In this document: one piece after another, positions 1-64,000 of the stretch
How the letters are laid out: each line of letters starts with the position of its first letter
How positions within the stretch are numbered: position 1 is the stretch's first letter
From: Terriglobia bacterium
GTDB taxonomy: Bacteria > Acidobacteriota > Terriglobia > 20CM-2-55-15
Assembly (NCBI GenBank): GCA_963664115.2
Contig: CAXWPJ010000011.1
Coordinates: 1 to 64,000, forward strand
Direction of reading: 5' to 3'
DNA: 64,000 bases
The notes under the pieces: model-generated
Told to the model about the DNA's origin: nothing
What the model saw: only the letters and a program-made list of their open reading frames with translations
Databases searched by the model: none
Made by a program: the position numbers and the translations under genes

Positions 1-891
1 ACCTGGATTCCGAAGATCACGTGTACCAGCCGCCCAACTCCCGCGGCTCTCAGGATCCCTACGATCTCGGCGCGCTGCTCCAGTCGGGGTTTGGAAGTCG
101 CGTCCGATCGCTCGAAGCCGGAACCGGGGGACCCGACCCGCTATTTCAGCCCGTGGGCGGCATGATGGAGATCCCTCTGGCGTTCCAGCGTGCTCTCGGC
201 GACCGGATCACACTGGAAGCCGAAGTGAAGACGATTCGCCAGACAGGCGATGGCGTTCGAGTAGTCTACCGAGAGACGAGAACCGGCACCGAGCGGGAGG
301 AGACCGCCGATTACTGCGTCTGCTGCCTGCCGATGGCCGTCATGAGAAGGAATCGACGCGAACCTGTCGGCCGAGATGACCCAAGCCGTGAATGACAGCC
401 GTCACAGTACGAGCGCCAAGATGGGATTGCAGATGAGGCGGCGCTTCTGGGAAGAGGACGAGGGGATCTTCGGTGGGCACCTTTGGACACGGAGTCTCCA
501 GCTCGGAGAGTTTTCCTACCCTTCGAACGACTTTTTTACCCAAAAGGGCGTTCTCCTCGGCTTTTACGGTAATGGCGAGATGGCGGATCTGGCGGACATG
601 CCTCTCGAGGCCCGAATTGATCACGTGCTTACCTATGCGGGCAAGGTGCATCCTCAGATGCGCGAAGAATTCGAGAGCGCATACTGTGTTTGGTGGGAAA
701 AAGTTCCGTACAGCCTGGGCGCCTACCACAGCACCCCGCGTGGAGCGCATCTGGAACAACTCAGCAAGGCCGATGGTCGGATCTATATGGGATGTGCGGG
801 CGCCAGTTCGCGTCCGGCGTGGCTCGAAGGCGCCATCCAAGCTGCCTGGAGGACGGTCGAAATGTTGCACGAGAGGGTAATGCAGGAATAG
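1..891 (+). pseudogene. Flavin monoamine oxidase / L-amino acid oxidase family, C-terminal part; 5' end outside window, frameshift near 345
   Basis: Two consecutive ORFs (QPVGGM...ADYCVCCLP, then AKMGLQ...AWLEGAIQAA) together form one amine oxidase C-terminus. Confidence 0.75.
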
Positions 892-1099
892 TCGCCACAG
901 TGTTCTTTCAGTTTTCGTAGAGCGTGCACTCTGGGCGCTCTGACGAGCCTACCTCCTCAGTTCGACTATCCGTTTTGGTTCGAATGCGACCTTCAACATT
1001 GCCGGATATACGCTGCGGGGCATAACTACAGTGATCTAGAACTCGATAGCAACGGAACATTCCGCAAATGCCAATTCTCAACGTCCGACAAGATGATCT

Positions 1100-1467
1100 A
1101 TGAAAGGGGATGTCAAGAGAAACAGCTCCCCGATGGCCGGCCAGGCGGACACTTTTGTCGTGACAGCCAGCCCCTCTACCGTTATGTGAAGCCCTGGTTC
1201 CGGCAATCCGCAGCGAAATCGTACATCTTTAAGACGGTCGATTCAGAAACTGAACAGCAGATGGGACGGCATGTGCCGACCATGGATCTATCTGAGCCTC
1301 GAAGGCTATCGCTGTTTCAGGTCGTGCGAGGGGGGATAGAGATTTAAAAGTGTCCTCTGGACGTATCCAGGGACCACATCTTGTGCAGATCCTCACCCTC
1401 GATCCTCAGTTGTTCCGACTCCGTCTAACGACTCAGTACGGCTCTACCGGTCACGGATCGAAACGGC
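1100..1467 (-). ncRNA. Predicted bridge/seek RNA in the downstream non-coding region of IS1111-A
   Basis: 370-bp non-coding region after the transposase; minus strand has ACAAGATG and TAAATC either side of a hairpin, matching the two target halves. Confidence 0.65.
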
Positions 1468-2532
1468 TTATGTTGTCATCCAGCTCAGTTTCTTTGGATC
1501 GAACGATTCTCCTTTCTTCCAAAGCGTCAGCACCAGCGCGGCGATCTTGCGGGCCAGAGTGACCCGCGCCATTTCCTCCCGCATCCCACGCATCTGGAGA
1601 CTCTCCAGATAAATCCGATACGGCTCGCTTTGTTTTCCCGATGCCGCGGCTGAGAAGAACACCGACTTCAATCGCCGGTTGCAGTTCGCATTCAATCCGC
1701 GCGTGGCCACCGGTTTCCTCCGTCGCACCACACGTCCACTCTGCATCTCATACTCCGCGCTCATGTGGGTCACCACACCCAGGCCACTGTAGCTCCAGAA
1801 CTGCGGTGTCGTGCGGAATCGGTACGGCGTGTCCACGATGGCGACGATCTGTGCCGCCCGAACCGGTCCCAGTTGTGGAATGGTCTCGAGCAGTTTCACC
1901 GCCTCATGGTGCCGGCCCTCCACTCGCACCGCTTTTCTGGATTGTTTCCGCAGCAACTGGACCTGGTCCAGTTCCGCATACAACCATCGGGCGCGCTGCC
2001 TCATCCCCGGCTCGGTCAGCTTCTCCAACCACTGTTCGCGCTGACTCGGCCGATAGACTCCGTCCTTCGGTGTCGGGATCCCCCGTCCCCGGTATATCGC
2101 TTTGATCCGCGACATCACCCGTTGCGTGTCCAACTGGAACGTGTCATAGGCCTGCACCAGTTGCTTCAATTCTCGCGTCGCTTCATGGCCGTGATACACC
2201 GAGCGCAACAGTCCCACCCGCAACAGCTCGGCCAGCTTCCGCGCATCCGGCTTATCCCCCTTCGACCCTTCTTGCATCCACTTGTTCTGTCGCGGATCGC
2301 ACACCACCACCTCGCTCACCCACGGCCGGATCACTTCCGATAACCAGCCCGCTTGCGTGGTCTCCTCCAACCCCACGTGCATCGGCCCACTCAATCCCTC
2401 CAGCAGCCGTGTGATACTCCCCGCCTCGGTTTCCACGATCGTTTCAAACACCAGTTTGCCGCTCCCGTCTCTCACCGCAACCACCGTCGTTGCCTGGTGC
2501 ACATCCATACCCATATACTTGTCTTGTTTCAT
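1468..2532 (-). CDS. IS110 family transposase/recombinase
   Basis: N-terminal GMDVH, E and DxxDA DEDD motifs; IPQLGP and YSGLG C-terminal motifs. Confidence 0.93.
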   Translation of the reverse strand: MKQDKYMGMDVHQATTVVAVRDGSGKLVFETIVETEAGSITRLLEGLSGPMHVGLEETTQAGWLSEVIRPWVSEVVVCDPRQNKWMQEGSKGDKPDARKLAELLRVGLLRSVYHGHEATRELKQLVQAYDTFQLDTQRVMSRIKAIYRGRGIPTPKDGVYRPSQREQWLEKLTEPGMRQRARWLYAELDQVQLLRKQSRKAVRVEGRHHEAVKLLETIPQLGPVRAAQIVAIVDTPYRFRTTPQFWSYSGLGVVTHMSAEYEMQSGRVVRRRKPVATRGLNANCNRRLKSVFFSAAASGKQSEPYRIYLESLQMRGMREEMARVTLARKIAALVLTLWKKGESFDPKKLSWMTT

Positions 2533-2804
2533 CTCGAACGCTCCTTTTCTGGGATCAACGCTGTATACGTTGATCAGGTTGTTGAGTGAGTCTTCTCTCA
2601 ACAACCCCCAGTCTAGGGGCGTCCTTTCATACTGCGATTTAACAGGACTTGAGAATGGATTTCGGAGATGGACAGGTCTGCCATCCGACTCTGTTGGGAT
2701 GGCATGATTCACGAGCCCATGCAGCGTTGACGTAGACAAAGATTGACATGCAGTACATTCTTCGTTTTCATGTGACCTACCTCAAGGGAATCGGAGGGAA
2801 AGAC

Positions 2805-3848
2805 ATGCTGGACCGAATTGCGACACGACGGAAACGGGTTAGAAGGAGGCTCCTCTTTGGTGGCCTTGCGATGGCTGGTGTCTTCTTTAGTTGGCCCGTC
2901 GTCGTGTCCGCTCACCATTCCGTTGCTGGTTACGTCGACGAAATCACTGAAGCGGTAGGCGAACTCGTGGCTTTAGAGTGGAGAAACCCACACATTAGGA
3001 TCGCTGTAAAAACGATGAATACCAACGGTGAGGAAGAGATTCGGATCATGCATGGAAATTCTATTTATAACTTGCAGCGCCAAGGTATAACCCAAGACTT
3101 GTTCACAATAGGCGAGCGTGTGAGGGTGGCCGGTAGGAGATCGAGTCGCGACGAGCTGGACTTTCTCGCCACCAACATTTTGTTTACAGATGGGCGTGAG
3201 GTATTGCTCTGGCCAACCCAGCCTCGATGGTCGGAAGAGATACTTGGCGGTCGAGATTTGTTGGCTGAACGTGGGCTGAACGGCGACGGTGAGGGAATTT
3301 TTCGCGTCTGGAGTGTTCCACGTGGACGTGCTCGTCGAGTAGTTACCCACCTGCCCTTTCAGGAATCCGCGATTGCTGCAAGGGAGTCATGGGACATGTT
3401 CGACAATTTCGCGATCCGTTGCGAACCGGAAGGCATGCCGAGAATCATGACCAATCCGCATCCTTTCGAGTTCATCGATCATCGGGATCAGATTACGCTG
3501 AGGACCGAGTTTTACGACATTGAGCGGACGATCCATCTGAATCGATCCGAGGCCCCTCCCAACGAACCCGCTTCAAGGCTGGGTTACTCGGTAGGAGAAT
3601 GGCAAGAGGGAACCCTGGTCGTTAGAACCAGTCGAATCAACTGGCCCTTCTTCGACACCATCGGTACGCCACAAAGCGAGGCAGTCGAAATCGTGGAACG
3701 GTTTACCGTGAGCAACGATCAGAGCCGCCTGGATTTCCAAATAACAGTAACTGACCCGCAAACCTTCACCGAACCCGCAACCATCGAGGGTTATTGGCTG
3801 GCTCTTGGAGATTCGATTCCGATCTACGATTGTCAAACGGATCAATGA
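2805..3848 (+). CDS. Secreted DUF6152-like protein
   Basis: Signal peptide then AHHS...WRNPH motif; long open ORF. Confidence 0.7.
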   Translation: MLDRIATRRKRVRRRLLFGGLAMAGVFFSWPVVVSAHHSVAGYVDEITEAVGELVALEWRNPHIRIAVKTMNTNGEEEIRIMHGNSIYNLQRQGITQDLFTIGERVRVAGRRSSRDELDFLATNILFTDGREVLLWPTQPRWSEEILGGRDLLAERGLNGDGEGIFRVWSVPRGRARRVVTHLPFQESAIAARESWDMFDNFAIRCEPEGMPRIMTNPHPFEFIDHRDQITLRTEFYDIERTIHLNRSEAPPNEPASRLGYSVGEWQEGTLVVRTSRINWPFFDTIGTPQSEAVEIVERFTVSNDQSRLDFQITVTDPQTFTEPATIEGYWLALGDSIPIYDCQTDQ

Positions 3849-3904
3849 TGGAGGTGGGCTGAGGTCACGGCTTCGTGAGGAGGGCCACTTAACCCCCTTT
3901 AGAA

Positions 3905-3944
3905 TTCTCAAGGTCCGAGAAGATGATTTATCAGGACTTGAAAA
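3905..3944. repeat. 40-bp palindromic repeat copy
   Basis: ttctcaaggtccgagaagatgatttatcaggacttgaaaa. Confidence 0.9.
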
Positions 3945-4028
3945 CAGATTTCAGGCTTTTGAGGGGATAGAACGCCGCTTCACGGCACCGGCAGTAGCGT
4001 GTCCGAAGGCTAGAGAATATCCGAAGCA

Positions 4029-5120
4029 TCAATCGGTCAGGAAGTGATACATGCCGAGGACGTTCTCGTCGACCCAATCGAAGTCCCCCCAGTGACTGTA
4101 CTCTTCCATCTTGATGTCTCGTTGCATGTCCTCCAGTGTCTGGCCCGAAGCGATGCCGGCGGCAACCTCGTCTCGGAGTGTTTCGAAGTACTCTCGCCAC
4201 GCTCTGACGTCTTCCCGGGTGCCCACCGGCCCGTGGCCTGTCGCAACGAACTCAAAGTCTGCCGCTAGCTCCTCCGTTTGACTGATAGCAGCCATCCACT
4301 CTTCGAACATCCCGAGTTCGTAGTCCATCTCCCTGTTCGGAAGCCGCCCGAACGAGACATAGTCGACGATCAACATCACGCTGTCGTCTGGAAAGGTGAT
4401 CATGCTCGAGTCCTTCGAGTGATTCATCTCGCCAACCCAGGTCAGGTTCACCCGTTTTCCGCCCAAGTTGATCTGAAACTCGTCTGTATAGGTGATATCA
4501 GGAGGACGCACAAAGCTAATTGGTCCGCGCACAACCTCCGCGCCGCTGAGCACGCCGTCCTCGTTCGCGTCGAATCCTTCGAACTGGCTCTGGCTCGAGC
4601 CGGCGAAGCGCTGGAGGTCCGCAGGTGTCTCACTTTCCTCAACCACTCCGTTGCCGTTGGTATCCAGCGCCGCCACGGGCTCGTACTGCCCAACGACTTG
4701 CGAGAGCGTGGTAGACGCTGGCGGCATCGCCAGGTACGAGAGCATGTTGGCATGACCCACAAACCGGGCCGTATCCGCGAAGACGTCCCCGCCGGAGGCA
4801 TGGTCCCAGTGGTAGTGGCTGTAGACGACGTATCTGACCGGGACCCCGAACCGAGCGGCGAACTCCTCCTTCAGCCACATCGAGAATTCAATGTTGATCG
4901 GATCCGCCAAGACGATGCCTTCCGGCGTGACCAGGAAGACGGTGCCGTGGTTGTTGCTCATAGCCCTGTAGACGCCGCCGGCGATGTGCTCAATCGTCCA
5001 TCGCGTTGCCTCGGTGGGCGACGAACGCCTCAACTCAGGCGTCTGGCCAAAGCCCCCTGACGCGAGCACCAGCGCTGCGACCAAAACCGCCAGAATCACG
5101 CTTGTCGTACTGCTACGCAT
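4029..5120 (-). CDS. Secreted metallo-beta-lactamase-fold hydrolase with inserted EF-hand-like loops
   Basis: SHYHWDH, HS and GHG motifs; DTNGNGVVEESE and DANEDGVLSGAE loops. Confidence 0.85.
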   Translation of the reverse strand: MRSSTTSVILAVLVAALVLASGGFGQTPELRRSSPTEATRWTIEHIAGGVYRAMSNNHGTVFLVTPEGIVLADPINIEFSMWLKEEFAARFGVPVRYVVYSHYHWDHASGGDVFADTARFVGHANMLSYLAMPPASTTLSQVVGQYEPVAALDTNGNGVVEESETPADLQRFAGSSQSQFEGFDANEDGVLSGAEVVRGPISFVRPPDITYTDEFQINLGGKRVNLTWVGEMNHSKDSSMITFPDDSVMLIVDYVSFGRLPNREMDYELGMFEEWMAAISQTEELAADFEFVATGHGPVGTREDVRAWREYFETLRDEVAAGIASGQTLEDMQRDIKMEEYSHWGDFDWVDENVLGMYHFLTD

Positions 5121-5445
5121 TCGCTTCTCCTTACTAGCATTTACTGGCCGCCTCGACTTCGGTTTGTTTATAGCGGAGAGTGACGGCAGTGAGGTACAGC
5201 CAGAACGTGAGGGCTAGAACGGCATACAGAGAATCCACATCGAGGCTTGTGAACGCACTTAGGAGCAGAGCTGCAACCCAAACAACGACTATGGCTTTAC
5301 GCATGCTTTCCACTGGCCACACCTCGGAGAAATCTTAGCACGCCTCACGCAACTCAACAGCGACTCCGCCCACCGCCTCGGTTCCAAGTTGTTGATTTTG
5401 GGGGATGACTCGGCAGGCTCGGTTGATGCCGGCCTAGGTTGTAAA

Positions 5446-5485
5446 AGTTCAACGTCCGAGAAGATGATTTCTCAGGACTTGACCA
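5446..5485. repeat. 40-bp palindromic repeat copy with mismatched outer arms
   Basis: ttcaacgtccgagaagatgatttctcaggacttgacc. Confidence 0.9.
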
Positions 5486-5494
5486 AGCAAATCT

Positions 5495-5905
5495 ACGACA
5501 CCGTCAGCGCTCTGATAGTTGTCAGACCCCGCTTGTTCCGCTTATCCGCTCAACATGGGCAAGTTCACCAACTGGCTGGACGCGGGGCGGGTCGTGCTGA
5601 ACACGTTCCGGCTGTACGCCGAGTTCAACGGCACGCTGACGCCCATCACCGACAACGAGGCGTTGCGGGTGGCAACCGACGAGTACAACGCCATCGTGCG
5701 GGCAAGGGCATGAACGGTCAGCCCATACGCCGGACCACACCTTCGATCAGCTCACCATCGTCTGCTTCGCAGCCCAGTGGGTGGCGATGACGTCTGTCTG
5801 CTGACTGACAGGAAGCACATGTGCACTCTGGTGAAAAAGTATCCTCGATCGATCAACTTGCCAATGCCAGCAGAAGCTATTGCGGGTCAAGGGACGCCGC
5901 GTAAG
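5495..5905. repeat. 411-bp segment duplicated in inverted orientation at 33479-33889
   Basis: Direct comparison; near-identical ORF translations at both sites. Confidence 0.9.
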
Positions 5906-6923
5906 CAACAAGGTACAGCAAGTCTTCCGTACTGAGATCGGCAACGACCGGCGTCATCAGCTCAGACCACAGTCCCTTACGCGTGCCCTGCTGCATGTCA
6001 TACAACGCCCGCATGAGGTAACTGGCAGACCGACCCGCGATTCCAGGCAAGGGGCCGAGACCCTTCAGACCTGGACCGTGACAGATACTGCACTGCCCGG
6101 CCTCGGCCAATGCCCTACCCTTCTCGACCGCACCAACCGGAACATAAGCGATCCAGCCGGACCTCGGATTACGGTGCACCTCTGCGTGCTCGATATTCTC
6201 CGGGGTTTCAACGATACGCAGCCCGATCGGTTCAGTGCCCGACGTAGCAGCAGTAGCCTGGCACTCCGTGAAGATGTCGATTTCACAGTCCACTGGGAGA
6301 TAAATGCCCCCCAGCGTGTAGCTCTCGAATACGGTGTCGGTCTCCACGACCCGGACCCATGGCCTCCAAGGCTGTGCGCCGAAGTACTCGGCAGCAGCAA
6401 CGATCTCCTCTTCGGTCATGTTCTTCGCGATTTGGGTCATCGTCCGAGCGTTGTTCTTTCTCGGTTCTGAGCTATTCCTCAGATCGTTGCGAAAATCGTC
6501 CATCTGCTGGATGAAATACGAAACCGGTAAGCCCGCGACGCCAGCGTTCTCCGGGCGCCCCTGCCCATTGGGGTAGTGACAAAGCGCACACGCCCGCACG
6601 ACAGCGCCCTCCTCTGCCGTCCGACCGTTCGCAACGATGTCAGGCATCGGCGTTGGATGGTCGTCGGGATACCAGTCGGCGGGAGAGCGACCGCGAATCT
6701 GGGTGGCCGTGAACGTCCGGTCAGTATCGGGCAAGCTGAAGACCGTCCCATCCTCTTCCGGACGGGGAGGACGCGGCCCCAATGGGATGCCATAGGCCCA
6801 ATCAGGTCGCTCAGTCTGCACCAATGCTTGGCCGTTAGCCGATTGCTCGCTCTGGGCGCTCAATACGCCAACAACAACCACGGGCATCGCCAACAAGACA
6901 ACGAAACCTAGAATTTTCTGCAT
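5877..6923 (-). CDS. Di-heme cytochrome c4-like protein
   Basis: CALCH and CSICH heme motifs; signal peptide. Confidence 0.88.
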   Translation of the reverse strand: MQKILGFVVLLAMPVVVVGVLSAQSEQSANGQALVQTERPDWAYGIPLGPRPPRPEEDGTVFSLPDTDRTFTATQIRGRSPADWYPDDHPTPMPDIVANGRTAEEGAVVRACALCHYPNGQGRPENAGVAGLPVSYFIQQMDDFRNDLRNSSEPRKNNARTMTQIAKNMTEEEIVAAAEYFGAQPWRPWVRVVETDTVFESYTLGGIYLPVDCEIDIFTECQATAATSGTEPIGLRIVETPENIEHAEVHRNPRSGWIAYVPVGAVEKGRALAEAGQCSICHGPGLKGLGPLPGIAGRSASYLMRALYDMQQGTRKGLWSELMTPVVADLSTEDLLYLVAYAASLDPQ

Positions 6924-7121
6924 GACGTCCCTCCCTCCTGCTACTCCTTGCTACACGGCACTCCGCAGAACCGCGACCGGCATTGACAGGTTGATCCTAG
7001 CACGGCCATCGAGTCCCGTCCGAAGTGTATCAGCCTCGTCCCGACCTTGCCGAGATCAGTCCCATGACCATGGCCCGTTCTCAACCCAAATTGCCTCGAT
7101 CGCATCAGGCACGGTCATCCA

Positions 7122-7385
7122 GGTACTGTCAACTTACGGGTCCAAAGGTCGAACCTGTGCCAGATCGGCGCCGCTCGATCAGCCTACCGAGACCGCATTC
7201 CAAGTCGCAAAGGAACGGGCCCGAAGCATCTGGTGGTGAACCGCTTTTAGTCTGTGCCTTCCCAACGGGAAAAGATTCAGAACGACACCGTGAACTGAGA
7301 GGAAGAGTTGCGCCTGCCGTGGCGACTTGAACCGTCGCATCTGTCGCTCCCGTTGTCGGGTCGGTTGGTGTGGCCGTGCGGGCAC
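7122..7385 (-). pseudogene. IS6-family remnant: transposase C-terminus plus terminal inverted repeat
   Basis: HQPTRQRERQMRRFKSPRQAQ motif; GGTACTGTCAACTT end at 7122-7135. Confidence 0.75.
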
Positions 7386-7504
7386 TTCAAATCTGAGGAT
7401 GTTGTGGACACTGTCCGGGGAGGTTGAGCGAGAAGCGTGAGGGTCCTGAGAACCCGTTGAAGCAGCAAACGAAAAGTCCGAGCGCCTTTAACAGCTCTTC
7501 GCGA

Positions 7505-7544
7505 AGGTCAATGTCCGAGAAGATGATTTATCAGGACTTTACCG
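7505..7544. repeat. 40-bp palindromic repeat copy (GGTCAA arm type), next to a kinase-tail repeat at about 7551-7600
   Basis: ggtcaatgtccgagaagatgatttatcaggactttacc. Confidence 0.85.
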
Positions 7545-7643
7545 CGAAAATCAGAGAATCGGCACCCGTTCTTTTAGTTCTTCAAACCAACGTCAGGCTG
7601 TTTTATACGTTCACGTTCGCAGCTCCAACGCTCACCTCGAAGA

Positions 7644-7865
7644 TTACGAATTCTTCTGGTATGGAGATACCTTCGCCGCACTGTAATCAGAGCGATGCCC
7701 GCATTCAGATTCGCTGCAGGTGAGAAACAGCTGTGCCAGCGGCTCGAACGGACCGCGTCCTTCGGTTCGATCCAGACCGAACAAAATCGGCGAGTGGCAT
7801 TTCGCACAAAGCACACTCAAGTACCATCGCTTCTCAGTCGATTTTGGAAATCGGGAAAACTGCAT
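7644..7865 (-). CDS. Small putative Zn-ribbon protein, paralog of 43743-43994
   Basis: RWYLxVLCxxCxSPILF...LTCxxxECG..DYS shared by both copies. Confidence 0.7.
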   Translation of the reverse strand: MQFSRFPKSTEKRWYLSVLCAKCHSPILFGLDRTEGRGPFEPLAQLFLTCSESECGHRSDYSAAKVSPYQKNS

Positions 7866-7890
7866 AAGCACACGGTTTTGGAGGATCGCG

Positions 7891-8142
7891 CAATTCTCAA
7901 CGTCCGACAAGATGATTTCTCAGGACTTGAGAATGATTTTCACCTCTTTTGCCGGCCCCGCCAGCTGCAGCGGCTTGTTAGGCCCCAAACGTGGACCTCG
8001 ACCACCCGTGGAGCCTGGAGCGCCAGCGGAAGGCCGTCCACTGCATCCCGTGTTAGGCAATATTATTTTGCCCAAACAAGTTCATTGAGAATCGATACTC
8101 TGAGTAGGGCATGGCTCCATCTGTCATATTCCGAGTATCCCC
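7891..8142 (-). pseudogene. Inverted duplicate of the GNAT unit 3' end (55272-55523), cut off by IS256
   Basis: 252 bp near-identical; one end at the repeat, the other at the IS256 inverted repeat. Confidence 0.88.
7894..7933. repeat. 40-bp palindromic repeat copy
   Basis: ttctcaacgtccgacaagatgatttctcaggacttgagaa. Confidence 0.92.
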
Positions 8143-9527
8143 GAGTTATAACCGAATCTGGTGTTTGAGGGATTGAATAAGAGCGGCGTATCTGGTTGAT
8201 TTGTTGTGACAAAACTTCAAAGCAACCATAGGAGATACGCCACTGTGAGCAAGAGTAACGTGAATGGACCGGAAGGTCGAGAAACGATTGAGGATCCAGT
8301 AACAGAACTACTACGAGTTGGGGCACAGCAACTGATCCAACGCGCAGTGGAAGCCGAATTGGCAGAGCTGCTATCCCAGCACGGTGGCCGGCGAACTGAG
8401 ACAGGAAACGCCGGGGTGGTACGCAACGGTTATCTGCCGGAACGCGAACTGCAGACGGGATTGGGTCCGGTAACAGTCCAAATCCCGAAGGTCCGTGCCA
8501 AGACGGGCGAAGCTGTGACGTTCCGATCGGCCCTGGTACCACCGTACATTCGGAAGACGAAGTCGCTGGAAGCAGCGGTGCCGTGGTTGTATTTGAAAGG
8601 CGTTTCCAGCGGCGAGATGGGTGAGGCCCTAAAAGTTCTTGTCGGTCCCCAGGCGCAGGGTCTGTCGGCGAGCACGGTATCGCGGTTGAAACAGGTTTGG
8701 GGCGAACAGTACCGCCTCGGATGCGAGGAGCGTTTGGATGCAGATCGCTGGGTCTATGTCTGGGCCGACGGCATCTACAGCGGACTTCGGGCGGAACAAA
8801 CCAAGTTGTGTGCATTGGTCGTGATCGGCGTGAATGAACGCGGAGAGAAGCGTTTCCTGGCGATCGAAGACGGTGTACGGGAATCGACACAGAGTTGGCG
8901 CGAGGTCTTGTTGAAGCTGAAGTCCCGTGGGATGAATGTTCCGAAGTTGGCCATCGGTGACGGTGCGATGGGGTTCTGGGCCGCACTGGAGGAAATCTAT
9001 CCCGAGACACGTCAACAACGTTGCTGGATGCACAAAGTCATGAACGTCCTCAACTGCCTGCCCAAGTCGGTCCAGGCGAAGGCGAAACAGGCCCTGCACT
9101 CGATCTGGCAGGCCGAGACGAAGGCAGACGCCGAGAAGGCATTCGACTTGTTCATTGAAACCTATGAACCGAAGTATCCGAAAGCCACACTCTGCCTGCA
9201 GAAAGACAGAGAGGAACTGCTGGCCTTTTACGACTTTCCGGCCAAGCACTGGCAGAGCATCAGAACGACGAATCCCATTGAGTCGACCTTTGCCACCATT
9301 CGACACCGAACGAAGCGATCCAGAGGTTGCCTGACACGGGATGGCATGCTGCACATGATGTTCAAACTGGGCCAGTGCGCTGAGAACAATTGGCGACGAT
9401 TACGAGGATTCGATGATCTGAGCAAGGTAATCATCGGAGTGAAATTCAACGATGGTGTCGAAGCGACACAAGTCGATCAGGCCGCCGCTTGAATCAATCT
9501 CCTAAACACCACTTTTGACAATAACTC
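8143..9527 (+). mobile_element. IS256 family copy 1 (transposase 8206-9492), no target duplication
   Basis: GAGTTAT... terminal inverted repeats; Mutator-type DDE motifs (WADG, IGDG, QRCWMH, TNPIES). Confidence 0.95.
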
Positions 9528-10134
9528 AAGCCTTTGTCCCAGGACTCTCTAAGTGGTTGGCATAAATCTCGCTGAGAGAGCGAAAGGGTCGACCTGTGAG
9601 TAATCCGTATCTGAGCCATAACATGTATCCAACGAGTGAGTACTTGTGGTAAATCATGACTCTTGCTATTCCCCCGGGGCGGAGTACACGGTAAATCTCA
9701 CCGAAAGCTTTTGGAGTATCAGGCGTGTGGTGCAGGACGCCCCACGAGTAGACCAGATCAAACGTGTCATCGTCGAACGGTAACTCTTCAGCATCCGCTA
9801 CTCTGACGTCGGATCTTAATCCATACACAGCCAATCGTTTCCCGGTGTGCGCCACAGCCCGTTCAGTAAAATCGATTCCCGAGAGCGTTTTGGGATCTGA
9901 TTTTGCCCATTCGACATGGTCTGCGCCCATGCCAACCCCAAGCTCTAAAACGTCTCTGTTGTTCCCTTCATAGAATCTTGCGAAATCGAAAATGTATGGC
10001 TCCAGCTCATATCTCGTTTTCGCATGTGAGTCGTAGTACTCCCTTTCAGATGGTCCAACGGCATATATTTCACCGCAGCTTATTTCGTTCCAGAACTCTC
10101 TTACCCTGGTTTTAAGTTTGGTTTCGGGAGTCAC
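9528..10134 (-). pseudogene. Class I SAM methyltransferase, 3'-truncated by IS256
   Basis: VLELGVGMG motif; DAEELPF; ORF stops at the IS end. Confidence 0.8.
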
Positions 10135-10148
10135 TCAAAATTCTCCTG

Positions 10149-11533
10149 GAGTTATTGTCAAATGTGGTGTTTAGGAGATTGATTCAAGCGGCGGCCTGAT
10201 CGACTTGTGTCGCTTCGACACCATCGTTGAATTTCACTCCGATGATTACCTTGCTCAGATCATCGAATCCTCGTAATCGTCGCCAATTGTTCTCAGCGCA
10301 CTGGCCCAGTTTGAACATCATGTGCAGCATGCCATCCCGTGTCAGGCAACCTCTGGATCGCTTCGTTCGGTGTCGAATGGTGGCAAAGGTCGACTCAATG
10401 GGATTCGTCGTTCTGATGCTCTGCCAGTGCTTGGCCGGAAAGTCGTAAAAGGCCAGCAGTTCCTCTCTGTCTTTCTGCAGGCAGAGTGTGGCTTTCGGAT
10501 ACTTCGGTTCATAGGTTTCAATGAACAAGTCGAATGCCTTCTCGGCGTCTGCCTTCGTCTCGGCCTGCCAGATCGAGTGCAGGGCCTGTTTCGCCTTCGC
10601 CTGGACCGACTTGGGCAGGCAGTTGAGGACGTTCATGACTTTGTGCATCCAGCAACGTTGTTGACGTGTCTCGGGATAGATTTCCTCCAGTGCGGCCCAG
10701 AACCCCATCGCACCGTCACCGATGGCCAACTTCGGAACATTCATCCCACGGGACTTCAGCTTCAACAAGACCTCGCGCCAACTCTGTGTCGATTCCCGTA
10801 CACCGTCTTCGATCGCCAGGAAACGCTTCTCTCCGCGTTCATTCACGCCGATCACGACCAATGCACACAACTTGGTTTGTTCCGCCCGAAGTCCGCTGTA
10901 GATGCCGTCGGCCCAGACATAGACCCAGCGATCTGCATCCAAACGCTCCTCGCATCCGAGGCGGTACTGTTCGCCCCAAACCTGTTTCAACCGCGATACC
11001 GTGCTCGCCGACAGACCCTGCGCCTGGGGACCGACAAGAACTTTTAGGGCCTCACCCATCTCGCCGCTGGAAACGCCTTTCAAATACAACCACGGCACCG
11101 CTGCTTCCAGCGACTTCGTCTTCCGAATGTACGGTGGTACCAGGGCCGATCGGAACGTCACAGCTTCGCCCGTCTTGGCACGGACCTTCGGGATTTGGAC
11201 TGTTACCGGACCCAATCCCGTCTGCAGTTCGCGTTCCGGCAGATAACCGTTGCGTACCACCCCGGCGTTTCCTGTCTCAGTTCGCCGGCCACCGTGCTGG
11301 GATAGCAGCTCTGCCAATTCGGCTTCCACTGCGCGTTGGATCAGTTGCTGTGCCCCAACTCGTAGTAGTTCTGTTACTGGATCCTCAATCGTTTCTCGAC
11401 CTTCCGGTCCATTCACGTTACTCTTGCTCACAGTGGCGTATCTCCTATGGTTGCTTTGAAGTTTTGTCACAACAAATCAACCAGATACGCCGCTCTTATT
11501 CAATCCCTCAAACACCAGATTCGTTTATAACTC
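10149..11533 (-). mobile_element. IS256 copy 2 with 9-bp target duplication ATTCTCCTG
   Basis: Identical transposase; duplication at 10140-10148 and 11534-11542. Confidence 0.95.
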
Positions 11534-11657
11534 ATTCTCCTGTCGGGGCATACTGCAAATAGGCGAAGGGGAAAACGGTTCTCACCCGCGAGATGTCTAT
11601 GAATCCGGGTGAACCTTCAGCTTCAGTGTCTTGATAGAAGGCACCCCGCGGTCCACG

Positions 11658-12254
11658 CTATTCGTCAGCGTTAACCGTGGCCCGTGCACCCAAATAGCCG
11701 CCGTGATGCCGACGCCCGAAATCGGCCGGAGTAAACTGCTTCAGCTCCATTAATACAAGCGCAATCGCATCACTAATCGCCAGCATCACGGCGATGCTCG
11801 CTGATGGCGTGAGGCCGTGCGGACATGGCTCGTCGATCAGTCCCATATCGACCACAATGTCGCTCAGGCTTCGCAACTCGGAATCGGCGTGAGAAGTGAC
11901 TCCAACAATCGTTTGAAGGCCAAGCTGCCGGCCGCGCCGAAGCATATCGAGCACTTCTCGGGTCTTACCGCTGGTCGAGAAAGCAACAATGCAGTCTTCC
12001 GGTTCAATCACACCCAGATCGCCATGTGCCGCTTCACCGGGATGCACATATGTGGCAGGCGTGCCGGTTGACGAGAGCGTCGAGGCAAACTTTCGAGCAA
12101 TGTGCCCAGCCTTGCCCATACCAGTGGTGACGATCTTGCCATGAGAGTCTCGCAACGCCAAAACGGTTTTTTCAAACTCCGGCGTGACACGGACAGATGC
12201 GATGGCCGCTGCCTCAGAGCTCAAAATCTCACCCATGCGAATTTGAATGTTCAT
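11658..12254 (-). CDS. SIS-domain sugar-phosphate isomerase (KpsF/GutQ-like, no CBS domains)
   Basis: TGMGKAGHIARK, HPGEAAHGDLG, STSGKT, HHGGYLG motifs. Confidence 0.88.
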   Translation of the reverse strand: MNIQIRMGEILSSEAAAIASVRVTPEFEKTVLALRDSHGKIVTTGMGKAGHIARKFASTLSSTGTPATYVHPGEAAHGDLGVIEPEDCIVAFSTSGKTREVLDMLRRGRQLGLQTIVGVTSHADSELRSLSDIVVDMGLIDEPCPHGLTPSASIAVMLAISDAIALVLMELKQFTPADFGRRHHGGYLGARATVNADE

Positions 12255-12461
12255 ACCAGGGCCGTCTCATTACAATTATCTAGAACTGGATATCACCAAA
12301 ACTCTGCAAGAAATAACAGTGCGTCCGCTGCGTCCGTGTTCGGACGCCCTTTTGTGTCGTTGACTTAGACCTAAAAGCGCCAACGATATTTTGCAACAAC
12401 TCACAGCCTATCGCCACCGTTATCTGGCCAGCCGGAAGACGGGCTGCTCTACTTGACGTAC

Positions 12462-13846
12462 GAGTTATTGTCAAAAGTGGTGTTTAGGAGATTGATTCAA
12501 GCGGCGGCCTGATCGACTTGTGTCGCTTCGACACCATCGTTGAATTTCACTCCGATGATTACCTTGCTCAGATCATCGAATCCTCGTAATCGTCGCCAAT
12601 TGTTCTCAGCGCACTGGCCCAGTTTGAACATCATGTGCAGCATGCCATCCCGTGTCAGGCAACCTCTGGATCGCTTCGTTCGGTGTCGAATGGTGGCAAA
12701 GGTCGACTCAATGGGATTCGTCGTTCTGATGCTCTGCCAGTGCTTGGCCGGAAAGTCGTAAAAGGCCAGCAGTTCCTCTCTGTCTTTCTGCAGGCAGAGT
12801 GTGGCTTTCGGATACTTCGGTTCATAGGTTTCAATGAACAAGTCGAATGCCTTCTCGGCGTCTGCCTTCGTCTCGGCCTGCCAGATCGAGTGCAGGGCCT
12901 GTTTCGCCTTCGCCTGGACCGACTTGGGCAGGCAGTTGAGGACGTTCATGACTTTGTGCATCCAGCAACGTTGTTGACGTGTCTCGGGATAGATTTCCTC
13001 CAGTGCGGCCCAGAACCCCATCGCACCGTCACCGATGGCCAACTTCGGAACATTCATCCCACGGGACTTCAGCTTCAACAAGACCTCGCGCCAACTCTGT
13101 GTCGATTCCCGTACACCGTCTTCGATCGCCAGGAAACGCTTCTCTCCGCGTTCATTCACGCCGATCACGACCAATGCACACAACTTGGTTTGTTCCGCCC
13201 GAAGTCCGCTGTAGATGCCGTCGGCCCAGACATAGACCCAGCGATCTGCATCCAAACGCTCCTCGCATCCGAGGCGGTACTGTTCGCCCCAAACCTGTTT
13301 CAACCGCGATACCGTGCTCGCCGACAGACCCTGCGCCTGGGGACCGACAAGAACTTTTAGGGCCTCACCCATCTCGCCGCTGGAAACGCCTTTCAAATAC
13401 AACCACGGCACCGCTGCTTCCAGCGACTTCGTCTTCCGAATGTACGGTGGTACCAGGGCCGATCGGAACGTCACAGCTTCGCCCGTCTTGGCACGGACCT
13501 TCGGGATTTGGACTGTTACCGGACCCAATCCCGTCTGCAGTTCGCGTTCCGGCAGATAACCGTTGCGTACCACCCCGGCGTTTCCTGTCTCAGTTCGCCG
13601 GCCACCGTGCTGGGATAGCAGCTCTGCCAATTCGGCTTCCACTGCGCGTTGGATCAGTTGCTGTGCCCCAACTCGTAGTAGTTCTGTTACTGGATCCTCA
13701 ATCGTTTCTCGACCTTCCGGTCCATTCACGTTACTCTTGCTCACAGTGGCGTATCTCCTATGGTTGCTTTGAAGTTTTGTCACAACAAATCAACCAGATA
13801 CGCCGCTCTTATTCAATCCCTCAAACACCAGATTCGGTTATAACTC
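12462..13846 (-). mobile_element. IS256 copy 3, no target duplication
   Basis: Identical transposase 12497-13783 and inverted repeats. Confidence 0.95.
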
Positions 13847-14029
13847 GAGGGGCGGAATCACAAAGTAGATGACGGTCAGCCCCGCTCCGACCAACCATAT
13901 GGTGCACGCGACTGCGACCGATTCACCACGGAAATACGCCAGCGATCCGGTCAGAATCGTAAACGCACCAAGCAGGATTCCAAATATCAGGAGGTCGCGG
14001 TGGTTCGGATTCCGATTGATCTTGATCAT
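13847..14029 (-). pseudogene. SxtJ-like membrane protein, truncated by IS256
   Basis: Hydrophobic ORF directly downstream of the carbamoyltransferase, a common pairing. Confidence 0.55.
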
Positions 14030-14058
14030 GAACTCTCTAACTTTCCTATCAAGAGCAA

Positions 14059-15883
14059 TCAGTCCAGCTCAAACTGGACTAGGTATTCAGACTGATCCAC
14101 TCGCTGGGACTCTGGCTGGCTTTCCTTCAGCAACAGGTAGTCACCGATTGCCAGCACGTCCATGTTCGTCCCCATGAAGCACCGATAAGCATCGGTTGGT
14201 GTGCAAACGATCGGCTCTCCACGAACATTGAAACTGGTATTAATGATGACGGGGCATCCGGTAATTTCCTTGAAAGCCTGAATCAGCCTGTAATATCTCG
14301 GATTTCTTGTTGCATCCACCGTGTGGAGGCGTGCCGAATAATCCACGTGTGTAATTGCCGGCACCTCTGAACGAACGGCATTGAGTTTATTGAGACCTTC
14401 TAGATCTTCCTGCCCGATCCGCCTCTTATCATCTCTTACTGGAGCGACCAGAAGCATGTATGGGCTGTCCTGGGAAGCCTCAATCTCGAAATACTCGGAC
14501 GTGTGTTCTTGCAGGACGGAAGGCGCGAACGGTCTGAACGATTCCCGGAATTTGATCTTCAGATTCATCTTCTTTCGCATTTCAGGATTGCGCGGATCCC
14601 CAACGATGCTCCGTGAACTGAGGGCGCGAGGGCCGAATTCCATTCCGCCCTGCATCCATCCGACGACTTTCCCTTCAGCCATGTAATGGGCAACTCGTTC
14701 GCAAAAACTCGCCTCGTCCGAACAGAATTCGTATACCGCTTCGGACTCATCCAGAAAGGCTCTGATCTCTTCGTTGTTGAACTCCGGACCCAGAAGCGAT
14801 CCACGCTGGCTGTCTGTTTCGACGGGTTCCCGCGGATTGTCAAGCAATTGGTGCCAGATAAACTGCGCGACACCCAGAGCTGCACCCGCGTCTCCTGCTG
14901 CGGGCTGGATCCAGATCCGATCGAACGGTCCTTCCCGCAGGATACGTCCGTTGGCGACACAATTCAGAGCTACCCCTCCAGCCAGACAGAGATTTTTCAT
15001 TCCAGTCTCACGGTGAACGTGTCCAGCGATCCGCAGCACGATATCCTCAGTCACACGCTGAATCGATGCTGCAATGTCCATGTCACTTTGGGTCAGCCGT
15101 GATCCGGGGTCCCGCGCCGGCCGTCCGAAGAGTTGATCCATTTTGCGGGAAGTCATGGTCAATCCCTGGCAGTAGTTGAAGTACGACAGGTCCATTCGAA
15201 ACGAACCGTCCTCTTTCAGATCAATCAGTTGATCCAGAATTAGATCGGCATATTTCGGCTCCCCGTACGGGGCCAAACCCATCAGCTTGTATTCGCCACT
15301 GTTTACCTTGAAGCCCGTGAAGTAGGTAAAGGCGGAATATAGCAAGCCCAGCGAATGCGGAAAGCGCAGTTGGTGTGTTAGAGAGATCCGGTTGCCCCGA
15401 CCGGATCCAAACGTCGCCGTCGCCCACTCCCCAACACCGTCGAGCGTCATGATGGCCGCCTCTTCGAACGGAGACGGGAAGAATGAACTGGCGGCGTGCG
15501 ACTCATGATGCTCGGTAAAGATGAACCGCTTCTCGTAACCTTCCAGTTGCTTACTGATGAGCCTAGACAGATGGAGCTTCTCGCCGAGCCACACCGGCAT
15601 GGCTTTGACAAATGACCGGTATCCGGAAGGAGCGAAAGACAGATAGGTTTCTAAAAGCCGTTCGAACTTGAGAAACGGTTTGTCGTAGAAGCCGACGTAG
15701 TCCAAATCAACAGGAATAAGTCCGGCGCGCTCCATGCAGAACCGGGCCGCGTGGTTAGGGAAGCCCGGATCGTGCTTCTTACGCGTGAATCGTTCTTCCT
15801 GGGCGGCTGCGACGATTTCACCGTCCAGGATCAGCGCCGCCGCCGAATCATGATAGAAGGCTGAAATCCCCAGGATGGCCGTC
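14059..15883 (-). CDS. NodU/CmcH-family carbamoyltransferase; start codon apparently damaged
   Basis: Frame continues upstream of 15735 as AILGISAFYHDSAA; HHESH, GEYKLMGLAPYG, NTSFN motifs. Confidence 0.88.
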
Positions 15884-15969
15884 GAACTGTCCCTCCAAGC
15901 CTCATTGCAATACGTATGTAAACCTCGTCAGGCAGCCGCTTTCGATTTGTTCGCGACCTTTGATACCAC

Positions 15970-17124
15970 TAGTGTACCCCGCTCGAAGTAATGTAATTAA
16001 AATAGCTTTCCAACGTCCAATAGAGAATGAGGAAAGCACCGACCATTGAATTGGATGACAAGCAGCGGATGGAGTTGGAGCGACTGAGTCGAAGCCGGAG
16101 TACATCGGTCCGGTTGGCGGAACGATCCCGAATTGTATTACTGGCCGCTGAAGGTCGGAACAATTATGAGATCGCCGCCCGCTTGGAGATCACGCGCCAG
16201 AAAGCGGGCCGCTGGCGCAATCGTTTTGTGGAACAGGGCTTGGCTGGGATCGAAAAGGATGCGCCGCGAAGCGGACGGATTCCCACGATCAGTCGCCGGA
16301 AGCGAGCCCGGATCGTCAAGAAGACACTGGAAGAGAAGCCCCCGAACGCGACGCACTGGAGTCGGGCCTCGATGGCGAAGGCCGTTGGCGTGAGCGAGTC
16401 CACGGTCGGGAAAATCTGGCGGGTCCATGGACTGAAGCCTCATCTGTCACGAACCTTCAAACTATCCAACGACAAACGATTCGCCGAAAAGCTGGAGGAT
16501 GTGGTCGGTCTGTATCTGAGCCCACCGGAAAACGCCATTGTCTTGTCCTGCGATGAGAAGAGCCAGATGCAGGCCCTGGACCGCACGCAACCCGGGTTAC
16601 CTCTGAAGAAGGGGCGGTGTGGCACCATGACCCACGATTACAAACGTAACGGGACAACCACGCTTTTCGCCGCGCTCAACATCCTGGACGGTTCGGTCAT
16701 CGGAACCTGCATGCCAAAGCATCGCCATCAGGAATGGATCCGGTTTCTGAATCAGATCAAACGCGCCATGCCGAAAGATAAGGAGATCCACATTATTTGC
16801 GACAACTATGCGACTCACAAACATCAGAAAGTCGTCAACTGGCTCAAGCGTAACAAGCGTTTTCATGTGCACTTCACGCCAACCAGTGCGTCGTGGCTCA
16901 ACATGGTCGAGCGCTTTTTCCGGGATCTGTCCGAGCAACGACTCCGGCGTGGCGTTTTCCGCTCGGTCCCCGAGTTGATCCAGGCCGTGGAGGACTACCT
17001 CGCTCGTCACAATGAAGACCCGAAACCCTTCATCTGGACTGCAACGGCTTCCGACATCCTTGCTAAAGTCCAGCGCGGCCGGCGAAATCTTGATAAGTTA
17101 CAGTCTGTTTAACGGGGACCACTA
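15970..17124 (+). mobile_element. IS630 family element (transposase 16027-17112)
   Basis: DEKS, DNYATHK, WLNMVERFF; imperfect inverted repeats bounded by TA. Confidence 0.93.
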
Positions 17125-17384
17125 GGTATTCCGGGAAAGAGTTCCCGAAGGTTCCGTCTTTTCTCGTGCGGGACTCCATCGAAGCGACCGTGGATGATCT
17201 CTGCGGTCTCGACCGCCCGTTGAAGGTCGCTCGAATAAATGGCCGTGGCTGGCAATGAACCCAATCTCTTGGCAGTCAACTGTGCTTGTTCCACTCCGCG
17301 CTCGGTCAGTCCCTTCAGCGGGCTGGGTTGGTCGTCCCAGTCGTACTCCCCATGTCGAACCAAATAGATTGTGCGGATTGCCAT
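17125..17384 (-). pseudogene. Histidine phosphatase family protein truncated by IS630
   Basis: LVRHGE and SSDLQRAVETA motifs. Confidence 0.85.
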
Positions 17385-17461
17385 AAACTACCTTGCGCCA
17401 CTGACTTGAAGGTGAGACGCGAAGATATCAGGCGATAGTCGATTCAATGAAGGAAGATCTT

Positions 17462-17501
17462 GGCTCAAGTCCTGAGAAATCATCTTGTCGGACGTTGAGA
17501 A
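17462..17501. repeat. 40-bp palindromic repeat copy
   Basis: ctcaagtcctgagaaatcatcttgtcggacgttgagaa. Confidence 0.92.
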
Positions 17502-17648
17502 ATGGTCGAAAGTCGGGCATCGACGCTTTTCTTGCGAACAACCCTCCCATGCAGATAGACTTACCAGAATTTCGCCGTTCTTTTTGGCGACGCACTAAAA
17601 CATGCAATCCGGCACACTACTTGGCCATTACGAAATGGGAGGACGCTC

Positions 17649-18704
17649 ATGGCAAATCGTAGAGACTTCTTAAGAACCGTCGGTTACGCGGGGGCTGGGA
17701 CCTTGCTGATGGGCGGCGCGTTCGGCGCACGGGCTCAGACCCCTCGCAAGGAAGTGTTTGTTGGCGGACGACGCACGACGGTCGTGGACATTCACGCTCA
17801 CTGTGCCTTTCATGACGAGCTCCGGGCTAGGCTTCCAAACGCGGCGCCTGAGGGACGCCGTGCCGTCCTGGGGCCAGACCGTTTGGAAGAGATGGACGCG
17901 CGCGGTATCGATATCCAGGCGCTCAGTATCAATCAATACTGGTGGTACGCGAGCGATCGTGGCCTCGCGGCCGAGATCGTCCGGATCCATGACGAGAGCC
18001 TCGCCGAATGGTGCTCCATGCACCCCGACAGGTTTGTCGCTCTCTCGTCCGTGGCGCTGCAGCATCCCGATCTCGCCGCGGAGCAGTTAGAGCACGCGAT
18101 CAACGAGTTGGGCCACCGTGGCGCGTCTGTGGGTGGAACGGTGCTCGGCGAGTCGAACGCCTTGGCCAAGTATGATCCGTTCTGGGCCAAAGCCGAGGAG
18201 CTCGGCGTGCCTGTGTTCATGCATCCAAACGACTCCTCCACCGTTCTCCGGGAAGGGGGGCTGCCGGCCGTCGGCAATCAGGGCAACATTATCGGCAATC
18301 CGCTCGAGACCACGGTATTCCTGACGAACCTGATCTTCGAGGGCGTGTTCGATCGCTTCCCGGGACTCAGAGTCTGCGGGGCGCACGGCGGTGGCTACCT
18401 GCCATCCTACTTCGGCCGCACCGAGGTCGCTTGCGCGCGGAACAACGCGAACTGCAAGAATCAGAAGCAGCCGAGTGCGTACCTGAGGGAGCAGATCATG
18501 GCCGACTCGATGGTCTTCTCGTCAGAGGCACTGCGACACCTGGTGGCCGAGATGGGCGTCAGCCAGGTCGTCTATGGATCCGATCAACCGTTCGCCTGGC
18601 CCGATACCGTGGATTTGATCGTAGATGCCGACTTCCTGAGCGATGCGGACAAAGAGGCGATCCTCGGCGGAAACCTGAGGCGGCTGTTGAAGATCGATTT
18701 GTAG
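17649..18704 (+). CDS. Tat-exported amidohydrolase (ACMSD-like)
   Basis: NRRDFL signal; DIHAH, FMHP, AHGGG, YGSD motifs. Confidence 0.88.
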   Translation: MANRRDFLRTVGYAGAGTLLMGGAFGARAQTPRKEVFVGGRRTTVVDIHAHCAFHDELRARLPNAAPEGRRAVLGPDRLEEMDARGIDIQALSINQYWWYASDRGLAAEIVRIHDESLAEWCSMHPDRFVALSSVALQHPDLAAEQLEHAINELGHRGASVGGTVLGESNALAKYDPFWAKAEELGVPVFMHPNDSSTVLREGGLPAVGNQGNIIGNPLETTVFLTNLIFEGVFDRFPGLRVCGAHGGGYLPSYFGRTEVACARNNANCKNQKQPSAYLREQIMADSMVFSSEALRHLVAEMGVSQVVYGSDQPFAWPDTVDLIVDADFLSDADKEAILGGNLRRLLKIDL

Positions 18705-18769
18705 ACTCGACAAAGCGCAGCAACTCCGAGCGCCCTTTGTGAGGGTACTGTCAACTTGGGCCACGACAA

Positions 18770-18826
18770 ATCAACGTCGTCCTGAACTGGTTTGAAGAAC
18801 TGAAGGAACGGGTGGCGGTTCCCTGA
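18770..18826 (+). repeat. Orphan kinase C-terminal tail (INVVLNWFEELKERVAVP*)
   Basis: Homologous to seven other copies; preceded by an isolated IS6-like end at 18744-18757. Confidence 0.8.
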
Positions 18827-18920
18827 GGCGTGTTTACGGCTCCTCTCCCATGAAAACGAAATCGGCTGTCACTAGTTACTACGCTGGTCATGGCGTTGAT
18901 CGCCGCGTTGCCGCCCCCGA

Positions 18921-19538
18921 ATGAAAGAACTGCTCGCCGTTGATGTTGCTCTGCTGCTACCAGAGGAAACAAACGAACTCTGCAAACGAATCAACACGGC
19001 TCTGGTGCAGGATGACCCCACAGGTTTTGCTTTTGACTCAACTCACTTTCCTCACGTTACGTTAGTTCAGCAGTTCGTCTTGAAATCGAACCTAGCCGCG
19101 CTATGCAGTGAAATAGAGAAAGTTTTGAAGGGCCGATCCCCGTTGCGACTACGGGCGTTAGAAACAGCTTTCGTCGGAACTCCAACGCTTCTCCGCATTG
19201 CGAAAACAAAAGCGTTAAGGCAGATTCACGACGATCTGGTGAACGCCTTAGCGGGGCTGTCCAAGTCGTGGGGTGACGGCAGTGCCTTCTTCTCACAAGG
19301 ACAGAGCGTTCAGGGCTGGGAGATCGAATACGTTACCGAATATCGGGAAGCCGCGAGCTTTGACAGGTATGACCCCCATGTCACCCTCGGCGTCGGTCGG
19401 AGCGAGATCCCAATGCAGCCGTTCTCCTTTACAGCCGATCTCGTCGGTTTGTACCAGCTGGGAAAATTCTGCACCTGTCGCCGACGGTTGCAGGAGTGGA
19501 GACTGAACTCTGCGACTCTCAACCCAGAATCGTCCTGA
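18921..19538 (+). CDS. 2H phosphoesterase (2'-5' RNA ligase family)
   Basis: Two HVTL motifs. Confidence 0.85.
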   Translation: MKELLAVDVALLLPEETNELCKRINTALVQDDPTGFAFDSTHFPHVTLVQQFVLKSNLAALCSEIEKVLKGRSPLRLRALETAFVGTPTLLRIAKTKALRQIHDDLVNALAGLSKSWGDGSAFFSQGQSVQGWEIEYVTEYREAASFDRYDPHVTLGVGRSEIPMQPFSFTADLVGLYQLGKFCTCRRRLQEWRLNSATLNPESS

Positions 19539-19683
19539 ACTGGTTTGAAGAACTGAAGGAACGTGTGCCGGTGCCGTAGTTTTCCTGGTCAAGTCCTGAG
19601 AAATCATCTTCTCGGACGTTGAGAACCCCCGTTTTTAGGCCTTTTCTCACTGTCCGAGAAGGTCCTTTATCAGGACCTGAGCT
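19529..19683. repeat. Kinase tail (19529-19579), repeat (19586-19625) and an inverted degenerate repeat (19644-19683)
   Basis: Direct sequence match to both repeat families. Confidence 0.85.
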
Positions 19684-19852
19684 TCTGATTGCCATCAAAC
19701 CCCGCCTCCGGTATCGTTTAGCGAGTTTTCAGCAGCTCGTCGCATAATAGTTCGAGATTCTTGAATACCACTACTCTCGGACGGCAGGCATCCAGATTGC
19801 CGTGGATGACCCTAGACGACTTCGTGATCACAGCGTGCCAAGGGGGCCAAGC

Positions 19853-20986
19853 ATGAACCGCAGGATTCCATTCGATTTCCTTCTGATCATTTTGGCGACA
19901 CTGGCCTGCGTCGGGTGCCAGGGGCCCCAGGAAACGGGGGTGGCCGTCGTCGACTCCGCATCACTGACGCCTCAAGTCCCAACGTTCCGGGTGGACCCGA
20001 ATTGGCCTCAGGTGCCTGCGCAGTGGAAGCTCGGTGACGTCTCGAGCATCGCGATCGATGCTGACGACAACGCATGGCTACTGCACCGCCCTCGAGTGCT
20101 TACGGGCGATGACGCCGCCATGGCCGCGCCGCCTGTGCTGGGGTTCGATCCCGAAGGCGTGTTCCTCAAGGCTTGGGGCGGGGCTGCGGCCGGTTATGAC
20201 TGGCCGCAGCGGGAGCACGGACTCCACATCGACCATCAAGGGTATGTCTGGCTCGGCGGCAACAACTGTGCTGCGCGGAACTTACCGGGACTTGAGCCGG
20301 TCGCCGACGATCAACTATTGAAATTTACGCTGGACGGCGAATTTGTCATGCAGATTGGCCAGAGCAACGCCAGCCGCGGGAACGCGGATACTCAAAATCT
20401 GCATGAGCCTGCGGATGCGTTCGTTCATCCAGCGACGAACGAGCTGTTCGTCGCCGACGGCTACGGTAACCACCGCGTCGCCGTCTTCGATGCCGAAACC
20501 GGCGCGTTCAAGCGTATGTGGGGTGCGTTTGGAAACGCACCGGAGGACGACGATCACTGTCCGAACATATCGCTCGATTCGGTGCCCGACGGACCCGGCC
20601 CGCAGCAGTTCAGCGTCGTCCATGCGCTTCGTGTGTCTAACGACGGCCTGGTGTATGTGGCGGATCGCGAGAACAGGCGCGTTCAGGTGTTCACGATCGA
20701 CGGCGAATATCTCGACCAGATCGTCTGGGGAGAAGCGCTATTCGCGCGTAACGTGGCCCTGTCGCCGGACCCGGAGCAGCAGTTCCTATACGTCGGAGGC
20801 GGGACGGGGATCATGGTGTTCGGGCGCCAGACGCTCGACCTGCTGACCACCATCGATGGAGAAGGCGTGATCGGCGCTGGCCACCAGATCCAGACTGACT
20901 CGCAGGGCAACCTGTATATTGCCGCAACGGGCGCCGGGTTTCAGCGGCTGATCTTCACGGGTATGTCACCAGGAGCAACCGAGTAG
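19853..20986 (+). CDS. NHL-repeat beta-propeller lipoprotein (peptidyl-alpha-hydroxyglycine lyase-like)
   Basis: FVADGYGNHRV and YVADRENRRVQVF repeats; lipobox-like signal. Confidence 0.82.
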   Translation: MNRRIPFDFLLIILATLACVGCQGPQETGVAVVDSASLTPQVPTFRVDPNWPQVPAQWKLGDVSSIAIDADDNAWLLHRPRVLTGDDAAMAAPPVLGFDPEGVFLKAWGGAAAGYDWPQREHGLHIDHQGYVWLGGNNCAARNLPGLEPVADDQLLKFTLDGEFVMQIGQSNASRGNADTQNLHEPADAFVHPATNELFVADGYGNHRVAVFDAETGAFKRMWGAFGNAPEDDDHCPNISLDSVPDGPGPQQFSVVHALRVSNDGLVYVADRENRRVQVFTIDGEYLDQIVWGEALFARNVALSPDPEQQFLYVGGGTGIMVFGRQTLDLLTTIDGEGVIGAGHQIQTDSQGNLYIAATGAGFQRLIFTGMSPGATE

Positions 20987-21071
20987 TGGAGTGGCTGTGA
21001 GGCGTCCATTTGATTGACGACGCAACGTGTGCCGGTTCTGTAAAGGTGGCCGTCCGTTCTTGCCTACCACC

Positions 21072-21088
21072 GAAATCCATTCTCAAGT
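21072..21088. repeat. Half repeat forming the 3' exon of the outer group II intron
   Basis: gaaatccattctcaagt is the reverse complement of acttgagaatggatttc (compare 2647-2663). Confidence 0.8.
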
Positions 21089-21119
21089 ATCGCGGTAGGG
21101 ATGCCGGTCACCCGGCACC

Positions 21120-23057
21120 ACCGGGTCGCCAGAGGCGGTCACCCGCCTCCGGCTCCCACAGAACGTAGCGTGCGGATTTCCCGCACTACGCTCTTCAGAA
21201 ACGGATTCACAACACAGCAAGAGACTGGAACTCCCGATACGGAAGCGCCAGCTTGGGCCGCTGCAACGGAAAGCGCGTCTTAATCCGGTTGAATACCTCC
21301 CACCGGACGTAACCAGCGCGACTCCGGCTGCTCAGCATCTTGCGCCAGTAACGCTCCACGACCCGAGCAACGTGCTGGAGGGCCCGGAAGTTTCCGGCGA
21401 TGCCGTAGTAGGCGTAGTGACCACGCAAGACCCGATTCAGATTCTGAACCTGCTCCCGGACCGGCAAGTGACGCATTCGTCTCATCAGATCGCGTAGATG
21501 GGCCAGACTGCGTTGAAGTCGAGACTTCTCAGTGCGCAATCCCACCCGGAAATTGCCTTTGCGATTCTGCGAGCAGTACAGGGTCATGCCCAGAAAGTAG
21601 ATCGTTTCTGGACGTTTTCTCCCGTGCTTGCCCGCATCCCGCTGAGCAAAGCGACCGAATTCAACGAGCTTTGTCTTTGTCGGTTCCAGAACCAGCCCAA
21701 ACTTTCCCAATCGCTTGCGCAGCACGTTCTGAAAACGAAGCGCATCGTCCCAATATTGGAAACACACCACAAAGTCGTCGATGTACCGCACCAGATAGGC
21801 TTCACCTTTCAGGTGTGGCCGGACCATCCGGTCAAACCACAGGTCGAGCACATAGTGCAGGTACAGATTGCTCAGCAGAACGCTGATCGACCCACCCTGT
21901 GGGGTTCCCTCATCGTTGGGATGCAATTCTCCGTCTTCGAACACCCCCGCCTTCAACCATCGTCGAATCAGGCTGATGATCCGCGGATCTCCGACTCGAT
22001 GCTCCACAAAGCGGAGTAGCCATCCATGGTCTAAACTCCCGAAAAAGTTCTTCAGGTCTGCCTCCAACACCCAACTCACCTTGCGCCCAGCAATCACCTC
22101 ATGCAGGGTTGCCAGTGCATAGTGCGCACCCAGCCCAGGCCGACCACCAAAAGAACAAGGCAAGAAGTCCTGTTCGTAGATGGCTGTCAGCACCTCGGCC
22201 ACGCTGCGCTGAAGGGCCCGATCTTGAACACAAGGCACGCCCAGGGGACGTTTCTCCTGTTTGCCGGGCTTGGGGATATACACTCGCCGAATCGGCGGTG
22301 CGCGATATCCCTTCCGGTGTACCGATTCGAGCATCGGCTCCACCCAGTCCCCGAATTCTTCCTTCGCCTCCGGCACTCTCTGGCCATCACATCCGGGAGC
22401 AGAGTTCCGTGGAATCGCACAAAGGCTCTTCCACACCCTCTCTCGGGTGACATGATGCGCCAGCGATGTGAACCGGAGCTTGGGTTCACTCCGAGCTTTC
22501 GCTGCTATTTGTTCCAGTTTCGTTTCCATGACTGGCAGTTCCTCTCGTTGTATAGAGGGCCGAATCCTCCCATTGAATGGAGCCCCTGTTTCCCTTGAAC
22601 AATTCCTCTTCCGCTGACCGCTTCCCCATGTGATCGGTTCTCCCGACCTCGGAGTACTATCAGTCAGTCTGACTTCCGCCAGGCCTTCGGGTTGTCCTCA
22701 CGTTGTGGGCTTGTCCAACCCTACAAGCTCCGCTTGAGCCTGACGGATCTCCCTTGTTCCCATGAAATCTCTCAGTTATATGCCGGCGGTACGAACCCCG
22801 GAAGCACCCCAGAACGCTTGCCATTGCACGCCCTGCGATTCCGCCTTCCCCATAGAGAGACAAGGTCGGCTACTTCAACCACGATCGATTTCGGGGCTAT
22901 CTTTCCGTTCACTTGCGTTCCGGCCTACTCCCTCCCTGTCTACGCTTCGCAGTGACCGTTACCGGCCCCCACGCAAGACTCGGTTCGTGGCTGCGGGCTA
23001 AGCTTTGCCACGGGCGCCATTTCAGGCGACTAGACTTCATGCGCTTTCAAGGCGCAA
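21120..23057 (-). mobile_element. Inner RT-encoding group II intron
   Basis: Starts TTGCG; D5 GAGCGTAGTGCGGGAAATCCGCACGCTACGTTC and D6 follow the ORF. Confidence 0.88.
21207..22529 (-). CDS. ltrA: Group II intron reverse transcriptase/maturase without an endonuclease domain
   Basis: RPLGVP, GTPQGG, RYIDDF, domain X (LRGHYAYY). Confidence 0.93.
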   Translation of the reverse strand: METKLEQIAAKARSEPKLRFTSLAHHVTRERVWKSLCAIPRNSAPGCDGQRVPEAKEEFGDWVEPMLESVHRKGYRAPPIRRVYIPKPGKQEKRPLGVPCVQDRALQRSVAEVLTAIYEQDFLPCSFGGRPGLGAHYALATLHEVIAGRKVSWVLEADLKNFFGSLDHGWLLRFVEHRVGDPRIISLIRRWLKAGVFEDGELHPNDEGTPQGGSISVLLSNLYLHYVLDLWFDRMVRPHLKGEAYLVRYIDDFVVCFQYWDDALRFQNVLRKRLGKFGLVLEPTKTKLVEFGRFAQRDAGKHGRKRPETIYFLGMTLYCSQNRKGNFRVGLRTEKSRLQRSLAHLRDLMRRMRHLPVREQVQNLNRVLRGHYAYYGIAGNFRALQHVARVVERYWRKMLSSRSRAGYVRWEVFNRIKTRFPLQRPKLALPYREFQSLAVL

Positions 23058-23516
23058 CCCCGCGCAGATCCGTACGTGCGGATACTGCATACGGCTCCTA
23101 CTTCGGATGAATAGCGGTACACACGACGTACCGCACACCGCACAACCCCTGCGTCACGAAGAGCCCGCTCTGAGTCGGGATCGTGGGGAATTCGAACGAT
23201 GTTCTCCTCGGTCCGCGGCCTTCCCTCCCCCTCCTCCGCCGAGTACGGGGCCTCTTTGTTCGGCCGGTTAAAAGGTACAACGACGCGGTCAGACTTCTCC
23301 CGGGCGTACACGTCCGTCGTGCGGACTTGGCCTTCACGGACCGGTCTGGATCGTGCGACCCAGACACCCAGGAGATCTCCCGGATCTCGCGCATGTTGTT
23401 TCTCAGCGTGCGCGTCGTGTTGCCTTCCCCTTATCACGAGAGAGTCGGCATCCTTAGCACGGGTCTTAGACTACCGAGGACCGACAGACCATTTGCGATT
23501 TAACGCAGCCTATGGA

Positions 23517-23918
23517 CTACTTGACAAAGATCTCCATGATGTCCACCGGGGACGCAAGGATGTTACGGAAGCCGTGTAGCGTGCCTGCGTTCATATAGTA
23601 CGGCTGCCAGGGTGGCACCTCTACGGACTGGCCGCCTTCGAGGTCCAGCGTCATCGGGCCCGTAATCGGTACGAAAAGGTGGAATTTTACGTCATCGTGG
23701 GAGTGAATCACCCGCGCCCCACCAGACTCTACTCTAACCCGGAGCGCACGAACTTCCGGTTGATCACGTAGCACTGCATTGCTCACGCCTACGTTCCCGG
23801 TACCGGTGAGCGGCAGGAGCGGAATCGTGCGGTTGCCCGTCACGACTGTGGTTTGTGCCGCCAGGGCGACCAGGGAAAGCGACACGAGGCCGATCAAGAG
23901 AACGGTGAATCGTCGCAT
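23517..23918 (-). CDS. Secreted cupin-domain protein
   Basis: HSH and GTLHGFRN cupin motifs; signal peptide. Confidence 0.75.
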   Translation of the reverse strand: MRRFTVLLIGLVSLSLVALAAQTTVVTGNRTIPLLPLTGTGNVGVSNAVLRDQPEVRALRVRVESGGARVIHSHDDVKFHLFVPITGPMTLDLEGGQSVEVPPWQPYYMNAGTLHGFRNILASPVDIMEIFVK

Positions 23919-24228
23919 GGAGTCCTCCATAAAGTAAGTTGCTGACTCACTGCAGGGAATTATATTGAGCAACGCGGATTGATACTTACAGCGTTAACCC
24001 GTCACCCTCGTAATATAAACGAGCGGAGAGCCAATACGAGGCATTTCCGATTAGTTTACACTCGCGTGAGGACCAAGGAACGCTTGTGCTTCTACCGGTA
24101 CCTAATTAAGACTGAGCACCACGAACTCGGCTGGTGTAGCCCGTCACAGCATTTCGTACAGAAACCACTAAACAACTAGGAGGCACTTTTCTAATCTGAA
24201 TGATCTCCAGGAGGACCGAAAGCCACAA

Positions 24229-24322
24229 GTCCTGAACTGGTTTGATGAACTGAAGGAACGGGTGCCGGTCCCCTGATTTTCGAGGTCAAGTCCTGAGAAA
24301 TTACCTTCTCGGACATTGAGAA
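24229..24322. repeat. Kinase tail (24229-24276) plus palindromic repeat (24283-24322)
   Basis: gtcctgaactggtttgatgaactg...ccctga then ggtcaagtcctgagaaattaccttctcggacattgagaa. Confidence 0.88.
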
Positions 24323-24826
24323 TGGAATCCACCACTTTCCGGTGAGCCGACTGTAGGTCAACCGGATGTCCTAGAAGGCTGCCTTTCGGTCGCTGAGGAC
24401 GGCAGGATCATCAGGGGACCGCTTTTCATCGCCTTCCGGGGAGTCTTGTGTTCTCGTGCCGGAGACTTGCATGATTATTCGACTCAAGGTGACAGGGCAG
24501 AATCTATCTGCTAAATCCGAGGCTCGCGGGCGACCTACGTTTCGAAAGTGCGAAAATCTGGACCGGGCAACCTGCGCGATTCTTCGTCTTGATTCCGGCA
24601 TTCTGCTCCCTGCAACATAACAGCCTAACTACGGCAGCTCCGAAGTGGGTGTTGCCACCCCCTGCTACGCGAACCCCGCTTGTATTACTTATTGGCACCC
24701 CTCGGTAGCGGAGGGTCAGTGATTCCGATGGAAAAGAAGGGGGCCTGACGTCGTTGACCCGTCGGACACATGAGGTAAGATAAAAGCGCACCGAACACCT
24801 ACTAAACTGATTACTGTGAGGCTCGC

Positions 24827-25924
24827 ATGACGTCGAGGATACAACTTGTATTTCTACTTTGCCTTGTTCTGATGCTGCCGACATCAGTGATTGCCCAGAT
24901 TGAGCGGGATGATCCCCGAGACCCGAGCAGGGACGAGGACCGATCGTCGATCAGGGACTCGACACCAGCTGGGATTCGAGGCCATATCGTTTCGGACACC
25001 CCGGGTCGACTCGTTCACCCCATTCCGGTTCGCCTGGAAAGCTACGGGGCGATCTTGGAGACAGTGTTCACCGACGGCGCCGGGAACTTCACGTTCGACA
25101 ACGTCCAAGGCGGAAATGTTTTCAATATCTTGATCGACGAAGCTGGATTTAAGCTTGTTCGGGAGCGGGTAGACTTCGGGGTGTACTCATCGATCCCAGG
25201 TGGCCTGCCTATCGTAATCTTGATGGAAGGTACAGAGGTCGCAGGCGATTCGATTGGCGATCCTGACGCTGTTGACTTGAACCAACTTACCTCGGACGTT
25301 CCTGAAGAGGCGGTCGAGGCATTCCAGAAGGCAGCGGACGAGTCCCGGGATGGCGATTATGAAAGAGTGGTCGAGTACCTGGAAGAGGCCGTAGAAATCG
25401 CGCCCGATTTTTACGAAGCGCAAAACGCATTGGGAGTCGAATACGAGAGATTGGAACGCCTGGATGAGGCGATCGGCCGTTTTGAAATCGCGATGGAACT
25501 GAACCCGAATGCTCCGGAGCCGGTCCTCAGTCTGGGCATTTTGTACCTTCAAGGCACCGATCGCCAGCTCGCCGAAAGCAAACCTGAAGAGGCTCAGGCA
25601 AGTTTTGAAAAATCCTTCGGGTACCTGGAAGAAGCCGTTGAACGGGACGCGACGTCCGCGATCGCACAGTATTATTTCGGTGTTGCCCTCTTCAAAACGG
25701 GACAGAACGAGCAAGCTCTGAACCGGCTCAATCGCGCGCTGGCACTCAACGAACAGTTGTATTCCGTACGGCTGATGTTGGCCAACGTCTATTTAGCCGA
25801 GCGCGATAGTGAGGCAGCGCTGGATCAACTCGAGACCTACATTTCGGAATACCCGGACAGCCCGCAACGCGAACCCGTCGAGCGGATGAAGGCAGAGCTT
25901 GAACAGCAGTTGTCCCAGCCCTGA
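24827..25924 (+). CDS. Secreted carboxypeptidase-regulatory-like domain plus TPR protein
   Basis: TDGAGNFTF beta domain followed by several TPR motifs. Confidence 0.85.
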   Translation: MTSRIQLVFLLCLVLMLPTSVIAQIERDDPRDPSRDEDRSSIRDSTPAGIRGHIVSDTPGRLVHPIPVRLESYGAILETVFTDGAGNFTFDNVQGGNVFNILIDEAGFKLVRERVDFGVYSSIPGGLPIVILMEGTEVAGDSIGDPDAVDLNQLTSDVPEEAVEAFQKAADESRDGDYERVVEYLEEAVEIAPDFYEAQNALGVEYERLERLDEAIGRFEIAMELNPNAPEPVLSLGILYLQGTDRQLAESKPEEAQASFEKSFGYLEEAVERDATSAIAQYYFGVALFKTGQNEQALNRLNRALALNEQLYSVRLMLANVYLAERDSEAALDQLETYISEYPDSPQREPVERMKAELEQQLSQP

Positions 25925-26049
25925 CAGTCTGGTTGTACTGACGGCAAGGGGAGCGTACTATCTCCCGGATAGATGTCTGGAATCTTCAATTTCGAACAAC
26001 ATGCGCGGTCTCCCCGCTGGGAAAAGGGAGCTCGCAGAAGGAGAGTCAA

Positions 26050-26502
26050 ATGTCCTGGAAAACTCTGGGAGTCGTGGTCGTAACGCTCGCGTTTTGCCCC
26101 AGCCTGATGGCCCAAAGCGAAGCGTTCCTCGGGATCTGGGAGATCAATCTTGAAAAGACCACCAACTATTTCCAACAAAGCCAAATGATGATTAACGTAC
26201 CGGCGCCAGGAGGCGGATTCATCAGCACACGCGCTCAAATCCGCCAGAACAATGAGTCGTCGAGCACCGAAATTCACCCGGTCGGTTTTGATGGACAGAC
26301 TTACGCGACCACAGGAGGCGATGTGCGGGAAATTTCCTACAAACTGATTGATTCGCGCACGATTGAAAGAACCCACTATCGAGACGGAAGAATCTCTGTC
26401 GATACGGAACAGGTCTCCGAGGACGGCTTGACGATGACGGTTACGCAGGCGGACCGGGTCCGAATCTACGATAAGAAATTCAATCTCATAGCGCCAGAGT
26501 AA
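26050..26502 (+). CDS. Secreted hypothetical beta-barrel-like protein
   Basis: GGAG ribosome site; signal peptide; FLGIW motif. Confidence 0.7.
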   Translation: MSWKTLGVVVVTLAFCPSLMAQSEAFLGIWEINLEKTTNYFQQSQMMINVPAPGGGFISTRAQIRQNNESSSTEIHPVGFDGQTYATTGGDVREISYKLIDSRTIERTHYRDGRISVDTEQVSEDGLTMTVTQADRVRIYDKKFNLIAPE

Positions 26503-26563
26503 TGCTCTGGGTGTGAGGGGCAGTACAGTATGAAATGCTCACTGGCCCGTCTACCGCATCCTT

Positions 26564-27481
26564 CTATGTTCGCTTCAAGATAGGAAACAGCCTTTGCAGC
26601 CCCAACGGTACTAATAAGAGCTTTAGATAGTTAGTCTCGTCAGTCAATCCGCCGGGATGCCCTATTCGTTCTGGTTGTTCGGGTTGACCATCCTTTTGGG
26701 GCAAATGGAAAGTTCCGAATATCAGATCCCAGACGACGAATCCCACGCCGTAATTGACTGAATATTTGTGCCCGGAGGGAACTATGGCAGAGTGATGCCA
26801 TCGATGGACCTCCGGCGTCACAAATATGTAGTTAAAGACCCCTCCCTTTACATCGCCGCCACAATGAGAAAAGGCTGCGGTTACTCTGATCGCACTGACC
26901 CCGATGAGAATTGCGAATGGATTAAAGCCGATGAGGCCCAGGAGAGTAAACACCAGAACATTTCGAAGGGCGTAATCGATGGGGTGCGAAACTAATAAAT
27001 TCGAGGCTTTCAGATCCGTTACGCCGTGGTGATAGGAGTGAAGCTCCCATAGAAACGGGACTTTGTGTTGCAGTCGATGCATCCAGTAACGAAAAAAACT
27101 GACCAACAACATAGTCACAGGAACCTGTAACCAGAACGGCCCGAGTTGCTCCGAGAAAGCAAAGAACAAATTGCGGCCGAAAAAGAACTCTGGGAAGAAC
27201 GCCAGCACAGGTAAGAAGATCAACCCGGCCACGGCACCGGTGACATAAAGATTCACCAGCGTGGAGGAAATATCCCTGACCAGAACAGACCGCTGAGAAA
27301 CTGCGTATCTATATTTATAGAGTCGTTCCAAAATGATCATCGTGCCGATGATTGCCAAGGTAAACCATTTCGTTTGGCTCAGTGCGTTACCGTCCGTTAG
27401 AACGCGAATCGCGTAAAAAAGCACAAACAACGCAGGCAGAATCAACACACTACTGAGATAGGCGATGTTCCTAGCTGGCAT
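26564..27481 (-). CDS. Sterol desaturase / fatty acid hydroxylase family
   Basis: His boxes HRLQH, HSYHH, HRWHH. Confidence 0.9.
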   Translation of the reverse strand: MPARNIAYLSSVLILPALFVLFYAIRVLTDGNALSQTKWFTLAIIGTMIILERLYKYRYAVSQRSVLVRDISSTLVNLYVTGAVAGLIFLPVLAFFPEFFFGRNLFFAFSEQLGPFWLQVPVTMLLVSFFRYWMHRLQHKVPFLWELHSYHHGVTDLKASNLLVSHPIDYALRNVLVFTLLGLIGFNPFAILIGVSAIRVTAAFSHCGGDVKGGVFNYIFVTPEVHRWHHSAIVPSGHKYSVNYGVGFVVWDLIFGTFHLPQKDGQPEQPERIGHPGGLTDETNYLKLLLVPLGLQRLFPILKRT

Positions 27482-27607
27482 GGGTGAGCTCCTCCCAAGG
27501 CATCGAGGCGATCGAACTCAGGGTAAGCCCTTTTACTCAAAAAATCCCTAAGAATCATCATCACTGGCCCGGTTAAGAATACGACCGACGAGACTCCGTC
27601 ACACACG

Positions 27608-27664
27608 ATCAACATCGTCCTGAAGTGGTATGAAGAACTGAAGGAAAGCGTGCCGGTCCGGTGA
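27608..27664 (+). repeat. Orphan kinase tail, followed by a degenerate repeat arm (ttttcaagtc)
   Basis: atcaacatcgtcctgaagtggtatgaagaactgaaggaa...gtga. Confidence 0.75.
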
Positions 27665-27784
27665 AGGTCGTTTTCAAGTCGCGTGAAACCGTGCCAGCCG
27701 CGCCCATTACAGGCGGGATAGATACGGCGCTGGAGGATATTGTTTGTGGAGGGTGGGGTTCGAGAAGTTACGGTTCGATCGAAC

Positions 27785-28798
27785 TCAATTTTCACCTGTC
27801 TCTGCGGCTTTCCGTTCTTCTGCTCGGGCTCCCCCCAATATGCCTGACATCGCGTAGTTGCCCTCATGGCACGCGAACTCAAACAGCGGATTTTCGGCCG
27901 TCGTCATGGGAACCACTGCCGTCCAGGGTCTCGTCCAGGTTGTCGGATCTTCAGCCGTGAATTCGTAGAGGAGTCTATCGGCGTCTACGCGCGTGAAGCG
28001 TTCGACCAGGCGCAAGTTTGTGCTGGATCCTCTGAAATTCCTCTCGGGCCGGAAATCGGACGATTCAACGACCAGCGTCTCGCCCTCCCAGTAACCACGC
28101 GATGCCCCCGCCCACTGACGGATACCCTGTGGAAGGTGTGGGCGCCCATCCAGCCGGACGATGCGGGCGTTATGGATCATCTCGTTGACAATCACGACGT
28201 ATTCAGGATTCTGCAAAATCTGGACATTGTTGTTGTAGGCACCCGGAACCATCGGCGGTCCGCCGTTGTTCGCCATGAGGCAACGTACCTGTGGGTTGAT
28301 GTCCAACCAGGAATCAGCGGGATGCTCACTCTGGTACGCCCGTCTCGCCTCTTCCCGCCGCTCGGCCTCCGCTGTCAAGGGAGGGATTTTCCCGTCCGGT
28401 GGATCCACGATCAACGACGTGCGCCTGTCCTCTGTAAGCTGGTTTCCCCGATCGTACCAAAACTCGTTGTAGGCAACGACACCACCCTCTGACTCCGGTG
28501 GATAGCCAGCACCGCCCACCTTGGGATCGACGAGATCCCTGTTCAGCCGCCGATTCTCCGCCTCCTCAAAGGCCGCCGCTTCTTCGGGGGACAGCACCGG
28601 CCTCCCCTCCAGCGCACTGGGACGCTCCAAGGGGGTGATCGTGCTGAATGTCCAAATGCCCTGCAGGTCTGGCTGGCCGTCGGGCGTCCGGAGCGGCGCT
28701 TGCTCGATCGCCTGTCCCACCGCGGAGTCCGCAGTCAGGCAGAGGATCGCAATCACAGTGGCGAAACAAAAGGTCCAAGCGAGATGTAGATCCCTCAT
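27785..28798 (-). CDS. Secreted hypothetical protein (PDLQGIW...FEFACHEGN family)
   Basis: Signal peptide; C-terminus resembles that of 2805-3848. Confidence 0.75.
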   Translation of the reverse strand: MRDLHLAWTFCFATVIAILCLTADSAVGQAIEQAPLRTPDGQPDLQGIWTFSTITPLERPSALEGRPVLSPEEAAAFEEAENRRLNRDLVDPKVGGAGYPPESEGGVVAYNEFWYDRGNQLTEDRRTSLIVDPPDGKIPPLTAEAERREEARRAYQSEHPADSWLDINPQVRCLMANNGGPPMVPGAYNNNVQILQNPEYVVIVNEMIHNARIVRLDGRPHLPQGIRQWAGASRGYWEGETLVVESSDFRPERNFRGSSTNLRLVERFTRVDADRLLYEFTAEDPTTWTRPWTAVVPMTTAENPLFEFACHEGNYAMSGILGGARAEERKAAETGEN

Positions 28799-28968
28799 AG
28801 GAAAATCTCCTGTGTGGTGCTCGTTACGTGCGCGAGTTCTTCGGAGCGAATCTATAACTGTTGTGGACCGATTTCAAGGAGTTTTGACCCAGCCCCCGCA
28901 GGGTGTTTAAACAGCCGAAGGTGTTGGTACCCTGTAAATCGGCAATTCTCAACGTCCGACAAGATGAT

Positions 28969-30509
28969 CTATGAAAGGGGATGTCAAGAGAAACAGCTCC
29001 CCGATGGCCGGCCAGACGGACACTTTTGTCGTGACAGCCAGCCCCTCTACCGTTATGTGAAGCCCTGGTTCCGGCAATCCGCAGCGAAATCGTACATCTT
29101 TAAGACGGTCGATTCAGAAACTGAACAGCATATGGGACGGCATGTGCCGACCATGGATCTATCTGAGCCTCGAAGGCTATCGCTGTTTCAGGTCGTGCGA
29201 GGGGGGATAGAGATTTAAAAGTGTCCTCTGGACGTATCCAGGGACCACATCTTGTGCAGATCCTCACCCTCGATCCTCAGTTGTTCCGACTCCGTCTAAC
29301 GACTCAGTACGGCTCTACCGGTCACGGATCGAAACGGCTTATGTTGTCATCCAGCTCAGTTTCTTTGGATCGAACGATTCTCCTTTCTTCCAAAGCGTCA
29401 GCACCAGTGCGGCGATCTTACGGGCCAGAGTGACCCGCGCCATTTCCTCCCGCATCCCACGCATCTGGAGACTCTCCAGATAAATCCGATACGGCTCGCT
29501 TTGTTTTCCCGATGCCGCGGCTGAGAAGAACACCGACTTCAATCGCCGGTTGCAGTTCGCATTCAATCCGCGTGTGGCCACCGGTTTCCTCCGTCGCACC
29601 ACACGTCCACTCTGCATCTCATACTCCGCGCTCATGTGGGTCACCACACCCAGGCCACTGTAGCTCCAGAACTGCGGTGTCGTGCGGAATCGGTACGGCG
29701 TGTCCACGATGGCGACGATCTGTGCCGCCCGAACCGGTCCCAGTTGTGGAATGGTCTCGAGCAGTTTCACCGCCTCATGGTGCCGGCCCTCCACTCGCAC
29801 CGCTTTTCTGGATTGTTTCCGCAGCAACTGGACCTGGTCCAGTTCCGCATACAACCATCGGGCGCGCTGCCTCATCCCCGGCTCGGTCAGCTTCTCCAAC
29901 CACTGTTCGCGCTGACTCGGCCGATAGACTCCGTCCTTCGGTGTCGGGATCCCCCGTCCCCGGTATATCGCTTTGATCCGCGACATCACCCGTTGCGTGT
30001 CCAACTGGAACGTGTCATAGGCCTGCACCAGTTGCTTCAATTCTCGCGTCGCTTCATGGCCGTGATACACCGAGCGCAACAGTCCCACCCGCAACAGCTC
30101 GGCCAGCTTCCGCGCATCCGGCTTATCCCCCTTCGACCCTTCTTGCATCCACTTGTTCTGTCGCGGATCGCACACCACCACCTCGCTCACCCACGGCCGG
30201 ATCACTTCCGATAACCAGCCCGCTTGCGTGGTCTCCTCCAACCCCACGTGCATCGGCCCACTCAATCCCTCCAGCAGCCGTGTGATACTCCCCGCCTCGG
30301 TTTCCACGATCGTTTCAAACACCAGTTTGCCGCTCCCGTCTCTCACCGCAACCACCGTCGTTGCCTGGTGCACATCCATACCCATATACTTGTCTTGTTT
30401 CATCTCGAACGCTCCTTTTCTGGGATCAACGCTGTATACGTTGATCAGGTTGTTGAGTGAGTCTTCTCTCAACAACCCCCAGTCTAGGGGCGTCCTTTCA
30501 TACTGCGAT
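28969..30509 (-). mobile_element. IS1111-A copy 2 (transposase 29339-30403), in a repeat split into 28946-28968 and 30510-30526
   Basis: Same ends, core and insertion position as copy 1. Confidence 0.93.
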
Positions 30510-30532
30510 TTATCAGGACTTGACCTCGTAAA

Positions 30533-30900
30533 TCAGGGCACCGGCACCCGTTCCTTCAGTTCTTCAAACCAATTCAGAACGACGTTGATCCTCGGAGTAT
30601 CACCATCCAAACTTGCTCCTTCTATCGGGTCGACAAACAAGAATCGCTCTCCGTCGGGAGTCCGAGTCAAGTCGTAGGGCAGGAATATCGCGGGTTCGAT
30701 GCCTACTCCCAATCCCGCCACGGAAACAGTTGGGCCTGCTCTCCACGGCTAAACCCGGAACTCGTCTGGACTGAAACCGCATCAATGAAGAAACCCTGAA
30801 CATACAAGAAGTATATTTCGTCCTGTTCAACGGACCAGATCGGCGCGAAACCTAAATCATCCGACACGGACCTGAGCGTATCGCCGGTCAAGGGATACTC
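30533..30900 (-). pseudogene. Decayed C-terminus of a Ser/Thr kinase with TolB-like repeats
   Basis: GFAPIWS..EIYF and YDL..DGERFLFV...INVVLNWFEELKERVPVP, frameshifted. Confidence 0.65.
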
Positions 30901-31001
30901 GGCGCACAAATATCTATCGGCACACGGACAAATATTCTTGACGACAGCCATCCGTGCCGTCATTCTCGGGGCTCAGAAAACCATTCACCACAGAGGACAC
31001 A

Positions 31002-32156
31002 ATGCGAAAGACTATTCTCGCTGTACTGCTCGTCGTGCTCGCGGGTCCGGCCGGGCTCGGTGCCCAGGCCCTGGAATCCGCCGAGCCCTTCAAGGTCGGA
31101 ACGTTCCAGATCGACGGAACGGTAACCGTAGCCCTCGTGCTGCGGGATGCCCTGATCGTCGACATCCGCGCGGCGAACACCGAACTGGAGCTGGATTCCA
31201 CCTACCCCCGCCTCGCCATGCCGGCCGACATGCTCGAGCTAATCGGCCAGTACGAGTACGGCCTCAAGTACCGGCTCTACGAGATCGTCAACGACCTCGT
31301 CGCCGGGAACCGGCTCTCGGCAGGCGCGCGGGCGGACTACGTCCACGGCGTCGAAGACGTCAAGATCCTTCCGCCGGTCATGTATCCCAGCAAGGTCATG
31401 AATGCGGCAGTCAACTTTTACACGCACGCGTGTGAGGGCTGCAGCGAGGATGAACTGCAGGCGCAGACTCTGGAGCGGCAGCAGAACCGGGGCGTACCCT
31501 ATCTGTTCCTCAAGCCCACGCGCGGCACGGTCATCGGCAGCGGCGATGACATCGTGATGCCCTACGGCCGTGACGAGATCGAATGGGAAGTCGAAATGGC
31601 TATCGTATTCGGACGCGCGGGCAAGTACATCTCCGCGAGCCGTGCATACGACCACGTGTTCGGCTACATGGTTGCCATGGATATATCCGATCGTGGCGGG
31701 CGTCCTCCGGGCGGGGTGACTTTCGGCAGTGACTGGTTCGTCGGTAAGGGCCATGACACGTTCGCGCCCCACGGGCCGTGGATCGTTCCAAAAGAGTTTT
31801 ACGGCGATCCGATGGAGCGCCTGCACCAGAGCCTGGTCATTGACGGCGTGACCGTCCAAGATGCTAGGGCAGGAGACATGATCCACAACATCCCCGAGCT
31901 GATCGAGTACGCGTCGTCCCTCATGACTGTATTCCCTGGCGACGTTCTGCAAAGCGGAACGTCGGGCGGAACCGGCGCCGGTCGCGTCGAGCGCGCGACA
32001 GGCTCGGGGTTCCTGCAGGCGGGCGAGACGATCAGCGCCAGCATCGAAGGAATCGGCACGCTGACCCACAGGGTCGTCGCCGAGGAGAGCGTACCGGCCG
32101 ACCTGTCCGGCGCGCAGCTTCCGCCGGTCGAGTCGTATCGCGGACGGGGTCGCTGA
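31002..32156 (+). CDS. Secreted fumarylacetoacetate hydrolase family protein
   Basis: LFLKP, EWEVE, DISDR, GKGHDTFAPHGP, GDVLQSGT. Confidence 0.9.
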   Translation: MRKTILAVLLVVLAGPAGLGAQALESAEPFKVGTFQIDGTVTVALVLRDALIVDIRAANTELELDSTYPRLAMPADMLELIGQYEYGLKYRLYEIVNDLVAGNRLSAGARADYVHGVEDVKILPPVMYPSKVMNAAVNFYTHACEGCSEDELQAQTLERQQNRGVPYLFLKPTRGTVIGSGDDIVMPYGRDEIEWEVEMAIVFGRAGKYISASRAYDHVFGYMVAMDISDRGGRPPGGVTFGSDWFVGKGHDTFAPHGPWIVPKEFYGDPMERLHQSLVIDGVTVQDARAGDMIHNIPELIEYASSLMTVFPGDVLQSGTSGGTGAGRVERATGSGFLQAGETISASIEGIGTLTHRVVAEESVPADLSGAQLPPVESYRGRGR

Positions 32157-32498
32157 CAGGGCGATCGGCCCGGCAGCCGACCGTAAAGACCACCAGGTGC
32201 GGACAGACACGCCGCCCGGTTGACCCGGGCAGTGTTGTCAAATGCACTCAAACTGCAATCAGGGACATGTGGGCTCAGCATTCTTCCTGAATGCCGCTGA
32301 CAGATCCAATGTTCTGGATTGCCGTAGAGACCTACGTGATGCCCAAACACCAGGCGAATTTTCGCGACTAATCTGCCATGAACTGGTTCCGGGCACCTTT
32401 CCGGTTAGGGGACCATACAGGACTTGGAATCAATACCGCCCTATCCAGGAAGCATCGTGTGGAATTGCTGGGGTTGAAGAGCCTGTCTTTAGCGACCG

Positions 32499-32555
32499 CT
32501 ACGGAACCGGGACCCGTTCCTTCAGTTCTTCAAACCAGTTGAGGACGATGTTGAT
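32499..32555 (-). repeat. Orphan kinase tail
   Basis: Reverse complement encodes INIVLNWFEELKERVPVP*. Confidence 0.82.
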
Positions 32556-32779
32556 TCTTGGGCGCAAGGTTTCTTCCAAGTCGGCACGCTACTCGGGAGT
32601 TGGCACGACGATTCAGTAAACATTACGGCGTGAGTCATAGGCTCGATGTCTTGATCGTCGATTACTCCACAATGAATCGCTTGCAGTTGCCGGACTAACG
32701 GGCGAGACTAAAAACACACGAGCGTCGGCAGACAACCTGGCGTTCTCGCCTGCTTAACAAATCATCGGAGGAAAGTATC

Positions 32780-33262
32780 ATGCGCGGAGCAATGCTGTTT
32801 GCGGCCGGACTCTTCGTTGGGTTGGCCGTAAGTGTGGGGATGGCGCAAAACGCCAACAGTAATGTCGTGATGATGAATCACGTGGGCATCAACGTGCCGG
32901 ACATCCCGGATGCGATGACATACTACACCGAGACAATGGGCTACCGGGAAGCGTTCCGTCTCAACGACGACAACGGGCAGCCGAGGCTGGTCTACATGCA
33001 CATCAGCGAAAACACGTTCCTTGAGCTCGGGCAGGCGAACGCGCAACGGCCTGCAGGTTTCACCCATTATGGGCTGCACGTCGAGAACGTGGCAGCCGCC
33101 GTCGCACGGTTCAGAAGGGACGGCGCAACTGTCAGTGATACCCGCACCAGCGATACCAAAGCGATCCTCGCCAACATCACTGATCCGTACATGGGCCGCA
33201 TCGAGTTGGCCGAACTCCCTCCAGAGTCCCTGCATTACAAGGCCATTCAGAGCTGGAATTGA
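32780..33262 (+). CDS. VOC/glyoxalase family protein with signal peptide
   Basis: NHVGI, LEL, HYGL, DPYMGRIEL. Confidence 0.85.
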   Translation: MRGAMLFAAGLFVGLAVSVGMAQNANSNVVMMNHVGINVPDIPDAMTYYTETMGYREAFRLNDDNGQPRLVYMHISENTFLELGQANAQRPAGFTHYGLHVENVAAAVARFRRDGATVSDTRTSDTKAILANITDPYMGRIELAELPPESLHYKAIQSWN

Positions 33263-33301
33263 GAAGGAGCATTGACATGAAAGAGGGACGGACGACCTGC
33301 T

Positions 33302-33364
33302 TCACGGCACCGGCACCGGCACCGGCACCCGAAGTTCTTCAAACCACTTCAGGACGATGTTAAT
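33302..33364 (-). repeat. Orphan kinase tail with an internal deletion and a GCACCG tandem expansion
   Basis: tcacggcaccggcaccggcaccggcaccc gaagttcttcaaaccacttcaggacgatgttaat. Confidence 0.75.
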
Positions 33365-33896
33365 CCTCAGGAGTATTCACTCAACTACGCCTCGACAATG
33401 TCGTCTTTCAGGCTCAACACAAATGTGACTAATTCATCACATTCTTGCTTTGGAATCTGTAGGGCTTCCATCGTCGCACTTACGCGGCGTCCCTTGACCC
33501 GCAATAGCTTCTGCTGGCATTGGCAAGTTGATCGATCGAGGATACTTTTTCACCAGAGTGCACATGTGCTTCCTGTCAGTCAGCAGACAGACGTCATCGC
33601 CACCCACTGGGCTGCGAAGTAGACGATGGTGAGCTGATCGAAGGCGTGGTCCGGCGTATGGGCTGACCGTTCATGCCCTTGCCCGCACGATGGCGTTGTA
33701 CTCGTCGGTTGCCACCCGCAACGCCTCGTTGTCGGTGATGGGCGTCAGCGTGCCGTTGAACTCGGCGTACAGCCGGAACGTGTTCAGCACGACCCGCCCC
33801 GCGCCCATCCAGTTGGTGAACTTGCCCATGTTGAGCGGATAAGCGGAACAAGCGGGGTCTGACAACTATCAGAGCGCTGACGGTGTCGTCGTATGG

Positions 33897-34307
33897 GTGT
33901 TATGTCAATCCGCGCGCGGCCGCAGGCCGTCGCGCGAAGGTCGTGGGACCATCACGCAGGGTACAACACTCTATGCCCAGCGCTGCGCAATGTGCCATGG
34001 TCCGAACGGCGAAGGGACGGATACCCCGGCAGGTGTCGGACCGCTTTTAGTGGCGCCGAATCAACAAGGTACCAGGGGGATCCGGGGATATCGCTTTTCG
34101 ACCACCTTATTCAGCTTCGTCTACCGCGCCATGCCGATGCATCAGGAAAGGACACTCAGTGCCGATGAGGCTTATGCCCTGTCCGCACTTTTGTTATACC
34201 GCAACGGCATCATCAGGGAGAATGAGGAAATGAACTCAACGACCTTGCCCCGGGTCATCATGCCAAACCGGGACGAATGGAGTCCTCCACCGGAAACTTC
34301 AGGATAA
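33897..34307 (+). pseudogene. SoxD-like cytochrome c, probably 5'-truncated
   Basis: CAMCHG and TTLFSFVYRAMP; similar to 39079-39570; no signal peptide. Confidence 0.65.
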
Positions 34308-34360
34308 CCATCGATCATTAACTTGGTGTACAGCCCCAAAATCCGGGTATTTCCATAACT

Positions 34361-37300
34361 CACTAGTCCCTGAACAAGCGTGATTGACGAGGAAATGATA
34401 GTGCAATAAGAGCGGAAGTACCCGAAATGCCCCCTCTCCGTGCGAAAAAAACCTTGAACAGATTCTTCGGAAAAGGAGGCATTTCAGATGAACGATTATA
34501 CGCGCAAGAACATGAGGAACCGCAAGCGGCGAATCGAACGTCGGCTTGGGGACCGGCATTGGACGGATCAGGTAGAGCCGATGTTTTCGGCGAGCAACAT
34601 TCAGTACGAGATGGGAGAGCGGACGCGGGGCACATCGGTTGGTGGTATCGGGACGATGCAACTGGTGGCGCGGCGGACCGGGCTGATCGAAGCCATCGAC
34701 AAGGGCGTGCATGTGTTGAAGCGGCACCTGCCGTATCACGAGTCGGATCACGTGCTGAACATCGCCTACAACGCCTTGAGCGGAGGAACGTGCCTGGAAG
34801 ACATCGAACTGCGGCGCAACGATGCGGTGTATCTGGATGCGCTGGGAGCGCAACGGATTCCGGATCCGACGACGGCGGGAGACTTCTGCCGGAGATTCGA
34901 GGCCGACGACGTGGAGTGTCTGATGGAGGCAACCAATCAAGTCCGGCTCGGAGTCTGGCGACAGCAACCGGCGGCGTTTTTCGAAGAAGCGGTGTTGGAC
35001 GCGGACGGGACACTGGCCGAAACCACGGGGGAATGCAAGCAAGGGATGGACGTGGCCTACGACGGGACGTGGGGATATCACCCGCTGATGATCTCGCTGG
35101 CCAACACCGCCGAACCGCTGTATCTGGTCAATCGTAGCGGCAACCGGCCGTCGCATGAAGGAGCCGCGGTCCGGTTCGACCAAGCCATCGCATTGTGCCG
35201 GCATGCGGGGTTTCGCCAGATCCTGCTGCGCGGGGACACGGACTTCAGCCAGACCCGGCATCTGGACGGATGGGACGACCAGCAGGTGGGTTTCATATTC
35301 GGGATTGACGCGATGGCGAACCTGAAGGCCCGGGCCGATGAACTGGAGCCGCGCCAGTGGAAGCGCCTGGAACGGCCCGCGAAATACGACGTGGCGACCG
35401 AACCGCGCCAACGTCCCGACAACGTGAAGGAAGAGATCGTTCGGCAGCGCGGTTTCGACAATATCCGCTTGCAGGGTGAGGATGTGGCCGAGTTTCGGTA
35501 TCGACCCGGAGCCTGCGATCGGGACTACCGTGTCGTCGTGGTGCGGAAGAATCTGTCGGTGGCCAAAGGAGAGCAGGTGTTGTTTGACGACATCCGGTAC
35601 TTCTTCTACATTACCAACCGTTCGGATCCGGCCGACCAGATTGTGATGCGTGCCAATCAACGGTGCAATCAGGAGAATCTCATTGAGCAGTTGAAGAACG
35701 GCGTTCAGGCGTTGCGGATGCCGGTCGGAGATCAGACCAGCAACTGGGCCTACATGGTGATCGCGTCACTGGCCTGGACACTGAAAGCGTGGTTTGCATT
35801 GCTGCTTCCCGAAACCGGACGTTGGGGCCAAAAATATCAGGCTGAGAAGCAAACCGTGCTGCGCATGGAGTTCAAAACCTTCTTGAACGCTTTCATGCTT
35901 GTGCCGTGCCAACTCGTGCGCACCGGGCGGCGCATTCTGTTCCGGATCCTGGCCTGGAACCGGTGGTTGCCGGTCTTGTTCCGCGGGGTGGATGTGTTGC
36001 GTCAGCCTCTGCGATGTTGACCCGATCATGACTCTGAGCCCGGGCGATCGAGGTCCCGGTTTCTGTCAACCGTCCAACACCAGCGAGGCTGAACTGAAAC
36101 AGATTCAACAGAAACTCGATACCTGGAACAGGCCATCCGGGAACGGGATTCTATGCCTCGAATTCTATCGGCGCGAACTGGGCCTCGGCGGACTGGTTAT
36201 GCGCTTGTTTTGGGCCTAGTATCCGGAACACGGCGCGAAAGCCCGCGGCAAGTTACAGATCAACAATGAGTTGAATGGCATTCTTGGATTTTTCGATTTC
36301 AGCCTTCCGATTGCGCTTTCGCGGTAATCCAGTGATAGGGGGTGATACCAATGGCGTATGAACTCAGGCCAAACCGTCTTCTCACAAGTCATGGATTACG
36401 CACCCCGATACGAATTTCAGAAGTGTGTCGCCCGCTATCGTGGCGACTACCAGCTGCAAGGTTTTTCGTGCCGGGATCAGTTCCTTGCAATGGCATTCGC
36501 CCAGCTGACCTATCGTGAAAGCCTCCGCGATATCGAGGCCTGTTTACGCGCCCTCGGCAGCAAGCGTTACCATATGGGATTTCGAAGCAAGGTGGCGCGG
36601 ACGACACTGGCCGACGCCAACGAGCGGCGCGACTGGCGGATCTATGCGGATTTCGCACAGGTCCTGATCGGCGTGGCGCGGCCGTTATATGCCAAAGATC
36701 CCATCGGTGTCGAACTGGCTCAGGGGCTGTACGCCCTGGACTCGACGACCATTGACCTTTGTCTTTCATTATTCCCATGGGCCCGGTTTCGCCGGCACAA
36801 AGCCGCCGTCAAGATGCATACACTGCTGGATCTTCACGGAAACATTCCCGCGTTTATCCGCGTCACAGACGGGAAAGTTCATGACGTCAACATTCTCGAT
36901 GAAATCGCACCCGAAGCAGGGGCCTTCTACGTCATGGATCGCGCGTATATCGATTTCGAGCGGCTCTTTCTCTTCACGCTCTGTTCCGCATTCTTTGTTG
37001 TGCGTGCCAAGAAGAACGCCGTCTTGCAGCGCCGGTACTCCCGTCCGGTGGACAAGACCACAGGGTTGCGATCCGACCAGACGGTCATTCTCACCACGAT
37101 CAAGTCCGCCAAAGCCTATCCCGATCCGTTGCGGTGCATCAGCTACTTCGACGCCGAGACGAACAAGCGGTTGAAGTTCCTGACCAACAACTTCGCGTTG
37201 CCCGCGCTCACCATCACTCAGATCTACAAGTCGCGATGGCAAGTTGAACTCTTCTTCAAATGGATCAAACAACATCTTCGGATCAAGTCCTTCTATGGCA

Positions 37301-37540
37301 CGAGCGAGAATGCAGTCAAGACCCAGATCTGGATTGCCGTTTCCGTTTATGTCCTCGTCGCCATCATCCGCAAGCGCCTCGACATCGATAGGAGTCTTTA
37401 CCAAATCCTACAGATTCTCAGCATTACCATTCTCGAAAAACAGCCCATTTTGCAGGCCTTTTGCGCGCCGAACTCCCAATTCGATGGGCTCGACGATCCT
37501 AACCAACTGGTTCTATTCGACTTCTAACCGGACACTAGTG
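34361..37540 (+). mobile_element. IS4-family element (transposase 36358-37527) with 9-bp duplication TCCATAACT; left inverted repeat split by IS1380
   Basis: CACTAGT(A/G)TCCGG inverted repeats; LDSTTI, MDRAY, YKSRWQVELFFK. Confidence 0.88.
34367..36215 (+). mobile_element. IS1380 family element (transposase 34488-36020) flanked by CTAG
   Basis: LDADGT, GYHPL, LRGDTDF, RCNQENLI; imperfect inverted repeats ccctgaacaagcg/cgcttgttttggg. Confidence 0.9.
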
Positions 37541-37655
37541 TCCATAACTATTGATATTTTTTGGGAATGAATTGACTCTGTTATTTGTCACCCCTAGACT
37601 AATCTGATCTCAAGCAGTTTTTCCGCAGGACTGGGCAATATTTGGGGAGGTTAGT

Positions 37656-39020
37656 ATGGCGCAAAAAAAACTGACAAGCCGTAGGCGATTTCTAAAGAGC
37701 AGTGCAGCGCTGGGATTGACCGCAGGTGTGGCACCTGCATTTGGCCAGATACTTCATCCCAATGTCATCGCCGTGACCGAGACCCGTGCCCGTGGCCTGT
37801 TGTCAAAGTATGAAGATACGGAGCGCATCAGGTTCCGGCGGAACAGGAATCCCAATGCCACGGCCCTGACACCATTACAGGACCTGAACGGCATCATCAC
37901 ACCCTCTGAACTGCATTTCGTGGTTGATCATGAAAACGGTGTATTGCTGGATATCAATCCCGCGGAATACCGCCTGCGGGTCACCGGTATGGTGGACCGT
38001 CCACTAGAATTTACTCTAGATGAATTGAAGCGCATGCCGTCGGTATCATCTACCAATGTCCTCACCTGTGGTGCCAACGGCGGGGATGCATTCAGTGAAG
38101 GGGCATTGACGGTCCAACAGACCCACGGCAGGACCAGTACCAGTGAATGGAGCGGCGTGTCATTTAAAACCCTGCTCGAGGAAGCAGGGGTGCAAGCAAA
38201 TGCCAAGTGGGTGATCGCCATGGCCGCTGATCCCAGCGACCACGTGGCCAGTTTCCCAATGGAGAAGGCGATGGACGGGGTGACCATGGCCGCTTATGCC
38301 CAGAACGGCGAATCCGTCCGCATCGACCAGGGTTACCCGGTCCGTGTTGTCGCGCCCGGCTACACTGGCCGCTGGCTGGTCAAGTGGTTGACCCAACTGT
38401 ATGTCACCGATGACACCCATGTGACCCGTCAGGACGGGATGAACATGGAGGACCGCATGCCGGACGGTAGTGGATTCCTGTTGGCAACGGACCTGACCCG
38501 TTATTACCGGCTTGAGACTACGCCAAGATCGGTCATTACTTTTCCTTCTGGCGGGCAGAGATTACCGGGTCCCGGTTTCTATGAGATACGTGGCCTGGCC
38601 TGGACTGCTGGGACCGTCAAGCGGGTGGAAATCTCTACCGATGGCGGCGAGAGCTGGAAGGATGCCACGCTGCAGGAACCGGTGTTGCCCTATTGTCATA
38701 CCCGCTTTCGTATGGACTGGGAATGGGACGGTCGGGAACGTATCATCCAGTCCCGCTGCACCGATGAGAAGGGGTACGTCCAGCCTGCACCAAACGAAGT
38801 CTCCTCGACCTGGGGCGTGGATTCCAGCCAGGAATGTTTTGATGTGATGGGTGAGCTCTGCAACCAGGTGCCAAGGGACACCCATAACTCTTTTATCATG
38901 AGCTGGAAGATCGCCGCGAACGGGGAAATCACTAACCCGATGCGGGAACTGTATCCCGAGGGACGGCCGGAAAGCCTTGGCCATTATTATTCCGGTGGAC
39001 ATGCCTTCTTCGAGGATTGA
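37656..39020 (+). CDS. Tat-exported molybdopterin sulfite oxidase family protein (SoxC-like)
   Basis: SRRRFLK signal; TPLQDLNGIITPS; Mo-ligand Cys in TCGANG. Confidence 0.88.
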   Translation: MAQKKLTSRRRFLKSSAALGLTAGVAPAFGQILHPNVIAVTETRARGLLSKYEDTERIRFRRNRNPNATALTPLQDLNGIITPSELHFVVDHENGVLLDINPAEYRLRVTGMVDRPLEFTLDELKRMPSVSSTNVLTCGANGGDAFSEGALTVQQTHGRTSTSEWSGVSFKTLLEEAGVQANAKWVIAMAADPSDHVASFPMEKAMDGVTMAAYAQNGESVRIDQGYPVRVVAPGYTGRWLVKWLTQLYVTDDTHVTRQDGMNMEDRMPDGSGFLLATDLTRYYRLETTPRSVITFPSGGQRLPGPGFYEIRGLAWTAGTVKRVEISTDGGESWKDATLQEPVLPYCHTRFRMDWEWDGRERIIQSRCTDEKGYVQPAPNEVSSTWGVDSSQECFDVMGELCNQVPRDTHNSFIMSWKIAANGEITNPMRELYPEGRPESLGHYYSGGHAFFED

Positions 39021-39078
39021 CCATTAAATCTTTTTTCATCAGTCAATACGAATTGATCAGCGAGAATAGGAAAAGCGT

Positions 39079-39570
39079 GTGAGAACATCATCGGGACATT
39101 GGTTGGGCTTGGTATTACTCGTGTTCTGTCATTCGGCCCTGTCACAGACCCCCGGCCAGGGATTGGGGCGGACCATGAGTGAAAGGGATCTGTCGGAGCT
39201 GATGTACACGGTGGGACCTAAGGGCAAAGAGCTGCCGCCGGGGCAGGGTAGCGCCAGGGAAGGCGTCTTGATCTACGAGGCCAGTTGCGTTTCCTGTCAT
39301 GGCATAGAAGGCCTGAACGGAGGACAAAATACCCTCAAAGGAAGTCCGCTTTTACCTTTCCCCACCACCTTATGGGACTATATCCACCGGGCGATGCCAA
39401 GGAGTCAGGCCAATGTCGGGGTACAGGAAAGACAGCTGAGTAATGATGAAACCTATGCCCTCACTGCGTATATCCTCTACATCAACGGAATAATCGGACT
39501 GGATGAAGTGATGAACGCCGAGAGTTTAGTCAAGGTGGAAATTCCCATCGAAAAGAAAGCGCAAGAATAG
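39079..39570 (+). CDS. Monoheme cytochrome c (SoxD-like)
   Basis: CVSCHG; TLWDYIHRAMP. Confidence 0.85.
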   Translation: MRTSSGHWLGLVLLVFCHSALSQTPGQGLGRTMSERDLSELMYTVGPKGKELPPGQGSAREGVLIYEASCVSCHGIEGLNGGQNTLKGSPLLPFPTTLWDYIHRAMPRSQANVGVQERQLSNDETYALTAYILYINGIIGLDEVMNAESLVKVEIPIEKKAQE

Positions 39571-39779
39571 ATCCTTCCCGCCTTGGGGAGTGATTCGCAA
39601 ACGCCGCCCAGCAGGCTGACCGGAATCAGGGCACACATAGTCTAGTCGTTGTAACTTAAAATTAACCTCTCTGGCATCATATCAATGCGAGGCGGATAAG
39701 CGGTATAAGCAGGGTCTGACGACTATGGTAGCGCTGACAGTGTCGTAGATTTGCTTGGTCAAGTCCTGTATCTGGACTC

Positions 39780-40076
39780 CTCTGTCAAGTAGGCGCAGCT
39801 CTCCCGTCAGCTTTCTTCGGCAAAATGCATTCAGCAGGACTGACTAGAAGTTACGAGGTGAGTAGCTAGTCGACTGCACCCGTATCTTCGGCCTCAAAAG
39901 TGGAACTGTATTGTTCCGGGCCATGATGGAAATTTGCGCGCGGGGAGCCAACCGATAAAATAACGGCCTCTAAGGGCCAAAGGACTTGTCGGCGTTGCCC
40001 CGCGCCGGTCTGACCGGTACGCCATCATCTCGAACCTCATCGCAGCTCGCTGAAAAGATATTCCGACTGTTCCGGG
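39780..40076 (-). ncRNA. Predicted bridge/seek RNA of IS1111-B
   Basis: Internal loop at 39952-39992 carries CAAGTCCT and TTTAT, matching the two target halves. Confidence 0.68.
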
Positions 40077-41121
40077 TCAGGCCGCCTGATACCGGGCCTG
40101 ATGGTCACAGTCACGGTTCCAAACCGCCCACACGCGACGCGCCAACTTGTTGGCCAGTGCAACGATTGCCTTGTTGTGTCCGCGGAACTCGTGTTTCTGG
40201 AGACCCCATTGCTGGAGAGGTGTCGGTGTGGCGCCCTCTCGATGGGCACTCCACAACAGGGAACGGCCCCCATGAACCAACAGCATCCGGAGGTAACGAT
40301 CGCCTTGCTTACTGATCCGGCCCATGCGTCGCTGGTTGCCACTGGAATGTTCCCGGGGTGTGAGTCCCAGATAACTGGCAAAATGGCGGGACGTTCGGAA
40401 TCGTTTGATGTTTCCAACAAACCCCACCATTGCCGTTGCCGTTAACAGGCCGATGCCGGGAATCGACGTCAGACGCGCGACCTCAGGCATCTGCCGAGCC
40501 AGCGTCTTCAACTCTTGTTCCACCGATCGTAAGCGAGATTCCAATTCACGGATCTCGCCACACACCTGGTGAAACATCTCCCGAACGACACTGGGGATGA
40601 CGACATCTGCATCTTCGATCAGCTCCATTACCCCCGGCACCAGATGATCCGCTCCGGTCGGGATCACGTAGCCAAACTCCCGTAACAACCCCCGCACCGT
40701 ATTGATCCGTGCGGTTCGGGTTCGCATCCACGCCGAACGGATTCGATGCAATGAGGTCAGTTGCTGTTGGGCCAGGGTTTTGACCGGCACTGGATGAATA
40801 TCGCTGTCACGATAGGCTTCCAACAATCCTTTCACATCCGTACGGTCGGTCTTGTTGCGCCTGACGTAGGGCGTCACATACTGCGGCGAGATCAGAACGA
40901 CCGTGTGTCCCAGTTCCCGGATCTTCCGACCCCAGTAATGGGCGGATCCGCAGGCTTCCATCACCACGGTCGCCAGCTCCTGGTTCGCAAAGAACCCCAG
41001 AAACTTTGCCCGACTTAAACGATAGGTTTTCTCTACATGTTTTCTCTACACCGGGGCGATCTGAAACACCAATTTGGAAAACATTCTTTGCCAGATCCAC
41101 TGCTATCGTTCTATTCTTCAT
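40077..41121 (-). pseudogene. IS110 transposase frameshifted by a short tandem duplication
   Basis: VDLAKNVFQ in one frame, MEACG...KTDRTD...SSG in another; gttttctctaca duplicated at about 41026-41050. Confidence 0.85.
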
Positions 41122-41369
41122 CTCGGACTCCTTTTTGTTCACACTCACGTGTTTCGCCCGCTTTATTGCGAGGCTCAAAATGACTGTGGCACTTCGATGC
41201 CGACTCAGTCATCAAAGAGGAGTCCATACCATCAATAAACGACATTGTCGGACAGTGAGAATTGGCGAGCTGAGCGTGTCGCCACATTCCATTGAAACAG
41301 CATGGGATATGGCCAATTGGAGGCCATTCGAGGAACGGCAGGCGAGAGGAGAGTTTCCGTTCGGTGAAA

Positions 41370-41409
41370 TTCTCAATGTCCGAAAAGATGATTTATCAGG
41401 CGTTGAGAA
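41370..41409. repeat. 40-bp palindromic repeat copy
   Basis: ttctcaatgtccgaaaagatgatttatcaggcgttgagaa. Confidence 0.88.
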
Positions 41410-41597
41410 TGGATTTCAGCGGTGGTGTGAGACGAACGTGGCGGGACTGATCTCTCGGTTGCGACACCCCAAAAGTATCCATTTTTTTCGAGGAAGTTCC
41501 TCGTCCGTCAAGAAACCTGGACCATAACGGGCGCGCTGATATAGCATGTTTGCATTCCGAACAGCCAGACAATCAGTAAGTTTTTGGAGGCTCAACT

Positions 41598-42254
41598 ATG
41601 AGGACTATTCCACTCCTCGTGACGACATTAGTTCTGTTTATTTCGGCGCCCTCCTTCGCGCAGCAATGGTACGAGCTGGATTGGAGAGAGTATGAGAATA
41701 GTATAGATTCCTTCGGTGTGAGTTTTCCGGGTGAACCTACATTGGAAGACATCCAGTTCATCACGAGTTATCAGGACACCCTGCCGGGGCGTGTCTACAG
41801 CTATGAGGTTGGCCCGAACGGCTACTCGGTCACGGTAGTCGATTACACGGGACTCGAAGAACTAGAGGCAAGGCGGGTCGCGAATTGCCAAGAGGCCGGG
41901 CGTGATGGGGACTCGTGCCAGAACCACTACATGCATGCTATCCGGGGAGCGGTCATCTATGCGATCTGGAATGTCATGAACAGGGGTGGCGAGGTTACGT
42001 ATCTCTCATTCTCGAGGACGGACCTGGTTGAAGGACAGGAGATGTACGTCAGCAACGACGACGGGTCCCGGACCATCGCCGCGAGCTATATGCACGAAGA
42101 TCTCCTTTATATCCTGGAGGCGACCGTGCCCGGCGACTCCCCACCGCCGACTCTGTTCTACAAAAGCTTGCGATTCCTCGACGAGAACCAACAACGGATT
42201 CGCTATCGAACTAATTATGCCAACGGAATTACAAACCCGGATCGTAGCCGTTGA
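41598..42254 (+). CDS. Secreted hypothetical protein
   Basis: GGAGG ribosome site; signal peptide. Confidence 0.7.
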   Translation: MRTIPLLVTTLVLFISAPSFAQQWYELDWREYENSIDSFGVSFPGEPTLEDIQFITSYQDTLPGRVYSYEVGPNGYSVTVVDYTGLEELEARRVANCQEAGRDGDSCQNHYMHAIRGAVIYAIWNVMNRGGEVTYLSFSRTDLVEGQEMYVSNDDGSRTIAASYMHEDLLYILEATVPGDSPPPTLFYKSLRFLDENQQRIRYRTNYANGITNPDRSR

Positions 42255-42320
42255 CCGTCCCCCGGGCGAGCCGAGAACGATCGCGCTGAAACCGCTTCTT
42301 CTGCTATCAGGAGGTTAAAC

Positions 42321-42713
42321 ATGCAGTTTAGATACTTGGGCCTCGCAGCCATTTGTGCCGTTCTTTTGGCCTTACCGGCTTGGGCGCACCATTCCCATAG
42401 CAACTATGACCTGACGGAGTGGGTAGAGTTTGAGGGCACTCTCAGGCAAATGCACTATCTCAACCCGCATTCCTTTCTCTTCGTCGAAATCGAAGATGAG
42501 GCCGGCGACTCCGCCGTGTGGACACTGGAAGCCACCGGTCCAATGGGCATTGAACAGAACGGAGCCAAGCGCGAGGACGTCAGGCCGGGCGACACGATCG
42601 GAGTGCGATGCCATCTTCTCGTTGACGGCTCCAAGGGCTGTCTCCTTGGTTTTGTGACTCCGTTGCACGGTGATCCGGAGCGAGGCCACGGGGTCGCGAT
42701 AGAGTGGGACTAG
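42321..42713 (+). CDS. DUF6152-like secreted protein
   Basis: AHHS...NPH...W motif. Confidence 0.75.
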   Translation: MQFRYLGLAAICAVLLALPAWAHHSHSNYDLTEWVEFEGTLRQMHYLNPHSFLFVEIEDEAGDSAVWTLEATGPMGIEQNGAKREDVRPGDTIGVRCHLLVDGSKGCLLGFVTPLHGDPERGHGVAIEWD

Positions 42714-43005
42714 CAGCCCGTCGCAGCTTTTCGTTACTAGGACCGACTGGCGTCAGACTACGATCGCCGATGGTCTTCTTACCTCGACGCCAGAGTGGGG
42801 GAGACGCGCGAGAGACCTGAACCGCACTCTGGCCAAAGCGTACTCGACGTCGGATGTGGAACGGGCATCCTGCTCAAGCGGATAAGCGGTAAAACAGGCG
42901 CCGACGGCTAGCAATTCGCTTGACCTCTAGCCTCTCGCCCATATTGCTGCGCATAATCCAGAAATAGGATTTTGGTATCGATGAAAAAAATAGGGGTGTA
43001 AGAAC

Positions 43006-43479
43006 ATGTGGAACAAGATCATTATTGCTTTGGTGCTCACATTATTGTCGTCGAACGCCGTAATGGCGCAGTCTGCGTTTTTCGATCGCAAGCAATTGAC
43101 GACGGATGCGGCCAGAAAAATCGTCGACACTTGTCTCGCCTTTGCGGCCGAGCGCAATGCCGTGGTCGGCGTGGCTGTCGTCGATATGTCCGGTGTTTTG
43201 ATGGATTTCCACGTCATGCAGGCTGGTGGCGCAACAACTGCGGAAACCGCGATCCTCAAAGCGAAGACGGCGGCGCATTGGGGCCGTCCGACCTCCGTAC
43301 TTGAAGAAACGGTCATGAGCGGCGGCAATCAGGCCTCCGTTTGGATCAATGATTTTCCCAAGGGTGGCGGGATACCGATCGTGGTGGACGGTAAGGTTGC
43401 TGGTGCCGTCGGCGTTGGTGGACCGCGATTCCAAGATGAATGCGCGCAGGCCGGTATCGACGCGGTTCTTAACCAGTAG
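43006..43479 (+). CDS. GlcG/HbpS-family heme-binding protein
   Basis: AVVD, KAKTAA, GGGIPI, GAVGVGG. Confidence 0.88.
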   Translation: MWNKIIIALVLTLLSSNAVMAQSAFFDRKQLTTDAARKIVDTCLAFAAERNAVVGVAVVDMSGVLMDFHVMQAGGATTAETAILKAKTAAHWGRPTSVLEETVMSGGNQASVWINDFPKGGGIPIVVDGKVAGAVGVGGPRFQDECAQAGIDAVLNQ

Positions 43480-43742
43480 ATTGGTTTCATCGCCGCTTAG
43501 CCTGTCCCAAAATATAGTTGAGATTGTTTCAGGCTTTGGTTGATTTCTTTCGAGCCGGGCGGGAAGGTTTGGGTCGGCAACGGAGGTGATACCACTTCCC
43601 TTTGCTCTCCAAACGCTCTTCGTTGGGAGCAATGCGTATGCAGCAGCGATCACACCAAACTTTCAGATCGGCTGCAGGCTTCTCTTTGGCAGGTTTCATA
43701 GCATAGTTGACCTCGGCGATGTTTACCTGGCCTTGGCCATCC

Positions 43743-43994
43743 TTACTTGGCCTCGGCGATGGGGTCTTCCCCGTCCTCGCCTTTCCGATAGCGCGACACC
43801 GTGGCGCCGCTGTAATCGCCCCGCCCCCCGCATTCAGCTTTCGTGCAGGTCAACACGAGTTTCACAGACCGGCTCACCGGGCTATTCCCTTCGCTCCGAT
43901 CCAGGCTGAACAATATTGGTGAGGCACAGTGCTCGCAGAGCACACCAAGGTACCACCTGTCGTCCTTTGTGCGAGAGGTTCGCCAAGCTTGCAT
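43743..43994 (-). CDS. Small putative Zn-ribbon protein, paralog of 7644-7865
   Basis: CEHC...CTKAEC. Confidence 0.7.
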   Translation of the reverse strand: MQAWRTSRTKDDRWYLGVLCEHCASPILFSLDRSEGNSPVSRSVKLVLTCTKAECGGRGDYSGATVSRYRKGEDGEDPIAEAK

Positions 43995-44541
43995 ATTGAT
44001 AGAAATTCAACCTTTGAGATCGAGGTTTCTCTTATCCATATCGGAGCAGAAGATTCCCATCGATCATCTGTACAAAGAATCCGACAACAACAGTCACTAT
44101 AACTATGGAAGGCCTGTCCCGGGCCGCAGCGGCGACACCCCTGAAGATTCCGCTTGCCTTGCGATTTCGCTCGAGAGCGCCGTGGCCATCTGTCTAAACA
44201 AGCTGGTCAAATCGTCCGGGGTGGTTTCGAGCGACAGGCTCGCTGCATGTAGTTTTGACGTCAAGAACGGGCCTCGGGAAATGGCGCTTGTCTGTAGGGC
44301 CCTTCGAGAACCTCGCGGGAAAGATTGAGATCGGCAGCGGGAAACCGAGTACTTTCCGGAAAGGGACACGTGGCTCCGAAACAGGAGTCCGACACTAATC
44401 CGCTACCTGAACGATACTCTTTGGCGGGTACAGGGTCAACGGTCATCACGGCAAGCATCGGGACAATCCGCCACGAAACGACAGCCGACGATCCTTTCCA
44501 AGTCGTCTTCGCGGAAGAATCTGTGGAGCAGACCACCGGCT

Positions 44542-45957
44542 CTAGTCGCTGGCGACGAGCCTGCGGATGGTACCGTCGTGCTTGTTCAAAACGAACAACT
44601 GCCCCCCAGGTCCTCTACCAAAACGCAGATCCACCCGCGTCGCGGGATCCTTGCCCTGTTCGCGATTCTTGTCCTGAATCAGTTCGAGCAGCGTCCTGGC
44701 TTCGCCGTCGTCGTTGAGCAAAACCCTGCGGATGGCATCCTGTCCGCCATCAGGAAGGTCGTTCGCGTCGAGGTGAAAGATTTCTCCACTGGGCAGGTCG
44801 CCGAACAGGATGCGGTTCTGCAATTGAGGAATCGCGTTGTCACGGTAAACCACCAGACCGATGGACGCGGATTGAGGCTGGAGCAGCGGATCCAGTTGCC
44901 CGTACTCCGCAATCGGATAGGTCACATCGGGATCGCTCCGTGGGCTTTCCGTGCTCACCGCCTGGCGGCTGATGAAGCCGAAGCTTCCTTCCCAGGTGTT
45001 CCAGCCAAGATTCGCTCCTGCGGTAACCTGACTGATTTCCTCGACGATGTTCTGGCCGATGTCGGTAGAGAACATGTTTCCGTTCTGAGAGTCCCAGGCG
45101 AAGTTCTGGGGATTGCGGACGCCGTAAGCGTAGATCTCTGCCAGTGTCCGATCGTCACCATCGTTGAAGGGATTGTCGGCGGGAATTCCGTACTTTCCGT
45201 TGGCGCTGTTTGAACCGAGAGGGTCGATGCGGAAGATCTTTCCGAAACCCGAATCAAGTTTCTGCGCGTTGAAGAGCGGATCACCGCCGCTACCGCCGTC
45301 GGCGATCCCCACGTACATCAGGCCAAAATCCGCGTCACCCGCCCCGGCAAGAGGGTTGAATCCGATCTGGCCACCATTGTGGTTACGAAAGGGCTGCTCA
45401 AAGCGGAACAATTCCCTCGGAGCGCCGCCATCGTAAGTGGCGGCATCGGGCGTCCTGGCCGTCCACTCCAGCAGAACGGTGTCGTGGGTGTTGCCTCCAC
45501 CACCGGGCACGAAGTCGGGCGCCGGTTCCGTGTCAGTAACGTCACTCCAGGTATAGAACTTGCCAAAACCCGGCGTGCCGGCCTGGCCGAACTGAGGGTG
45601 GAAGGCAAAGCTCTGCATGCCCCGTTCCCTGCCAGTCGAATTGATGCTGAAGCCCCAGTTGTCGGCGTTGGCATCGACGTACTCGGTGACCGTCTCCCCG
45701 TCGTAACTGACGCTGAAAATCGGGCCAAGCATATCGTTGACGAACAGGCGGCCGGTGCCGGACTCATTGATCAATATCATCGGACGCACCGCTTCTCCAT
45801 CGCGATCCGGAAGAGAGGCAAACTCGACGAAGTCGACATTGATGATGCCTTCGAGAGCTTCGATGGGCTGGGGAAAGGGATCGTCCGTCCTCTGAGCGAG
45901 CGCGGGAGACACCATCATCGCCGCGGCCACAATCAATTGAGTCACGTATTTAGTCAT
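44542..45957 (-). CDS. Glucose/sorbosone dehydrogenase-like beta-propeller protein
   Basis: NHNGG, DGGSGGDP, GKIFRID, AYGVRNP, NLGW. Confidence 0.9.
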   Translation of the reverse strand: MTKYVTQLIVAAAMMVSPALAQRTDDPFPQPIEALEGIINVDFVEFASLPDRDGEAVRPMILINESGTGRLFVNDMLGPIFSVSYDGETVTEYVDANADNWGFSINSTGRERGMQSFAFHPQFGQAGTPGFGKFYTWSDVTDTEPAPDFVPGGGGNTHDTVLLEWTARTPDAATYDGGAPRELFRFEQPFRNHNGGQIGFNPLAGAGDADFGLMYVGIADGGSGGDPLFNAQKLDSGFGKIFRIDPLGSNSANGKYGIPADNPFNDGDDRTLAEIYAYGVRNPQNFAWDSQNGNMFSTDIGQNIVEEISQVTAGANLGWNTWEGSFGFISRQAVSTESPRSDPDVTYPIAEYGQLDPLLQPQSASIGLVVYRDNAIPQLQNRILFGDLPSGEIFHLDANDLPDGGQDAIRRVLLNDDGEARTLLELIQDKNREQGKDPATRVDLRFGRGPGGQLFVLNKHDGTIRRLVASD

Positions 45958-46155
45958 TCTGATTCCTTCCTTAGTTCTCCCTGCTCAGCTGCAGATTGTG
46001 AGAAATCCTAACATTTGCTCGCAAAAAGTTGTGTAAGAATTCCTGGTGCCTTGGTATCTCTCACTTTCCGGATCGACACCGGACTGTCGCATTGTAGGTC
46101 TGCTGGTCCGCATGGTGTAGCATTCCCGTAGTGTTTGCGTTTATTGGGAGGAACG

Positions 46156-46614
46156 ATGAAGAAACGAATGACGGTCGCAGGCTTATGTTTGCTGGGTGCG
46201 GTTCTGGCCGGGACGGTTCCGGCGCAGGCCGCGCAAGATGCACCTCTGGAGCCTTGCGGCCCGAATCTGGGAACCGATATCAAGAACGTGAGCGGCCACT
46301 CGCGCTGCTTCGAGCTCAGGACGTATACGGTCGGAGAGGGCAGCACGATCGATCAATTGCACACACGCTTTCGCGAGCGAACGACGGCTCTTTTCCGAAA
46401 GCACGGTATGACGATCGTCGGCTACTGGCAGCCGACCACGCAGCCCAACACCTTGATCTACGTGCTGGCATACGCGGATCGCGCTGCGCGGGACGCTGCA
46501 TGGGACGCGTTTAGAAGCGATCCGGACTGGATCGAGACGCGCGAGGAAATGCCCGTCAATGTCCAAGTCGAGAACGTCTTCATGAGCGCGACCGACTACT
46601 CACCCATTAAATAG
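46156..46614 (+). CDS. NIPSNAP family protein
   Basis: FELRTY, AWDAFRSDPDW, TDYSP. Confidence 0.88.
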   Translation: MKKRMTVAGLCLLGAVLAGTVPAQAAQDAPLEPCGPNLGTDIKNVSGHSRCFELRTYTVGEGSTIDQLHTRFRERTTALFRKHGMTIVGYWQPTTQPNTLIYVLAYADRAARDAAWDAFRSDPDWIETREEMPVNVQVENVFMSATDYSPIK

Positions 46615-46822
46615 CTGCCTCAGCCCTCCGGGGCGGTGGGACCGCCCCGGAGGAATCACCTGTAAAAGGAACGGACACTTCAGCCGCAACGCACTCGCCA
46701 GGCCACAATGTCGCATGAAGTGTCCGTCCCCTTTCCCCGCATGCAAACATGACGCTTATACGCGTACGGAGCGTATGTGTTGAAATACCGGTTGAAAGCG
46801 TCGTCGACCCATCAAACCATCT

Positions 46823-48061
46823 ATGAACGGACACAAATCACAACCGGGCTTCGGAGAGTTCGTCGCCCTGATGGCGATGATGATGTCACTCGCGGCGCTG
46901 TCGATCGACATGATGCTCCCCGCGCTGCCTGAGATCGGGCGTGATCTCGGTGTCCAGGGCCCCAACGACACCCAGTTGGTCATATCGCTTCTTTTCCTCG
47001 GCTTCGCAGTGGGCCAGATATTCTACGGCCCGCTATCGGACAACACAGGCCGCAAATCTACTGTGTATTTGGGGTTCGGACTGGTTGTTGTCGGCTCCGT
47101 TTGCGCGTTGTTCGCTCCAAGCTTTCCCATAATGCTTTTGGGACGATTCCTTCAAGGCCTTGGCGTGGCGGGCCCGCGCACGATCGTACTGGCCCTGGTC
47201 CGAGACCGCTACGAGGGCCGGACGATGGCCCGGGTCATGTCCTTCGTGATGGCTGTGTTCATTATGGCGCCCGTCGTCGCACCGGCCATGGGACAGGCCA
47301 TCATGGTTCTGGCGGGGTGGCGGGCGATTTTTGGCTTCTATCTCGGCCTGGTGCTTGTCGTTTCCCTCTGGTTTGGACTGCGACAGCCGGAAACACTGGC
47401 CACGGACCGTCGAATCCCGTTCCGGAGGGAGCGAATCGTGCGTGCCGTGCGCGAAGTCCTGGGCAACAGGATTTCCTTTGGGTACACCCTCGCAGCCGGA
47501 CTTATTTTTGGTTCGTTCATCGGTTACCTGAACTCGTCGCAACAGATCTTCCAGGAACAATACGGTCTGGGCCCGTTGTTTCCCTTGTACTTCGGCATTG
47601 GTGCGCTCTCGCTAGGTTGCGCGTCATTCCTGAACGCGACGCTCGTGATGCGTCACGGGATGCGGCCGCTGGTTCTCCGCGCACTGAAATCCATGTCGGG
47701 TATTTCCGTTGTATTTCTGGCCATCGCCTATGCCCTGGCCGGTCACCCACCGTTGTGGCTGTTTATGGGCTACATGCTGATCGTTTTTTTCTGTTCGGGT
47801 ATTCTCTTCGGAAACCTGAACGCTCTTGCGATGGCGCCCATGGGGCACATCGCCGGAACGGCGGCCGCAGTGATCGGATCGCTCTCCACCTTCCTTTCGC
47901 TCGTGCTCGGCACGGCCGTCGGTCAGGCGTACAACGGAACGGTTCTGCCTCTGGTCCTCGGGTTTGCGCTTTTCGGTGTGGCGTCACTCGCCGTCGTGCA
48001 CTGGATCGAACGTGAAACTTCAGAACCTGAAAGCACCGAAACAGTTTCGATCGAAGACTGA
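46823..48061 (+). CDS. Bcr/CflA-family MFS efflux transporter
   Basis: SIDMMLPALP, GPLSDxxGRK, multiple transmembrane helices. Confidence 0.92.
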   Translation: MNGHKSQPGFGEFVALMAMMMSLAALSIDMMLPALPEIGRDLGVQGPNDTQLVISLLFLGFAVGQIFYGPLSDNTGRKSTVYLGFGLVVVGSVCALFAPSFPIMLLGRFLQGLGVAGPRTIVLALVRDRYEGRTMARVMSFVMAVFIMAPVVAPAMGQAIMVLAGWRAIFGFYLGLVLVVSLWFGLRQPETLATDRRIPFRRERIVRAVREVLGNRISFGYTLAAGLIFGSFIGYLNSSQQIFQEQYGLGPLFPLYFGIGALSLGCASFLNATLVMRHGMRPLVLRALKSMSGISVVFLAIAYALAGHPPLWLFMGYMLIVFFCSGILFGNLNALAMAPMGHIAGTAAAVIGSLSTFLSLVLGTAVGQAYNGTVLPLVLGFALFGVASLAVVHWIERETSEPESTETVSIED

Positions 48062-48086
48062 TAAACTAAAGCGCGTTCGGGTTGCA

Positions 48087-49628
48087 ATGCGGAGCTTCCC
48101 GATCCCAGCAATGAAGCACGACCGATCGCATCGCCGGTTCGTCATCCCAGTGGCCCTTACCGCCCTGCTGGGCTTGGGACTCCTGGCCTCAGAAATCCCC
48201 GCTCTGCTTCAGACAAGCGCACCTCTACCTTTTGTTGTCTACTTCGACGACGGCCCCTTCCCCACGACCAGATCCATCCGCGATGACGCCACGTTTGTAG
48301 AACTGACAGGTCTCATACGACGCATGGGACTTCCATACACCGATGCGACCGCTGCGGGAACGTTTACGATTCGCGGTCCGGCCGGCACATTGGTCGCGAC
48401 GCGCAATGAAGAAACTCTGACGATAGACGGACGGTCACTGCAACTGGAGCGCGCGCCATACACCGACGGTGCCCGCTGGTACGTGCCCCTGGATTTCCTT
48501 ACAGGGGCTCTGGAACAGATCACCGGTGTGAACTTCCGGTATGAACCCGGCGCGCCGCGCATGCTGGCCGGCACTCTCACCGCCACGCGACTCGACATCA
48601 GCGCCGTCGGAAACGAAGGCGAGACACGGCTGACAATACGCTCCGACGTCAGCGTAAATATTCGAGTGCAACAGATTCCCGAGGAAAATCGAGTGATCCT
48701 GGCAATCGATCACGCACCCATCAGACCGTCCGCGGAAACGCTGGAGTACCGCGATGGTTCTATACGATCCGTGCGGTTTGACGATGCCGACGGGCGTTCT
48801 AAGATCCTCGTCGAAACGACGCCGCAGGTCGCGAGCGTCCGACTGACACCCACGGAGGAGAACCGCACCTTTTTTGTGGATTTCGTTCCCGAAAGCGCCC
48901 CGGCCGAAACAGTGGCGACACCACCGGCGCCGGAGCGGGATGGACTGGCCGGGGCCGGTGGCGTGCGGGTGATCGTCATCGATCCGGGCCACGGTGGCCT
49001 GGATGCCGGCGCCGGGGCATCGGGCACGCTTGAAAAAGATCTGACTCTCGCGCTGGCGCGGCGTATCCGCACCCGACTGCAAACCGGGCTCGATACCACC
49101 GTCATTCTCACCCGGGACTCGGATATCGAATTAAGCGGGGAGACACGATCCGCGATCGCCAACAACAACGCAGCCGATCTGCTGATCAGCCTGCACATCG
49201 GTTTTTCTCGAGACCCCAGCGAGACCGGCGCATCGCTGTTTGTCATGAAGGCAATGCCCTCCCCTGGAATCGAAGCCACCGACGGTATTAACGATGCCGC
49301 GTCCGGGCGAGCGCTGTTCCAGCCCTGGTACTGGACCTATGAGTCCCATCTGGCACGCAGCCGGGTCCTGGGAGAAATCTTTCAACGAAGGTTGGCGGCG
49401 GCGATTCCCGGTTGGGAGTTTTCGCTCCGGGAAGCTCCAATCGGTGTCCTCAGGAGCGCAGCCATGCCCGCGATACTCGTCGAGCTGGGTAACGCGAACA
49501 ATCGGGCGAACCTCAAGGCACTCACAAGCCCGGCGCTCCAGGACCGTCTGATCGAGGCGATCGTGCGGTCGGTCACCGAGTTTGGCGCCATTGGAGCCAG
49601 CGAAGCCCTTGACGATGGAGGTGCTTGA
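48087..49628 (+). CDS. N-acetylmuramoyl-L-alanine amidase (Amidase_3)
   Basis: IDPGHGG, EKD, ISLH, ILVELG. Confidence 0.9.
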   Translation: MRSFPIPAMKHDRSHRRFVIPVALTALLGLGLLASEIPALLQTSAPLPFVVYFDDGPFPTTRSIRDDATFVELTGLIRRMGLPYTDATAAGTFTIRGPAGTLVATRNEETLTIDGRSLQLERAPYTDGARWYVPLDFLTGALEQITGVNFRYEPGAPRMLAGTLTATRLDISAVGNEGETRLTIRSDVSVNIRVQQIPEENRVILAIDHAPIRPSAETLEYRDGSIRSVRFDDADGRSKILVETTPQVASVRLTPTEENRTFFVDFVPESAPAETVATPPAPERDGLAGAGGVRVIVIDPGHGGLDAGAGASGTLEKDLTLALARRIRTRLQTGLDTTVILTRDSDIELSGETRSAIANNNAADLLISLHIGFSRDPSETGASLFVMKAMPSPGIEATDGINDAASGRALFQPWYWTYESHLARSRVLGEIFQRRLAAAIPGWEFSLREAPIGVLRSAAMPAILVELGNANNRANLKALTSPALQDRLIEAIVRSVTEFGAIGASEALDDGGA

Positions 49629-50288
49629 GTGACACGCAAGCTCTCTATCAGCCTCCTGTTGATGGTCGCCGTCGCCGCTCTGTCCGCGCTTTACTTCTTA
49701 ATTGTAGCGGGAGGCGTGGGACAGAATCCGGAACCGGAAAATGACCCGGTATTCGAGGAAACCGTCGCACCCCTCTTCGCGCCCACCGACCCGGCAATCG
49801 AGGCAAGGTTGTTCTTCCCGGGTAACAACAACGACGTGCTATTGCGGACCCGGGACGTAACGATCTTCGCTTCGGTGGAGATAGAAAACCGCGTCCGCCA
49901 GATCGTAGATCAATTAATCCGGGGTGGGGACGACCCGGATCTATTCTACAGACTGCCCTCAGACACTCGACTTAACGAAGTGTTCGTAGCTGATAGTGGC
50001 GTCGTGTATCTGGACTTCAACAGCGCGATCTCGGACAACCATCCCGGGGGTGTGCTTCCTGAGCAGGCGACGATATATTCCATCGTCAACTCGCTCACGT
50101 ACAACCTTGATGCAATCGATCGCGTGAAGATTCTGATCGGTGGCACCGAAAAGGAGACGCTGGCCGGACACTGCCTGCTTCTGTTACCGTTGGAAATGGA
50201 TCTTTCGATCAGCGATATGGCACCCCCAGCGGCACTCTCCACGACCCCCCAGACGGAACGACCTCGCGGGAACGCCAATGAGAATTGA
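49629..50288 (+). CDS. GerMN-domain protein
   Basis: [17 protein letters not shown]; typical position after the amidase. Confidence 0.85.
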
Positions 50289-51006
50289 CGGCCGAAACAC
50301 TGACGATCTGCGTCCTGTTCAGCTGACGCCGGACTTCATTCCACACGCGGAGGGTTCCGTGTTGATCGAAGTCGGCCGGACCCGTGTCATCTGTACGGCG
50401 AGCGTTGAGGAGTCCGTGCCCCTCTTTATGCGCGGTAGTAACAAAGGATGGATTACCGCGGAATACTCGATGTTGCCACGCGCGACCGAGAGCCGGACGC
50501 CAAGAGAGGCGTCGCTCGGCCGCAAGTCAGGCCGGACCCAGGAGATCCAGCGCCTCATCGGCAGGTCACTTCGGACCGCCGCCAACCTGGATTTGTTGGG
50601 GGAGCGGACGATCTGGGTCGATTGTGATGTCATCGAGGCCGACGGAGGAACGCGGACAGCTTCGATAACGGGCGCTTTCGTCGCCATGGTCCAGGCCATG
50701 GACAAGCTGGTCGACAAGGGTGCATTGAACACCGTGCCCATCCGGTCCAGTATCGCCGCGGTCAGCGTGGGCATCGTTGATGGTGTTCCGATGCTGGACC
50801 TGAACTACGAAGAAGACGCCAACGCCGAAGTAGACTTCAACGTTGTGATGACCGATCAGCGGGAGTTTGTGGAACTGCAGGGAACCGCGGAACGGCAACC
50901 TTTCTCCAAAACACGCCTGGACGCGCTCCTCGATCTGGCAGAGTCCGGAATAGCACAACTGATTGACACGCAACAACAGGCGCTGGGAGCGATGCGCAAA
51001 CGGTGA
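50278..51006 (+). CDS. rph: Ribonuclease PH
   Basis: [25 protein letters not shown]. Confidence 0.97.
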
Positions 51007-51596
51007 GGTCCCTGGTCGTTGCCAGTAAGAATCCCGGCAAGGCACACGAGATCGCGACCGTTCTCAGTTCCCTTCATGACTGGAAAGTTGAATCGCTGCC
51101 TGAGGGCATCCCCGACATAGACGAAACTGGAACCACGTTCGTCGAAAATGCGGTTTTGAAAGCGGAGCACTACAGTCGCTCAATCGAGGGCTTGTGTGTG
51201 GCCGACGATTCCGGACTGATCGTGGACGCACTCGGGGGCCGGCCCGGTATCTATTCGGCTCGATACGCGCCGACCGATGACGCGCGTAATCAAAGGCTGC
51301 TCGAAGAATTGGAGCGTATCCCTCCAGGCAGGCGTGACGCCCGCTTTGTCTGCGCCCTGGCGTTGGCCCGAAAGGGACGATCGATCTGGACGGTCGAGGA
51401 ACGTGTCGAAGGACAAATCGCTCCCGCACTTGCCGGAGAATTCGGTTTTGGCTATGACCCACTGTTCTGGGTCCCGGAATTCGAGCAGACGACGGGCCAA
51501 CTGAAACCTGAGATAAAGAACCAGATCAGCCACCGCGGGGTGGCGCTGCGCCGGCTTCAGGAGTACCTCGAAGCCTATCTCGAGACCCGGGAGTGA
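51003..51596 (+). CDS. rdgB: Non-canonical purine NTP pyrophosphatase
   Basis: ADDSGL, PGIYSAR, FGYDP, SHRG. Confidence 0.95.
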
Positions 51597-51710
51597 TTAT
51601 TTTACATCCTCGAAAACGATCAATTGCTAACGTAGTAGGGGACGGACCGTTCTAAAGAGAGTGGTCGAAGAATCGCGATTAAGTTTTAGCATACCTTCAG
51701 GAGGTCGACG

Positions 51711-52349
51711 ATGGTGACTTCAGTGTTGATGCTATTGACGCTTCTGGGTCCGATGGAACAGGGACCCAGAGAACTCACGGTCCCGGATGAGTCGCAGATC
51801 AAACCACCACTGGTCGTATCCGAAGGTACCGTCATCCCGGTGAGCCTGATTAACGAGATTTCAACCAAGAACGCCGAAGCCGGCAACGGAGTCTATGCTC
51901 AGACGATTTTTCCGGTCACGGTAAACAACGAAATCGTGATTCCCGTAGGCAGCTACGCCCGCGGCCGAATCGTAAACGCAACGCGTCCCGGACGCGTGAC
52001 GGGAAAAGCCGAGCTGACGATCAACTTCCATACGATTATCCTGCCCAGCGGTTTGACGCTGCCGGTCTTCGGAAGCCTGGGTGGCGTCGGTGGTGTCGCC
52101 GAAAGACAGGGAGAAGCGACGGTCAGTGGTGACTCCACGAAAGGCAAAGACGTGGGTACCGTCGCCACAACCGCAGGCACGGGCGCGGTCATCGGGGCGA
52201 TCAGCGGTGGCGGCAAAGGCGTGGCCATTGGAGCCGGGGCCGGCGCGGCGGCTGGAATCGCTCAAGTTCTTCTGAGCCGCGGAGAGGATCTTACCCTGCC
52301 CCGCGGTACGACAATCGAGGTGGTACTCGACCGTCCGCTGGAGCCCTGA
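51711..52349 (+). CDS. TrbI/VirB10-like domain protein with glycine zipper
   Basis: GTVIPVSL, IPVGS, Gly/Ala-rich helices. Confidence 0.65.
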   Translation: MVTSVLMLLTLLGPMEQGPRELTVPDESQIKPPLVVSEGTVIPVSLINEISTKNAEAGNGVYAQTIFPVTVNNEIVIPVGSYARGRIVNATRPGRVTGKAELTINFHTIILPSGLTLPVFGSLGGVGGVAERQGEATVSGDSTKGKDVGTVATTAGTGAVIGAISGGGKGVAIGAGAGAAAGIAQVLLSRGEDLTLPRGTTIEVVLDRPLEP

Positions 52350-52413
52350 ACAGATTTGCAACCCCCCGCTCTTTCCATTACCTTTAATTGACAGGGCCCA
52401 TGGAGGGCCGTCA

Positions 52414-52488
52414 CGGGGCGTAGCGTAGTCCGGTCAGCGCGCCTGCTTTGGGAGCAGGAGGCCGGGAGTTCGAATCTCCCCGCCCCGA
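52414..52488 (+). tRNA. tRNA-Pro(TGG), CCA not encoded
   Basis: Acceptor stem CGGGGCG/CGCCCCG; anticodon loop TTTGGGA; GTTCGAATC T-loop. Confidence 0.93.
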
Positions 52489-52801
52489 TTGAACTTAGCG
52501 AAACAATGAGGCCACGAAAAACGACAGAATTAACGACCTGATTAACAAATCGAGGTTGCTAGGAAGCGCACGTGATTACATTATTGACGGGAGTCAGAAC
52601 GCTCATCTACACGGCCAGAGTGACGAGCCAGGGCGTGATCAGGTCGGTATACATGCATCAGCTGCTTAACACAGGCGGGTGATCGTTTCTGCTGACGGCC
52701 GCAGCAAGCCGGAATCACCGCAGCGCTTCCTGAAGGCCAAAAAGTGGCAACCTATGGCAACCGGATGGGTAGTGCCTAAGATTAGGTGGGCCTTAGATTG
52801 T

Positions 52802-53328
52802 TCAACGGCAGTCATCGAACCAGTCGGGTTTCAATCGAATATATGAGTTCACAACGGATGCGAGTTGAGCGCCCACAGCGACCGAAACAGCGTATACCTT
52901 TTTATTGTTAAGTCGCACTGCTTCTACCGCAGGCGTGAAGTCCCCATCCGCAGACAGCAGGTAGGCAGCATCGAACTCATCCCGCTCGGCCATGACCACC
53001 ATATCGACTGCAACCATCACGTCTACAGCTTTTTCAACCATTGCGGTTGTTTTGTGATGAGTACGGGCGAGCCGGCCGAGATCGTGATAGACCTGTTGGT
53101 CAATTCGCGTCGGGAGATTAGCGAGATACGCTGCTAGTTCCTTAGCCAGCGGATTATCGACTGGTCGCTGCTCAAGGCGACCGAGGTGAGTCGAAATCTT
53201 AGGATCAGTCGCACCGAGCGACGCCAAGAAGCGACGCTGGGCGGCGTAAAGATTGTTCGCTCCAGTCTGCGGTACTCTCCCGATATAGTATCGGGTTCCA
53301 ACCCAGCTAAACAGACTGTAACTTATAG
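52802..53328 (-). pseudogene. NYN-domain (LabA/DUF88) nuclease, 5'-truncated by IS256
   Basis: EKAVDV..AVD and LLSADGDF motifs. Confidence 0.82.
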
Positions 53329-54772
53329 GAGTTATTGTCAAAAGTGGTGTTTAGGAGATTGATTCAAGCGGCGGCCTGATCGACTTGTGTCGCTTCGACA
53401 CCATCGTTGAATTTCACTCCGATGATTACCTTGCTCAGATCATCGAATCCTCGTAATCGTCGCCAATTGTTCTCAGCGCACTGGCCCAGTTTGAACATCA
53501 TGTGCAGCATGCCATCCCGTGCCCAGTTTGAACATCATGTGCAGCATGCCATCAGCCGTCGCGTTCGGGGGCTTCTCTTCCAGTGCAACCTCTGGATCGC
53601 TTCGTTCGGTGTCGAATGGTGGCAAAGGTCGACTCAATGGGATTCGTCGTTCTGATGCTCTGCCAGTGCTTGGCCGGAAAGTCGTAAAAGGCCAGCAGTT
53701 CCTCTCTGTCTTTCTGCAGGCAGAGTGTGGCTTTCGGATACTTCGGTTCATAGGTTTCAATGAACAAGTCGAATGCCTTCTCGGCGTCTGCCTTCGTCTC
53801 GGCCTGCCAGATCGAGTGCAGGGCCTGTTTCGCCTTCGCCTGGACCGACTTGGGCAGGCAGTTGAGGACGTTCATGACTTTGTGCATCCAGCAACGTTGT
53901 TGACGTGTCTCGGGATAGATTTCCTCCAGTGCGGCCCAGAACCCCATCGCACCGTCACCGATGGCCAACTTCGGAACATTCATCCCACGGGACTTCAGCT
54001 TCAACAAGACCTCGCGCCAACTCTGTGTCGATTCCCGTACACCGTCTTCGATCGCCAGGAAACGCTTCTCTCCGCGTTCATTCACGCCGATCACGACCAA
54101 TGCACACAACTTGGTTTGTTCCGCCCGAAGTCCGCTGTAGATGCCGTCGGCCCAGACATAGACCCAGCGATCTGCATCCAAACGCTCCTCGCATCCGAGG
54201 CGGTACTGTTCGCCCCAAACCTGTTTCAACCGCGATACCGTGCTCGCCGACAGACCCTGCGCCTGGGGACCGACAAGAACTTTTAGGGCCTCACCCATCT
54301 CGCCGCTGGAAACGCCTTTCAAATACAACCACGGCACCGCTGCTTCCAGCGACTTCGTCTTCCGAATGTACGGTGGTACCAGGGCCGATCGGAACGTCAC
54401 AGCTTCGCCCGTCTTGGCACGGACCTTCGGGATTTGGACTGTTACCGGACCCAATCCCGTCTGCAGTTCGCGTTCCGGCAGATAACCGTTGCGTACCACC
54501 CCGGCGTTTCCTGTCTCAGTTCGCCGGCCACCGTGCTGGGATAGCAGCTCTGCCAATTCGGCTTCCACTGCGCGTTGGATCAGTTGCTGTGCCCCAACTC
54601 GTAGTAGTTCTGTTACTGGATCCTCAATCGTTTCTCGACCTTCCGGTCCATTCACGTTACTCTTGCTCACAGTGGCGTATCTCCTATGGTTGCTTTGAAG
54701 TTTTGTCACAACAAATCAACCAGATACGCCGCTCTTATTCAATCCCTCAAACACCAGATTCGGTTATAACTC
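53329..54772 (-). mobile_element. IS256 copy 4, disrupted by a net 59-bp composite insertion
   Basis: 1444 bp versus 1385 bp; ORF diverges after KRSRGC. Confidence 0.92.
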
Positions 54773-54806
54773 AGTCCTGAGAAATCATCTTGTCGGAAGT
54801 TGAGAA
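54773..54806. repeat. Palindromic repeat copy clipped by IS256
   Basis: agtcctgagaaatcatcttgtcggaagttgagaa. Confidence 0.88.
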
Positions 54807-54857
54807 AAAAGAAGGGAAAATTTCTTATCGAGTTCCAGATAATCGTAGTTAGGCCAG

Positions 54858-55361
54858 ATGAACTGCGAAACGATCAGACGAGCGTACAACTCTGATTCCC
54901 CACGGATAATTTCGCTCATAGCCGACGTCTATCGAGAGTACGGCGACGAGATCTATCTAGAAGGAGCGGACAAGGATCTAGTTGATATTGAAGGATATTA
55001 CCGACAGGTAAGCGGGGATTTTGTCATATTGGAAAGGAATGACGAAATCGCAGGAACGCACGCCGTACTCCCGCTTGACCTAGCGAACCGCGTCATAACC
55101 TTCAGACGGCTGTACCTTCGGCAGGAGTTGCGTGGGTCGGGTTGCGGAAAGCGGTTGATGAAATGGGCAATCGATTGGTCGATGCGCGAAGGCTATCACT
55201 CAGTAGAGTTTTGGTCTGACATACGATTCCAACGGGCACACAGGTTCTTTCAGCAATTAGGTTTCACGAAAGGGGATACTCGGAATATGACAGATGGAGC
55301 CATGCCCTACTCAGAGTATCGATTCTCAATGAACTTGTTTGGGCAAAATAATATTGCCTAA
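54858..55361 (+). CDS. GNAT N-acetyltransferase
   Basis: RRLYL..ELRGSGCGK motif A; AHRFF..LGF. Confidence 0.88.
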   Translation: MNCETIRRAYNSDSPRIISLIADVYREYGDEIYLEGADKDLVDIEGYYRQVSGDFVILERNDEIAGTHAVLPLDLANRVITFRRLYLRQELRGSGCGKRLMKWAIDWSMREGYHSVEFWSDIRFQRAHRFFQQLGFTKGDTRNMTDGAMPYSEYRFSMNLFGQNNIA

Positions 55362-55480
55362 CACGGGATGCAGTGGACGGCCTTCCGCTGGCGCTCCAGG
55401 CTCCACGGGTGGTCGAGGTCCACGTTTGGGGCCTAACAAGCCGCTGCAGCTGGCGGGGCCGGCAAAAGAGGTGAAAATGA

Positions 55481-55520
55481 TTCTCAAGTCCTGAGAAATC
55501 ATCTTCTCGGACGTTGAGAA
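55481..55520. repeat. 40-bp palindromic repeat, consensus copy
   Basis: ttctcaagtcctgagaaatcatcttctcggacgttgagaa. Confidence 0.95.
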
Positions 55521-55567
55521 TTGGATTTCACCACTTTTCGGGACCAATCACCACAGCTAGTGACCAT

Positions 55568-55930
55568 ATGAGCCTATCCAGCGCGACCCCTATTCTTAGA
55601 ATCTTCGACGAAGCAAAAGCGAAGGAATTCTATGGCTCTTACTTGGGGTTTTCCGTGGACTGGGAGCATCGGTTTGGTGATGAGTTCCCTCTGTACATGC
55701 AACTGTCCAAAGATAACTGCGTCCTTCATCTTTCCGAACACCACGGCGACGGGACGCCAGGGAGCGCGATTCGCATCGAAACTGATGACGTTGGTGCTTT
55801 GAATCAAGAACTACTGGACAAGGCCTATCGATACGTGAAGCCAAGCGTCGAAGAGAAACCGTGGAACACAAAAGAGATGACGATCACCGATCCGTTTGGC
55901 AATCGATTGATCTTTTTCGAGAACGAATAG
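55568..55930 (+). CDS. Glyoxalase/bleomycin-resistance superfamily protein
   Basis: EFY..YLGF.VDWEHRF, HLSEHHGD, DPFGNRL. Confidence 0.88.
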   Translation: MSLSSATPILRIFDEAKAKEFYGSYLGFSVDWEHRFGDEFPLYMQLSKDNCVLHLSEHHGDGTPGSAIRIETDDVGALNQELLDKAYRYVKPSVEEKPWNTKEMTITDPFGNRLIFFENE

Positions 55931-55942
55931 CCCTGAAATCCG

Positions 55943-55982
55943 TTCTCAAGTCCTGAGAAATCATCTTCTCGGACGTTGAACT
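55943..55982. repeat. 40-bp palindromic repeat copy
   Basis: ttctcaagtcctgagaaatcatcttctcggacgttgaa. Confidence 0.93.
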
Positions 55983-56005
55983 CCAGACTGGTACTCTCTT
56001 CAGTA

Positions 56006-56917
56006 ATGCCTACCGGTAAACCTTGGCTACCTGAGCATATCGTGATGCCAGATGCGGCCGTTCGTCTGATCGAAAGCCAATTCCCGGAGCTTCGACCTGC
56101 GCATATCCAACTTCTAGGTGAGGGTTGGGACAATACGGCCTACGTAGTGAACAGGACTTGGGTTTTCCGGTTTCCTCGCCGAGAGATAGCGGTGGAACTG
56201 CTGCAGACGGAAACTCGCGTCCTTCCTCGAATTGCAGCTCAGTTGCCTTTCCCTATCCCAGTACCAAGATGGGTTGGTAAGCCAACACAAGAGTATGATT
56301 GGCCGTTTGCGGGCTATCGCTTTCTTCCAGGCACCACGGCACTGAGTGTTGGATTGACGCGAGAGCAGAGGAAGGAACTTGCTGCTCCCTTAGCGAATTT
56401 CTTAGCAACTCTACATGCCATTGATCCGGGAGATCTGGAAATTCCGGGAGATAAATTTGGCCGAGCTGACATGGGAAAACGTATTCCACAGTTGCTCTCA
56501 AGTCTTCTGACGATTCGAGGAAAGGGATTGGTTGCTGACGTTTCACCTTGGGAACGGATCGTTGAACAGATGTCATCGGACTTTCAACCGCGGTTGAACA
56601 CATTGTCACACGACGATTTTTCAGCGGAGCATATCCTTGTGGACAACTTTGGACTGCCAAGCGGCGTGATTGACTGGGGCGACATCCACCTAGGAAGCCC
56701 CAGTATGGATTTGGCTATTGCGTTCGGTTTTCTGCCACCCGAGGGTCGCGAAGTATTTTGGGATAGCTATGGAGCCGTCGAAAAGCCGATCCAAATCATG
56801 GCGCGATTTCGTGCTCTCCACGCCGCCGTCATTGGTGTCCTATATGGCGATGATATTGGCGACACTGCTCTCCTGCGCGAGAGCTTATTGGGGATGGACT
56901 TCGCGATAGAGTCGTGA
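56006..56917 (+). CDS. Aminoglycoside phosphotransferase (APH) family kinase
   Basis: GEGWDN, VFRFPR, HDDFSAEHIL, IDWGD. Confidence 0.88.
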   Translation: MPTGKPWLPEHIVMPDAAVRLIESQFPELRPAHIQLLGEGWDNTAYVVNRTWVFRFPRREIAVELLQTETRVLPRIAAQLPFPIPVPRWVGKPTQEYDWPFAGYRFLPGTTALSVGLTREQRKELAAPLANFLATLHAIDPGDLEIPGDKFGRADMGKRIPQLLSSLLTIRGKGLVADVSPWERIVEQMSSDFQPRLNTLSHDDFSAEHILVDNFGLPSGVIDWGDIHLGSPSMDLAIAFGFLPPEGREVFWDSYGAVEKPIQIMARFRALHAAVIGVLYGDDIGDTALLRESLLGMDFAIES

Positions 56918-56959
56918 CCGAGACAATTCCTAGAACTAGACTACGGGAAGTCAGTCCGC

Positions 56960-58344
56960 GAGTTATTGTCAAAAGTGGTGTTTAGGAGATTGATTCAAGC
57001 GGCGGCCTGATCGACTTGTGTCGCTTCGACACCATCGTTGAATTTCACTCCGATGATTACCTTGCTCAGATCATCGAATCCTCGTAATCGTCGCCAATTG
57101 TTCTCAGCGCACTGGCCCAGTTTGAACATCATGTGCAGCATGCCATCCCGTGTCAGGCAACCTCTGGATCGCTTCGTTCGGTGTCGAATGGTGGCAAAGG
57201 TCGACTCAATGGGATTCGTCGTTCTGATGCTCTGCCAGTGCTTGGCCGGAAAGTCGTAAAAGGCCAGCAGTTCCTCTCTGTCTTTCTGCAGGCAGAGTGT
57301 GGCTTTCGGATACTTCGGTTCATAGGTTTCAATGAACAAGTCGAATGCCTTCTCGGCGTCTGCCTTCGTCTCGGCCTGCCAGATCGAGTGCAGGGCCTGT
57401 TTCGCCTTCGCCTGGACCGACTTGGGCAGGCAGTTGAGGACGTTCATGACTTTGTGCATCCAGCAACGTTGTTGACGTGTCTCGGGATAGATTTCCTCCA
57501 GTGCGGCCCAGAACCCCATCGCACCGTCACCGATGGCCAACTTCGGAACATTCATCCCACGGGACTTCAGCTTCAACAAGACCTCGCGCCAACTCTGTGT
57601 CGATTCCCGTACACCGTCTTCGATCGCCAGGAAACGCTTCTCTCCGCGTTCATTCACGCCGATCACGACCAATGCACACAACTTGGTTTGTTCCGCCCGA
57701 AGTCCGCTGTAGATGCCGTCGGCCCAGACATAGACCCAGCGATCTGCATCCAAACGCTCCTCGCATCCGAGGCGGTACTGTTCGCCCCAAACCTGTTTCA
57801 ACCGCGATACCGTGCTCGCCGACAGACCCTGCGCCTGGGGACCGACAAGAACTTTTAGGGCCTCACCCATCTCGCCGCTGGAAACGCCTTTCAAATACAA
57901 CCACGGCACCGCTGCTTCCAGCGACTTCGTCTTCCGAATGTACGGTGGTACCAGGGCCGATCGGAACGTCACAGCTTCGCCCGTCTTGGCACGGACCTTC
58001 GGGATTTGGACTGTTACCGGACCCAATCCCGTCTGCAGTTCGCGTTCCGGCAGATAACCGTTGCGTACCACCCCGGCGTTTCCTGTCTCAGTTCGCCGGC
58101 CACCGTGCTGGGATAGCAGCTCTGCCAATTCGGCTTCCACTGCGCGTTGGATCAGTTGCTGTGCCCCAACTCGTAGTAGTTCTGTTACTGGATCCTCAAT
58201 CGTTTCTCGACCTTCCGGTCCATTCACGTTACTCTTGCTCACAGTGGCGTATCTCCTATGGTTGCTTTGAAGTTTTGTCACAACAAATCAACCAGATACG
58301 CCGCTCTTATTCAATCCCTCAAACACCAGATTCGGTTATAACTC
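56960..58344 (-). mobile_element. IS256 copy 5 with 9-bp target duplication TCAGTCCGC
   Basis: Duplication at 56951-56959 and 58345-58353. Confidence 0.95.
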
Positions 58345-58370
58345 TCAGTCCGCACGGTAGATGATCTAAC

Positions 58371-58410
58371 CGCTCAAGTCCTGAGAAATCATCTTCTCGG
58401 ACGTTGAGAA
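58371..58410. repeat. 40-bp palindromic repeat copy
   Basis: ctcaagtcctgagaaatcatcttctcggacgttgagaa. Confidence 0.93.
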
Positions 58411-58572
58411 TTGGCAGCGCCGGGCAGAAACAACCGAGTCCGTCGAGTCATCCCCTAAAACCAACAACTTAGAGCCGAGGCGGTGGGGCGAGTCGCTATC
58501 GAGGCGGACGAGGTGTGTGGCTCGGTTGCGTCGGTGGTTTCACCAGCCTGTGGCACGTCCCCATCGCGGCCA

Positions 58573-58995
58573 TTACTCTTCCTGATAGACCCACGCACCA
58601 ACCAACGATGCAACTGGTATTTCAACGACAGTCCAGATCCAGTGCACCAGCACACCGCCGATAGGAATCAGGTCGAACCTGAGCAAAGCGGCATAAGGCA
58701 CAAGGTCGATCGAGATCCAGTAGAACATTCCGCCAAGGATGGCCGTCGTTGAGCCCGCGCCGAATCGAGGACGGAGCGCTGCGTATAGCCAGACGATCAA
58801 TATGCCCAGTGCTGCGGAGTAGACCGCCAAGAAAACGAGCCCCTCCGTCTGGCCAAGGCCCTGTAGACCATGGCTCTCAATAAATCCAACGATCTGTTCT
58901 CTCAGCACTAGAATCCGTGCAGCCGTGCTAACGAATACGATCACACCGGCCAGTAATCCCCCCAGCACAACACGTCCTGTTTTGATGGAACTCAT
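58573..58995 (-). CDS. Four-helix membrane hypothetical protein
   Basis: Hydrophobic segments; WLYAALRPRFGAG; GAGG ribosome site. Confidence 0.75.
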   Translation of the reverse strand: MSSIKTGRVVLGGLLAGVIVFVSTAARILVLREQIVGFIESHGLQGLGQTEGLVFLAVYSAALGILIVWLYAALRPRFGAGSTTAILGGMFYWISIDLVPYAALLRFDLIPIGGVLVHWIWTVVEIPVASLVGAWVYQEE

Positions 58996-59276
58996 GTCGT
59001 GGCCCTCCTCGACGGCGGTTGGTAAATTGTGGCTACGTTACCCGATCTTTGCGTTGGGGCATAATCATTTGCACTAGTCGGATCGGCAGGCGCGAGAGGG
59101 TGCCCCAGACGCCCTAGTTGACCCAGCATTTCCACTCCATTCTATATTTACTTACAGAACTTCACCGGGATAGAGATTGTTAGGGCAACTGGGTCACTTG
59201 AGGCAGATCGGGTGTGCCCTATGGTTCAGGCTGGCTGGGCTCTGCTAGCATGACGGTCAGAGTCTGAGAAGGGCAC

Positions 59277-60014
59277 GTGTCAATGAAGAGAACGAACCGC
59301 GACTACTGGAACGCCACAAGCGATGGCTACCAAGATGCTCATGGGGACAGTCTCTCCGCAACAGCGTTGGCTTGGGGTGTGTGGCGAATCCCTGAATCTG
59401 AACTGGGGATTCTTGGAGCCGTCAAAGGGGTCGATATTCTTGAACTTGGTTGCGGAGCTGCTCAGTGGTCGATTGCTCTTGATGAAGTCGGTGCACAAGT
59501 TGTAGGGATCGACTTTTCGGAGCGACAGCTGAAACATGCCCGAAAGAGTTCGGAGGTTATTCCCCTAGTGCAAGGTAGTGCCGAGTCTCTGCCTTTTAAC
59601 GCTGAATCATTCGTCATTGTCTTCTGTGATCACGGCGCGACAACTTTTTCGCCGCCCGAACTGACAGTTGCAGAGGCGTCGCGGGTGCTCAGGCCCAGTG
59701 GTATTTTCGCGTTTAGCATGTCGAGTCCGATTCGCGACATTTGTTGGGACGCGAACGAGGACAGAGTTTCGTCACAACTCGCTGCTGATTACTTTGGTCT
59801 GCACGCCATAGAGGATGGTGACCAAACGTGCTACCAGCTGCCCTACGGTGGGTGGATTCGACTGTTTCGTCAACACGCCCTTCAGGTTGAGGATCTTGTC
59901 GAACTACGAGCACCGAATAATGCCGAAACTACCTATTCGGATTTTGTGCCGAGGTCGTGGGCCGAGCGGTGGCCTGCTGAAAACATCTGGAAGCTCAGGA
60001 AGCTCGCCATCTGA
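59277..60014 (+). CDS. Class I SAM methyltransferase
   Basis: ILELGCGAA, AESLPF, RVLRP. Confidence 0.88.
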   Translation: MSMKRTNRDYWNATSDGYQDAHGDSLSATALAWGVWRIPESELGILGAVKGVDILELGCGAAQWSIALDEVGAQVVGIDFSERQLKHARKSSEVIPLVQGSAESLPFNAESFVIVFCDHGATTFSPPELTVAEASRVLRPSGIFAFSMSSPIRDICWDANEDRVSSQLAADYFGLHAIEDGDQTCYQLPYGGWIRLFRQHALQVEDLVELRAPNNAETTYSDFVPRSWAERWPAENIWKLRKLAI

Positions 60015-60116
60015 AGCATGCCCCTCCAGATCTACGTCGATGCCTACGCAGGCTACCGAGCCAACGAGCGGCCCAAGCAGATTACGCTCGACGACGAAAT
60101 CCATGAAAATCGATCT

Positions 60117-61103
60117 TCACATAATCGTCTTGTGTGCTCTTGAACCCCTCTTCAACTCGCCGAAAGGAACTGAGAATACCCCCTCTTCGCCAAGCAATCG
60201 ACGCCTGAGGCGAAGAAAATCGACGAGTGGAATCTCTCCCGACAGAATCACCATCAAGTCATGTCCGCTCATGGCGAAGAAGGTAGCCTGTTTTCCACGG
60301 ACGATGGCCTGTGAAGCATCTTGGCTCATTCCATTCAGTGCGATGAGCAGTCCCCGAGTGTACGCGGACTTACCTTCAATCTTTCCTCTGAAAACTAGGA
60401 GTTCTGACTCTGGCACCGGTTGTTGTACCCATTTTGCCTCAAGCAAGTAGACTTCGTGATCCAATTCAAATGAGCCATCTATCTGCTCACCGAGGACCCG
60501 AAAAGGCTTGCGTGGTGCGAGGTCAGATGCTTCAAAAAGCTTGTTGAGCAATCGTTCTAACTCGAAACCTGCAGCATTTCTATCGACCATCGTGCAGAGT
60601 TCTAAGAGTTGGTTCTTCAGCTGTTCAAGCTCTTCGTTTCGCCGATCTCGCACAGTTGCTTGGGTTTTCTCCCGGCGAATCGCTTCCTCAAACAATTCCT
60701 TAGCTCGATCACCAGAGTCATATGACAGCGAGACGAGGAGATCGGGATCCCAAAGCTCTGGGAACTTGAATCCAACTTCGAGGATTAGTCCGTTTAGTGA
60801 CTTAATTTCCTCTGATCTAACCGGATTGCCCTTTTTTTGCCGATAGGCAATGCCTTGATTGACAATTTCTAGGATGAGCCGCTGGAAGTAACCTCGATCA
60901 TTTTCGAGCGTACGTCTAATCAAAGTAGCGATTGCCGCGGTCTTGCTTCCACCGGGCCAGTTGTCTCCAACTCCAGCCTTGGCTGCAACGGAGGCAAACG
61001 TGACGTGATTCTTCCATTTGCGATTGCCGGAGCCAGGCAGAAAGTCATACAGCAATTCCGCCATGGCAGCGAGAGCGACCGATTCTTTGGGTGTTAGGGG
61101 CAC
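60117..61103 (-). CDS. Mrr-like PD-(D/E)xK restriction endonuclease domain protein
   Basis: GFELE...EQIDG...LLEAKW; start codon uncertain. Confidence 0.78.
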   Translation of the reverse strand: MPLTPKESVALAAMAELLYDFLPGSGNRKWKNHVTFASVAAKAGVGDNWPGGSKTAAIATLIRRTLENDRGYFQRLILEIVNQGIAYRQKKGNPVRSEEIKSLNGLILEVGFKFPELWDPDLLVSLSYDSGDRAKELFEEAIRREKTQATVRDRRNEELEQLKNQLLELCTMVDRNAAGFELERLLNKLFEASDLAPRKPFRVLGEQIDGSFELDHEVYLLEAKWVQQPVPESELLVFRGKIEGKSAYTRGLLIALNGMSQDASQAIVRGKQATFFAMSGHDLMVILSGEIPLVDFLRLRRRLLGEEGVFSVPFGELKRGSRAHKTIM

Positions 61104-61149
61104 ACTCCACCTCAGACCCGGCTGCACGCACGGGCGACGTACGCCGAGG

Positions 61150-61354
61150 CATGCCTGCGAAGCGTTGCAGACAGATAACAAACATTCTGTCGGACAGGTG
61201 GACAAGTCAGGGGATTTCGCCGGCATTACTTGTGGTGAGCAGCGTGAAGCCGCCGTGTCCGAGAGCACAGGATGGTCGCGTCATTCGGCGGATCTTGATC
61301 GACCGGCAGGATCTGGATGCGTTTATTGACCGGAACAACGAGACAATGGGTTGA
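61150..61354 (+). pseudogene. Possible excisionase/helix-turn-helix remnant
   Basis: C-terminal RRILIDRQDLDAFI motif only. Confidence 0.4.
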
Positions 61355-61515
61355 GCTTTAGACAAGAGGCGTAGTCTGCGTCACGTTCACGCCACCGCTC
61401 CGTGATACCCTGCCAGCAAGGATTCCCGCCGAAAATACGTCTTCTTTGGAGAGTGCGTTGGGGAACGCTCTTAATTTGGAGGGGGACGTGCGTCAAAAAG
61501 ATATTCTGAACAGTC

Positions 61516-62150
61516 GTGAATAAGGTGATGAAAGTCAAAGTGGACCGAATATGGCCAACTGCCATTTCATTTGTGTTGATCTGGCATTTGTCGATCACAC
61601 CTGCATTGGCAGCTCAGACTCAATATCCATTACTGAACGAGTCACGTCAGATCGCAGCAGGGACGTTTGTAGAGCTTAACTTTGAGGTTGGCTCAGATGT
61701 CGGAGCGAGACTCGTGGGTAGCGTCAGTGCACAGGGAGGCGCAGGTAACGACATTCGCCTGTGGGTCCTTTCTGAAGATGAACGAGCCCAGTGGGCACCG
61801 GGGCGACCAGTGCTTGCCCCTACCTATTATTCTGGCCAACTAAGTGTGATCAATCTCGACGTACCACTAGAAGAAGGCCAGTATTATGTCCTTCTCGACA
61901 ATACCTTTTCGATTTTTTCCACGAAAACTGTAGCCGCGAATCTGGCAGTTCTTGTAGGCCCTCCATCAATTGCGAGTGTGACAACAGCTTTCAAGAAGAC
62001 ACGACGGCCGGTGAGCCATGCGAGACGGCTCTGGTGCTCTCCATCGGCGATCTGAAAGGCTTGGCTCATATTGGTGTAATTCAGGCGTTGAAGGATCGGG
62101 GAATCGAGATCAACTGCATCTTCGGGAACAGCATGGGTTCGTTGGTCGGC
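61516..62150 (+). pseudogene. Secreted protein continuing by frameshift into a patatin-like domain, truncated by IS256
   Basis: ALVLSIGDLKGLAHIGV and GNSMG in the shifted frame. Confidence 0.7.
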
Positions 62151-63535
62151 GAGTTATTGTCAAAAGTGGTGTTTAGGAGATTGATTCAAGCGGCGGCCTG
62201 ATCGACTTGTGTCGCTTCGACACCATCGTTGAATTTCACTCCGATGATTACCTTGCTCAGATCATCGAATCCTCGTAATCGTCGCCAATTGTTCTCAGCG
62301 CACTGGCCCAGTTTGAACATCATGTGCAGCATGCCATCCCGTGTCAGGCAACCTCTGGATCGCTTCGTTCGGTGTCGAATGGTGGCAAAGGTCGACTCAA
62401 TGGGATTCGTCGTTCTGATGCTCTGCCAGTGCTTGGCCGGAAAGTCGTAAAAGGCCAGCAGTTCCTCTCTGTCTTTCTGCAGGCAGAGTGTGGCTTTCGG
62501 ATACTTCGGTTCATAGGTTTCAATGAACAAGTCGAATGCCTTCTCGGCGTCTGCCTTCGTCTCGGCCTGCCAGATCGAGTGCAGGGCCTGTTTCGCCTTC
62601 GCCTGGACCGACTTGGGCAGGCAGTTGAGGACGTTCATGACTTTGTGCATCCAGCAACGTTGTTGACGTGTCTCGGGATAGATTTCCTCCAGTGCGGCCC
62701 AGAACCCCATCGCACCGTCACCGATGGCCAACTTCGGAACATTCATCCCACGGGACTTCAGCTTCAACAAGACCTCGCGCCAACTCTGTGTCGATTCCCG
62801 TACACCGTCTTCGATCGCCAGGAAACGCTTCTCTCCGCGTTCATTCACGCCGATCACGACCAATGCACACAACTTGGTTTGTTCCGCCCGAAGTCCGCTG
62901 TAGATGCCGTCGGCCCAGACATAGACCCAGCGATCTGCATCCAAACGCTCCTCGCATCCGAGGCGGTACTGTTCGCCCCAAACCTGTTTCAACCGCGATA
63001 CCGTGCTCGCCGACAGACCCTGCGCCTGGGGACCGACAAGAACTTTTAGGGCCTCACCCATCTCGCCGCTGGAAACGCCTTTCAAATACAACCACGGCAC
63101 CGCTGCTTCCAGCGACTTCGTCTTCCGAATGTACGGTGGTACCAGGGCCGATCGGAACGTCACAGCTTCGCCCGTCTTGGCACGGACCTTCGGGATTTGG
63201 ACTGTTACCGGACCCAATCCCGTCTGCAGTTCGCGTTCCGGCAGATAACCGTTGCGTACCACCCCGGCGTTTCCTGTCTCAGTTCGCCGGCCACCGTGCT
63301 GGGATAGCAGCTCTGCCAATTCGGCTTCCACTGCGCGTTGGATCAGTTGCTGTGCCCCAACTCGTAGTAGTTCTGTTACTGGATCCTCAATCGTTTCTCG
63401 ACCTTCCGGTCCATTCACGTTACTCTTGCTCACAGTGGCGTATCTCCTATGGTTGCTTTGAAGTTTTGTCACAACAAATCAACCAGATACGCCGCTCTTA
63501 TTCAATCCCTCAAACACCAGATTCGGTTATAACTC
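62151..63535 (-). mobile_element. IS256 copy 6, no target duplication
   Basis: Identical transposase 62186-63472 and inverted repeats. Confidence 0.95.
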
Positions 63536-63945
63536 ATCTCTCTCAGCCTTTCGGTTTCAAACTCGTTCAGATCGTAATCTGTGAAATCGGGATCTCGATA
63601 CATCATGTACGCTTGCAAGAATCGGGAGGCGGAGGCGCGATAGGGTCTGCCGTTTTTTCCTTTGACGAACCCCAAGAGTTGCGTGATGAACCAAGTATTC
63701 CATCGATTCCGAAACGGATGCTTCTTAGCTTCCTTGAGGTGGTTGAGAACGTAATCGCCGTAGCCGTCCAGAAGATCAGGAAGAAAATCAAACAGCCGTG
63801 GATCAATCTCGACTTTGTCCCTTTGACCAGCGGCTTTGTATTCCAATCGAACAGGTCGCTCGTCTCCAGTGTTTGCGTCCCTTGCCATGTGCTTGAGGAA
63901 CACTTGAGGAATGACCAGTGCAGGAGTCGCGTTAAGCTCACGCAT
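63536..63945 (-). pseudogene. Hypothetical ORF truncated by IS256; may start outside the window
   Basis: Open frame runs into the IS end. Confidence 0.4.
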
Positions 63946-64000
63946 CTCCTCAACGACTTCCCGTATGCGCTTGACGGCCCCTTTGGTCTCACCGATCTCT

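Follow-up and report, generated by a model that had tools for sequence, protein, structure and literature searches.

Comparison of copies within and between genomes shows that a short polar repeat in an Acidobacteria lineage has served as a junction where gene units were exchanged, including by transfer between species; it also brings out an orientation rule for the repeat and its association with a family of kinase genes. On the reading that we prefer, to which we assign a probability of roughly 0.4, the repeat is a polar site that exchanges gene units by a crossover in its centre and is probably a double-stranded tyrosine-recombinase site, cut in trans by the XerC/XerD of the host.

The window is a stretch of 64,000 nucleotides (contig CAXWPJ010000011.1, positions 1 to 64,000). 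We call the genome under study G000, its relatives G001, G002 and so on, and contigs C2, C6 and so on. The core of the repeat is a polar 34-base near-palindrome, in which arms of 14 bp flank a 6-bp spacer (14+6+14 bp). A 40-nt consensus matched the window seven times at three or fewer mismatches and gave no match in 100 shuffles. A profile scan recovered the approximately 17 copies listed by the sequence-only reading, namely 13 intact 34-bp cores (starting at 3908, 5449, 7508, 7897, 17465, 19589, 19647, 24286, 41373, 54770, 55484, 55946 and 58374), three copies split by IS110 elements (1078/2652, 28949/30523 and 39759/41258) and one half site. Genome-wide there are 164 matches at eight or fewer mismatches (0 in the reversed genome) and 176 copies by profile (0 in the control). 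The repeat was found only in two genera of one Terriglobia family; no contig of the viral collection scanned carried a site, and no Rfam family fell on any copy at gathering score. Among the genomes compared, G000, G002 and G003 are rich in sites and G004, G017 and G023 poor in them. We found no earlier description in a literature search that took in only a minority of subscription papers. By heuristic gene calls only 2 of the 176 sites lie inside genes. The copies are clustered rather than spread evenly among core genes: 155 of 176 have a neighbour within 10 kb, against a random mean of 87, and their surroundings are IS-rich (17.5% versus 5.7%). Cluster orientation follows GC skew weakly (24 versus 13 clusters, 15 flat). 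The absence of the repeat from the housekeeping block was borne out, with no site at 44.5-52.5 kb; this core block (44542..52488, with amidase, GerMN, rph, rdgB and tRNA-Pro) is conserved in all four congeners and served as a negative control.

Two spacer classes can be told apart, a major one (M, spacer ATCATC) and a minor one (m). Among neighbours within 10 kb, 161 of 168 M-M pairs are co-oriented, and all 74 M-m neighbours are inverted; sites 19647 and 39759/41258 belong to the m class, which is always inverted. M and m form 23 inverted doublets, in which most linkers measure 24-25 or 114 nt, and such a doublet folds as one long stem (z -6.0). One occupies 19589..19680 of the window (M site + at 19589-19622, a 24-nt linker, inverted m site - at 19647-19680), and in another the split m site is joined by a 114-nt linker to the M site at 41373..41406 (-). 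In many cases M and reversed m lie 7-8 nt ahead of a -35-like hexamer. Judged by consensus match only, a sigma70-like promoter is retained behind most m sites; the one at 19689..19717 (+, TTGCCA-17-TATCGT) lies 8 nt behind the m site and points into the array. The spacer half adjoining the left arm is less variable than that adjoining the right arm, and all 50 pairs of sites with a common flank join like spacer classes. Some sites have another 11-6-11 palindrome ('X') next to them, which did not reach significance genome-wide (15 matches of its right arm versus 22 in the control).

The repeat brackets an expanded Ser/Thr-kinase gene family, most of which survives as head stumps and tail stumps flanking cargo genes. 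A kinase tail lies immediately upstream of 127 of 271 M sites. In G000, 64 of 123 kinase tails lie no more than 90 nt from an intact site, always in the same orientation, and only 5 of the 123 close a frame of more than 800 aa; an upstream site is present for 28 of 53 kinase heads. Intact site-kinase-site units are present in L015, and kinase tails of other genera and families had no such site. The units had been described as single-gene and their neighbouring genes as mostly on one strand, but a strict picture of one-gene, co-oriented cassettes was not supported: by heuristic gene calls just 33 of 83 IS-free units hold a single gene, and of 225 genes 145 (64%) are co-oriented, 36% being antisense. 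The same reading had overlooked the minor spacer class, the descent of the units from kinase genes and the four site-targeting IS types.

Several units of the window recur elsewhere in other company (M sites by profile). A DUF6152 gene (2748..3848, +) forms a 1289-bp unit between two M sites, which is found again at G000:C2:264297-265623, where the neighbours on either side are different. M sites at 3908..3941, 5449..5482 and 7508..7541 (all -) alternate with a metallo-beta-lactamase-fold cargo gene (4029..5120, -) and a cytochrome c cargo gene (5877..6923, -), and a kinase tail stump (7551-7598) stands before the last of them. A 389-bp unit consisting of a kinase tail only (7542..7896, -) lies next to the M site at 7897..7930 (-) and occurs also at G000:C10:252476-252898, with sites at both ends and other neighbours. 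The left flank of site 7897 (7931-8142) is the 3' end of a GNAT unit, seen again at 55272-55523, where a different unit follows. An M site at 17465..17498 (+) precedes amidohydrolase and 2H-phosphoesterase cargo genes (17649..19538, +), stumps of kinase tails occur there at 18779-18826 and 19532-19579, and a further stump with an M-type site of variant spacer ATTACC (24286-24319) occupies 24229..24319 (+). Towards the right end, an M site clipped at its left end by IS256 (54770..54803, +) is followed by the GNAT gene (54858..55361, +), an M site of exact consensus (55484..55517, +), a glyoxalase gene (55514..55930, +) in a 462-bp unit that has another upstream neighbour at G000:C6:27120, and an M site (55946..55979, +) whose right flank is also present at G000:C12:559039 after a different left flank. 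An APH-family phosphotransferase cargo gene (55976..56917, +), IS256 (56960-58331) and an M site at 58374..58407 (+) follow.

Duplicated and cross-species units end at the repeats much more often than chance would give, although the majority of breakpoints are at other places. Low-copy duplicated segments of the array regions have 136 non-edge ends; 37 of these are on a site in each of the two copies, where 1.7% of bases are so marked, and 60 are at neither site nor IS. For cross-species segments, 28 of 250 ends are on a site (1.6% of bases) and 195 at neither site nor IS. Five distinct units have sites at both ends, and cargo units without kinase homology also end at the site. A 740-bp unit occurs in three contexts (G000 C2, G000 C12 and G001). 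The GNAT unit, with M sites at both ends, is 97-98% identical in G001, where core genes reach only 76-82%. Two of three high-identity cross-species copies of window genes are without flanking sites (metallo-beta-lactamase fold, 96% identical in G002; cytochrome c, 98% identical in G004). In public runs, represented by contigs only, joints were short and repeat-driven, and none showed a circle or a single-site junction.

The crossover probably lies in the centre of the site. At the first threshold, left-arm variants at positions 4, 5 and 10 differ in 2-9% of left-sharing versus 25-35% of right-sharing pairs, and right-arm position 28 in 23% of left-sharing versus 7% of right-sharing pairs, counts that are not independent. 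Some observations are not expected of a clean crossover in the spacer: positions 11, 22, 23 and 29 track neither flank, the flank linkage of position 5 is gone at the strictest threshold, and both arms belonging to the 1289-bp unit itself carry differences.

The repeat had been taken for a hairpin with two unpaired bases, T and G. The stem does fold (z -5.7 at 55470-55535, but only -1.6 at 7885-7945), but the 3' base is no conserved G (G178, A57, C55 and T3 among 293 sites). Since none of 13 stem pairs showed covariation, a double-stranded protein site fits better than a hairpin, and we infer recognition of the double strand; a crossover that is central, not at the foot, likewise goes against the single-strand reading.

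Four IS types target the site and may account for part of the shuffling. All seven genome copies of IS110a (IS110 family, Pfam PF01548/PF02371) sit in M sites. One of them (1099..2636, -) is inserted at the AT of an M spacer and separates the right arm and 3' spacer (1078..1097, -) from the left arm (2637..2652, -), an intact allele with the same flanks being found at G000:C6:45057; the second copy of the window spans 28949..30580 (-) together with its M right arm (28949-28968), the element itself (28970-30507), the left arm (30508-30523) and a kinase tail (30533-30580). IS110b, the second IS110 element, adjoins site arms at its visible end or ends in 9 of 9 copies, and at approximately 39769-41236 it splits the left arm of the m site at 39759..41258. 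The right ends of both elements carry guide-like matches to the site. All six full copies of an IS30-type element are at the spacer centre, one of them between non-matching site halves, that is, halves exchanged between sites, and an apparent third arm ('Y') joining either arm across the spacer proved to be the ends of this element. A nested group II intron (21089..23078, -; RT/maturase 21207-22529) has its outer end in the left arm of a site, its 3' end abutting the half site (left arm start, 21072..21088, +). In the arrays, the ends of IS110, IS30, IS91 and IS256 differ in sequence from the repeat and are inserted into it or close by. The repeat does not appear to be an IS end or MITE, not being the terminal repeat of any known element that carries a transposase.

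In the mechanism we propose, the ancestral unit, which is seen intact, would run from a site through a promoter, a Ser/Thr kinase-PD40 gene and its stop to an M site, in many cases with an inverted m site at the head. A unit lying between M sites in direct orientation would be excised and inserted again wherever there is another M site, the spacer being identical, and in this way co-oriented arrays would grow up in genomic islands. The middle of the kinase gene would then be lost or swapped for cargo, so that head and tail stumps remain.

XerC and XerD are the shared candidate enzymes. The host dif was found and is conserved, and the repeat shares its AA-6-TT geometry. Each arm has some likeness to a XerC box: up to 8 of 11 positions of the right arm agree with the XerC arm of the host, a level reached by 0.7% of AA-ending 11-mers, and against the XerC arm of the G040 dif the arms average 8.1 and 7.0 of 11 (right arm up to 9/11). 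The XerD box TTATGTHAASY, to which 93 of 151 class genomes have a match, fits neither arm (mean 5.1-5.4 of 11). The fifth inner position is C in both arms, in V. cholerae the worst base for the XerD arm according to the available part of PMC9226527. Among the tyrosine recombinases compared (12 of 12 G003 and 19 of 27 G002 matches), only XerC and XerD are more than 75% identical across G000, G002 and G003; they are present in all relatives, whereas the site is limited to two genera. A bolder claim, which we regard as doubtful, is that the lineage built an integron-scale cassette system from a kinase family and a site with two XerC-type arms, with the housekeeping Xer proteins (possibly XerC alone, free of XerD or of control by FtsK) excising, inserting and trading units at ~175 chromosomal sites and between species.

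An undescribed, dedicated recombinase had been proposed. Units have been exchanged at the repeat, but no tyrosine, serine or HUH recombinase consistently linked to the arrays was found across the families searched. A G000 tyrosine recombinase on C5, between two m sites, is missing from G002 and G003, and profile and motif searches of G000 for hidden tyrosine recombinases gave no further one. The listed serine resolvase matches show no evident tie to arrays by position. The IS91-type recombinase/Y2 pair is absent from G003 and abundant in the site-poor G001 and G029. One degenerate site lies 340 bp from the RAYT-like Y1 gene of G000, and none of 15 Y1 loci in G001-G004 has a site within 1.5 kb. 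IntI exceeds the TIGR02249 cut-off in G000, G001 and G002, with separate ordinary attCs; the G000 integron has its own attC array (C9), 195 kb from the nearest site. Inside array loci there are three weak recombinase-profile matches.

Could the units have been shuffled with no site-specific enzyme? Two IS copies in different sites would recombine, scarless IS110 excision (described in the part of PMC11208160 available) would leave a spacer-joined hybrid site, and short-homology recombination between repeats and kinase stumps would supply the remainder. The consistent placement of IS110a, IS110b and the IS30-type element, the guide-like matches in the right ends of the two IS110 elements and the one exchanged pair of halves all suit this route, fixed IS orientation would preserve site polarity, and central crossovers, unlinked positions and many off-site breakpoints are accounted for. 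It leaves unexplained the conservation of the site across species and genera, the two spacer classes with their strict orientation rule, and why IS evolved to target the site, parasites usually following a pre-existing functional site, and we judge it unlikely. Spread of a selfish REP/BIME-like hairpin by an HUH (RAYT-type) transposase, with the doublets as BIMEs and flank exchange as a by-product, would fit the extragenic location, the bulged stem, the fixed doublet linkers, the IS110 targeting known from E. coli REP, a left arm similar to the E. coli REP arm (PMC11208160, in part) and the degenerate site near the RAYT-like gene. The GTAG/GGAG foot is present in just 15 of 333 sites, however, copies do not move singly but together with kinase stumps and promoter, and the clustering in IS-rich islands, the lack of covariation and the site-free Y1 loci also count against this spread, which seems to us quite unlikely.

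Passive multiplication of a regulator's operator, lying in the kinase promoter region, by tandem kinase amplification and decay would agree with the spacing to the -35-like hexamer, and the symmetric variable positions 11/22 and missing covariation suit a dimeric protein on double-stranded DNA. It is improbable: the two arms segregate with different flanks, the site also bounds cargo units that have no kinase homology, and an operator has no need of orientation-tied spacer classes. A dedicated recombinase outside the families searched or lost from assemblies, possibly acting on the folded M-m doublet, is given a slim chance; the narrow taxonomic range, the long doublet stem, the m-flanked G000 gene and the weak profile matches speak for it, and the candidates' absences set out above and the empty viral scan against it. 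That the genome's integron integrase uses the repeats as non-canonical attC sites is highly improbable. The integrase is there and the fold has two extrahelical bases, but RYYYAAC..GTTRRRY occurs in 0 of 333 sites, in keeping with the earlier claim that they are not attC, the integron's ordinary array lies far off, the crossover is central, and G003, with 70 sites within the stretches fetched, has no IntI over the cut-off.

The Xer reading, if true, would mean integron-like gene shuffling without the integron enzyme, and Xer would work on many ectopic sites that have no XerD box. The system would be a third, chromosomal kind of cassette, born of a signalling-kinase family and outside the attC and REP definitions; it would show an origin of cassette systems and explain rapid accessory-gene exchange in the group. 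Should IS and homology be responsible, the case would be lesser yet unusual, with parasites driving exchange at a common repeat. Together with the four kinds of IS that target it, the repeat offers a natural test set for studies of RNA-guided IS110 and of how IS91 and IS30 choose their targets.

Known bacterial cassette shuffling involves IntI/attC or XerCD/pdif plasmids. Integron arrays (attC, sedentary integrons, CALIN) resemble those described here in their co-oriented small units with a promoter at the head, a site just behind the stop codon, and IS110 and group II intron parasites. Unlike attC, the repeat has AAC..GTT in only 18 of 333 sites, a 3' bulge of G, A or C in place of a conserved extrahelical G, no covariation, and a central crossover instead of one at the foot G|TT, with right-arm position 28 tracking the right flank; the arrays also have antisense genes and no evidently linked IntI. 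CTX has two inverted core sites able to fold together, which recalls the M-m doublet. In IMEX attP with degenerate Xer arms (TLC, CTX), host Xer acts on sites that deviate from dif (PMC9226527, in part), as we propose here; in our case no phage or XafT-like activator was identified, and the sites would recombine mutually rather than with dif. REP/BIME/REPIN with TnpA-REP (RAYT) are likewise short extragenic bulged palindromes targeted by IS110, with inverted doublets of fixed linkers. The repeat is not a GTAG-type REP, as had been claimed from its missing GTAG-type tetranucleotide foot (defined in the available part of PMC8266576); it also differs in that it has no linked RAYT, is island-bound, spreads with flanking DNA and is absent from the core block. 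Also close are the pdif/dif modules of Acinetobacter plasmids (XerC/XerD), in which, according to the parts of PMC13141974 and PMC10132070 available, polar arm-6-arm sites lie between accessory modules, sites of like spacer exchange with each other, dedicated IS target the sites, direct pairs excise and inverted pairs bound modules. The repeat appears to share with them like-spacer exchange by a crossover inside the site, and excision is putative; it differs in being chromosomal, in its ~175 sites with units from one kinase gene family, in lacking a XerD box, and in that its sites are mostly direct, only M and m alternating.

The palindrome that the sequence-only reading had described as recurrent in the window is confirmed: 13 copies are intact, 3 are split and 1 is a half copy. 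The motif gave 7 matches at ≤3 mismatches in the window and none in 100 shuffles; reversed-genome controls contained no copies. The 4.9-Mb genome (G000) to which the window belongs, as contig C11, carries 164 copies at ≤8 mismatches, or 176 by profile scan. Among relatives, the motif is present in 7 of 61 by a strict pattern and in 6 of 9 chosen ones by a looser pattern. It also occurs on 11 metagenome contigs, and was found in none of 400 other genomes of a phylum sample and none of the viral contigs scanned. The repeat system is real, lineage-specific and cassette-like, and literature searches found no description of the repeat. Pieces of the window occur at 96-100% identity in a sequencing run labelled sponge metagenome.

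Each site is a 34-bp near-palindrome with the core TCAAGTCCTGANAA - 6 nt - TTSTCGGACNTTGA. There are two spacer classes: a major one, M (ATCATC, or ATCCGG and ATCCTC as lineage variants), and a minor one, m (ACGACA, ACGACC or ACGATC). Across G000 and those parts of the related genomes G002 and G003 that were fetched, 161 of 168 M-M neighbours are co-oriented and all 74 M-m neighbours are inverted. In the 23 M-m doublets the linker is mostly 24-25 or 114 nt long. Consensus copies fold strongly. In CTX attP, two inverted core sites can fold together. At 13 of 13 stem pairs, Watson-Crick pairing is as frequent as independent columns would give, and positions 11 and 22 pair in just 113 of 293 sites. 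Sequence, not structure, is therefore under conservation, and the proposed single-strand hairpin is not upheld, there being no covariation in the stem.

Reading along the array, m precedes a conserved stretch that resembles a promoter with sigma70 spacing, after which a Ser/Thr kinase gene begins. M lies directly behind the last codons of this family, which has Pkinase and PD40 domains, in 127 of 271 cases. Only 5 of the 123 kinase tails in G000 end a frame of >800 aa, and an intact site lies no more than 90 nt from 64 of them, always in the same orientation (64/64); a complete site-promoter-kinase-site unit is present in locus L015. The ancestral unit was thus site-promoter-kinase-site, and most of today's units are cargo between kinase stumps. 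The site was not found at the kinases of other genera and families examined. In other genera (loci L222 of G021, L224 of G013 and L221 of G007), GTAG-footed REP/REPIN-like palindromes separate tandem kinases instead. Many M sites are flanked, at a distance of 10-14 nt, by a second palindrome of the 11-6-11 type, 'X' (at 24330-24360 in the window, for example); it also follows kinases in G004 and G007. Another multi-copy element, about 250-340 bp long and abundant in congeners, lies at 7030-7370 of the window, with loose read ends at 7323-7372.

Comparison of segments shows exchange of units at the site. In array regions of G000, low-copy duplicated segments have 136 non-edge ends, of which 37 lie on a site in both copies, with 1.7% of bases marked and with reciprocal and three-copy rows counted separately, not collapsed; 36 lie at IS, 3 on a site in one copy and 60 elsewhere. 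Five distinct units have sites at both ends; in the window, the 1289-bp unit with the DUF6152 gene and the 389-bp unit are among these. Of 250 ends of segments ≥90% identical between species, 28 coincide with a site in both genomes and 27 with a site in only one of them, and 195 lie elsewhere. G001 has a copy of the window's GNAT unit with 97-98% identity and M at both ends (core genes, 76-82%); the 98% identical copy of the cytochrome c gene in G004 and the 96% identical copy of the lactamase-fold gene in G002 have no sites. Since many ends lie on sites, yet others lie elsewhere and site-free copies exist, the site is a preferred but not the sole breakpoint. The strict version, single-gene co-oriented cassettes, fails: by heuristic gene calls, 33 of 83 units are single-gene and 145 of 225 genes co-oriented, and the sites, 174 of 176 extragenic, cluster in IS-rich islands. 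Contigs C6 and C11 share large blocks (window 1-9528 and 55471-64000 versus G000:C6:1-46165) in two arrangements with breakpoints at an IS256 and an M site, as alternative haplotypes or a rearranged duplication.

All 50 flank-sharing site pairs join like spacer classes. In a set of 240 non-redundant M sites, the bases at left-arm positions 4, 5 and 10 track the left flank, and the base at right-arm position 28 tracks the right one. The crossover would thus lie between positions 10 and 28, and an attC-type cut at the site's foot is disfavoured. Positions 11, 22, 23 and 29 track neither flank, noise that would not be expected from a clean exchange at the spacer.

The site is also a target of mobile elements. 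All 7 copies of IS110a have inserted at the spacer's AT in M sites and all 9 of IS110b in the left arm, and the right ends of both carry guide-like matches to the site. An IS30-type element lies at the spacer centre in 6 of 6 full copies, one with exchanged halves; IS30 has a 2-bp target duplication. Of eight cases of IS91-type elements examined in G000, six lie inside a clear site or no more than 35 nt from one, and two are placed likewise relative to degenerate remnants. Three IS91-type elements (tyrosine recombinase plus Y2 transposase), each with its own 4-nt target, insert where spacer and arm meet, at the equivalent point of m, M or the neighbouring 'X' (G000 C1:92926, C1:107675, C2:196451, C12:35350, C12:158198, C12:486987, C12:569262 and C3:2939). 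IS91-linked recombinases are treated in 10.1101/542381. A group II intron ends in a left arm at window position 21088 and once more on C12. At 21089-23400 an RT-bearing intron (four copies) is nested in an outer intron that has its 3' end in a site arm, and another intron 5' end abuts a left arm at G000:C5:39680. An IS256-family element with >50 copies in the genome (window 8156-9530, 10149-11520, 12462-13833, 53328-54759, 56960-58331 and 62151-63522) shows no preference for the site. Because IS110a, IS110b, the IS30-type and IS91-type elements and the intron target the site, the main rival is that recombination between IS copies, then scarless IS110 excision, caused the shuffling. It would likewise give centrally joined, polarity-preserving hybrid sites, but we think it unlikely; IS110 excision and REP targets are covered in PMC11208160.

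No dedicated, undescribed recombinase of the kind postulated from sequence alone emerged. IntI is served by an ordinary attC array at another place in the genome and none is over the cut-off in G003, RAYT-like (HUH-type) genes are not linked to sites, a recombinase between two m sites is absent from G002 and G003, IS91-type pairs are absent from G003, and a search of G000 for a hidden tyrosine recombinase found none. The ordinary integron (G000:C9:710000-716000; L012:5400-10700) has intI over the TIGR02249 cut-off and next, on the strand of intI, about 5 genes that carry canonical attC sites. Two RAYT-like Y1 genes at G000:C10:489900-493300, beside a tRNA remnant, surround a gene pair that we take, from ORF sequences, to be an AbiE-type toxin-antitoxin.

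XerC and XerD are the only recombinases common at high identity among those compared, a comparison that covered 12 of 12 matches in G003 and 19 of 27 in G002 and was followed by a Pfam check. The host dif, ACGTCGCATAA-TGAGTA-TTATGTCAAGT, is single-copy and conserved, and lies at G000:C2:108118-108145 (-), 42 kb from xerD. Its XerD arm is nearly invariant across Terriglobia, and a few genomes (G010, G017, G479 and others) have second dif-like sites. Host Xer is our candidate enzyme for the site, at a probability of roughly 0.4. Features of attC and of REP are described in PMC10127599 and PMC8266576, and dif modules and degenerate XerD arms are treated in PMC13141974 and PMC9226527. The repeat shares the AA-6-TT geometry of the host dif, agreement between its right arm and the host XerC arm reaches 8 of 11 positions, both arms resemble the XerC arm of the dif of G040, and neither resembles the XerD arm; the repeat would therefore work like a dif module but is not a pdif.

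Follow-up and report, generated by a model that had tools for sequence, protein, structure and literature searches.

Insertion sequences of the IS110/IS1111 type have been known since 2024 to be mobilised by an RNA-guided mechanism, and REP-targeting elements figure among the examples in the two descriptions (PMC11187229, PMC11208160). For the IS1111 group, PMC11187229 sets the element ends 7 nt and 3 nt outside the sub-terminal repeats, and has the match to the top strand of the target come first in the seekRNA. In the same paper, ISPa11 (REP target), ISEc11 and ISKpn4/ISPst6 (attC target) appear with a DEDD transposase, sub-terminal repeats with 7-nt and 3-nt extensions, a long downstream non-coding region holding two target matches (top strand first), a palindromic-repeat target and natural re-direction among relatives: the element described here shares these characters, but is divergent (below the NF033542 cut-off), has an altered serine motif and uses a different repeat. 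IS621 and ISCro4, as presented in PMC11208160, resemble the element in a 2-nt core common to target and donor and, probably, in separate target and donor loops, whereas in the present element the predicted RNA lies downstream of the gene, the guide order is reversed, the sub-terminal repeats are long and the core is TC rather than CT. Likewise, ISPpu9 and ISPpu10 of Pseudomonas putida KT2440 are two IS110-family elements on one repeat family, but PMC12288879 gives them as 57.8% similar and inserted at the same site, whereas the lineages reported here are 23% identical and occupy three positions and orientations. The scaffold motifs of the present element were not found in those supplementary files of PMC11208160 that were searched, nor was a named ISfinder relative identified.

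What this locus adds to the known mechanism is an intact IS1111-type bridge recombinase that has multiplied recently and belongs to a divergent, probably acidobacterial clade; its target and donor guides can be read from the sequence. Some 25 guide programmes occur naturally on one scaffold, which makes them a ready test set for whether IS1111 RNAs use a donor loop and for the extent of outer mismatch tolerance. Less ordinary is that two distant lineages have converged on a repeat that marks rearrangement breakpoints.

The window, that is, the whole stretch of 64,000 nucleotides analysed, holds two copies of the element. Our best reading, with a probability of roughly 0.9, is an intact IS1111 element with guides that match the insertion site as well as the joined ends of the element, and with RNA-guided recombination as its likely mode of movement; the preliminary description had already proposed an intact IS1111-type recombinase of this kind with a readable target. 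The features concerned are the following:

1097..2637, minus strand: IS1111-group element, copy 1 (1541 bp; 7-nt left / 3-nt right end convention)
1468..2532, minus strand: DEDD transposase/recombinase, 354 aa (P0001)
1100..1112, no strand: right sub-terminal inverted repeat, copy 1
2618..2630: left sub-terminal inverted repeat, copy 1, 7 nt inside the left end
1078..1096, plus strand: left portion of the 34-bp repeat that copy 1 interrupts
2638..2652, plus strand: right portion of the 34-bp repeat that copy 1 interrupts
28968..30508, minus strand: IS1111-group element, copy 2 (transposase 29339-30403)
28949-28967 / 30509-30523: repeat around copy 2

The transposase scores 54.6 bits against PF01548 (N-terminal DEDD RuvC-like domain, cut-off 29) and 36.1 bits against PF02371 (C-terminal domain, cut-off 21.3), and a profile search distantly matches both solved enzymes, IS621 and ISCro4 (PDB 8WT6, 9T56), with E values of 1e-11 and 7e-10. 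Residues D10, E56, D93, D96 and S258 are invariant among 114 homologs of 65-86% identity; a contig search with P0001 alone had returned 2 loci, and the relatives came from further searches. By these features the element is best classed as an intact IS1111-group IS110 insertion sequence. The full-length match to NF033542 (122.3 bits, E 2.5e-35) does not reach the curated cut-off of 140, and S258 keeps the ISCro4 spacing from G250-L251, but the P and G of the GL-P----S(T)G motif are replaced: the sub-threshold score and the altered motif point to a divergent IS110 clade. The best plasmid relatives of the transposase are 27-29% identical, and two named homolog records, 68% and 74% identical, belong to Acidobacteriaceae and Terriglobia MAGs, so that the host is probably an acidobacterium.

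The sub-terminal inverted repeats of copy 1 agree exactly over their first nine bases and at 10 of 13 overall, and the element ends lie 7 nt and 3 nt outside them, as fixed by an empty allele (G000:C6:45067) that equals the window sequence minus the element, exactly; this allele lies on contig C6, where window 1-9528 has a near-identical counterpart that lacks the element. The ends given previously, 1098-2638, describe the same cut as 1097-2637, shifted within shared bases. From the empty allele it is clear that insertion occurs without true target duplication. One public-run contig also skips 1097 to 2636, at low depth, with a short side of 28 nt and possibly from another repeat. The host genome searched (4.89 Mb, 12 contigs) contains seven near-full copies, one of them with its left end split by an IS1380-like element, and an orphan 28-nt end, as well as a non-coding relative, 67% identical, with a truncated gene. 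As the preliminary description had stated for the two window copies, which differ at 5 of 1541 nt, all eight sites (seven near-full copies and the end fragment) use the same base and the same orientation of one repeat; unrelated targets, which would have spoken against guided insertion, were not encountered among them. The transposase frame is intact in all seven near-full copies, and this, together with their near identity and with the filled and empty alleles of one locus, indicates recent movement.

The element has 371 nt of non-coding sequence downstream of the transposase, against 105 nt upstream, and the predicted RNA lies in the downstream region:

1275..1400, minus strand: core of the predicted bridge/seek RNA, in the non-coding region 3' of the gene, with the target loop ahead of the donor loop
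1389..1400, minus strand: 5' side of the target-loop closing stem, paired with 1328-1337
1377..1384, minus strand: target guide 1 (ACAAGAUG), complement of the right-flank top strand in element orientation
1352..1375, minus strand: hairpin between the target guides, sequence variable, fold retained
1341..1346, minus strand: target guide 2 (UAAAUC), equal to left flank plus TC core; would pair with the bottom strand
1308..1315, minus strand: putative donor guide ACAGCGAU, 7/8 complementary to the left-end side of the junction, weakly supported in relatives
1285..1291, minus strand: donor guide AUAGAUC, identical to the right end and core predicted for the circle junction
29248-29255, 29212-29217, 29179-29186 and 29156-29162, minus strand: guides of copy 2

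On the minus strand, 1377-1384 reads ACAAGATG and 1341-1346 reads TAAATC, with the hairpin 1352-1375 between them, so that the earlier reading of 1341-1384 holds throughout. An alignment of 25 guide types yields two conserved stems, the first enclosing guide 1, the hairpin and guide 2, and the second ACAGCGAU, a small hairpin and AUAGAUC; the guide order is thus top-strand match first. In the two closing stems 98.8% of the cells pair, as against 44-58% in slid controls, with two-sided changes in just 3 of 17 consensus pairs, while the fold of the inner hairpin is kept in 23 of the 25 types (z < -1). Folding of the non-coding region as a single sequence, which the preliminary description had suggested, was not significant (z -1.55 and -1.28).

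The earlier account did not include a donor loop and took GAT as the core. The donor guide ends in TC in 33 loci, in AC in 37 and in GC in 1; this final dinucleotide is identical to the beginning of the right flank in 58/61 loci and to that of the left end in 54/54, the left ends in this comparison having been filtered for GC at positions 3-4, and the covariation amounts to about two evolutionary events (TC clade versus AC clade, plus the GC case). This tracking argues for a shared core of 2 nt (GA on the plus strand, TC in the direction of the transposase) in place of GAT, whose third duplicated base is not common to relatives, and makes a donor loop in the RNA likely. Alternatively, the target loop alone might work, the donor matches being a by-product and the ends being recognised by protein through the sub-terminal repeats. 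An 82-nt target-only seekRNA was sufficient for ISEc11 in PMC11187229, and in many AC-core relatives the match of the second donor guide is poor; against this stand the donor-loop stem, 98.9% paired with 2 two-sided changes, the guide end that follows the core, and the donor-binding nucleotides predicted in IS1111 RNAs by Durrant et al. (PMC11208160). We regard a target-loop-only mechanism as possible but rather unlikely.

Two observations on relatives concern the same region. In L023 (G040:C64) a second copy of the donor-loop region stands directly behind the right end, and G000:C12:530997-531495 is an orphan guide-RNA region that belongs to the AC-core clade; its gene is truncated, its guide matches its own flank and its donor guide ends in AC.

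By analogy with ISEc11 and IS621, the element read as RNA-guided would be excised as a circle, with its right end joined to its left end over the TC core. The junction would form a promoter with the -35-like TTGACA of the right end (1111-1116, minus strand), for which a weak -10 candidate is seen by inspection at 17-bp spacing, and this promoter would drive both transposase and guide RNA. In the target loop, ACAAGAUG would bind one strand of the repeat centre and UAAAUC the opposite one; in the donor loop, AUAGAUC, and probably also ACAGCGAU, would pair with the junction. Strand exchange at the core would be carried out by the DEDD/serine enzyme. All of this, from excision and promoter to RNA and strand exchange, is modelled here on the known systems. 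No circle junction was found in the contigs of eight runs, an assembly form that drops rare molecules, and RNA-library contigs cover the region at a depth of 1-3, from which neither strand nor level is derivable.

The target is best seen by comparing occupied and empty repeats:

3908..3941, plus strand: example of an empty repeat
3908, 5449, 7508, 7897, 17465, 19589, 19647, 24286, 41373, 54770, 55484, 55946, 58374: the 13 empty repeats in the window

On the plus strand GATTTA follows the cut at all eight sites, and the other flank reads ACAAGATGAT in 6/7 and AGAAGATGAT in 1/7; one of the seven copies for which this flank is known sits in a AGAAGATG variant (C12:167620). Against 126 empty repeats (well-kept copies with a GATGAT centre), GAT-TTA is found in 8/8 occupied and 31/126 empty sites (Fisher p 3e-5) and ACA in 6/7 and 31/126 (p 0.002); among TTA sites, ACA is present in 6/7 occupied and 4/31 empty (p 5e-4). 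Owing to duplicated regions, the sites in this comparison are partly dependent. The claim that only occupied repeats have both halves stands within the window, where none of the 13 empty repeats has them and single halves occur at 3908, 7508, 7897, 17465 and 54770 (the coordinates given previously were within 3 nt), but fails genome-wide: seven exact ACAAGATGATTTA 13-mers lack the first element, six in empty repeats, one of these being the empty allele of copy 1, and one in a half-repeat with the second insertion sequence described below. Moreover, a 97%-identical copy in G402 carries guide UCAAGAUG and is inserted in a AGAAGATG site, so that the outer one or two bases of guide 1 tolerate mismatch. 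In view of the seven perfect targets and the mismatched copy, the both-halves rule is a strong preference, not an absolute one. No exact 11- to 13-mer target exists in the genome outside the repeat family, three apparently separate sites being damaged repeats.

The same repeat family is used by a second IS1111-type element, at a position 5 bp from the cut of the first:

39769..41234, minus strand: second IS1111-type element (IS-B)
39981-39988 (CAAGUCCU) and 39954-39959 (UUUAUC), minus strand: IS-B guides

The IS-B transposase is 23% identical to that of the first element and well above the NF033542 cut-off; its frame is broken in the window copy and intact in five others. IS-B cuts TTTAT/CAGG, in the opposite orientation to the first element, and its target and junction differ at the apparent core (TTTAT/C versus AGATA/T). 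In the genome, 7/8 left ends follow TTTAT in the repeat and 1/8 abuts another element, while 10/11 right ends precede the repeat-like C(A/G)GGACTTG or a close variant, the eleventh being of the mirror-arm type. Relatives with guide UUUCUC occur at TTTCT (G402, 2 loci) and with UUUAAC at TTTAA (G404), and one with guide UUUGUC sits, mismatched, at TTTAT; in G407, G429 and G401, relatives have other guides and non-repeat sites. A sister lineage, 75-76% identical to IS-B and with guides CAACGUCCG and UUUCUC, takes the mirror position on the other arm in 12/12 G402 copies examined (right ends not parsed): eight of these lie in clear repeats, three in partial ones and one directly behind the first element. 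The guides of IS-B and its sister follow single-base variants of the repeat, and three offset registers from two distant lineages make a fuller example of IS110s sharing a REP.

Such convergence would be explained if movement, though RNA-guided, also needed or was strongly helped by the fold of the repeat or by an arm-bound protein, e.g. a Xer-type recombinase. Three guide programmes from two lineages match the centre and both arms of the repeat, the repeat has the layout of the host dif site, and a preference of ISPpu9/ISPpu10 for clustered REPs is suggested in PMC12288879. However, close relatives use non-palindromic targets, three of the G402 mirror-arm copies lie in partial repeats only, and guide sequence by itself confines exact targets to the repeat family, which leads us to consider assistance by fold or protein unlikely. 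Insertion in the hairpin loop, as described initially, is correct as to the repeat base, but since relatives use non-hairpin targets the hairpin is likely incidental and probably outside what is recognised. On the favoured reading, the repeat is likely targeted as the sole genomic place with guide-matched sequence, not because of its folding.

Covariation between guides and flanks was followed from 171 loci, which gave 124 parsed anchor hits; 78 of these satisfied the close-clade anchors, and deduplication left 71 loci in 25 guide clusters. Distant relatives (27-54% identity), several of them with the same matches by eye, were excluded because their anchors differ. Guide 1, scored against the reverse complement of the seven post-core bases (core excluded, best of seven registers for own and other flanks), matches its own flank at 6.04/7 and others at 3.46/7 (22 clusters); guide 2 matches the four pre-core bases at 3.55/4 and 1.38/4, respectively (19 clusters), with identity of 0.98-0.83 at -1 to -4, 0.52 at -5 and about 0.3 beyond. 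For neither guide did any of 100,000 permutations reach the observed score, a test that overstates independence because the clusters are related to each other. The weakest cases are L060 (4/7), L048 (2/4) and the L118 cluster (2.5/4). Multi-copy relatives in G401, G421 and G403 have unrelated, non-repeat flanks that are free of this palindrome and match their own guides. The comparison proposed in the preliminary description supports both target guides as real, and natural re-programming can be seen among relatives. That the matches are due to chance or captured flank, with targeting by protein alone, is highly improbable: in favour one can cite their shortness (8 and 6 nt) and the lack of a significant single-sequence fold, but guides change in step with flanks in 22 and 19 clusters, on a constant scaffold.

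The 34-bp repeat itself is found empty 173 times at up to 9 mismatches to the 34-nt consensus, and not once in a base-shuffled genome. Five genomes of the genus have 111, 75, 32, 7 and 0 matches and 56 others searched have 0-1, so the repeat is abundant only within the genus. Copies are clustered, with a median gap of 3.5 kb; of 122 close neighbours, 92 share a strand, and by a loose motif test about half of the copies come after the 3' end of a member of a kinase-like gene family. Thirteen distinct repeat pairs share one 150-nt flank at >=96% and mostly not the other, and a second occurrence of window 2636-3945, on C2, has repeats at its boundaries, so that the repeat marks duplication breakpoints. 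Structurally, a 6-bp centre, of which there are two main types, separates its two arms (11-6-11). A strict central crossover was considered and not borne out, as arm variants depart from the shared flank in several of the shared-flank pairs.

A probable host dif site lies at C2:108120, in single copy and near the GC-skew switch, its pattern being present in 27/34 genomes of the family. Its XerC-side arm matches the left arm of the repeat at 7-8/11 positions in 121 of the 173 copies, and the right arm agrees at about 6/11 by inspection. Also by inspection, the XerC and XerD genes of the host are probably those at C9:863 kb and C2:150 kb. A dif-like, Xer-site relationship is a lead. pdif modules alternate in strand, unlike the mostly same-strand neighbours found here. 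IS1202-family insertion sequences, for their part, are of the DDE type. Their concentration at XerCD sites, as given in 10.1101/2022.12.17.520857, resembles that of the present elements at possible Xer-type sites, although the IS family is different and the Xer nature of this repeat is a lead. Tentatively, and on balance doubtfully, the repeat could be the recombination site of an undescribed dif-derived gene-cassette system in a genus of sponge-associated acidobacteria, with RNA-guided IS1111 elements having converged on this site at least three times (centre, right arm, mirror left arm) and retuned single guide bases to its variants; if so, nature would have recorded here how guides evolve against a recombination site of the host. 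A description of the 34-bp repeat was not found in a non-exhaustive search of the literature on pdif/IS1111, Acidobacteria dif/XerC and sponge-Acidobacteriota REPs.

Among the tyrosine recombinase, RAYT-like genes and integron integrase examined, none could be tied to the repeat. The ORF 40077-40967 was ruled out as its recombinase, being the second IS110 transposase. At C5:52062-53267 a 316-aa tyrosine recombinase is flanked by two inverted second-type repeats. As a general partner this gene (C5:52189) was rejected: with this query it was not found in G402 or G403, which have 75 and 32 repeats, and the homologs in G407 and G401 have no repeat nearby. With respect to RAYT-mobilised REPs, two Y1 genes at C10:490-493 kb have one degenerate repeat nearby and no flanking pair. 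The integron integrase (G000:C9:714590-715873; TIGR02249, 439.6 bits) has no repeat within 14 kb. Integron attC sites comprise R''/L''/L'/R' boxes over at least about 57 bp, a length compared by inspection only with the 34-bp core of the repeat. Other repeats stand back to back with spacers of about 25 or 114 nt, e.g. at window 19589/19647. Furthermore, short 3' ends ...VLNWFEELKERVPVP occur at window 18770, 19523, 24220, 27608, 30529, 32495 and 33304, often beside a repeat, and are probably remnants of the expanded kinase-like gene family.

Four sponge-metagenome runs of one study contain 81-83% of the words, the contigs of one of them covering the element; a hydrothermal-vent run with a share of 0.48 was left out of the analysis. 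The host is probably a sponge-associated acidobacterium. Window 1-9528 and 55471-63536 have long duplicates, 99.7-99.9% identical, in G000:C6:19099-46165, with differing IS content and joins at repeats; these may be a real duplication or strain haplotypes. An IS1380-like element, of the type at window 34361-36220 and present in dozens of copies, has entered the same base inside the IS1111 left end in two places (G000:C9:938024-939880 and C12:159346-161203), the IS1111 body being gone beside the latter. Finally, an IS256/Mutator-family element is present six times in the window and dozens of times in the genome, and further mobile elements occur:

8143-9527, 10149-11533, 12462-13846, 53581-54772, 56960-58344, 62151-63535: IS256/Mutator copies
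15969-17125: IS630-like element
36213-37540: IS4-like element
21120-23060: group II intron

Follow-up and report, generated by a model that had tools for sequence, protein, structure and literature searches.

Annotation of the locus

The window, a stretch of 64,000 nucleotides from a Terriglobia bacterium (Acidobacteriota), was scanned in six frames for the kinase C-terminal tail VLNWFEELKERVP, allowing at most five mismatches. Exactly eight matches were obtained, with stop codons ending at 7551, 30533, 32499 and 33302 on the minus strand and at 18826, 19579, 24276 and 27664 on the plus strand; these are the eight copies listed in an earlier note on this DNA, and no others were found. None of the 79 window ORFs scanned matched a protein-kinase family, in agreement with the claim of that note that no intact parent gene lies here. 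Behind the tails ending at 7551, 19579, 24276 and 30533, the GG of a GGTCAA/GGTAAA arm begins 7 nt after the stop and a 34-bp palindrome (R site) begins 9 nt after it, which confirms the linkage described for these four.

At the left end of the window, an R site on the minus strand (1072..2652) carries an IS110 copy (1101-2635) in its centre. The adjoining unit 2636-3945, encoding a DUF6152 protein, is found again at C2:264297-265606 with 99.3% identity and different neighbours. Further R sites on the minus strand are located at 3908..3941, at 5449..5482, where the site bounds a metallo-beta-lactamase-fold gene (4029-5120), at 7508..7541 behind a short tail of 40 bp (7551..7590, minus strand), and at 7897..7930. 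The unit 7508-7930 recurs at C10:252476-252898 (95.5% identity).

An R site at 17465..17498 (plus strand) opens the unit 17465-18764, which is common to the genome G002 (94.8%). Here, a kinase leader with an orphan kinase head (17528..17636, start codon at 17602, about 12 codons) lies on one side of an amidohydrolase gene (17649..18704) and a tail without a site behind it (18770..18826) on the other, all on the plus strand. A LigT-like 2H phosphoesterase gene (18921..19538) follows on the same strand, and its tail-to-tail unit is also present in G004 (94.3%) and in C12 (92%). It is closed by a tail (19525..19579) and an R site (19589..19622), and 24 bp past the latter an inverted site of a second spacer class (L site) is located on the minus strand (19647..19680). 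The adjacent plus-strand leader without a head (19686..19740) contains a sigma70-like match (19689-19717), which alone is not significant with one found against 0.8 expected; the matches of the promoter scan did not exceed those in shuffled sequence.

The plus-strand tail at 24228..24276 is followed by an R site (24286..24319). The one at 27608..27664 (plus strand) precedes a decayed left arm, which had been overlooked by the earlier note. Behind the minus-strand tail at 30533..30589, upstream of which a longer piece of the final propeller blade is preserved, the centre of the R site (28943..30523, minus strand) is split by an IS110 copy (28972-30506). The unit 30540-32243 with an FAA hydrolase gene (30954..32156, plus strand) is also found in G002 (95.9%). 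About 70 bp behind the minus-strand tail at 32499..32555, a site of a second family (S2) occupies 32392..32430 on the minus strand, which had likewise escaped notice. The tail-to-tail unit 32499-33281, with a glyoxalase-family gene (32780..33262, plus strand), is shared with G002 (96.2%) and C12 (96.8%), and the last tail (33302..33363, minus strand) has a slipped VPVP end. A single R site at 41373..41406 (minus strand) and a second array (54770..58407, plus strand), with R sites at 54770, 55484, 55946 and 58374 between GNAT, glyoxalase and APH-family genes, complete the features.

Genome-wide inventory and anatomy of the units

The genome contains about 158 tails, about 250 palindromes and 59-109 orphan kinase heads. 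The tail profile gave 158 matches at E ≤ 0.05 and none at E ≤ 1 in the shuffled genome, the site profile 273 matches at E ≤ 1 and one in the shuffled genome, so that neither repeat is due to chance. A long reading frame is attached to only six of 140 tails. Linkage to the palindrome exceeds that of other gene ends; a same-strand site within 30 bp was found for 82 of 158 tails, compared to 8 of 714 other stops in the vicinity of sites and none of 3067 elsewhere (Fisher p ~1e-60, genes called by a hexamer heuristic). Most tails are remote from any intact kinase.

The repeating unit consists of site, leader and kinase head, a cargo gene, kinase tail and site. In this cassette frame around single accessory genes, the tails form the right-hand end. 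They begin at irregular points (21 to 57 bp and more), and in 22 of 140 a larger part of the kinase gene is retained. The orphan heads are 9-300 codons long (median 27). Many of the joins between head and cargo and between cargo and tail were probably created by deletion. Tails are absent from 161 of 284 R sites. Neighbouring R sites share their orientation in 107 of 118 cases, and 39 of 72 short site-to-site intervals contain a single gene. The cargo types include GNAT, glyoxalase, methyltransferase and SnoaL. An array often starts with an inverted site of the second class; in G001 and G003 the first element is an inverted site with leader and head. The system spans the genome in one family of uncultured Acidobacteria. 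Eleven short metagenome contigs contain the site, and viral contigs gave no match.

The parent family combines a Pkinase domain with PD40 repeats and has the tail as its C-terminal end. An intact copy from G001 is a kinase and PD40 propeller protein, so that the assignment to Ser/Thr kinases with TolB-like repeats in the earlier note was correct. Synonymous identity between seven intact kinases is 0.77 over the first 15 codons and 0.74 over the final 18, compared to 0.33-0.37 in the propeller. The intact genes are therefore homogenised at the DNA level at their ends only, which supports the DNA-level role that the earlier note had suggested. Internal stops occur in the orphan tails (24 in 251) and not in the intact ones (0 in 26), and orphans are no further from the consensus than intact tails, in disagreement with neutral decay.

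Properties of the palindromic site

The 34-bp site is built from two unlike arms and a fixed spacer of 6 bp. Among 146 sites found by their arms alone, the spacer is ATCATC in 119 and ACGACA or ACGACC in 12; these two fixed classes are inverted relative to each other. No hairpin covariation was detected in the site, and pair 12/23 varies independently (p = 0.51), which fits a protein binding to double-stranded arms. A single R site folds into a short stem interrupted by two bulges. Only the R-L pairs, of which there are 15 among 284 R sites, yield a stem with a bubble at its centre, and position 12 is paired in three of these 15 long hairpins.

The B arm, aligned in a symmetric register, shares on average 7.0 of 11 positions with the XerC arm of the dif in this genome, the A arm only 5.0 of 11 with the XerD arm. 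The S2 family agrees with the dif arms at about four and four of 11 positions and has no likeness in any register, though those genomes have similar dif cores. The site is not the chromosomal dif, which is present in canonical form at C2:108138. IS110, IS30-like and IS91-like elements and group II introns use the site as a target. IS91-like insertions have entered L, R and S2-type sites at one constant relative position (G000, G002, G004, G013), while those of G017 and G001 lie at half-site-like sequences outside palindromes.

Recurrence of units and location of the switch points

Site-to-site or tail-to-tail units recur with 92-99.6% identity next to new neighbours in the genome and in three other species. 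All ten tested stretches of the window match elsewhere over at least 300 bp, and in seven cases a site or tail forms one end of a match that lies outside the C6 duplicate. C2:264301 and C6:43767 have 1289 bp in common (99.6%), with the next site beginning at 1255 in both; C6:39777 and C10:252865 share 389 bp (355 + 34), G002 and G003 a unit of 1296 bp, and G000 and G001 702 bp. An insertion in G003 lies between core genes that are adjacent in G000, G002 and G004; the intergenic DNA is too diverged for calling its ends or a target duplication. Circles or excision junctions were not seen in four runs assembled as contigs, in which the listed joints may stem from other repeat copies.

In eight tail-bearing pairs with a switched downstream flank, which like all pairs compared here are not independent (C6 duplicates part of the window and kin share history), mismatches amount to 73 of 480 positions over the final 60 bp and to 22 of 1124 farther upstream (15% vs 2%); unswitched duplicates have 0 of 240. 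The tails thus act as homology arms, since the switch point falls inside the tail when both partners have one; these exchange points, too, point to a role at the DNA level. Tails are replaced independently of the cargo. In two pairs with heads, 59-61 of 130 leader positions differ, against 7 of about 400 in the cargo. Because such heads switch between unrelated leaders with no shared site, some events need no more than ordinary homologous recombination.

In the nine usable pairs without a tail, identity reaches the edge of the site, and the switch takes place over a stretch of 34-44 bp in which several positions differ. One further pair is an artefact of an IS91 end contributing 15 of 28 near mismatches; without it, 13 of 540 near and 20 of 1261 positions beyond mismatch. 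A fixed crossover was not found, the left arm differing in 15 of 19 pairs with a common upstream flank and the right arm in 19 of 29 pairs with a common downstream flank (88% and 92% in random pairs). The arm markers track with neither flank, so that there is no sign of a clean exchange of both strands within the spacer.

Candidate enzymes

Of the tyrosine recombinases detected, only XerC and XerD occur in every array genome; in the genome of the window their genes are at C9:863207 and C2:150455. A scan of 71 proteins from arrays and their flanks (of 144 called) detected no recombinase gene. An integron integrase as driver was rejected, with no TIGR02249 match in G003, G004, G007, G013, G017 and G021. 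Around the intI of G000 (C9:600-900 kb) there is no site except a decayed one 7 kb away, and a strict scan found no attC near it. A solitary recombinase (C5:52189) was rejected as well; it is present in 8 of 41 genomes and not in G002, G003, G004, G013 and G021, and six of its nine loci are without sites. The IS91-linked recombinase was not found in G003, where the query matches only XerC and XerD. The two Y1 matches in G000 have one decayed site near them and no cluster; Y1 matches are also present in five relatives.

Comparison with known systems

No description of the site or of orphan kinase ends was found in the literature searched, mostly outside subscription papers. The accessible part of PMC3414803 does not describe the system, and that of PMC3174227, which reports kinase paralogues and integrases in Solibacter, mentions neither TolB/WD40 nor such a system. 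The site matches no described site family and did not pass as attC, REP or strict pdif. We regard the arrays as a variant of the cassette-array systems (integron, dif-module and dRS3/NIME-like).

They resemble integrons in their direct-repeat arrays of palindromic sites, in the mobile, mostly single-gene units, in cargo such as GNAT, glyoxalase, methyltransferase and SnoaL, and in the insertion of IS110-family elements and group II introns into the sites. Such elements also target the attC sites of integrons. However, the site of 34-44 bp has neither the R''-L''-loop-L'-R' layout nor an unpaired central spacer, GTTRRRY occurs in only 14 of 284 R sites (G, C or A precedes TT), six array genomes lack the integrase, which in G000 lies at a distance from the sites, and the cassettes carry kinase ends as homology arms. 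REP, BIME and REPIN elements are likewise short palindromes just past stops, with some inverted doublets. The 5' tetranucleotide of REP/RAYT systems is GTAG or GGAG; upstream of the 284 R sites ATTC (78), GAGG (60), GAGT (22) and others are found instead, and a GTAG-type motif and compensatory pairing are both missing. Moreover, the sites are confined to islands and bound exchangeable genes, with the RAYT-like genes of G000 lying outside the arrays.

The modules of Acinetobacter bounded by pdif sites, as far as the accessible part of PMC13141974 describes them, comprise inverted site pairs that yield modules of two types, direct sites that enclose fused modules, and shuffling between sites of equal spacer. 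They share with our arrays the two unlike arms, the 6-bp spacer, the two inverted classes, the fused modules and the equal-spacer shuffling. In contrast, the arms here are not dif arms, the sites are mostly direct and not alternating as in that account, and they are chromosomal, about 250 per genome, with crossovers apparently not confined to the spacer. The Neisseria dRS3/NIME arrays, according to the available part of PMC1797815, are dynamic arrays of abundant short palindromes that are targeted by an IS110-type enzyme and proposed to start a recombination finished by RecA in adjacent homology. The dynamic palindrome arrays and their use by an IS110-type enzyme recur here, and a comparable route of recombination is proposed; the differences are whole genes between the sites, shared flanks that are the ends of a protein-coding gene, another sequence and another phylum. 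In IMEX attachment sites (CTX, TLC, GGI), according to the accessible part of PMC6744903, a XerC-like arm is joined to a degenerate XerD arm and Holliday junctions are resolved by replication, both of which would suit the marker pattern found here; R-spacer-L also folds like a hairpin attP. Unlike IMEX, our system has hundreds of sites, no integration at dif and no phage with the site found.

Proposed mechanism and alternative explanations

Taken together, a cassette frame surrounds accessory genes, and we lean towards a swap that begins at the palindrome by means of a Xer-type recombinase and extends into the shared ends. Judged from sequence, a Xer-type tyrosine recombinase, possibly the host XerC, would start the exchange at the 34-bp palindrome, and the exchange would then run into the homology common to both partners (tail, leader, head). 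A first strand exchange at the site may leave a Holliday junction; if branch migration or replication then resolves it, markers inside the site would be expected to follow neither flank, as is seen. The founding cassette would have been a kinase-PD40 gene, and other genes may have joined the kinase frame by one illegitimate join each. Remnants would shrink to the homogenised 40-100 bp and stay there, presumably because longer shared arms lead to more frequent exchange.

The strongest competitor, though still rather unlikely, is RecA-type homologous recombination and gene conversion alone among several hundred junction repeats of tail, site, leader and head, with the palindrome as a passive element, such as an operator of the kinase genes or a signal at their RNA ends. 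It would account for switch points scattered over tail, site and head, and RecA-like and RuvB-like genes are present, as is ComEC in G002, G003, G004 and G007; the L site also sits just upstream of the promoter-like sequence of the leader. Homology of 34-44 bp is short for RecA, however, and the pairs without a tail switch within this length across several differences. The spacer, moreover, is fixed in two classes while the arms vary, as suits a homology rule for strand exchange, and ComEC has no match in G000. An improbable alternative is a mobile enzyme driving the system, either an IS91-like rolling-circle transposase nicking the A arm, or its partner tyrosine recombinase or the solitary recombinase acting on the site or on the R-spacer-L hairpin. 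The constant insertion position of the IS91-like elements, the bubbled stem of the R-L pairs, the resemblance of this long hairpin to attC or the CTX attP, and the divergent orientation of the solitary recombinase to a site and head in G000 and G007 would all be in line with it. Against it, G003 (95% complete) has 44 R sites in the fetched regions and no IS91-like transposase, linked or solitary recombinase, elements of this type also insert outside palindromes, and R-L pairs are few and seldom paired at position 12.

The interpretation in the earlier note was partly supported, and the two origins it offered for the tails both fared poorly. Many former kinase cassettes with deleted middles, whose remnants decay neutrally beside a REP-like repeat, would leave ragged heads and tails and internal stops as seen in the orphans. 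This reading is largely refuted and very improbable as a whole, for orphans are as close to the consensus as intact tails, intact genes are homogenised at both ends, and deletion does not explain switch points in tails, their replacement independently of the cargo or the same framed units in four species. Equally remote is the proposal that integrating units bring a duplicate kinase 3' end as an attachment site restoring the target gene. The fixed 9-bp distance of many tails before the site would suit it, but the 5' boundary is not sharp, orphan 5' ends are about as common and systematic as tails, units without a tail are bounded by the site as well, most tails lie far from an intact kinase and no integrase travels with the units.

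Returning to a Xer-initiated exchange of framed cassettes, a more specific version is put forward tentatively, in which the host XerC opens palindromes other than dif and the homogenised kinase ends serve as a universal chassis, together forming an integron-like platform for gene shuffling with no need for an integrase of its own. Such a chassis would supply a promoter, a ribosome site and two homology arms, by which a captured gene could become an expressible and exchangeable cassette. If this is true, the joins of head and cargo and of cargo and tail would be a readable fossil record of cassette birth.

The origin of the recombination site in integron gene cassettes is an open question. In the arrays described here, a captured gene carries on either side a recognisable trace of the donor of the site, which allows birth junctions to be counted and dated. 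The cassette exchange, with about 250 sites in one genome and accessory genes passing between species at 92-99% identity, would escape attC- or dif-based searches. For the family itself, the conserved ends and saturated middles of the kinase genes indicate a possible mechanism for the expansion of kinase-propeller proteins.

Kinase tails in the window and in the genome

All eight copies of a kinase C-terminal tail that the earlier note had reported in the window were recovered at their positions, and no further tail is located within it. The described linkage to a palindrome holds for four of the eight, in which the palindrome starts 9 bp past the stop codon (an IS110 interrupts one of these palindromes); behind a fifth tail lies a decayed site arm, and a related site follows a sixth at a distance of about 70 bp. 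The parent gene is indeed missing, with no kinase among the 79 window ORFs scanned, and the suggested parent family was correct, as intact relatives of about 880 aa carry a kinase domain and PD40 repeats and end in the tail peptide.

The genome-wide count that had been called for was carried out by profile search at E ≤ 0.05. The window corresponds to C11:1-64000 of its genome (G000, contigs C1, C2 etc.). In this genome, 158 tails and 252 palindromic sites were detected, compared to 0 and 1 matches, respectively, in a shuffled genome. Few tails belong to full kinase genes: of 140 tails found by pattern, 6 have a frame of at least 600 codons and 126 an open frame of less than 100 codons. Orphan kinase heads (first codons) number 59 by peptide motif, with 109 matches to the leader/head profile, and match in frame over a median of 27 codons (71 heads). 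A coding start is present in 83 heads; 27 of these lie behind an inverted site, 28 behind a direct site and 28 behind neither. At C12:328495-328620, a head is joined in frame straight to a tail, forming a mini-gene of 40 residues. In a related genome, five to six intact kinase-PD40 genes stand in tandem (L052, G017:C1:4722000-4741999), each stop nearly abutting the next start and no site intervening, which is a different mode of expansion.

The palindromic site and its arrays

The site has the consensus TCAAGTCCTGANAA-ATCATC-TTSNCGGAMNTTGA, a 14-bp arm on each side of six bases. Among 146 sites searched by their arms only, the spacer is ATCATC in 119 (R sites) and ACGACA or ACGACC in 12 (L sites); the latter are inverted relative to the genes and placed ahead of the leader, the stretch upstream of a head. 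The 15 R-L pairs are spaced by 24-26 bp (10) or 114 bp (5). Across 277 sites no covariation was found for the variable hairpin pair 12/23 (p = 0.51), which makes recognition of the site in double-stranded form more probable than recognition of a folded stem-loop. Relatives bearing the same site are titled Terriglobia. Five further genomes (G004, G007, G013, G017, G021) contain 11-52 tails but at most one exact-type site each; at the corresponding position they carry sites of a related family, S2, which likewise fall into two spacer classes and retain the CCTG-N14-CGG-like skeleton in 18 of 35 seeds. Outside this Acidobacteria family tails are scarce (none of 300 genomes of the phylum has more than 8).

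Of 206 full-length sites, 173 lie in clusters of at least three, and 107 of 118 neighboring pairs share the same orientation. The 72 short site-to-site intervals contain one gene (39), none (21) or more (12), and 46 of 65 genes point in the direction of the site. The clearest array (C10:244-253 kb) repeats the order site, leader, head, cargo gene, tail and site, with one intact kinase in its middle. The cargo consists of accessory genes: hydrolases, GNATs, glyoxalases, methyltransferases, DUF6152 and ankyrin proteins.

An IS256-family element occurs in six identical copies (window 8143-13850, 53329-54772, 56960-58344 and 62151-63535), and inverted copies of it probably flipped part of the array, which would explain the mixed site orientation in the window. 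Near-identical cassettes in changed order are shared by C6:24000-48400 and window 2600-8000 plus 54700-58400, either because a duplication was recently followed by reshuffling or because the assembly combines two strains. From window 52414-52488 to C11:67086, a tRNA is followed by a second array and a truncated integrase, of which a duplicate remnant lies at C6:15909; this suggests an array-bearing genomic island.

Recurring units and their probable exchange

Within G000 and among G000, G001, G002 and G003, 49 site pairs, which are not independent of each other, match over 150-300 bp on one flank, with no match on the opposite flank. Several shared stretches extend from a site to the following one. 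Two measure 1289 bp (99.6%) and 389 bp (95%); G002 and G003 have one of 1296 bp (98%) in common, and G000 and G001 one of 702 bp (95%). Other stretches stop where insertions occurred later. Units of the window are found again, 92-99% identical, in C2, C10, C12, G001, G002 and G004, limited by sites or by tails alone. One array locus, next to putative amtB-glnB-like genes, is common to G000 and G003 with differing contents, and G003 carries a framed 6-kb insertion that is missing between the same core genes of G000, G002 and G004.

In eight pairs with common cargo, tails in both partners and a switched downstream side, the last 60 bp contain 73 mismatches in 480 positions vs. 22 in 1,124 upstream, which places the exchange point inside the tail where both partners carry one. 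Unswitched duplicates (n = 4) have 0/240 mismatches there, and pairs without tails 13/540 near vs. 20/1,261 upstream after removal of one IS-end artefact. Two head pairs mirror this pattern. Among seven intact paralogues, synonymous-codon identity is 0.77 in the first 15 and 0.74 in the last 18 codons vs. 0.33-0.37 in the propeller (first and last codons: 0.60 and 0.67 in G004, 0.65 and 0.68 in other genera). Codon bias could be a partial cause, but the kinase domain, whose protein sequence is conserved equally well, has a value of only 0.40-0.59. Internal stops occur in orphan tails (24 in 251 copies vs. 0 in 26 intact ones), and orphans are no more distant from the consensus than intact tails, which speaks against the neutral decay that the earlier note had named as part of its refutation. 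Exchange points in tails, synonymous conservation and stops tolerated without divergence together bear out the role at the DNA level that it had considered.

Initiation of the exchange

Homologous recombination alone, by which shared ends would suffice to move the units, fits the exchange points inside tails, but is a less likely explanation than the Xer-type initiator given below. Pairs without tails still switch inside the 34-44 bp of the site, suggesting a hot spot. The left arm differs in 15 of 19 upstream-sharing pairs and the right arm in 19 of 29 downstream-sharing pairs; the markers within the site thus track neither flank, which argues against a clean spacer crossover and for a heteroduplex across the site.

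An integron integrase was rejected as initiator because it is missing from six array genomes. G000 itself contains an intact one (C9:714590-715873), which matches TIGR02249 with 440 bits; no palindrome array accompanies it, and a strict scan found no attC sites of its own. In four genomes the A arm has been hit by IS91-like elements that are paired with a tyrosine recombinase, but neither was found in G003, which makes them unlikely initiators. Elements of this kind, with the recombinase upstream, are located in G000 at C1:92926, C1:107675, C2:196451, C12:35350, C12:158198, C12:486987, C12:569262 and C3:2939 and also at loci L097-L136, and transposase matches number 49 in G017 and 24 in G001. 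The right end of the elements has a short motif complementary to the right flank of the target, which hints at a base-pair-guided target choice. A solitary tyrosine recombinase, which in both G000 and G007 is divergent from a site with a head, was rejected for its patchy distribution; at C5:52189-53154 (L205, L206) it is flanked by two divergent L-leader-head modules, and immediately upstream of a homologue in G030 lies a dif-like palindrome.

With these candidates missing or patchy across the array genomes, XerC/XerD are left. The dif site of G000 is canonical, and the R site matches its arms at 7.0/11 and 5.0/11 in a symmetric register, the best of 26 tried; S2 gave no match in the registers tried. 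A second, partial dif-like sequence lies 3.4 kb from dif (C2:111516), similar to one in G002 at 11 kb from its dif. We lean towards a Xer-type initiator: the recombinase would open the exchange at the palindrome, and the exchange would then extend into the arms common to both partners. Resolution of Xer-made Holliday junctions by replication is documented for CTX phage in PMC6744903, and PMC1797815 proposes for the dRS3 arrays of Neisseria an exchange begun at the site and completed by RecA.

Elements targeting the site and comparison with known systems

All seven genome copies of the IS110 of the window are inserted in the center of an R site (window copies 1101-2635 and 28972-30506), and a second IS110-type end adjoins six right halves of sites. 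Other sites are cut by a group II intron family and by IS ends that we take to be of an IS30-like family. The group II intron at window 21119-23058 is flanked 3′ by the beginning of an R left arm together with the upstream sequence that usually accompanies it; introns of another family interrupt R behind position 24, in three cases. Elements of these kinds are drawn to abundant recombination sites, pdif among them (PMC10132070).

The arrays work like integron cassettes and dif modules, but fail the defining sequence tests of both (PMC8352920 for the attC layout, PMC13141974 for dif modules); the site also fails those of REP/RAYT. The literature searched contained no description of this site or array system. 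It is a real and new variant of cassette array, with an unusual use of the ends of a protein-coding gene as homology arms, and its R-site-centered IS110 offers work on bridge and seek RNAs a naturally occurring case of a programmed target.

What the first reader, a model, noticed from the sequence alone, without database searches (positions are those of the whole stretch)
7891..8142. A duplicated gene segment ends at the repeat, suggesting the repeat is a recombination boundary
Seen: 7891-8142 is a near-identical inverted copy of 55272-55523. Similarity stops 3 bp past the repeat. Beyond it the next gene is a Zn-ribbon ORF in one copy and a glyoxalase in the other. Inference: the same unit has two different neighbours across the site, as expected for cassette reshuffling.
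Basis: partly seen in the sequence, partly recalled or inferred. Interest (0 to 1): 0.78.

Follow-up and report, generated by a model that had tools for sequence, protein, structure and literature searches.

The report
Recombination-site gene cassettes in Acidobacteria
The duplicated piece is the end of a small acetyltransferase gene unit that sits beside three different neighbours, in this and a related genome, at a 34-base site repeated about 170 times here; a Xer-like recombinase likely shuffles such units, in a way that resembles but differs from integrons and Acinetobacter dif modules.

Summary
The duplication is real (250 of 252 bases). Only one end lies at the repeat; the other is an IS256 insertion into a GNAT acetyltransferase gene. 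The repeat is a polar 14-6-14 dif-like site with 169 copies in this acidobacterial genome, in two spacer classes (GATGAT; TGTCGT/GGTCGT). It bounds a 714-bp GNAT cassette found beside a Zn-ribbon-like ORF, a glyoxalase and, in another species, a third neighbour. Marker bases place the two exchanges around the intact copy in intervals that contain the spacer. 25 of 190 duplication ends fall on sites, which cover 0.25% of the genome. A Xer-like tyrosine recombinase gene here lies between two sites. In two distant Terriglobia its homologues sit inside modules bounded by one site of each class, so it is the likely enzyme, perhaps with XerC. Against this: the gene was not found in two site-rich relatives, arm variants are only loosely tied to their flanks, and no read spans the junctions. 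It works like Acinetobacter dif modules but fails their tests and the attC tests. My searches found no description in print. This scan noted a similar system before in other genomes.

The parts
7891..8142 (.). Duplicated block: site + 110-bp intergenic stretch + last 90 bp of the GNAT gene, cut by IS256
   Evidence: 250 of 252 identical to 55272-55523
7897..7930 (+). Class A (GATGAT) 14-6-14 site between the Zn-ribbon-like unit and the GNAT unit
8053..8142 (-). 3' remnant of the GNAT acetyltransferase gene
   Evidence: maps to 55272-55361 of the intact gene
8143..9527 (+). IS256-family element; left flank is the GNAT target, right flank is unrelated DNA (no target duplication)
   Evidence: NF033543 306 bits; flanks
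7644..7910 (-). Zn-ribbon-like ORF in a 389-bp site-to-site unit; a 95.5% copy on C10 has other neighbours
7508..7541 (+). Class A site followed by a short remnant of a kinase-propeller gene 3' end
5449..5482 (+). Class A site (array member)
3908..3941 (+). Class A site; ends a 1289-bp DUF6152 unit also found on C2 with other neighbours
1078..2652 (+). Class A site split in its spacer by an IS110 element (about 1098-2638)
17465..17498 (-). Class A site
19589..19680 (.). Back-to-back doublet: class A site (19589-19622, minus) and class B-like site (19647-19680, plus), spacers 58 bp apart
24286..24319 (-). Site with an atypical spacer (GGTAAT) after a kinase-gene 3' remnant
41373..41406 (+). Class A site; its class B partner about 148 bp away is interrupted by a second IS110 (about 39770-41230)
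53329..54772 (-). IS256 copy that truncates the outer end of the site at 54773; no target duplication
54773..54803 (-). Class A site at the start side of the intact GNAT cassette; left arm as on C6, right arm of another type
54858..55361 (+). Intact GNAT acetyltransferase gene (167 aa), cargo of the 714-bp cassette
   Evidence: PF00583 E 8e-14
55484..55517 (-). Class A site joining the GNAT cassette to the glyoxalase unit
55568..55930 (+). Glyoxalase-family gene in a 462-bp site-to-site unit
   Evidence: PF19581; spacing
55946..55979 (-). Class A site
55976..56917 (+). APH-family phosphotransferase ORF; a copy on C12 has another neighbour across the site
   Evidence: PF01636
58374..58407 (-). 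Class A site closing the array

Best explanation
The 252-bp block is the IS256-truncated end of a 714-bp acetyltransferase cassette bounded by polar 14-6-14 sites, and such cassettes are likely moved by crossovers within these sites, catalysed by an Acidobacteria-wide Xer-like tyrosine recombinase (gene at C5:52190-53140), possibly together with host XerC. Shown: the site, its copy number, its two spacer classes, its orientation grammar, cassette ends at sites, and three neighbours for this cassette. Inferred: sites recombine only within their spacer class. One class B site and one class A site facing each other bound a module (originally often a Ser/Thr kinase-propeller gene), which would allow cassette exchange as with heterospecific lox sites. 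Direct class A repeats would give integron-like excision and reinsertion. The intact copy at 54.8-55.5 kb fits insertion of a GNAT circle into the site beside the glyoxalase. IS256 entered the other copy, and an IS-mediated rearrangement likely replaced its remainder.
For: 169 sites at 20 bits or more, against none at 14 bits or more in a shuffled genome; 129 of 169 share one spacer. Adjacent direct pairs are A-A in 81 of 82 cases; inverted pairs are A+B in 33 of 40. Duplication ends fall on sites. Four-point marker test: at the glyoxalase junction, position -3 follows the glyoxalase and +25 follows the GNAT unit; at the other junction, -9 and -3 follow the GNAT unit and +8 does not, an interval of about 11 bp around the spacer. 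G001, another species, carries the same cassette (98%) between the same two sites with a third neighbour. The recombinase gene has sites 129 bp upstream and 93 bp downstream and an intact R-K-H-R-H-Y set (read from the alignment). Related sites lie in 7 of 58 windows next to homologous genes, against 4 of 153 distal windows and 0 of 70 next to xerC/xerD (p 0.002). In G175 and G223 the gene lies inside an A-to-B module, and G223 has two more modules without it. In those genomes the pattern matches only 1 and 4 places genome-wide. The same two classes (spacers ending GAY or CGT) recur among 29 hits in 20 wider loci, against 1.4 after shuffling.
Against: The recombinase family was not found in G002 (105 sites, 97% complete), G003 (67 sites), G004 or G102, even with a profile, and G001's copy is broken. 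Most homologue loci have no site within 250 bp (14 of 20), and 0 matches were found genome-wide in 2 of 5 genomes tested. Arm variants show little linkage to either flank over 127 sites (0 of 24 and 0 of 27 position pairs for the left arm; 1 of 24 and 0 of 27 for the right arm). Among close pairs the left arm follows the left flank in only 4 of 7, and the right arm follows the right flank in 3 of 5. In the Zn-ribbon pair the differences run on about 55 bp past the spacer into the kinase remnant. So not all exchanges are confined to the spacer. The +8 allele in the marker test is the commonest one. No excised circle or reciprocal junction was seen, and no contig bridges a site.
Confidence: 0.58

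Rival explanations
1. The sites are pdif-like and are recombined by the host XerC and XerD alone; the extra recombinase is a passenger or a relic.
For: XerC and XerD are the only tyrosine recombinases seen in all of G000, G002 and G003 among the loci given (27 of 27, 18 of 27 and 12 of 12). The left arm matches the XerC arm of the genome's own dif at 6.9 of 11 positions on average, and the spacer length is the same. All sites found are left|right hybrids.
Against: The right arm matches the XerD arm of dif at only 5.1 of 11 positions. The XerD recognition-helix region is similar in site-rich and several site-less genera. Right-arm-type sites cluster at the other recombinase's gene and not at xerC/xerD.
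Confidence: 0.2
2. The sites were spread earlier by a recombinase, but present swaps, this one included, arise by homologous recombination or gene conversion between the 45-100 bp repeats (site plus kinase-gene remnant).
For: Weak arm-to-flank linkage; an exchange beyond the spacer in the Zn-ribbon pair; about half of class A sites carry a kinase 3' remnant that lengthens the homology (69 of 142); the enzyme was not found in site-rich relatives.
Against: It does not explain the near-invariant spacer beside freely varying arm positions, the strict A/B orientation grammar, or the two exchanges mapping around the spacer.
Confidence: 0.14
3. The repeats are short non-canonical attC hairpins recombined as single strands by the genome's integron integrase.
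For: The site folds into a bulged hairpin (z -2.4 to -4.8). The cargo (GNAT, glyoxalase, APH) is typical of cassettes, and 28 of 36 main ORFs point the same way relative to the site. An IntI gene exists (439 bits).
Against: No AAC/GTT box pair: the base needed at +15 is G in 1% of sites. No covariation of the -3/+8 pair (54 of 129 paired, about 56 expected by my arithmetic). No site within the 14 kb around intI. intI was not found in G003 or G004.
Confidence: 0.03
4. The repeats are REP/REPIN-like hairpins spread by a RAYT (Y1) transposase, and doublets are the mobile form.
For: Conserved back-to-back doublets of 58/59 and 148 bp (11). A RAYT-like gene is present in 5 of 5 genomes of the genus.
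Against: No site within 1.5 kb of any Y1 gene in G001-G004, and one site near one of two in G000. Not found in the site-bearing genomes G007 and G017. No hairpin covariation.
Confidence: 0.03
5. One of the two copies is a misassembly through IS256 or through the repeat.
For: C6:1-46165 and C11:1-83160 share large blocks at about 99.8%, and several contig ends overlap other contigs, so strain variants may be mixed. Neither IS256 at the ends of the 46-kb middle segment has a target duplication.
Against: In runs X19 and X20 (two studies; one may be the source), contigs break at the IS point and the 252-bp part is about 1.7 times deeper than the rest of the gene; run X22 has the gene uninterrupted. 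The independent G001 assembly shows the same cassette ends.
Confidence: 0.02

Closest known systems
Acinetobacter dif modules / pdif (xrs) cassettes and chromosomal dif-module islands (PMC13141974, PMC12907356, bioRxiv 10.1101/2022.12.17.520857)
   Same: Polar two-arm sites with a 6-bp spacer bound small gene modules; rearrangements between sites with matching spacers; insertion sequences target the sites.
   Different: Arms extend to 14 bp or more and the right arm is unlike the host XerD arm. Most neighbours are direct repeats, not alternating inverted C and D modules. There are two fixed spacer classes, a dedicated recombinase gene is linked to the sites, and about 170 sites lie in 43 chromosomal clusters.
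Integron cassette arrays and CALINs (attC, IntI)
   Same: Direct-repeat arrays of single-gene units with biased orientation and GNAT, glyoxalase and phosphotransferase cargo.
   Different: No RYYYAAC/GTTRRRY boxes (motif recalled), no hairpin covariation, exchange near the centre of the site, and no link to intI.
Cre/lox or Flp/FRT cassette exchange with heterospecific spacers (recalled)
   Same: Two site classes with like arms and unlike spacers flank a cargo.
   Different: Natural, with asymmetric arms and an inverted A/B arrangement; enzyme activity untested.
Chromosomal XerC/XerD-dif
   Same: The left arm resembles the XerC arm of this genome's dif; the nearest solved relatives of the enzyme are XerA and XerD.
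   Different: The true dif is a separate single site at C2:108118-108145, conserved in 5 of 5 relatives tested; the enzyme scores far below the XerC and XerD cut-offs.

Membership tests
Acinetobacter-type dif modules (pdif) | Two distinct arms separated by a 6-bp spacer, giving a polar site | tested here: met
Acinetobacter-type dif modules (pdif) | Arms match the host dif XerC and XerD binding sites | tested here: not met
   6.9 of 11 to the XerC arm, 5.1 of 11 to the XerD arm
Acinetobacter-type dif modules (pdif) | C and D modules alternate between inverted sites | tested here: not met
   82 of 122 adjacent pairs within 8 kb are direct repeats; 40 are inverted
Acinetobacter-type dif modules (pdif) | Same module found with different neighbours at the site | tested here: met
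Acinetobacter-type dif modules (pdif) | Recombination needs host XerC/XerD | not testable with these tools
   needs binding and reporter assays
Integron attC / CALIN | R'' (AAC) and R' (GTT) boxes at the outer ends | tested here: not met
   +15 is C in 97% of sites; -10 is free
Integron attC / CALIN | Hairpin pairing kept by covariation | tested here: not met
   54 of 129 paired at -3/+8, about 56 expected
Integron attC / CALIN | Direct repeats with genes oriented towards the site | tested here: met
   81 A-A direct pairs; 28 of 36 main ORFs, by a longest-ORF rule and with C6/C11 duplicates included
Integron attC / CALIN | IntI linked to the array or present in all carriers | tested here: not met
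REP/REPIN with RAYT | RAYT gene flanked by the repeat | tested here: not met
   1 of 18 Y1 loci has a site within 1.5 kb
REP/REPIN with RAYT | Conserved inverted doublets | tested here: met
   7 doublets at 58/59 bp and 4 at 148 bp
XerC / XerD proteins (for the candidate recombinase) | NCBIfam cut-off for TIGR02224 or TIGR02225 | tested here: not met
   127 and 123 bits against 335 and 330
Tyrosine recombinases (for the candidate recombinase) | PF00589 domain with catalytic R-K-H-R-H-Y | tested here: met
   96 bits; residues read from the alignment

The most novel reading that the evidence does not exclude
A natural recombinase-mediated cassette-exchange system of Acidobacteriota. A dedicated Xer-like enzyme binds one arm, with XerC or itself on the other, and uses two non-interchangeable site classes. 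In this genus the system has expanded into about 170 chromosomal sites that shuffle single genes like an integron, by a double-stranded route, and has multiplied and fragmented a kinase-propeller gene family. The 3 bp next to the right arm are fixed by class across families while the other 3 bp vary, which would fit a single strand exchange resolved by replication, and so copying rather than moving of cassettes.
Probability: 0.45. Interest if true: 0.85.

Novelty: new variant of a known kind. Interest (0 to 1): 0.72.

Why it matters
Gene-cassette shuffling is known from integrons and from Acinetobacter dif modules, which one 2026 paper calls unique to that genus (PMC13141974, abstract). This is a third arrangement in an uncultured lineage, with a named candidate enzyme, defined site classes and a mapped example exchange, so it can be tested directly. 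A recombinase with two natural non-interchangeable sites would also be a new tool for cassette exchange. Two IS110 elements that target fixed positions in the site give natural bridge-RNA target pairs.

Tried and rejected
Misassembly: short-contig runs show the interrupted and uninterrupted forms, but no contig has 31 or more bases on both sides of a site or of the IS junctions at 8142 and 9527, so these junctions are not confirmed by reads. Linkage mapping over all sites did not place the crossover. I first set the candidate recombinase aside because it was not found in G002 and G003, and took it up again; the gap remains. A lineage-specific change in the XerC or XerD recognition region was not seen. 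tRNA anchoring: 6 of 43 clusters have a tRNA within 6 kb. Viral contigs: no exact site match; one distant recombinase homologue, without a site. Circle-junction (right|right) or empty-target (left|left) sites: none clear in G000 or in the G002 stretches. Kinase-propeller genes outside the genus: no such site after the stop codon in the one locus per genome inspected. No structure or complex prediction was run. The Atlas search returned only generic integrase clusters.

Full report
Observation. The block 7891-8142 matches the reverse complement of 55272-55523 at 250 of 252 bases, and a third copy lies on contig C6 of the same assembly. It holds a repeat, 110 bp of intergenic DNA and the last 90 bp of a GNAT acetyltransferase gene that is intact at 54858-55361. 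The end at 8142 is the left end of an IS256, one of 52 near-full-length copies. On C6 the same IS sits at the same point with a 9-bp target duplication and the rest of the gene behind it. In the window its right flank is unrelated DNA, so an IS-mediated rearrangement is inferred. Records of relatives that carry the site are titled Terriglobia, so the organism is taken to be an acidobacterium.

The repeat. Its consensus is TCAANGTCCGASAA GATGAT TTNTCAGGACTTGA, often extended by AATTC on the left. A profile finds 169 copies at 20 bits or more and none at 14 bits or more in a shuffled genome, in 43 clusters of up to 14. The spacer is GATGAT in 129 copies (class A) and TGTCGT or GGTCGT in 20 (class B). 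Over G000 and 77 sites from stretches of G002, the right half of the spacer is GAT in 197 and CGT in 29 of 246. Of adjacent pairs within 8 kb (masked elements subtracted), direct pairs are A-A in 81 of 82 and inverted pairs are A+B in 33 of 40. 69 of 142 class A sites follow the 3' end of a Ser/Thr kinase-propeller gene or a remnant of it, and 9 of 25 class B sites precede a kinase start. The pattern is found in 10 of 301 genomes of the class: the 5 of this genus, 4 of 5 of one sister genus and one other. Counts are 152 in G000, 105 in G002, 67 in G003, 13 in G001 and 2 in G004. It is not the chromosomal dif, which is a single separate site.

Is it a boundary? After masking high-copy elements, 95 duplications of 150 bp or more remain. 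Of their 190 ends, 25 are at a site, 42 at a masked element, 10 at contig ends and 113 elsewhere; sites cover 0.25% of the genome. Within 10 kb of a site, 30 of 117 distinct non-IS ends are at sites against 1% expected. These counts include C6/C11 repeats and are not fully independent. Three units are duplicated with both ends at sites: the GNAT unit (714 bp), the Zn-ribbon-like unit (389 bp) and a DUF6152 unit (1289 bp). In another species, G001, the GNAT unit is 98% identical, broken by several insertions, bounded by the same two sites, and has a third neighbour (found in 1 of 5 genomes searched).

Where is the exchange? For the intact copy, the junction at 55484-55517 has the glyoxalase-side allele at -3 and the GNAT-side allele at +25. 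The junction at 54773-54803 has GNAT-side alleles at -9 and -3 and a different allele at +8. Both fit insertion of a GNAT circle into the site beside the glyoxalase with crossover in or next to the spacer. A plain inversion between the two facing C6 sites would give the first junction but would not change +8 at the second. The wider picture is looser. Arm variants are almost unlinked to flanks over 127 sites. In close pairs the left arm follows the left flank in 4 of 7 (baseline 9%, p 0.002) and the right arm follows the right flank in 3 of 5 (baseline 18%, p 0.047), but the right arm is also shared in 4 of 7 same-left pairs. In the Zn-ribbon pair the differences extend about 55 bp into the kinase remnant. 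Repeated exchanges, conversion or homologous recombination therefore also act.

Reads. Only Logan contigs were available. In X19 and X20 contigs break at the IS point and the 252-bp part is deeper than the rest of the gene (21 against 12; 31 against 19), while X22 has one uninterrupted 719-bp contig. X19 and X22 also hold contigs that continue past 9528 into other DNA without the IS. This argues for real strain variation, but no contig bridges a site, depth is no copy number, and one run may be the source of the assembly. C6 and C11 share large blocks at about 99.8%, yet the 46-kb middle of C11 holds the only rph gene. I cannot say whether they are strain variants or a segmental duplication.

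The enzyme. Of 27 tyrosine recombinase matches in G000, one 316-aa gene (C5:52190-53140) lies between two class B sites. Its family is large (5155 hits among 8000 candidates) and present in 31 of 301 class genomes. It is neither XerC, XerD nor IntI by cut-off. A right-arm model built from the G000 sites scores 12 bits or more in 7 of 58 windows beside homologous genes, in 4 of 153 distal windows and in 0 of 70 beside xerC or xerD. In G175 and G223, of another family, the gene and one or two cargo genes lie between a GCCGAC site and a facing CGGCGT site, and G223 has two such modules without the gene. These genomes were picked because of the hit, but a strict pattern matches only 1 and 4 places in them. 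A wider look at 20 loci, most of them the same loci as, gave 29 hits (one counted on both strands) against 1.4 after shuffling, with spacers mostly ending in GAY or CGT; 6 of 20 had a site within 250 bp. Against this, the family was not found in G002, G003, G004 or G102, and is broken in G001. XerC and XerD are in all carriers checked, and the left arm is XerC-like, so a mixed or host-only reaction stays open.

Rivals tested. attC: hairpins form, but the boxes, the covariation and the link to intI fail. REP/RAYT: a RAYT-like gene tracks the genus but is not flanked by sites. IS110: two elements insert at fixed positions, 7 of 7 copies of one in the class A spacer and 9 copies of the other in the right arm. 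They are best read as parasites of the site, since their insertion breaks it.

Comparison with print. I read the abstract and introduction of PMC13141974, the abstract of PMC12907356, passages of bioRxiv 10.1101/2022.12.17.520857 and passages of PMC8138268 (no occurrence of 'Acidobacteria' in its main text); supplements were not opened, and the subgroup tables there may hold this recombinase family. The single-exchange, replication-resolved route comes from the search listing of PMC3442271 only. Searches returned no description of such sites in Acidobacteriota; subscription journals are mostly missing from that library. Three earlier notes of this scan on other genomes describe a similar system. 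I saw them after reaching this reading; they are unchecked and are not counted as support.

Verdict. The system works like dif modules with an integron-like array form, and belongs to neither family by the tests above. The identity of the enzyme is likely, not shown.

Noticed in passing
window 1078-2652, 28949-30523 and 39757-41262: Two different IS110 elements insert at fixed positions in the site, one in the GATGAT spacer and one in the right arm.
   Followed up: partly
whole genome G000: 99 kinase-propeller 3' ends (WFEELKERVPVP-like) but 29 kinase starts and only 4 reading frames of 860 aa or more: a heavily fragmented gene family tied to the sites.
   Followed up: partly
G000 C2, C9, C12: 7 sites have lost 3 bp of the spacer; possible slippage or IS110 excision scars.
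   Followed up: no
window 1-8142 and 55471-64000 against C6:1-46165: Large shared blocks at about 99.8%, and several contig ends that overlap other contigs, suggest mixed strain variants or segmental duplications.
   Followed up: partly
window 21120-23078: Group II intron with reverse transcriptase, with near-identical copies on C4, C5 and C10.
   Followed up: no
window 53522-53584: The IS256 copy at 53329-54772 is about 59 bp longer than the others.
   Followed up: no
L114 (G000:C9:708000-722000): A full integron integrase with no copy of this site within the 14 kb fetched; its own attC sites were not sought.
   Followed up: partly
L149 1398-2235 and L152: RAYT-like Y1 genes conserved in 5 of 5 genomes of the genus and 1 of 36 others.
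   Followed up: partly
L005-L010: Six identical copies of a 293-aa tyrosine recombinase, three of them within 1.5 kb of a site.
   Followed up: no
L274 near 5877 (G030): The site upstream of the recombinase homologue has two nearly symmetric arms, as a circle junction would.
   Followed up: no
L213 775-808: A site with spacer CGCGAC lies near the end of a short ORF that looks by eye like a serine recombinase N-terminus.
   Followed up: no

Follow-up and report, generated by a model that had tools for sequence, protein, structure and literature searches.

Bacterial group II introns follow target rules that involve homing sites, terminators, or attC, according to the accessible part of a review (PMC4424553). 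Group IIC-attC introns, such as S.ma.I2, split the recombination sites of cassette arrays; in the portions consulted of PMC3001079 and PMC7923331, they are IIC elements without EBS2 that require a hairpin, with an IBS1 of 3 to 4 bp and the hairpin upstream of it. RmInt1 and RmInt2 (class D) are endonuclease-less and EBS-guided to a multicopy target, ISRm2011-2 and the inverted repeats of ISRm17, and RmInt2 enters a protein-binding end of a mobile element (PMC5894124, in part). Class E (IIE) includes S.me.I4 of S. meliloti pRmeGR4b, for which no multicopy dif-like target was found in the accessible parts of PMC5894124 and PMC3753933. Among DNA transposons, the IS1202-family elements ISAba32 and ISAjo2 are specialized on the Xer sites of mobile modules, pdif or dif; they are DDE transposons that insert 5 bp beside the XerC arm and leave the site intact (10.1101/2022.12.17.520857 and PMC10132070, in part).

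The window analyzed here is a stretch of 64,000 nt (C11:1-64000) of a Terriglobia genome, G000, which has 4.89 Mb in 12 contigs; G002 and G003 are congeners of it. Our main reading, to which we give a probability of roughly 0.75, is that the window holds the dead remnant of a class E intron (the outer intron, as it contains a second one) after base 8 of the right arm of a repeat, most likely retrohomed there by EBS guidance, and that the repeat likely represents a Xer/dif-type recombination site where shuffled gene cassettes adjoin. As with the IIC-attC introns, a recombination site of a cassette array would be split, but this site is not attC, and the outer family belongs to class E and has both an EBS2 and an EBS1 of 6 to 7 bp. 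S.me.I4 resembles the outer family in its RT clade, the lack of an endonuclease, the use of both EBS1 and EBS2, a domain-5 loop that a crude parse gives as mostly 5 nt, and a size of about 650 nt without the ORF; the target is the difference. RmInt1 and RmInt2 share the endonuclease-less, EBS-guided entry into a multicopy target (and RmInt2 the protein-binding end), but their RTs belong to another class (30 to 39% identity), and the target here is likely a site-specific recombination site common to two intron lineages on opposite strands. Unlike ISAba32 and ISAjo2, the retroelements here enter the other arm and split the site.

The association of intron and repeat is real, targeted, and mechanistically ordinary, and the interest lies in what is targeted, in two intron lineages having converged on it, and in the cassette system to which they point. 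The mechanism follows the homing-site rule; what sets the case apart is a likely Xer-type crossover target reached independently by two lineages, which adds retroelements to the DNA transposons known as parasites of Xer sites. Our literature search, with most subscription papers outside it, found nothing on group II introns in Xer/dif sites or on this repeat, and the word "intron" is absent from the accessible part of 10.1101/2022.12.17.520857.

The intron remnant and its junctions with the repeat

The sequence-only reading had placed the 3' end of a group II intron inside the palindromic repeat, and this proved exact to the base. On the minus strand the last base of the outer intron is 21089, and the right end of the repeat with its extension follows at 21088 to 21072, with zero letters between them (Table 1). 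Scored with a matrix built from the 177 repeat copies, the 20 nt past the junction reach 21.5 bits, as do 88 of 9,784,682 genome positions (62 listed repeat copies, 24 split or variant ones judged by eye, the junction itself, and 1 unrelated position), which puts the match well outside chance. One contig of an independent run bridges the junction with 31 intron letters, and two further contigs do so with 30, without differences, so the junction is not an assembly slip. The truncated and rearranged 5' part is spanned by contigs of four runs from four studies, one of which may be the source sample, and two RNA runs contain 20 to 31% of the sequence words of the region.

Table 1. Positions of intron parts, repeat copies, and neighboring elements in the window
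Position	Strand	Feature	Support or remark
1098..2636	-	IS110-family element splitting another repeat copy in its central 6 bp (approximate ends)	uninterrupted allele on C6
19589..19680	.	two intact repeat copies back to back, common and minor spacer type	
21072..21088	-	3' exon: last 3 nt of the right arm, outer extension, common flank	other-run contigs bridge the junction
21089..21119	-	3' end of the outer intron with the 3' part of domain 6	matches ends of uninterrupted homologues
21120..23057	-	inner group II intron, 1938 nt, in the domain 5/6 junction of the outer intron	Rfam RF02005, RF00029
21207..22529	-	reverse transcriptase/maturase of the inner intron, 440 aa	PF00078, PF08388
23058..23414	-	outer intron, last part of domain 1 through domain 5, no ORF	72-80% identity to homologues
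23416..23454	-	EBS1 stem-loop of the outer intron	97% identity to the G002 intron over 39 nt
23461..23513	-	displaced domain-1 segment (5' of the EBS1 stem-loop, where 3' would be normal), marking the point of 5' truncation	
23517..23972	-	cupin-domain gene adjoining the truncated intron; not its original 5' exon	PF07883
24286..24319	-	intact repeat copy, same orientation as the split one	
28969..30507	-	second copy of the same IS110 element, likewise within the central 6 bp of a repeat (approximate ends)	
39769..40967	-	IS110/IS1111-type element 2: right end and transposase adjoining the right half of a repeat	

The sequence-only reading had found no matching 5' exon half, and the window does not contain one. 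The intron lacks roughly its first 170 nt, EBS2 included, the loss falling just after the stop codon of the cupin gene, and two domain-1 segments are swapped. The homologues with 72 to 80% identity to the remaining part come as ORF-less copies (about 655 nt) and as RT-bearing copies (about 1917 nt). Domain 4 is just a short hairpin at about 23134 to 23114, and domain 5 with the start of domain 6 occupies 23097 to 23058, directly after which the inner intron interrupts. EBS1 (23438 to 23432), one letter different from that of the congener G002, pairs at 6 of 7 positions with 64 of the 177 repeat copies. Judging from these losses, the window copy is predicted to be a dead remnant.

The locus is rearranged, with its 5' truncation, swapped segments, and missing 5' half, which would also suit an accidental junction, produced by a deletion, a recombination event, or a misassembly that brought an intron end next to half a repeat. 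We consider this highly improbable, as the intron ends base exactly, its EBS1 is complementary in register, contigs from other runs bridge the window junction, and the reciprocal 5' junction occurs at two independent loci. At the first of these, on C1 of G002, the 5' 209 nt of the intron stand directly after the left arm, the center, and the first eight bases of the right arm of the repeat, and the EBS1 stem-loop is one letter apart from that of the window. A second 5' remnant starts at the same base of the repeat on C9 of G000 and has an orthologue on C1 of G003; these two have two extra bases at the intron start and end at 138 nt, before the EBS loops. The C9 and G003 remnants have the same flanks and thus represent one event, while the left flank in G002 differs from theirs, so this is a second event, and at least two insertions took place in all. 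In three genomes and at two independent loci, then, the 5' exon end predicted by the sequence-only reading directly precedes the start of a homologous intron, and this end pairs with EBS1; the proposal that a further class of element exploits the repeat holds on the same grounds.

In the G002 copy, EBS1 is complementary to the right arm of the repeat, and EBS2, unique among 38 types, to its central bases. With G-U pairs allowed and one +1 pair assumed, this EBS set pairs at 14 of 14 positions at 51 places in G000, 45 of which are repeat copies, and at 13 or more of 14 at 182 places, 122 of them repeats. Homing to the repeat is well supported, and we regard it as the firmest part of our interpretation. 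What was found of the outer lineage within the repeat amounts to three 5' remnants and the 3' remnant of the window, none of them a complete copy. Among 401 genomes of the class, the exact 3' junction pattern occurs in this genome only, the 5' junction pattern was found in none of 401 genomes of the phylum (a sample without the congeners), and a search with short end patterns in five relatives stayed at background level. A metagenome scan with the EBS1 stem-loop gave 35 loci, 28 of them with a 5' junction (duplicates included). In 27 of the 28, the exon ends like the last bases of the repeat, and these 27 lookalikes were rejected as cases of this repeat, as their center and EBS2 differ.

The steps that led to the remnant most likely began with ordinary EBS1/EBS2-guided retrohoming of an endonuclease-less class E particle, which would enter a duplex recombination site. 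The ORF-less copy may have been moved in trans by a related RT, and trans action on ORF-less introns has been described (PMC4424553, in part). As for RmInt1, for which a fork-linked pathway is reported (PMC5894124, in part), the intron would have reverse spliced into DNA exposed as a single strand at the replication fork. Later decay removed the 5' end and EBS2, changed one letter of EBS1, swapped the domain-1 segments, and left domain 6 invaded by the second intron.

Near-identical copies of this inner intron are present on C4 and C5, along with a 3' part on C10, and each occupies the domain 5/6 junction of another intron; public runs also hold contigs without it. Its RT forms a long branch within the class E clade. 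The introns into which it homes belong to at least two RT classes, with the C4 host grouping with class D. The twintrons of Methanosarcina acetivorans (PMC4424553, in part) are alike in that introns home into other group II introns; this comparison covers the inner intron only and is an ordinary one.

The repeat as a likely recombination site

The repeat has 177 copies in G000 when up to 6 mismatches are allowed. A stricter pattern gave 107 copies in G000 and 61 (G002), 28 (G003), and 8 in congeners; beyond these it occurs once each in two other family members, and is missing from 55 of 61 genomes. In viral contigs the repeat had 0 matches. The layout is 11-6-11 with an inner dyad, and the central 6 bp are conserved and asymmetric. 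The left arm matches two predicted acidobacterial dif XerC arms at 9 to 10 of 11 positions in 135 of the 177 copies (the references being predicted sites from the supplement of PMC3025954, consulted in part) and the candidate dif of the genome itself at 8 of 11 (by eye). The right arm matches XerD arms at 4 to 7 of 11 positions, with 7 in 35 copies and 6 in 105; XerD arms are normally the better conserved ones (PMC3025954, in part).

The copies are clustered in arrays with gene-sized spacing, and the strand of the repeat has no clear link to the local GC skew. While pdif sites alternate in orientation, neighboring copies of the repeat are direct in 75 cases and inverted in 23. In the Acinetobacter pdif modules and chromosomal dif module islands (PMC12907356, in part), there are likewise many clustered dif-like sites with one or a few genes between them; in comparison, the repeat has about 180 copies, a degenerate XerD-side arm, a mostly direct orientation, and an extra 5-bp outer symmetry. 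In 10 plus 9 strict pairs, flanking DNA has been swapped at the repeat, and the central positions are identical in 19 of 19; the pairs are not independent, and the exchange falls within the repeat, its crossover point not being localized.

The candidate canonical dif is a separate single site on C2, near 108,130 and about 8 kb from the skew maximum of the contig, and similar sites exist in 20 of 35 family genomes. The repeat itself was rejected as the chromosomal dif, as it is not a single copy near the terminus. XerC- and XerD-like genes (on C9 and C2; named by eye) are present in the genome, as are three serine resolvase genes, and recombinase genes near the insertions of the intron family were found at 7 of 174 loci, with no pattern. 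On C5, a 322-aa tyrosine recombinase (G000:C5:52062-53270; L190, L197) has a copy of the minor repeat type on either side, the two being inverted relative to each other; near-identical long flanks run into kinase-like gene starts on both sides (by eye), and the locus looks like an invertible switch. This integrase was rejected as the dedicated enzyme of the repeat, as it occurs in 9 of 35 family genomes and not in those richest in repeats; the query had no match in G002 (61 repeats) or G003 (28).

It is quite likely that the repeat is a recombination site of some kind, and, with rather less assurance, we take it for a Xer-type site. It would be the duplex site of a tyrosine recombinase, most likely the host XerC together with XerD or another partner. 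If the homing is real but the repeat is a REP- or MITE-like sequence or the tail of a kinase family, the introns would merely use abundant DNA, as RmInt1 does with ISRm2011-2. Many copies do lie just after the 3' end of a kinase gene, that tail is itself the target at 7 of 19 family loci, no recombinase specifically co-occurs (the C5 integrase was not found with the query in G002 or G003), and homologous recombination or insertion could yield the exchange of flanks. Nonetheless, we consider this explanation unlikely, given the 11-6-11 geometry with a XerC-like arm, the conserved non-palindromic center without hairpin covariation, the arrays clustered at gene-sized spacing, and the identical centers in 19 of 19 swapped pairs.

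Orphan tails of kinase genes (the last 15 to 20 codons) are found in the window at 18770-18826, 19523-19579, 24220-24276, 27608-27673, 30529-30592, and 32495-32558, usually beside a repeat. Sister introns in five relatives insert at the stop codon of the kinase tail.

Class and targets of the outer intron family

The family set comprises at least 117 loci from an intron-internal pattern and 35 more from the EBS1 pattern. Among the matches listed, there are 148 distinct 5' junctions, 91 with a parsable EBS1 loop and 98 with an EBS2 segment. Pairing of EBS1 with the exon across the family reaches 165 of 192 over 32 EBS1 types (mean of 88 and maximum of 117 in 10,000 permutations), and that of EBS2 reaches 171 of 228 over 38 types (mean of 136 and maximum of 153; best of four offsets). 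Only 1 of the 148 junctions among the matches listed is in this repeat, so the family retargets freely. Within the family to which the host belongs, the 19 intron loci are divided among the repeat (3), the 3' tail of the kinase gene (7), and other places (5), with 4 unassigned. Homologues with exons unrelated to the repeat, which the sequence-only reading had considered damaging to its idea, are thus literally the majority, but their EBS match their own exons, which is retargeting and not an absence of targeting.

RTs of the family have 54 to 60% identity to the class E reference, with which they form a clade with support of 100/99, against 30 to 39% to the class C and D references (30 to 35% to a class C reference for the outer-family RTs). 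This reference is the disrupted intron of pRmeGR4b, called class E in the accessible part of PMC5894124, of which one piece, the larger, was used. As far as the RTs of the homologues tell (the window copy has none, and the tree contains no IIC-attC RT), the outer family is class E and not IIC. In a full-length family RT, an endonuclease domain was not found, and PF00078 (RVT_1) was the only domain detected. The EBS1 spans 6 to 7 bp, EBS2 covaries with the exon, and in a crude parse the domain-5 loop has 5 nt in 28 of 44 copies and 4 nt in 16 of 44; a 5-nt loop is a trait of class E shared with class F (PMC3753933, in part).

Named homologues come mostly from Acidobacteriota, a phylum in which class E introns without an ORF, about 655 nt long, are common (23 listed; L054, L077, L155-L188); ORF-less bacterial introns are called rare in the accessible part of PMC4424553. 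Across the wider family, 47 empty sites have a weak dyad centered 11 bases upstream (197 matches; maximum of 171 in 2000 shuffles), and 142 junctions have a weak XerC-arm peak in the same register (4.2 of 11 versus about 2.9). Relatedness and bases recognized by the RT could explain both of these weak signals.

The earlier reading had also related the junction to group IIC-attC introns, which home to attC hairpins. The kinship is not supported: the RT is class E, EBS2 covaries, and the repeat has neither attC boxes nor hairpin covariation. As an echo of the parasites of integron attC, the idea stands ecologically but fails mechanistically (class E, EBS2, and the attC tests). If the repeat were an attC-like single-stranded hairpin, the intron would find the structure as IIC-attC introns do, and it is true that the consensus allows a stem of 15 bp, interrupted by two bulges, and that the genome has an integron-type integrase gene (by eye). 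However, with box and insertion consensus definitions taken from the accessible part of PMC7923331, attC R''/R' end boxes spaced 20 to 45 nt apart on either strand were found in 0 of 177 copies, and the IIC-attC insertion consensus (R box) in 0 of 177. There was no excess pairing at any of the 10 would-be pairs tested, with 70 paired cases observed versus 71.5 expected at the most variable would-be stem positions. The integrase gene is 196 kb from the nearest repeat on its contig, and the outer family has a class E RT with a covarying EBS2. In CALINs, a linked integron integrase is absent. The attC-hairpin reading is largely refuted, and we give it hardly any weight.

Other elements at the same bases

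A second, unrelated intron lineage has entered the same repeat. On C5, a 2003-nt intron with its own RT (G000:C5:39651-37649, L210; Rfam RF02003) splits a copy on the opposite strand, five bases from the site of the outer intron; it is complete and probably active. Two ORF-less copies in G002 (L227, L228; 861 to 864 nt, 95% identical) also split the repeat, and all three leave both repeat halves intact. They are 3 of 14 matches of this lineage, the 11 others being more distant and located elsewhere. By eye, EBS1 pairs at 7 of 7 positions (two G-U), EBS2 at 5 of 6, and one base pairs with +1. Of the 18 sites in the genome with which this EBS set pairs perfectly, 0 are repeats, and of the 377 near-perfect ones 49 are, so the pairing does not single out the repeat and a further target determinant is likely. 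The RT joins a class C reference on long branches flagged as unreliable, and the ORF-less size of 861 nt and the EBS2 argue against IIC.

Left ends of two IS110-family elements fall in the repeat center in 7 of 7 and 7 of 8 cases, and the cassette run of window positions 1 to 7950 recurs on C6 at about 39800 to 48400, there without the IS110 insertion. Like the outer intron, the second intron lineage and both IS110-family elements have ended up, by convergence, within the same few bases of the repeat. For the introns, the benefit would be a conserved, multicopy, gene-free target that travels with the cassettes, and an intron insertion would disable the recombination site.

A broader interpretation, which we put forward tentatively, is that the genus carries an undescribed chromosomal cassette system of some 180 Xer/dif-derived sites, driven by the host Xer proteins, with an integron-like guild of parasites. 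The guild would include two intron lineages whose EBS guides were independently reprogrammed onto the XerD-side arm, on opposite strands, together with two IS110/IS1111 elements in the center and an integrase-IS91 element beside it. Across Acidobacteriota, class E introns of the wider family may be pre-adapted to sites that resemble dif, as hinted by the weak dyad and XerC-arm signals in the same register. With five element types converging on about ten bases, the repeat stands out as the functional core of an extensive and apparently unstudied system of gene shuffling, and these parasites give defined substrates for a recombination assay.

Further elements were noted around the repeat. At least two more have recurring ends in its center (C2, C9, C10, and C12), one with 3 left and 9 right ends there and another with 3. 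Six identical elements with a tyrosine recombinase and an IS91-type Y2 transposase are present on C1, C2, and C12 (L025-L030), and most of them start about 20 to 45 bp from a repeat copy or variant (by eye). Finally, the window has six copies of a Mutator/IS256-family element (8143-9527, 10146-11533, 12462-13850, 53329-54772, 56960-58344, and 62151-63535), one of them interrupted and at least two ending beside a repeat copy.
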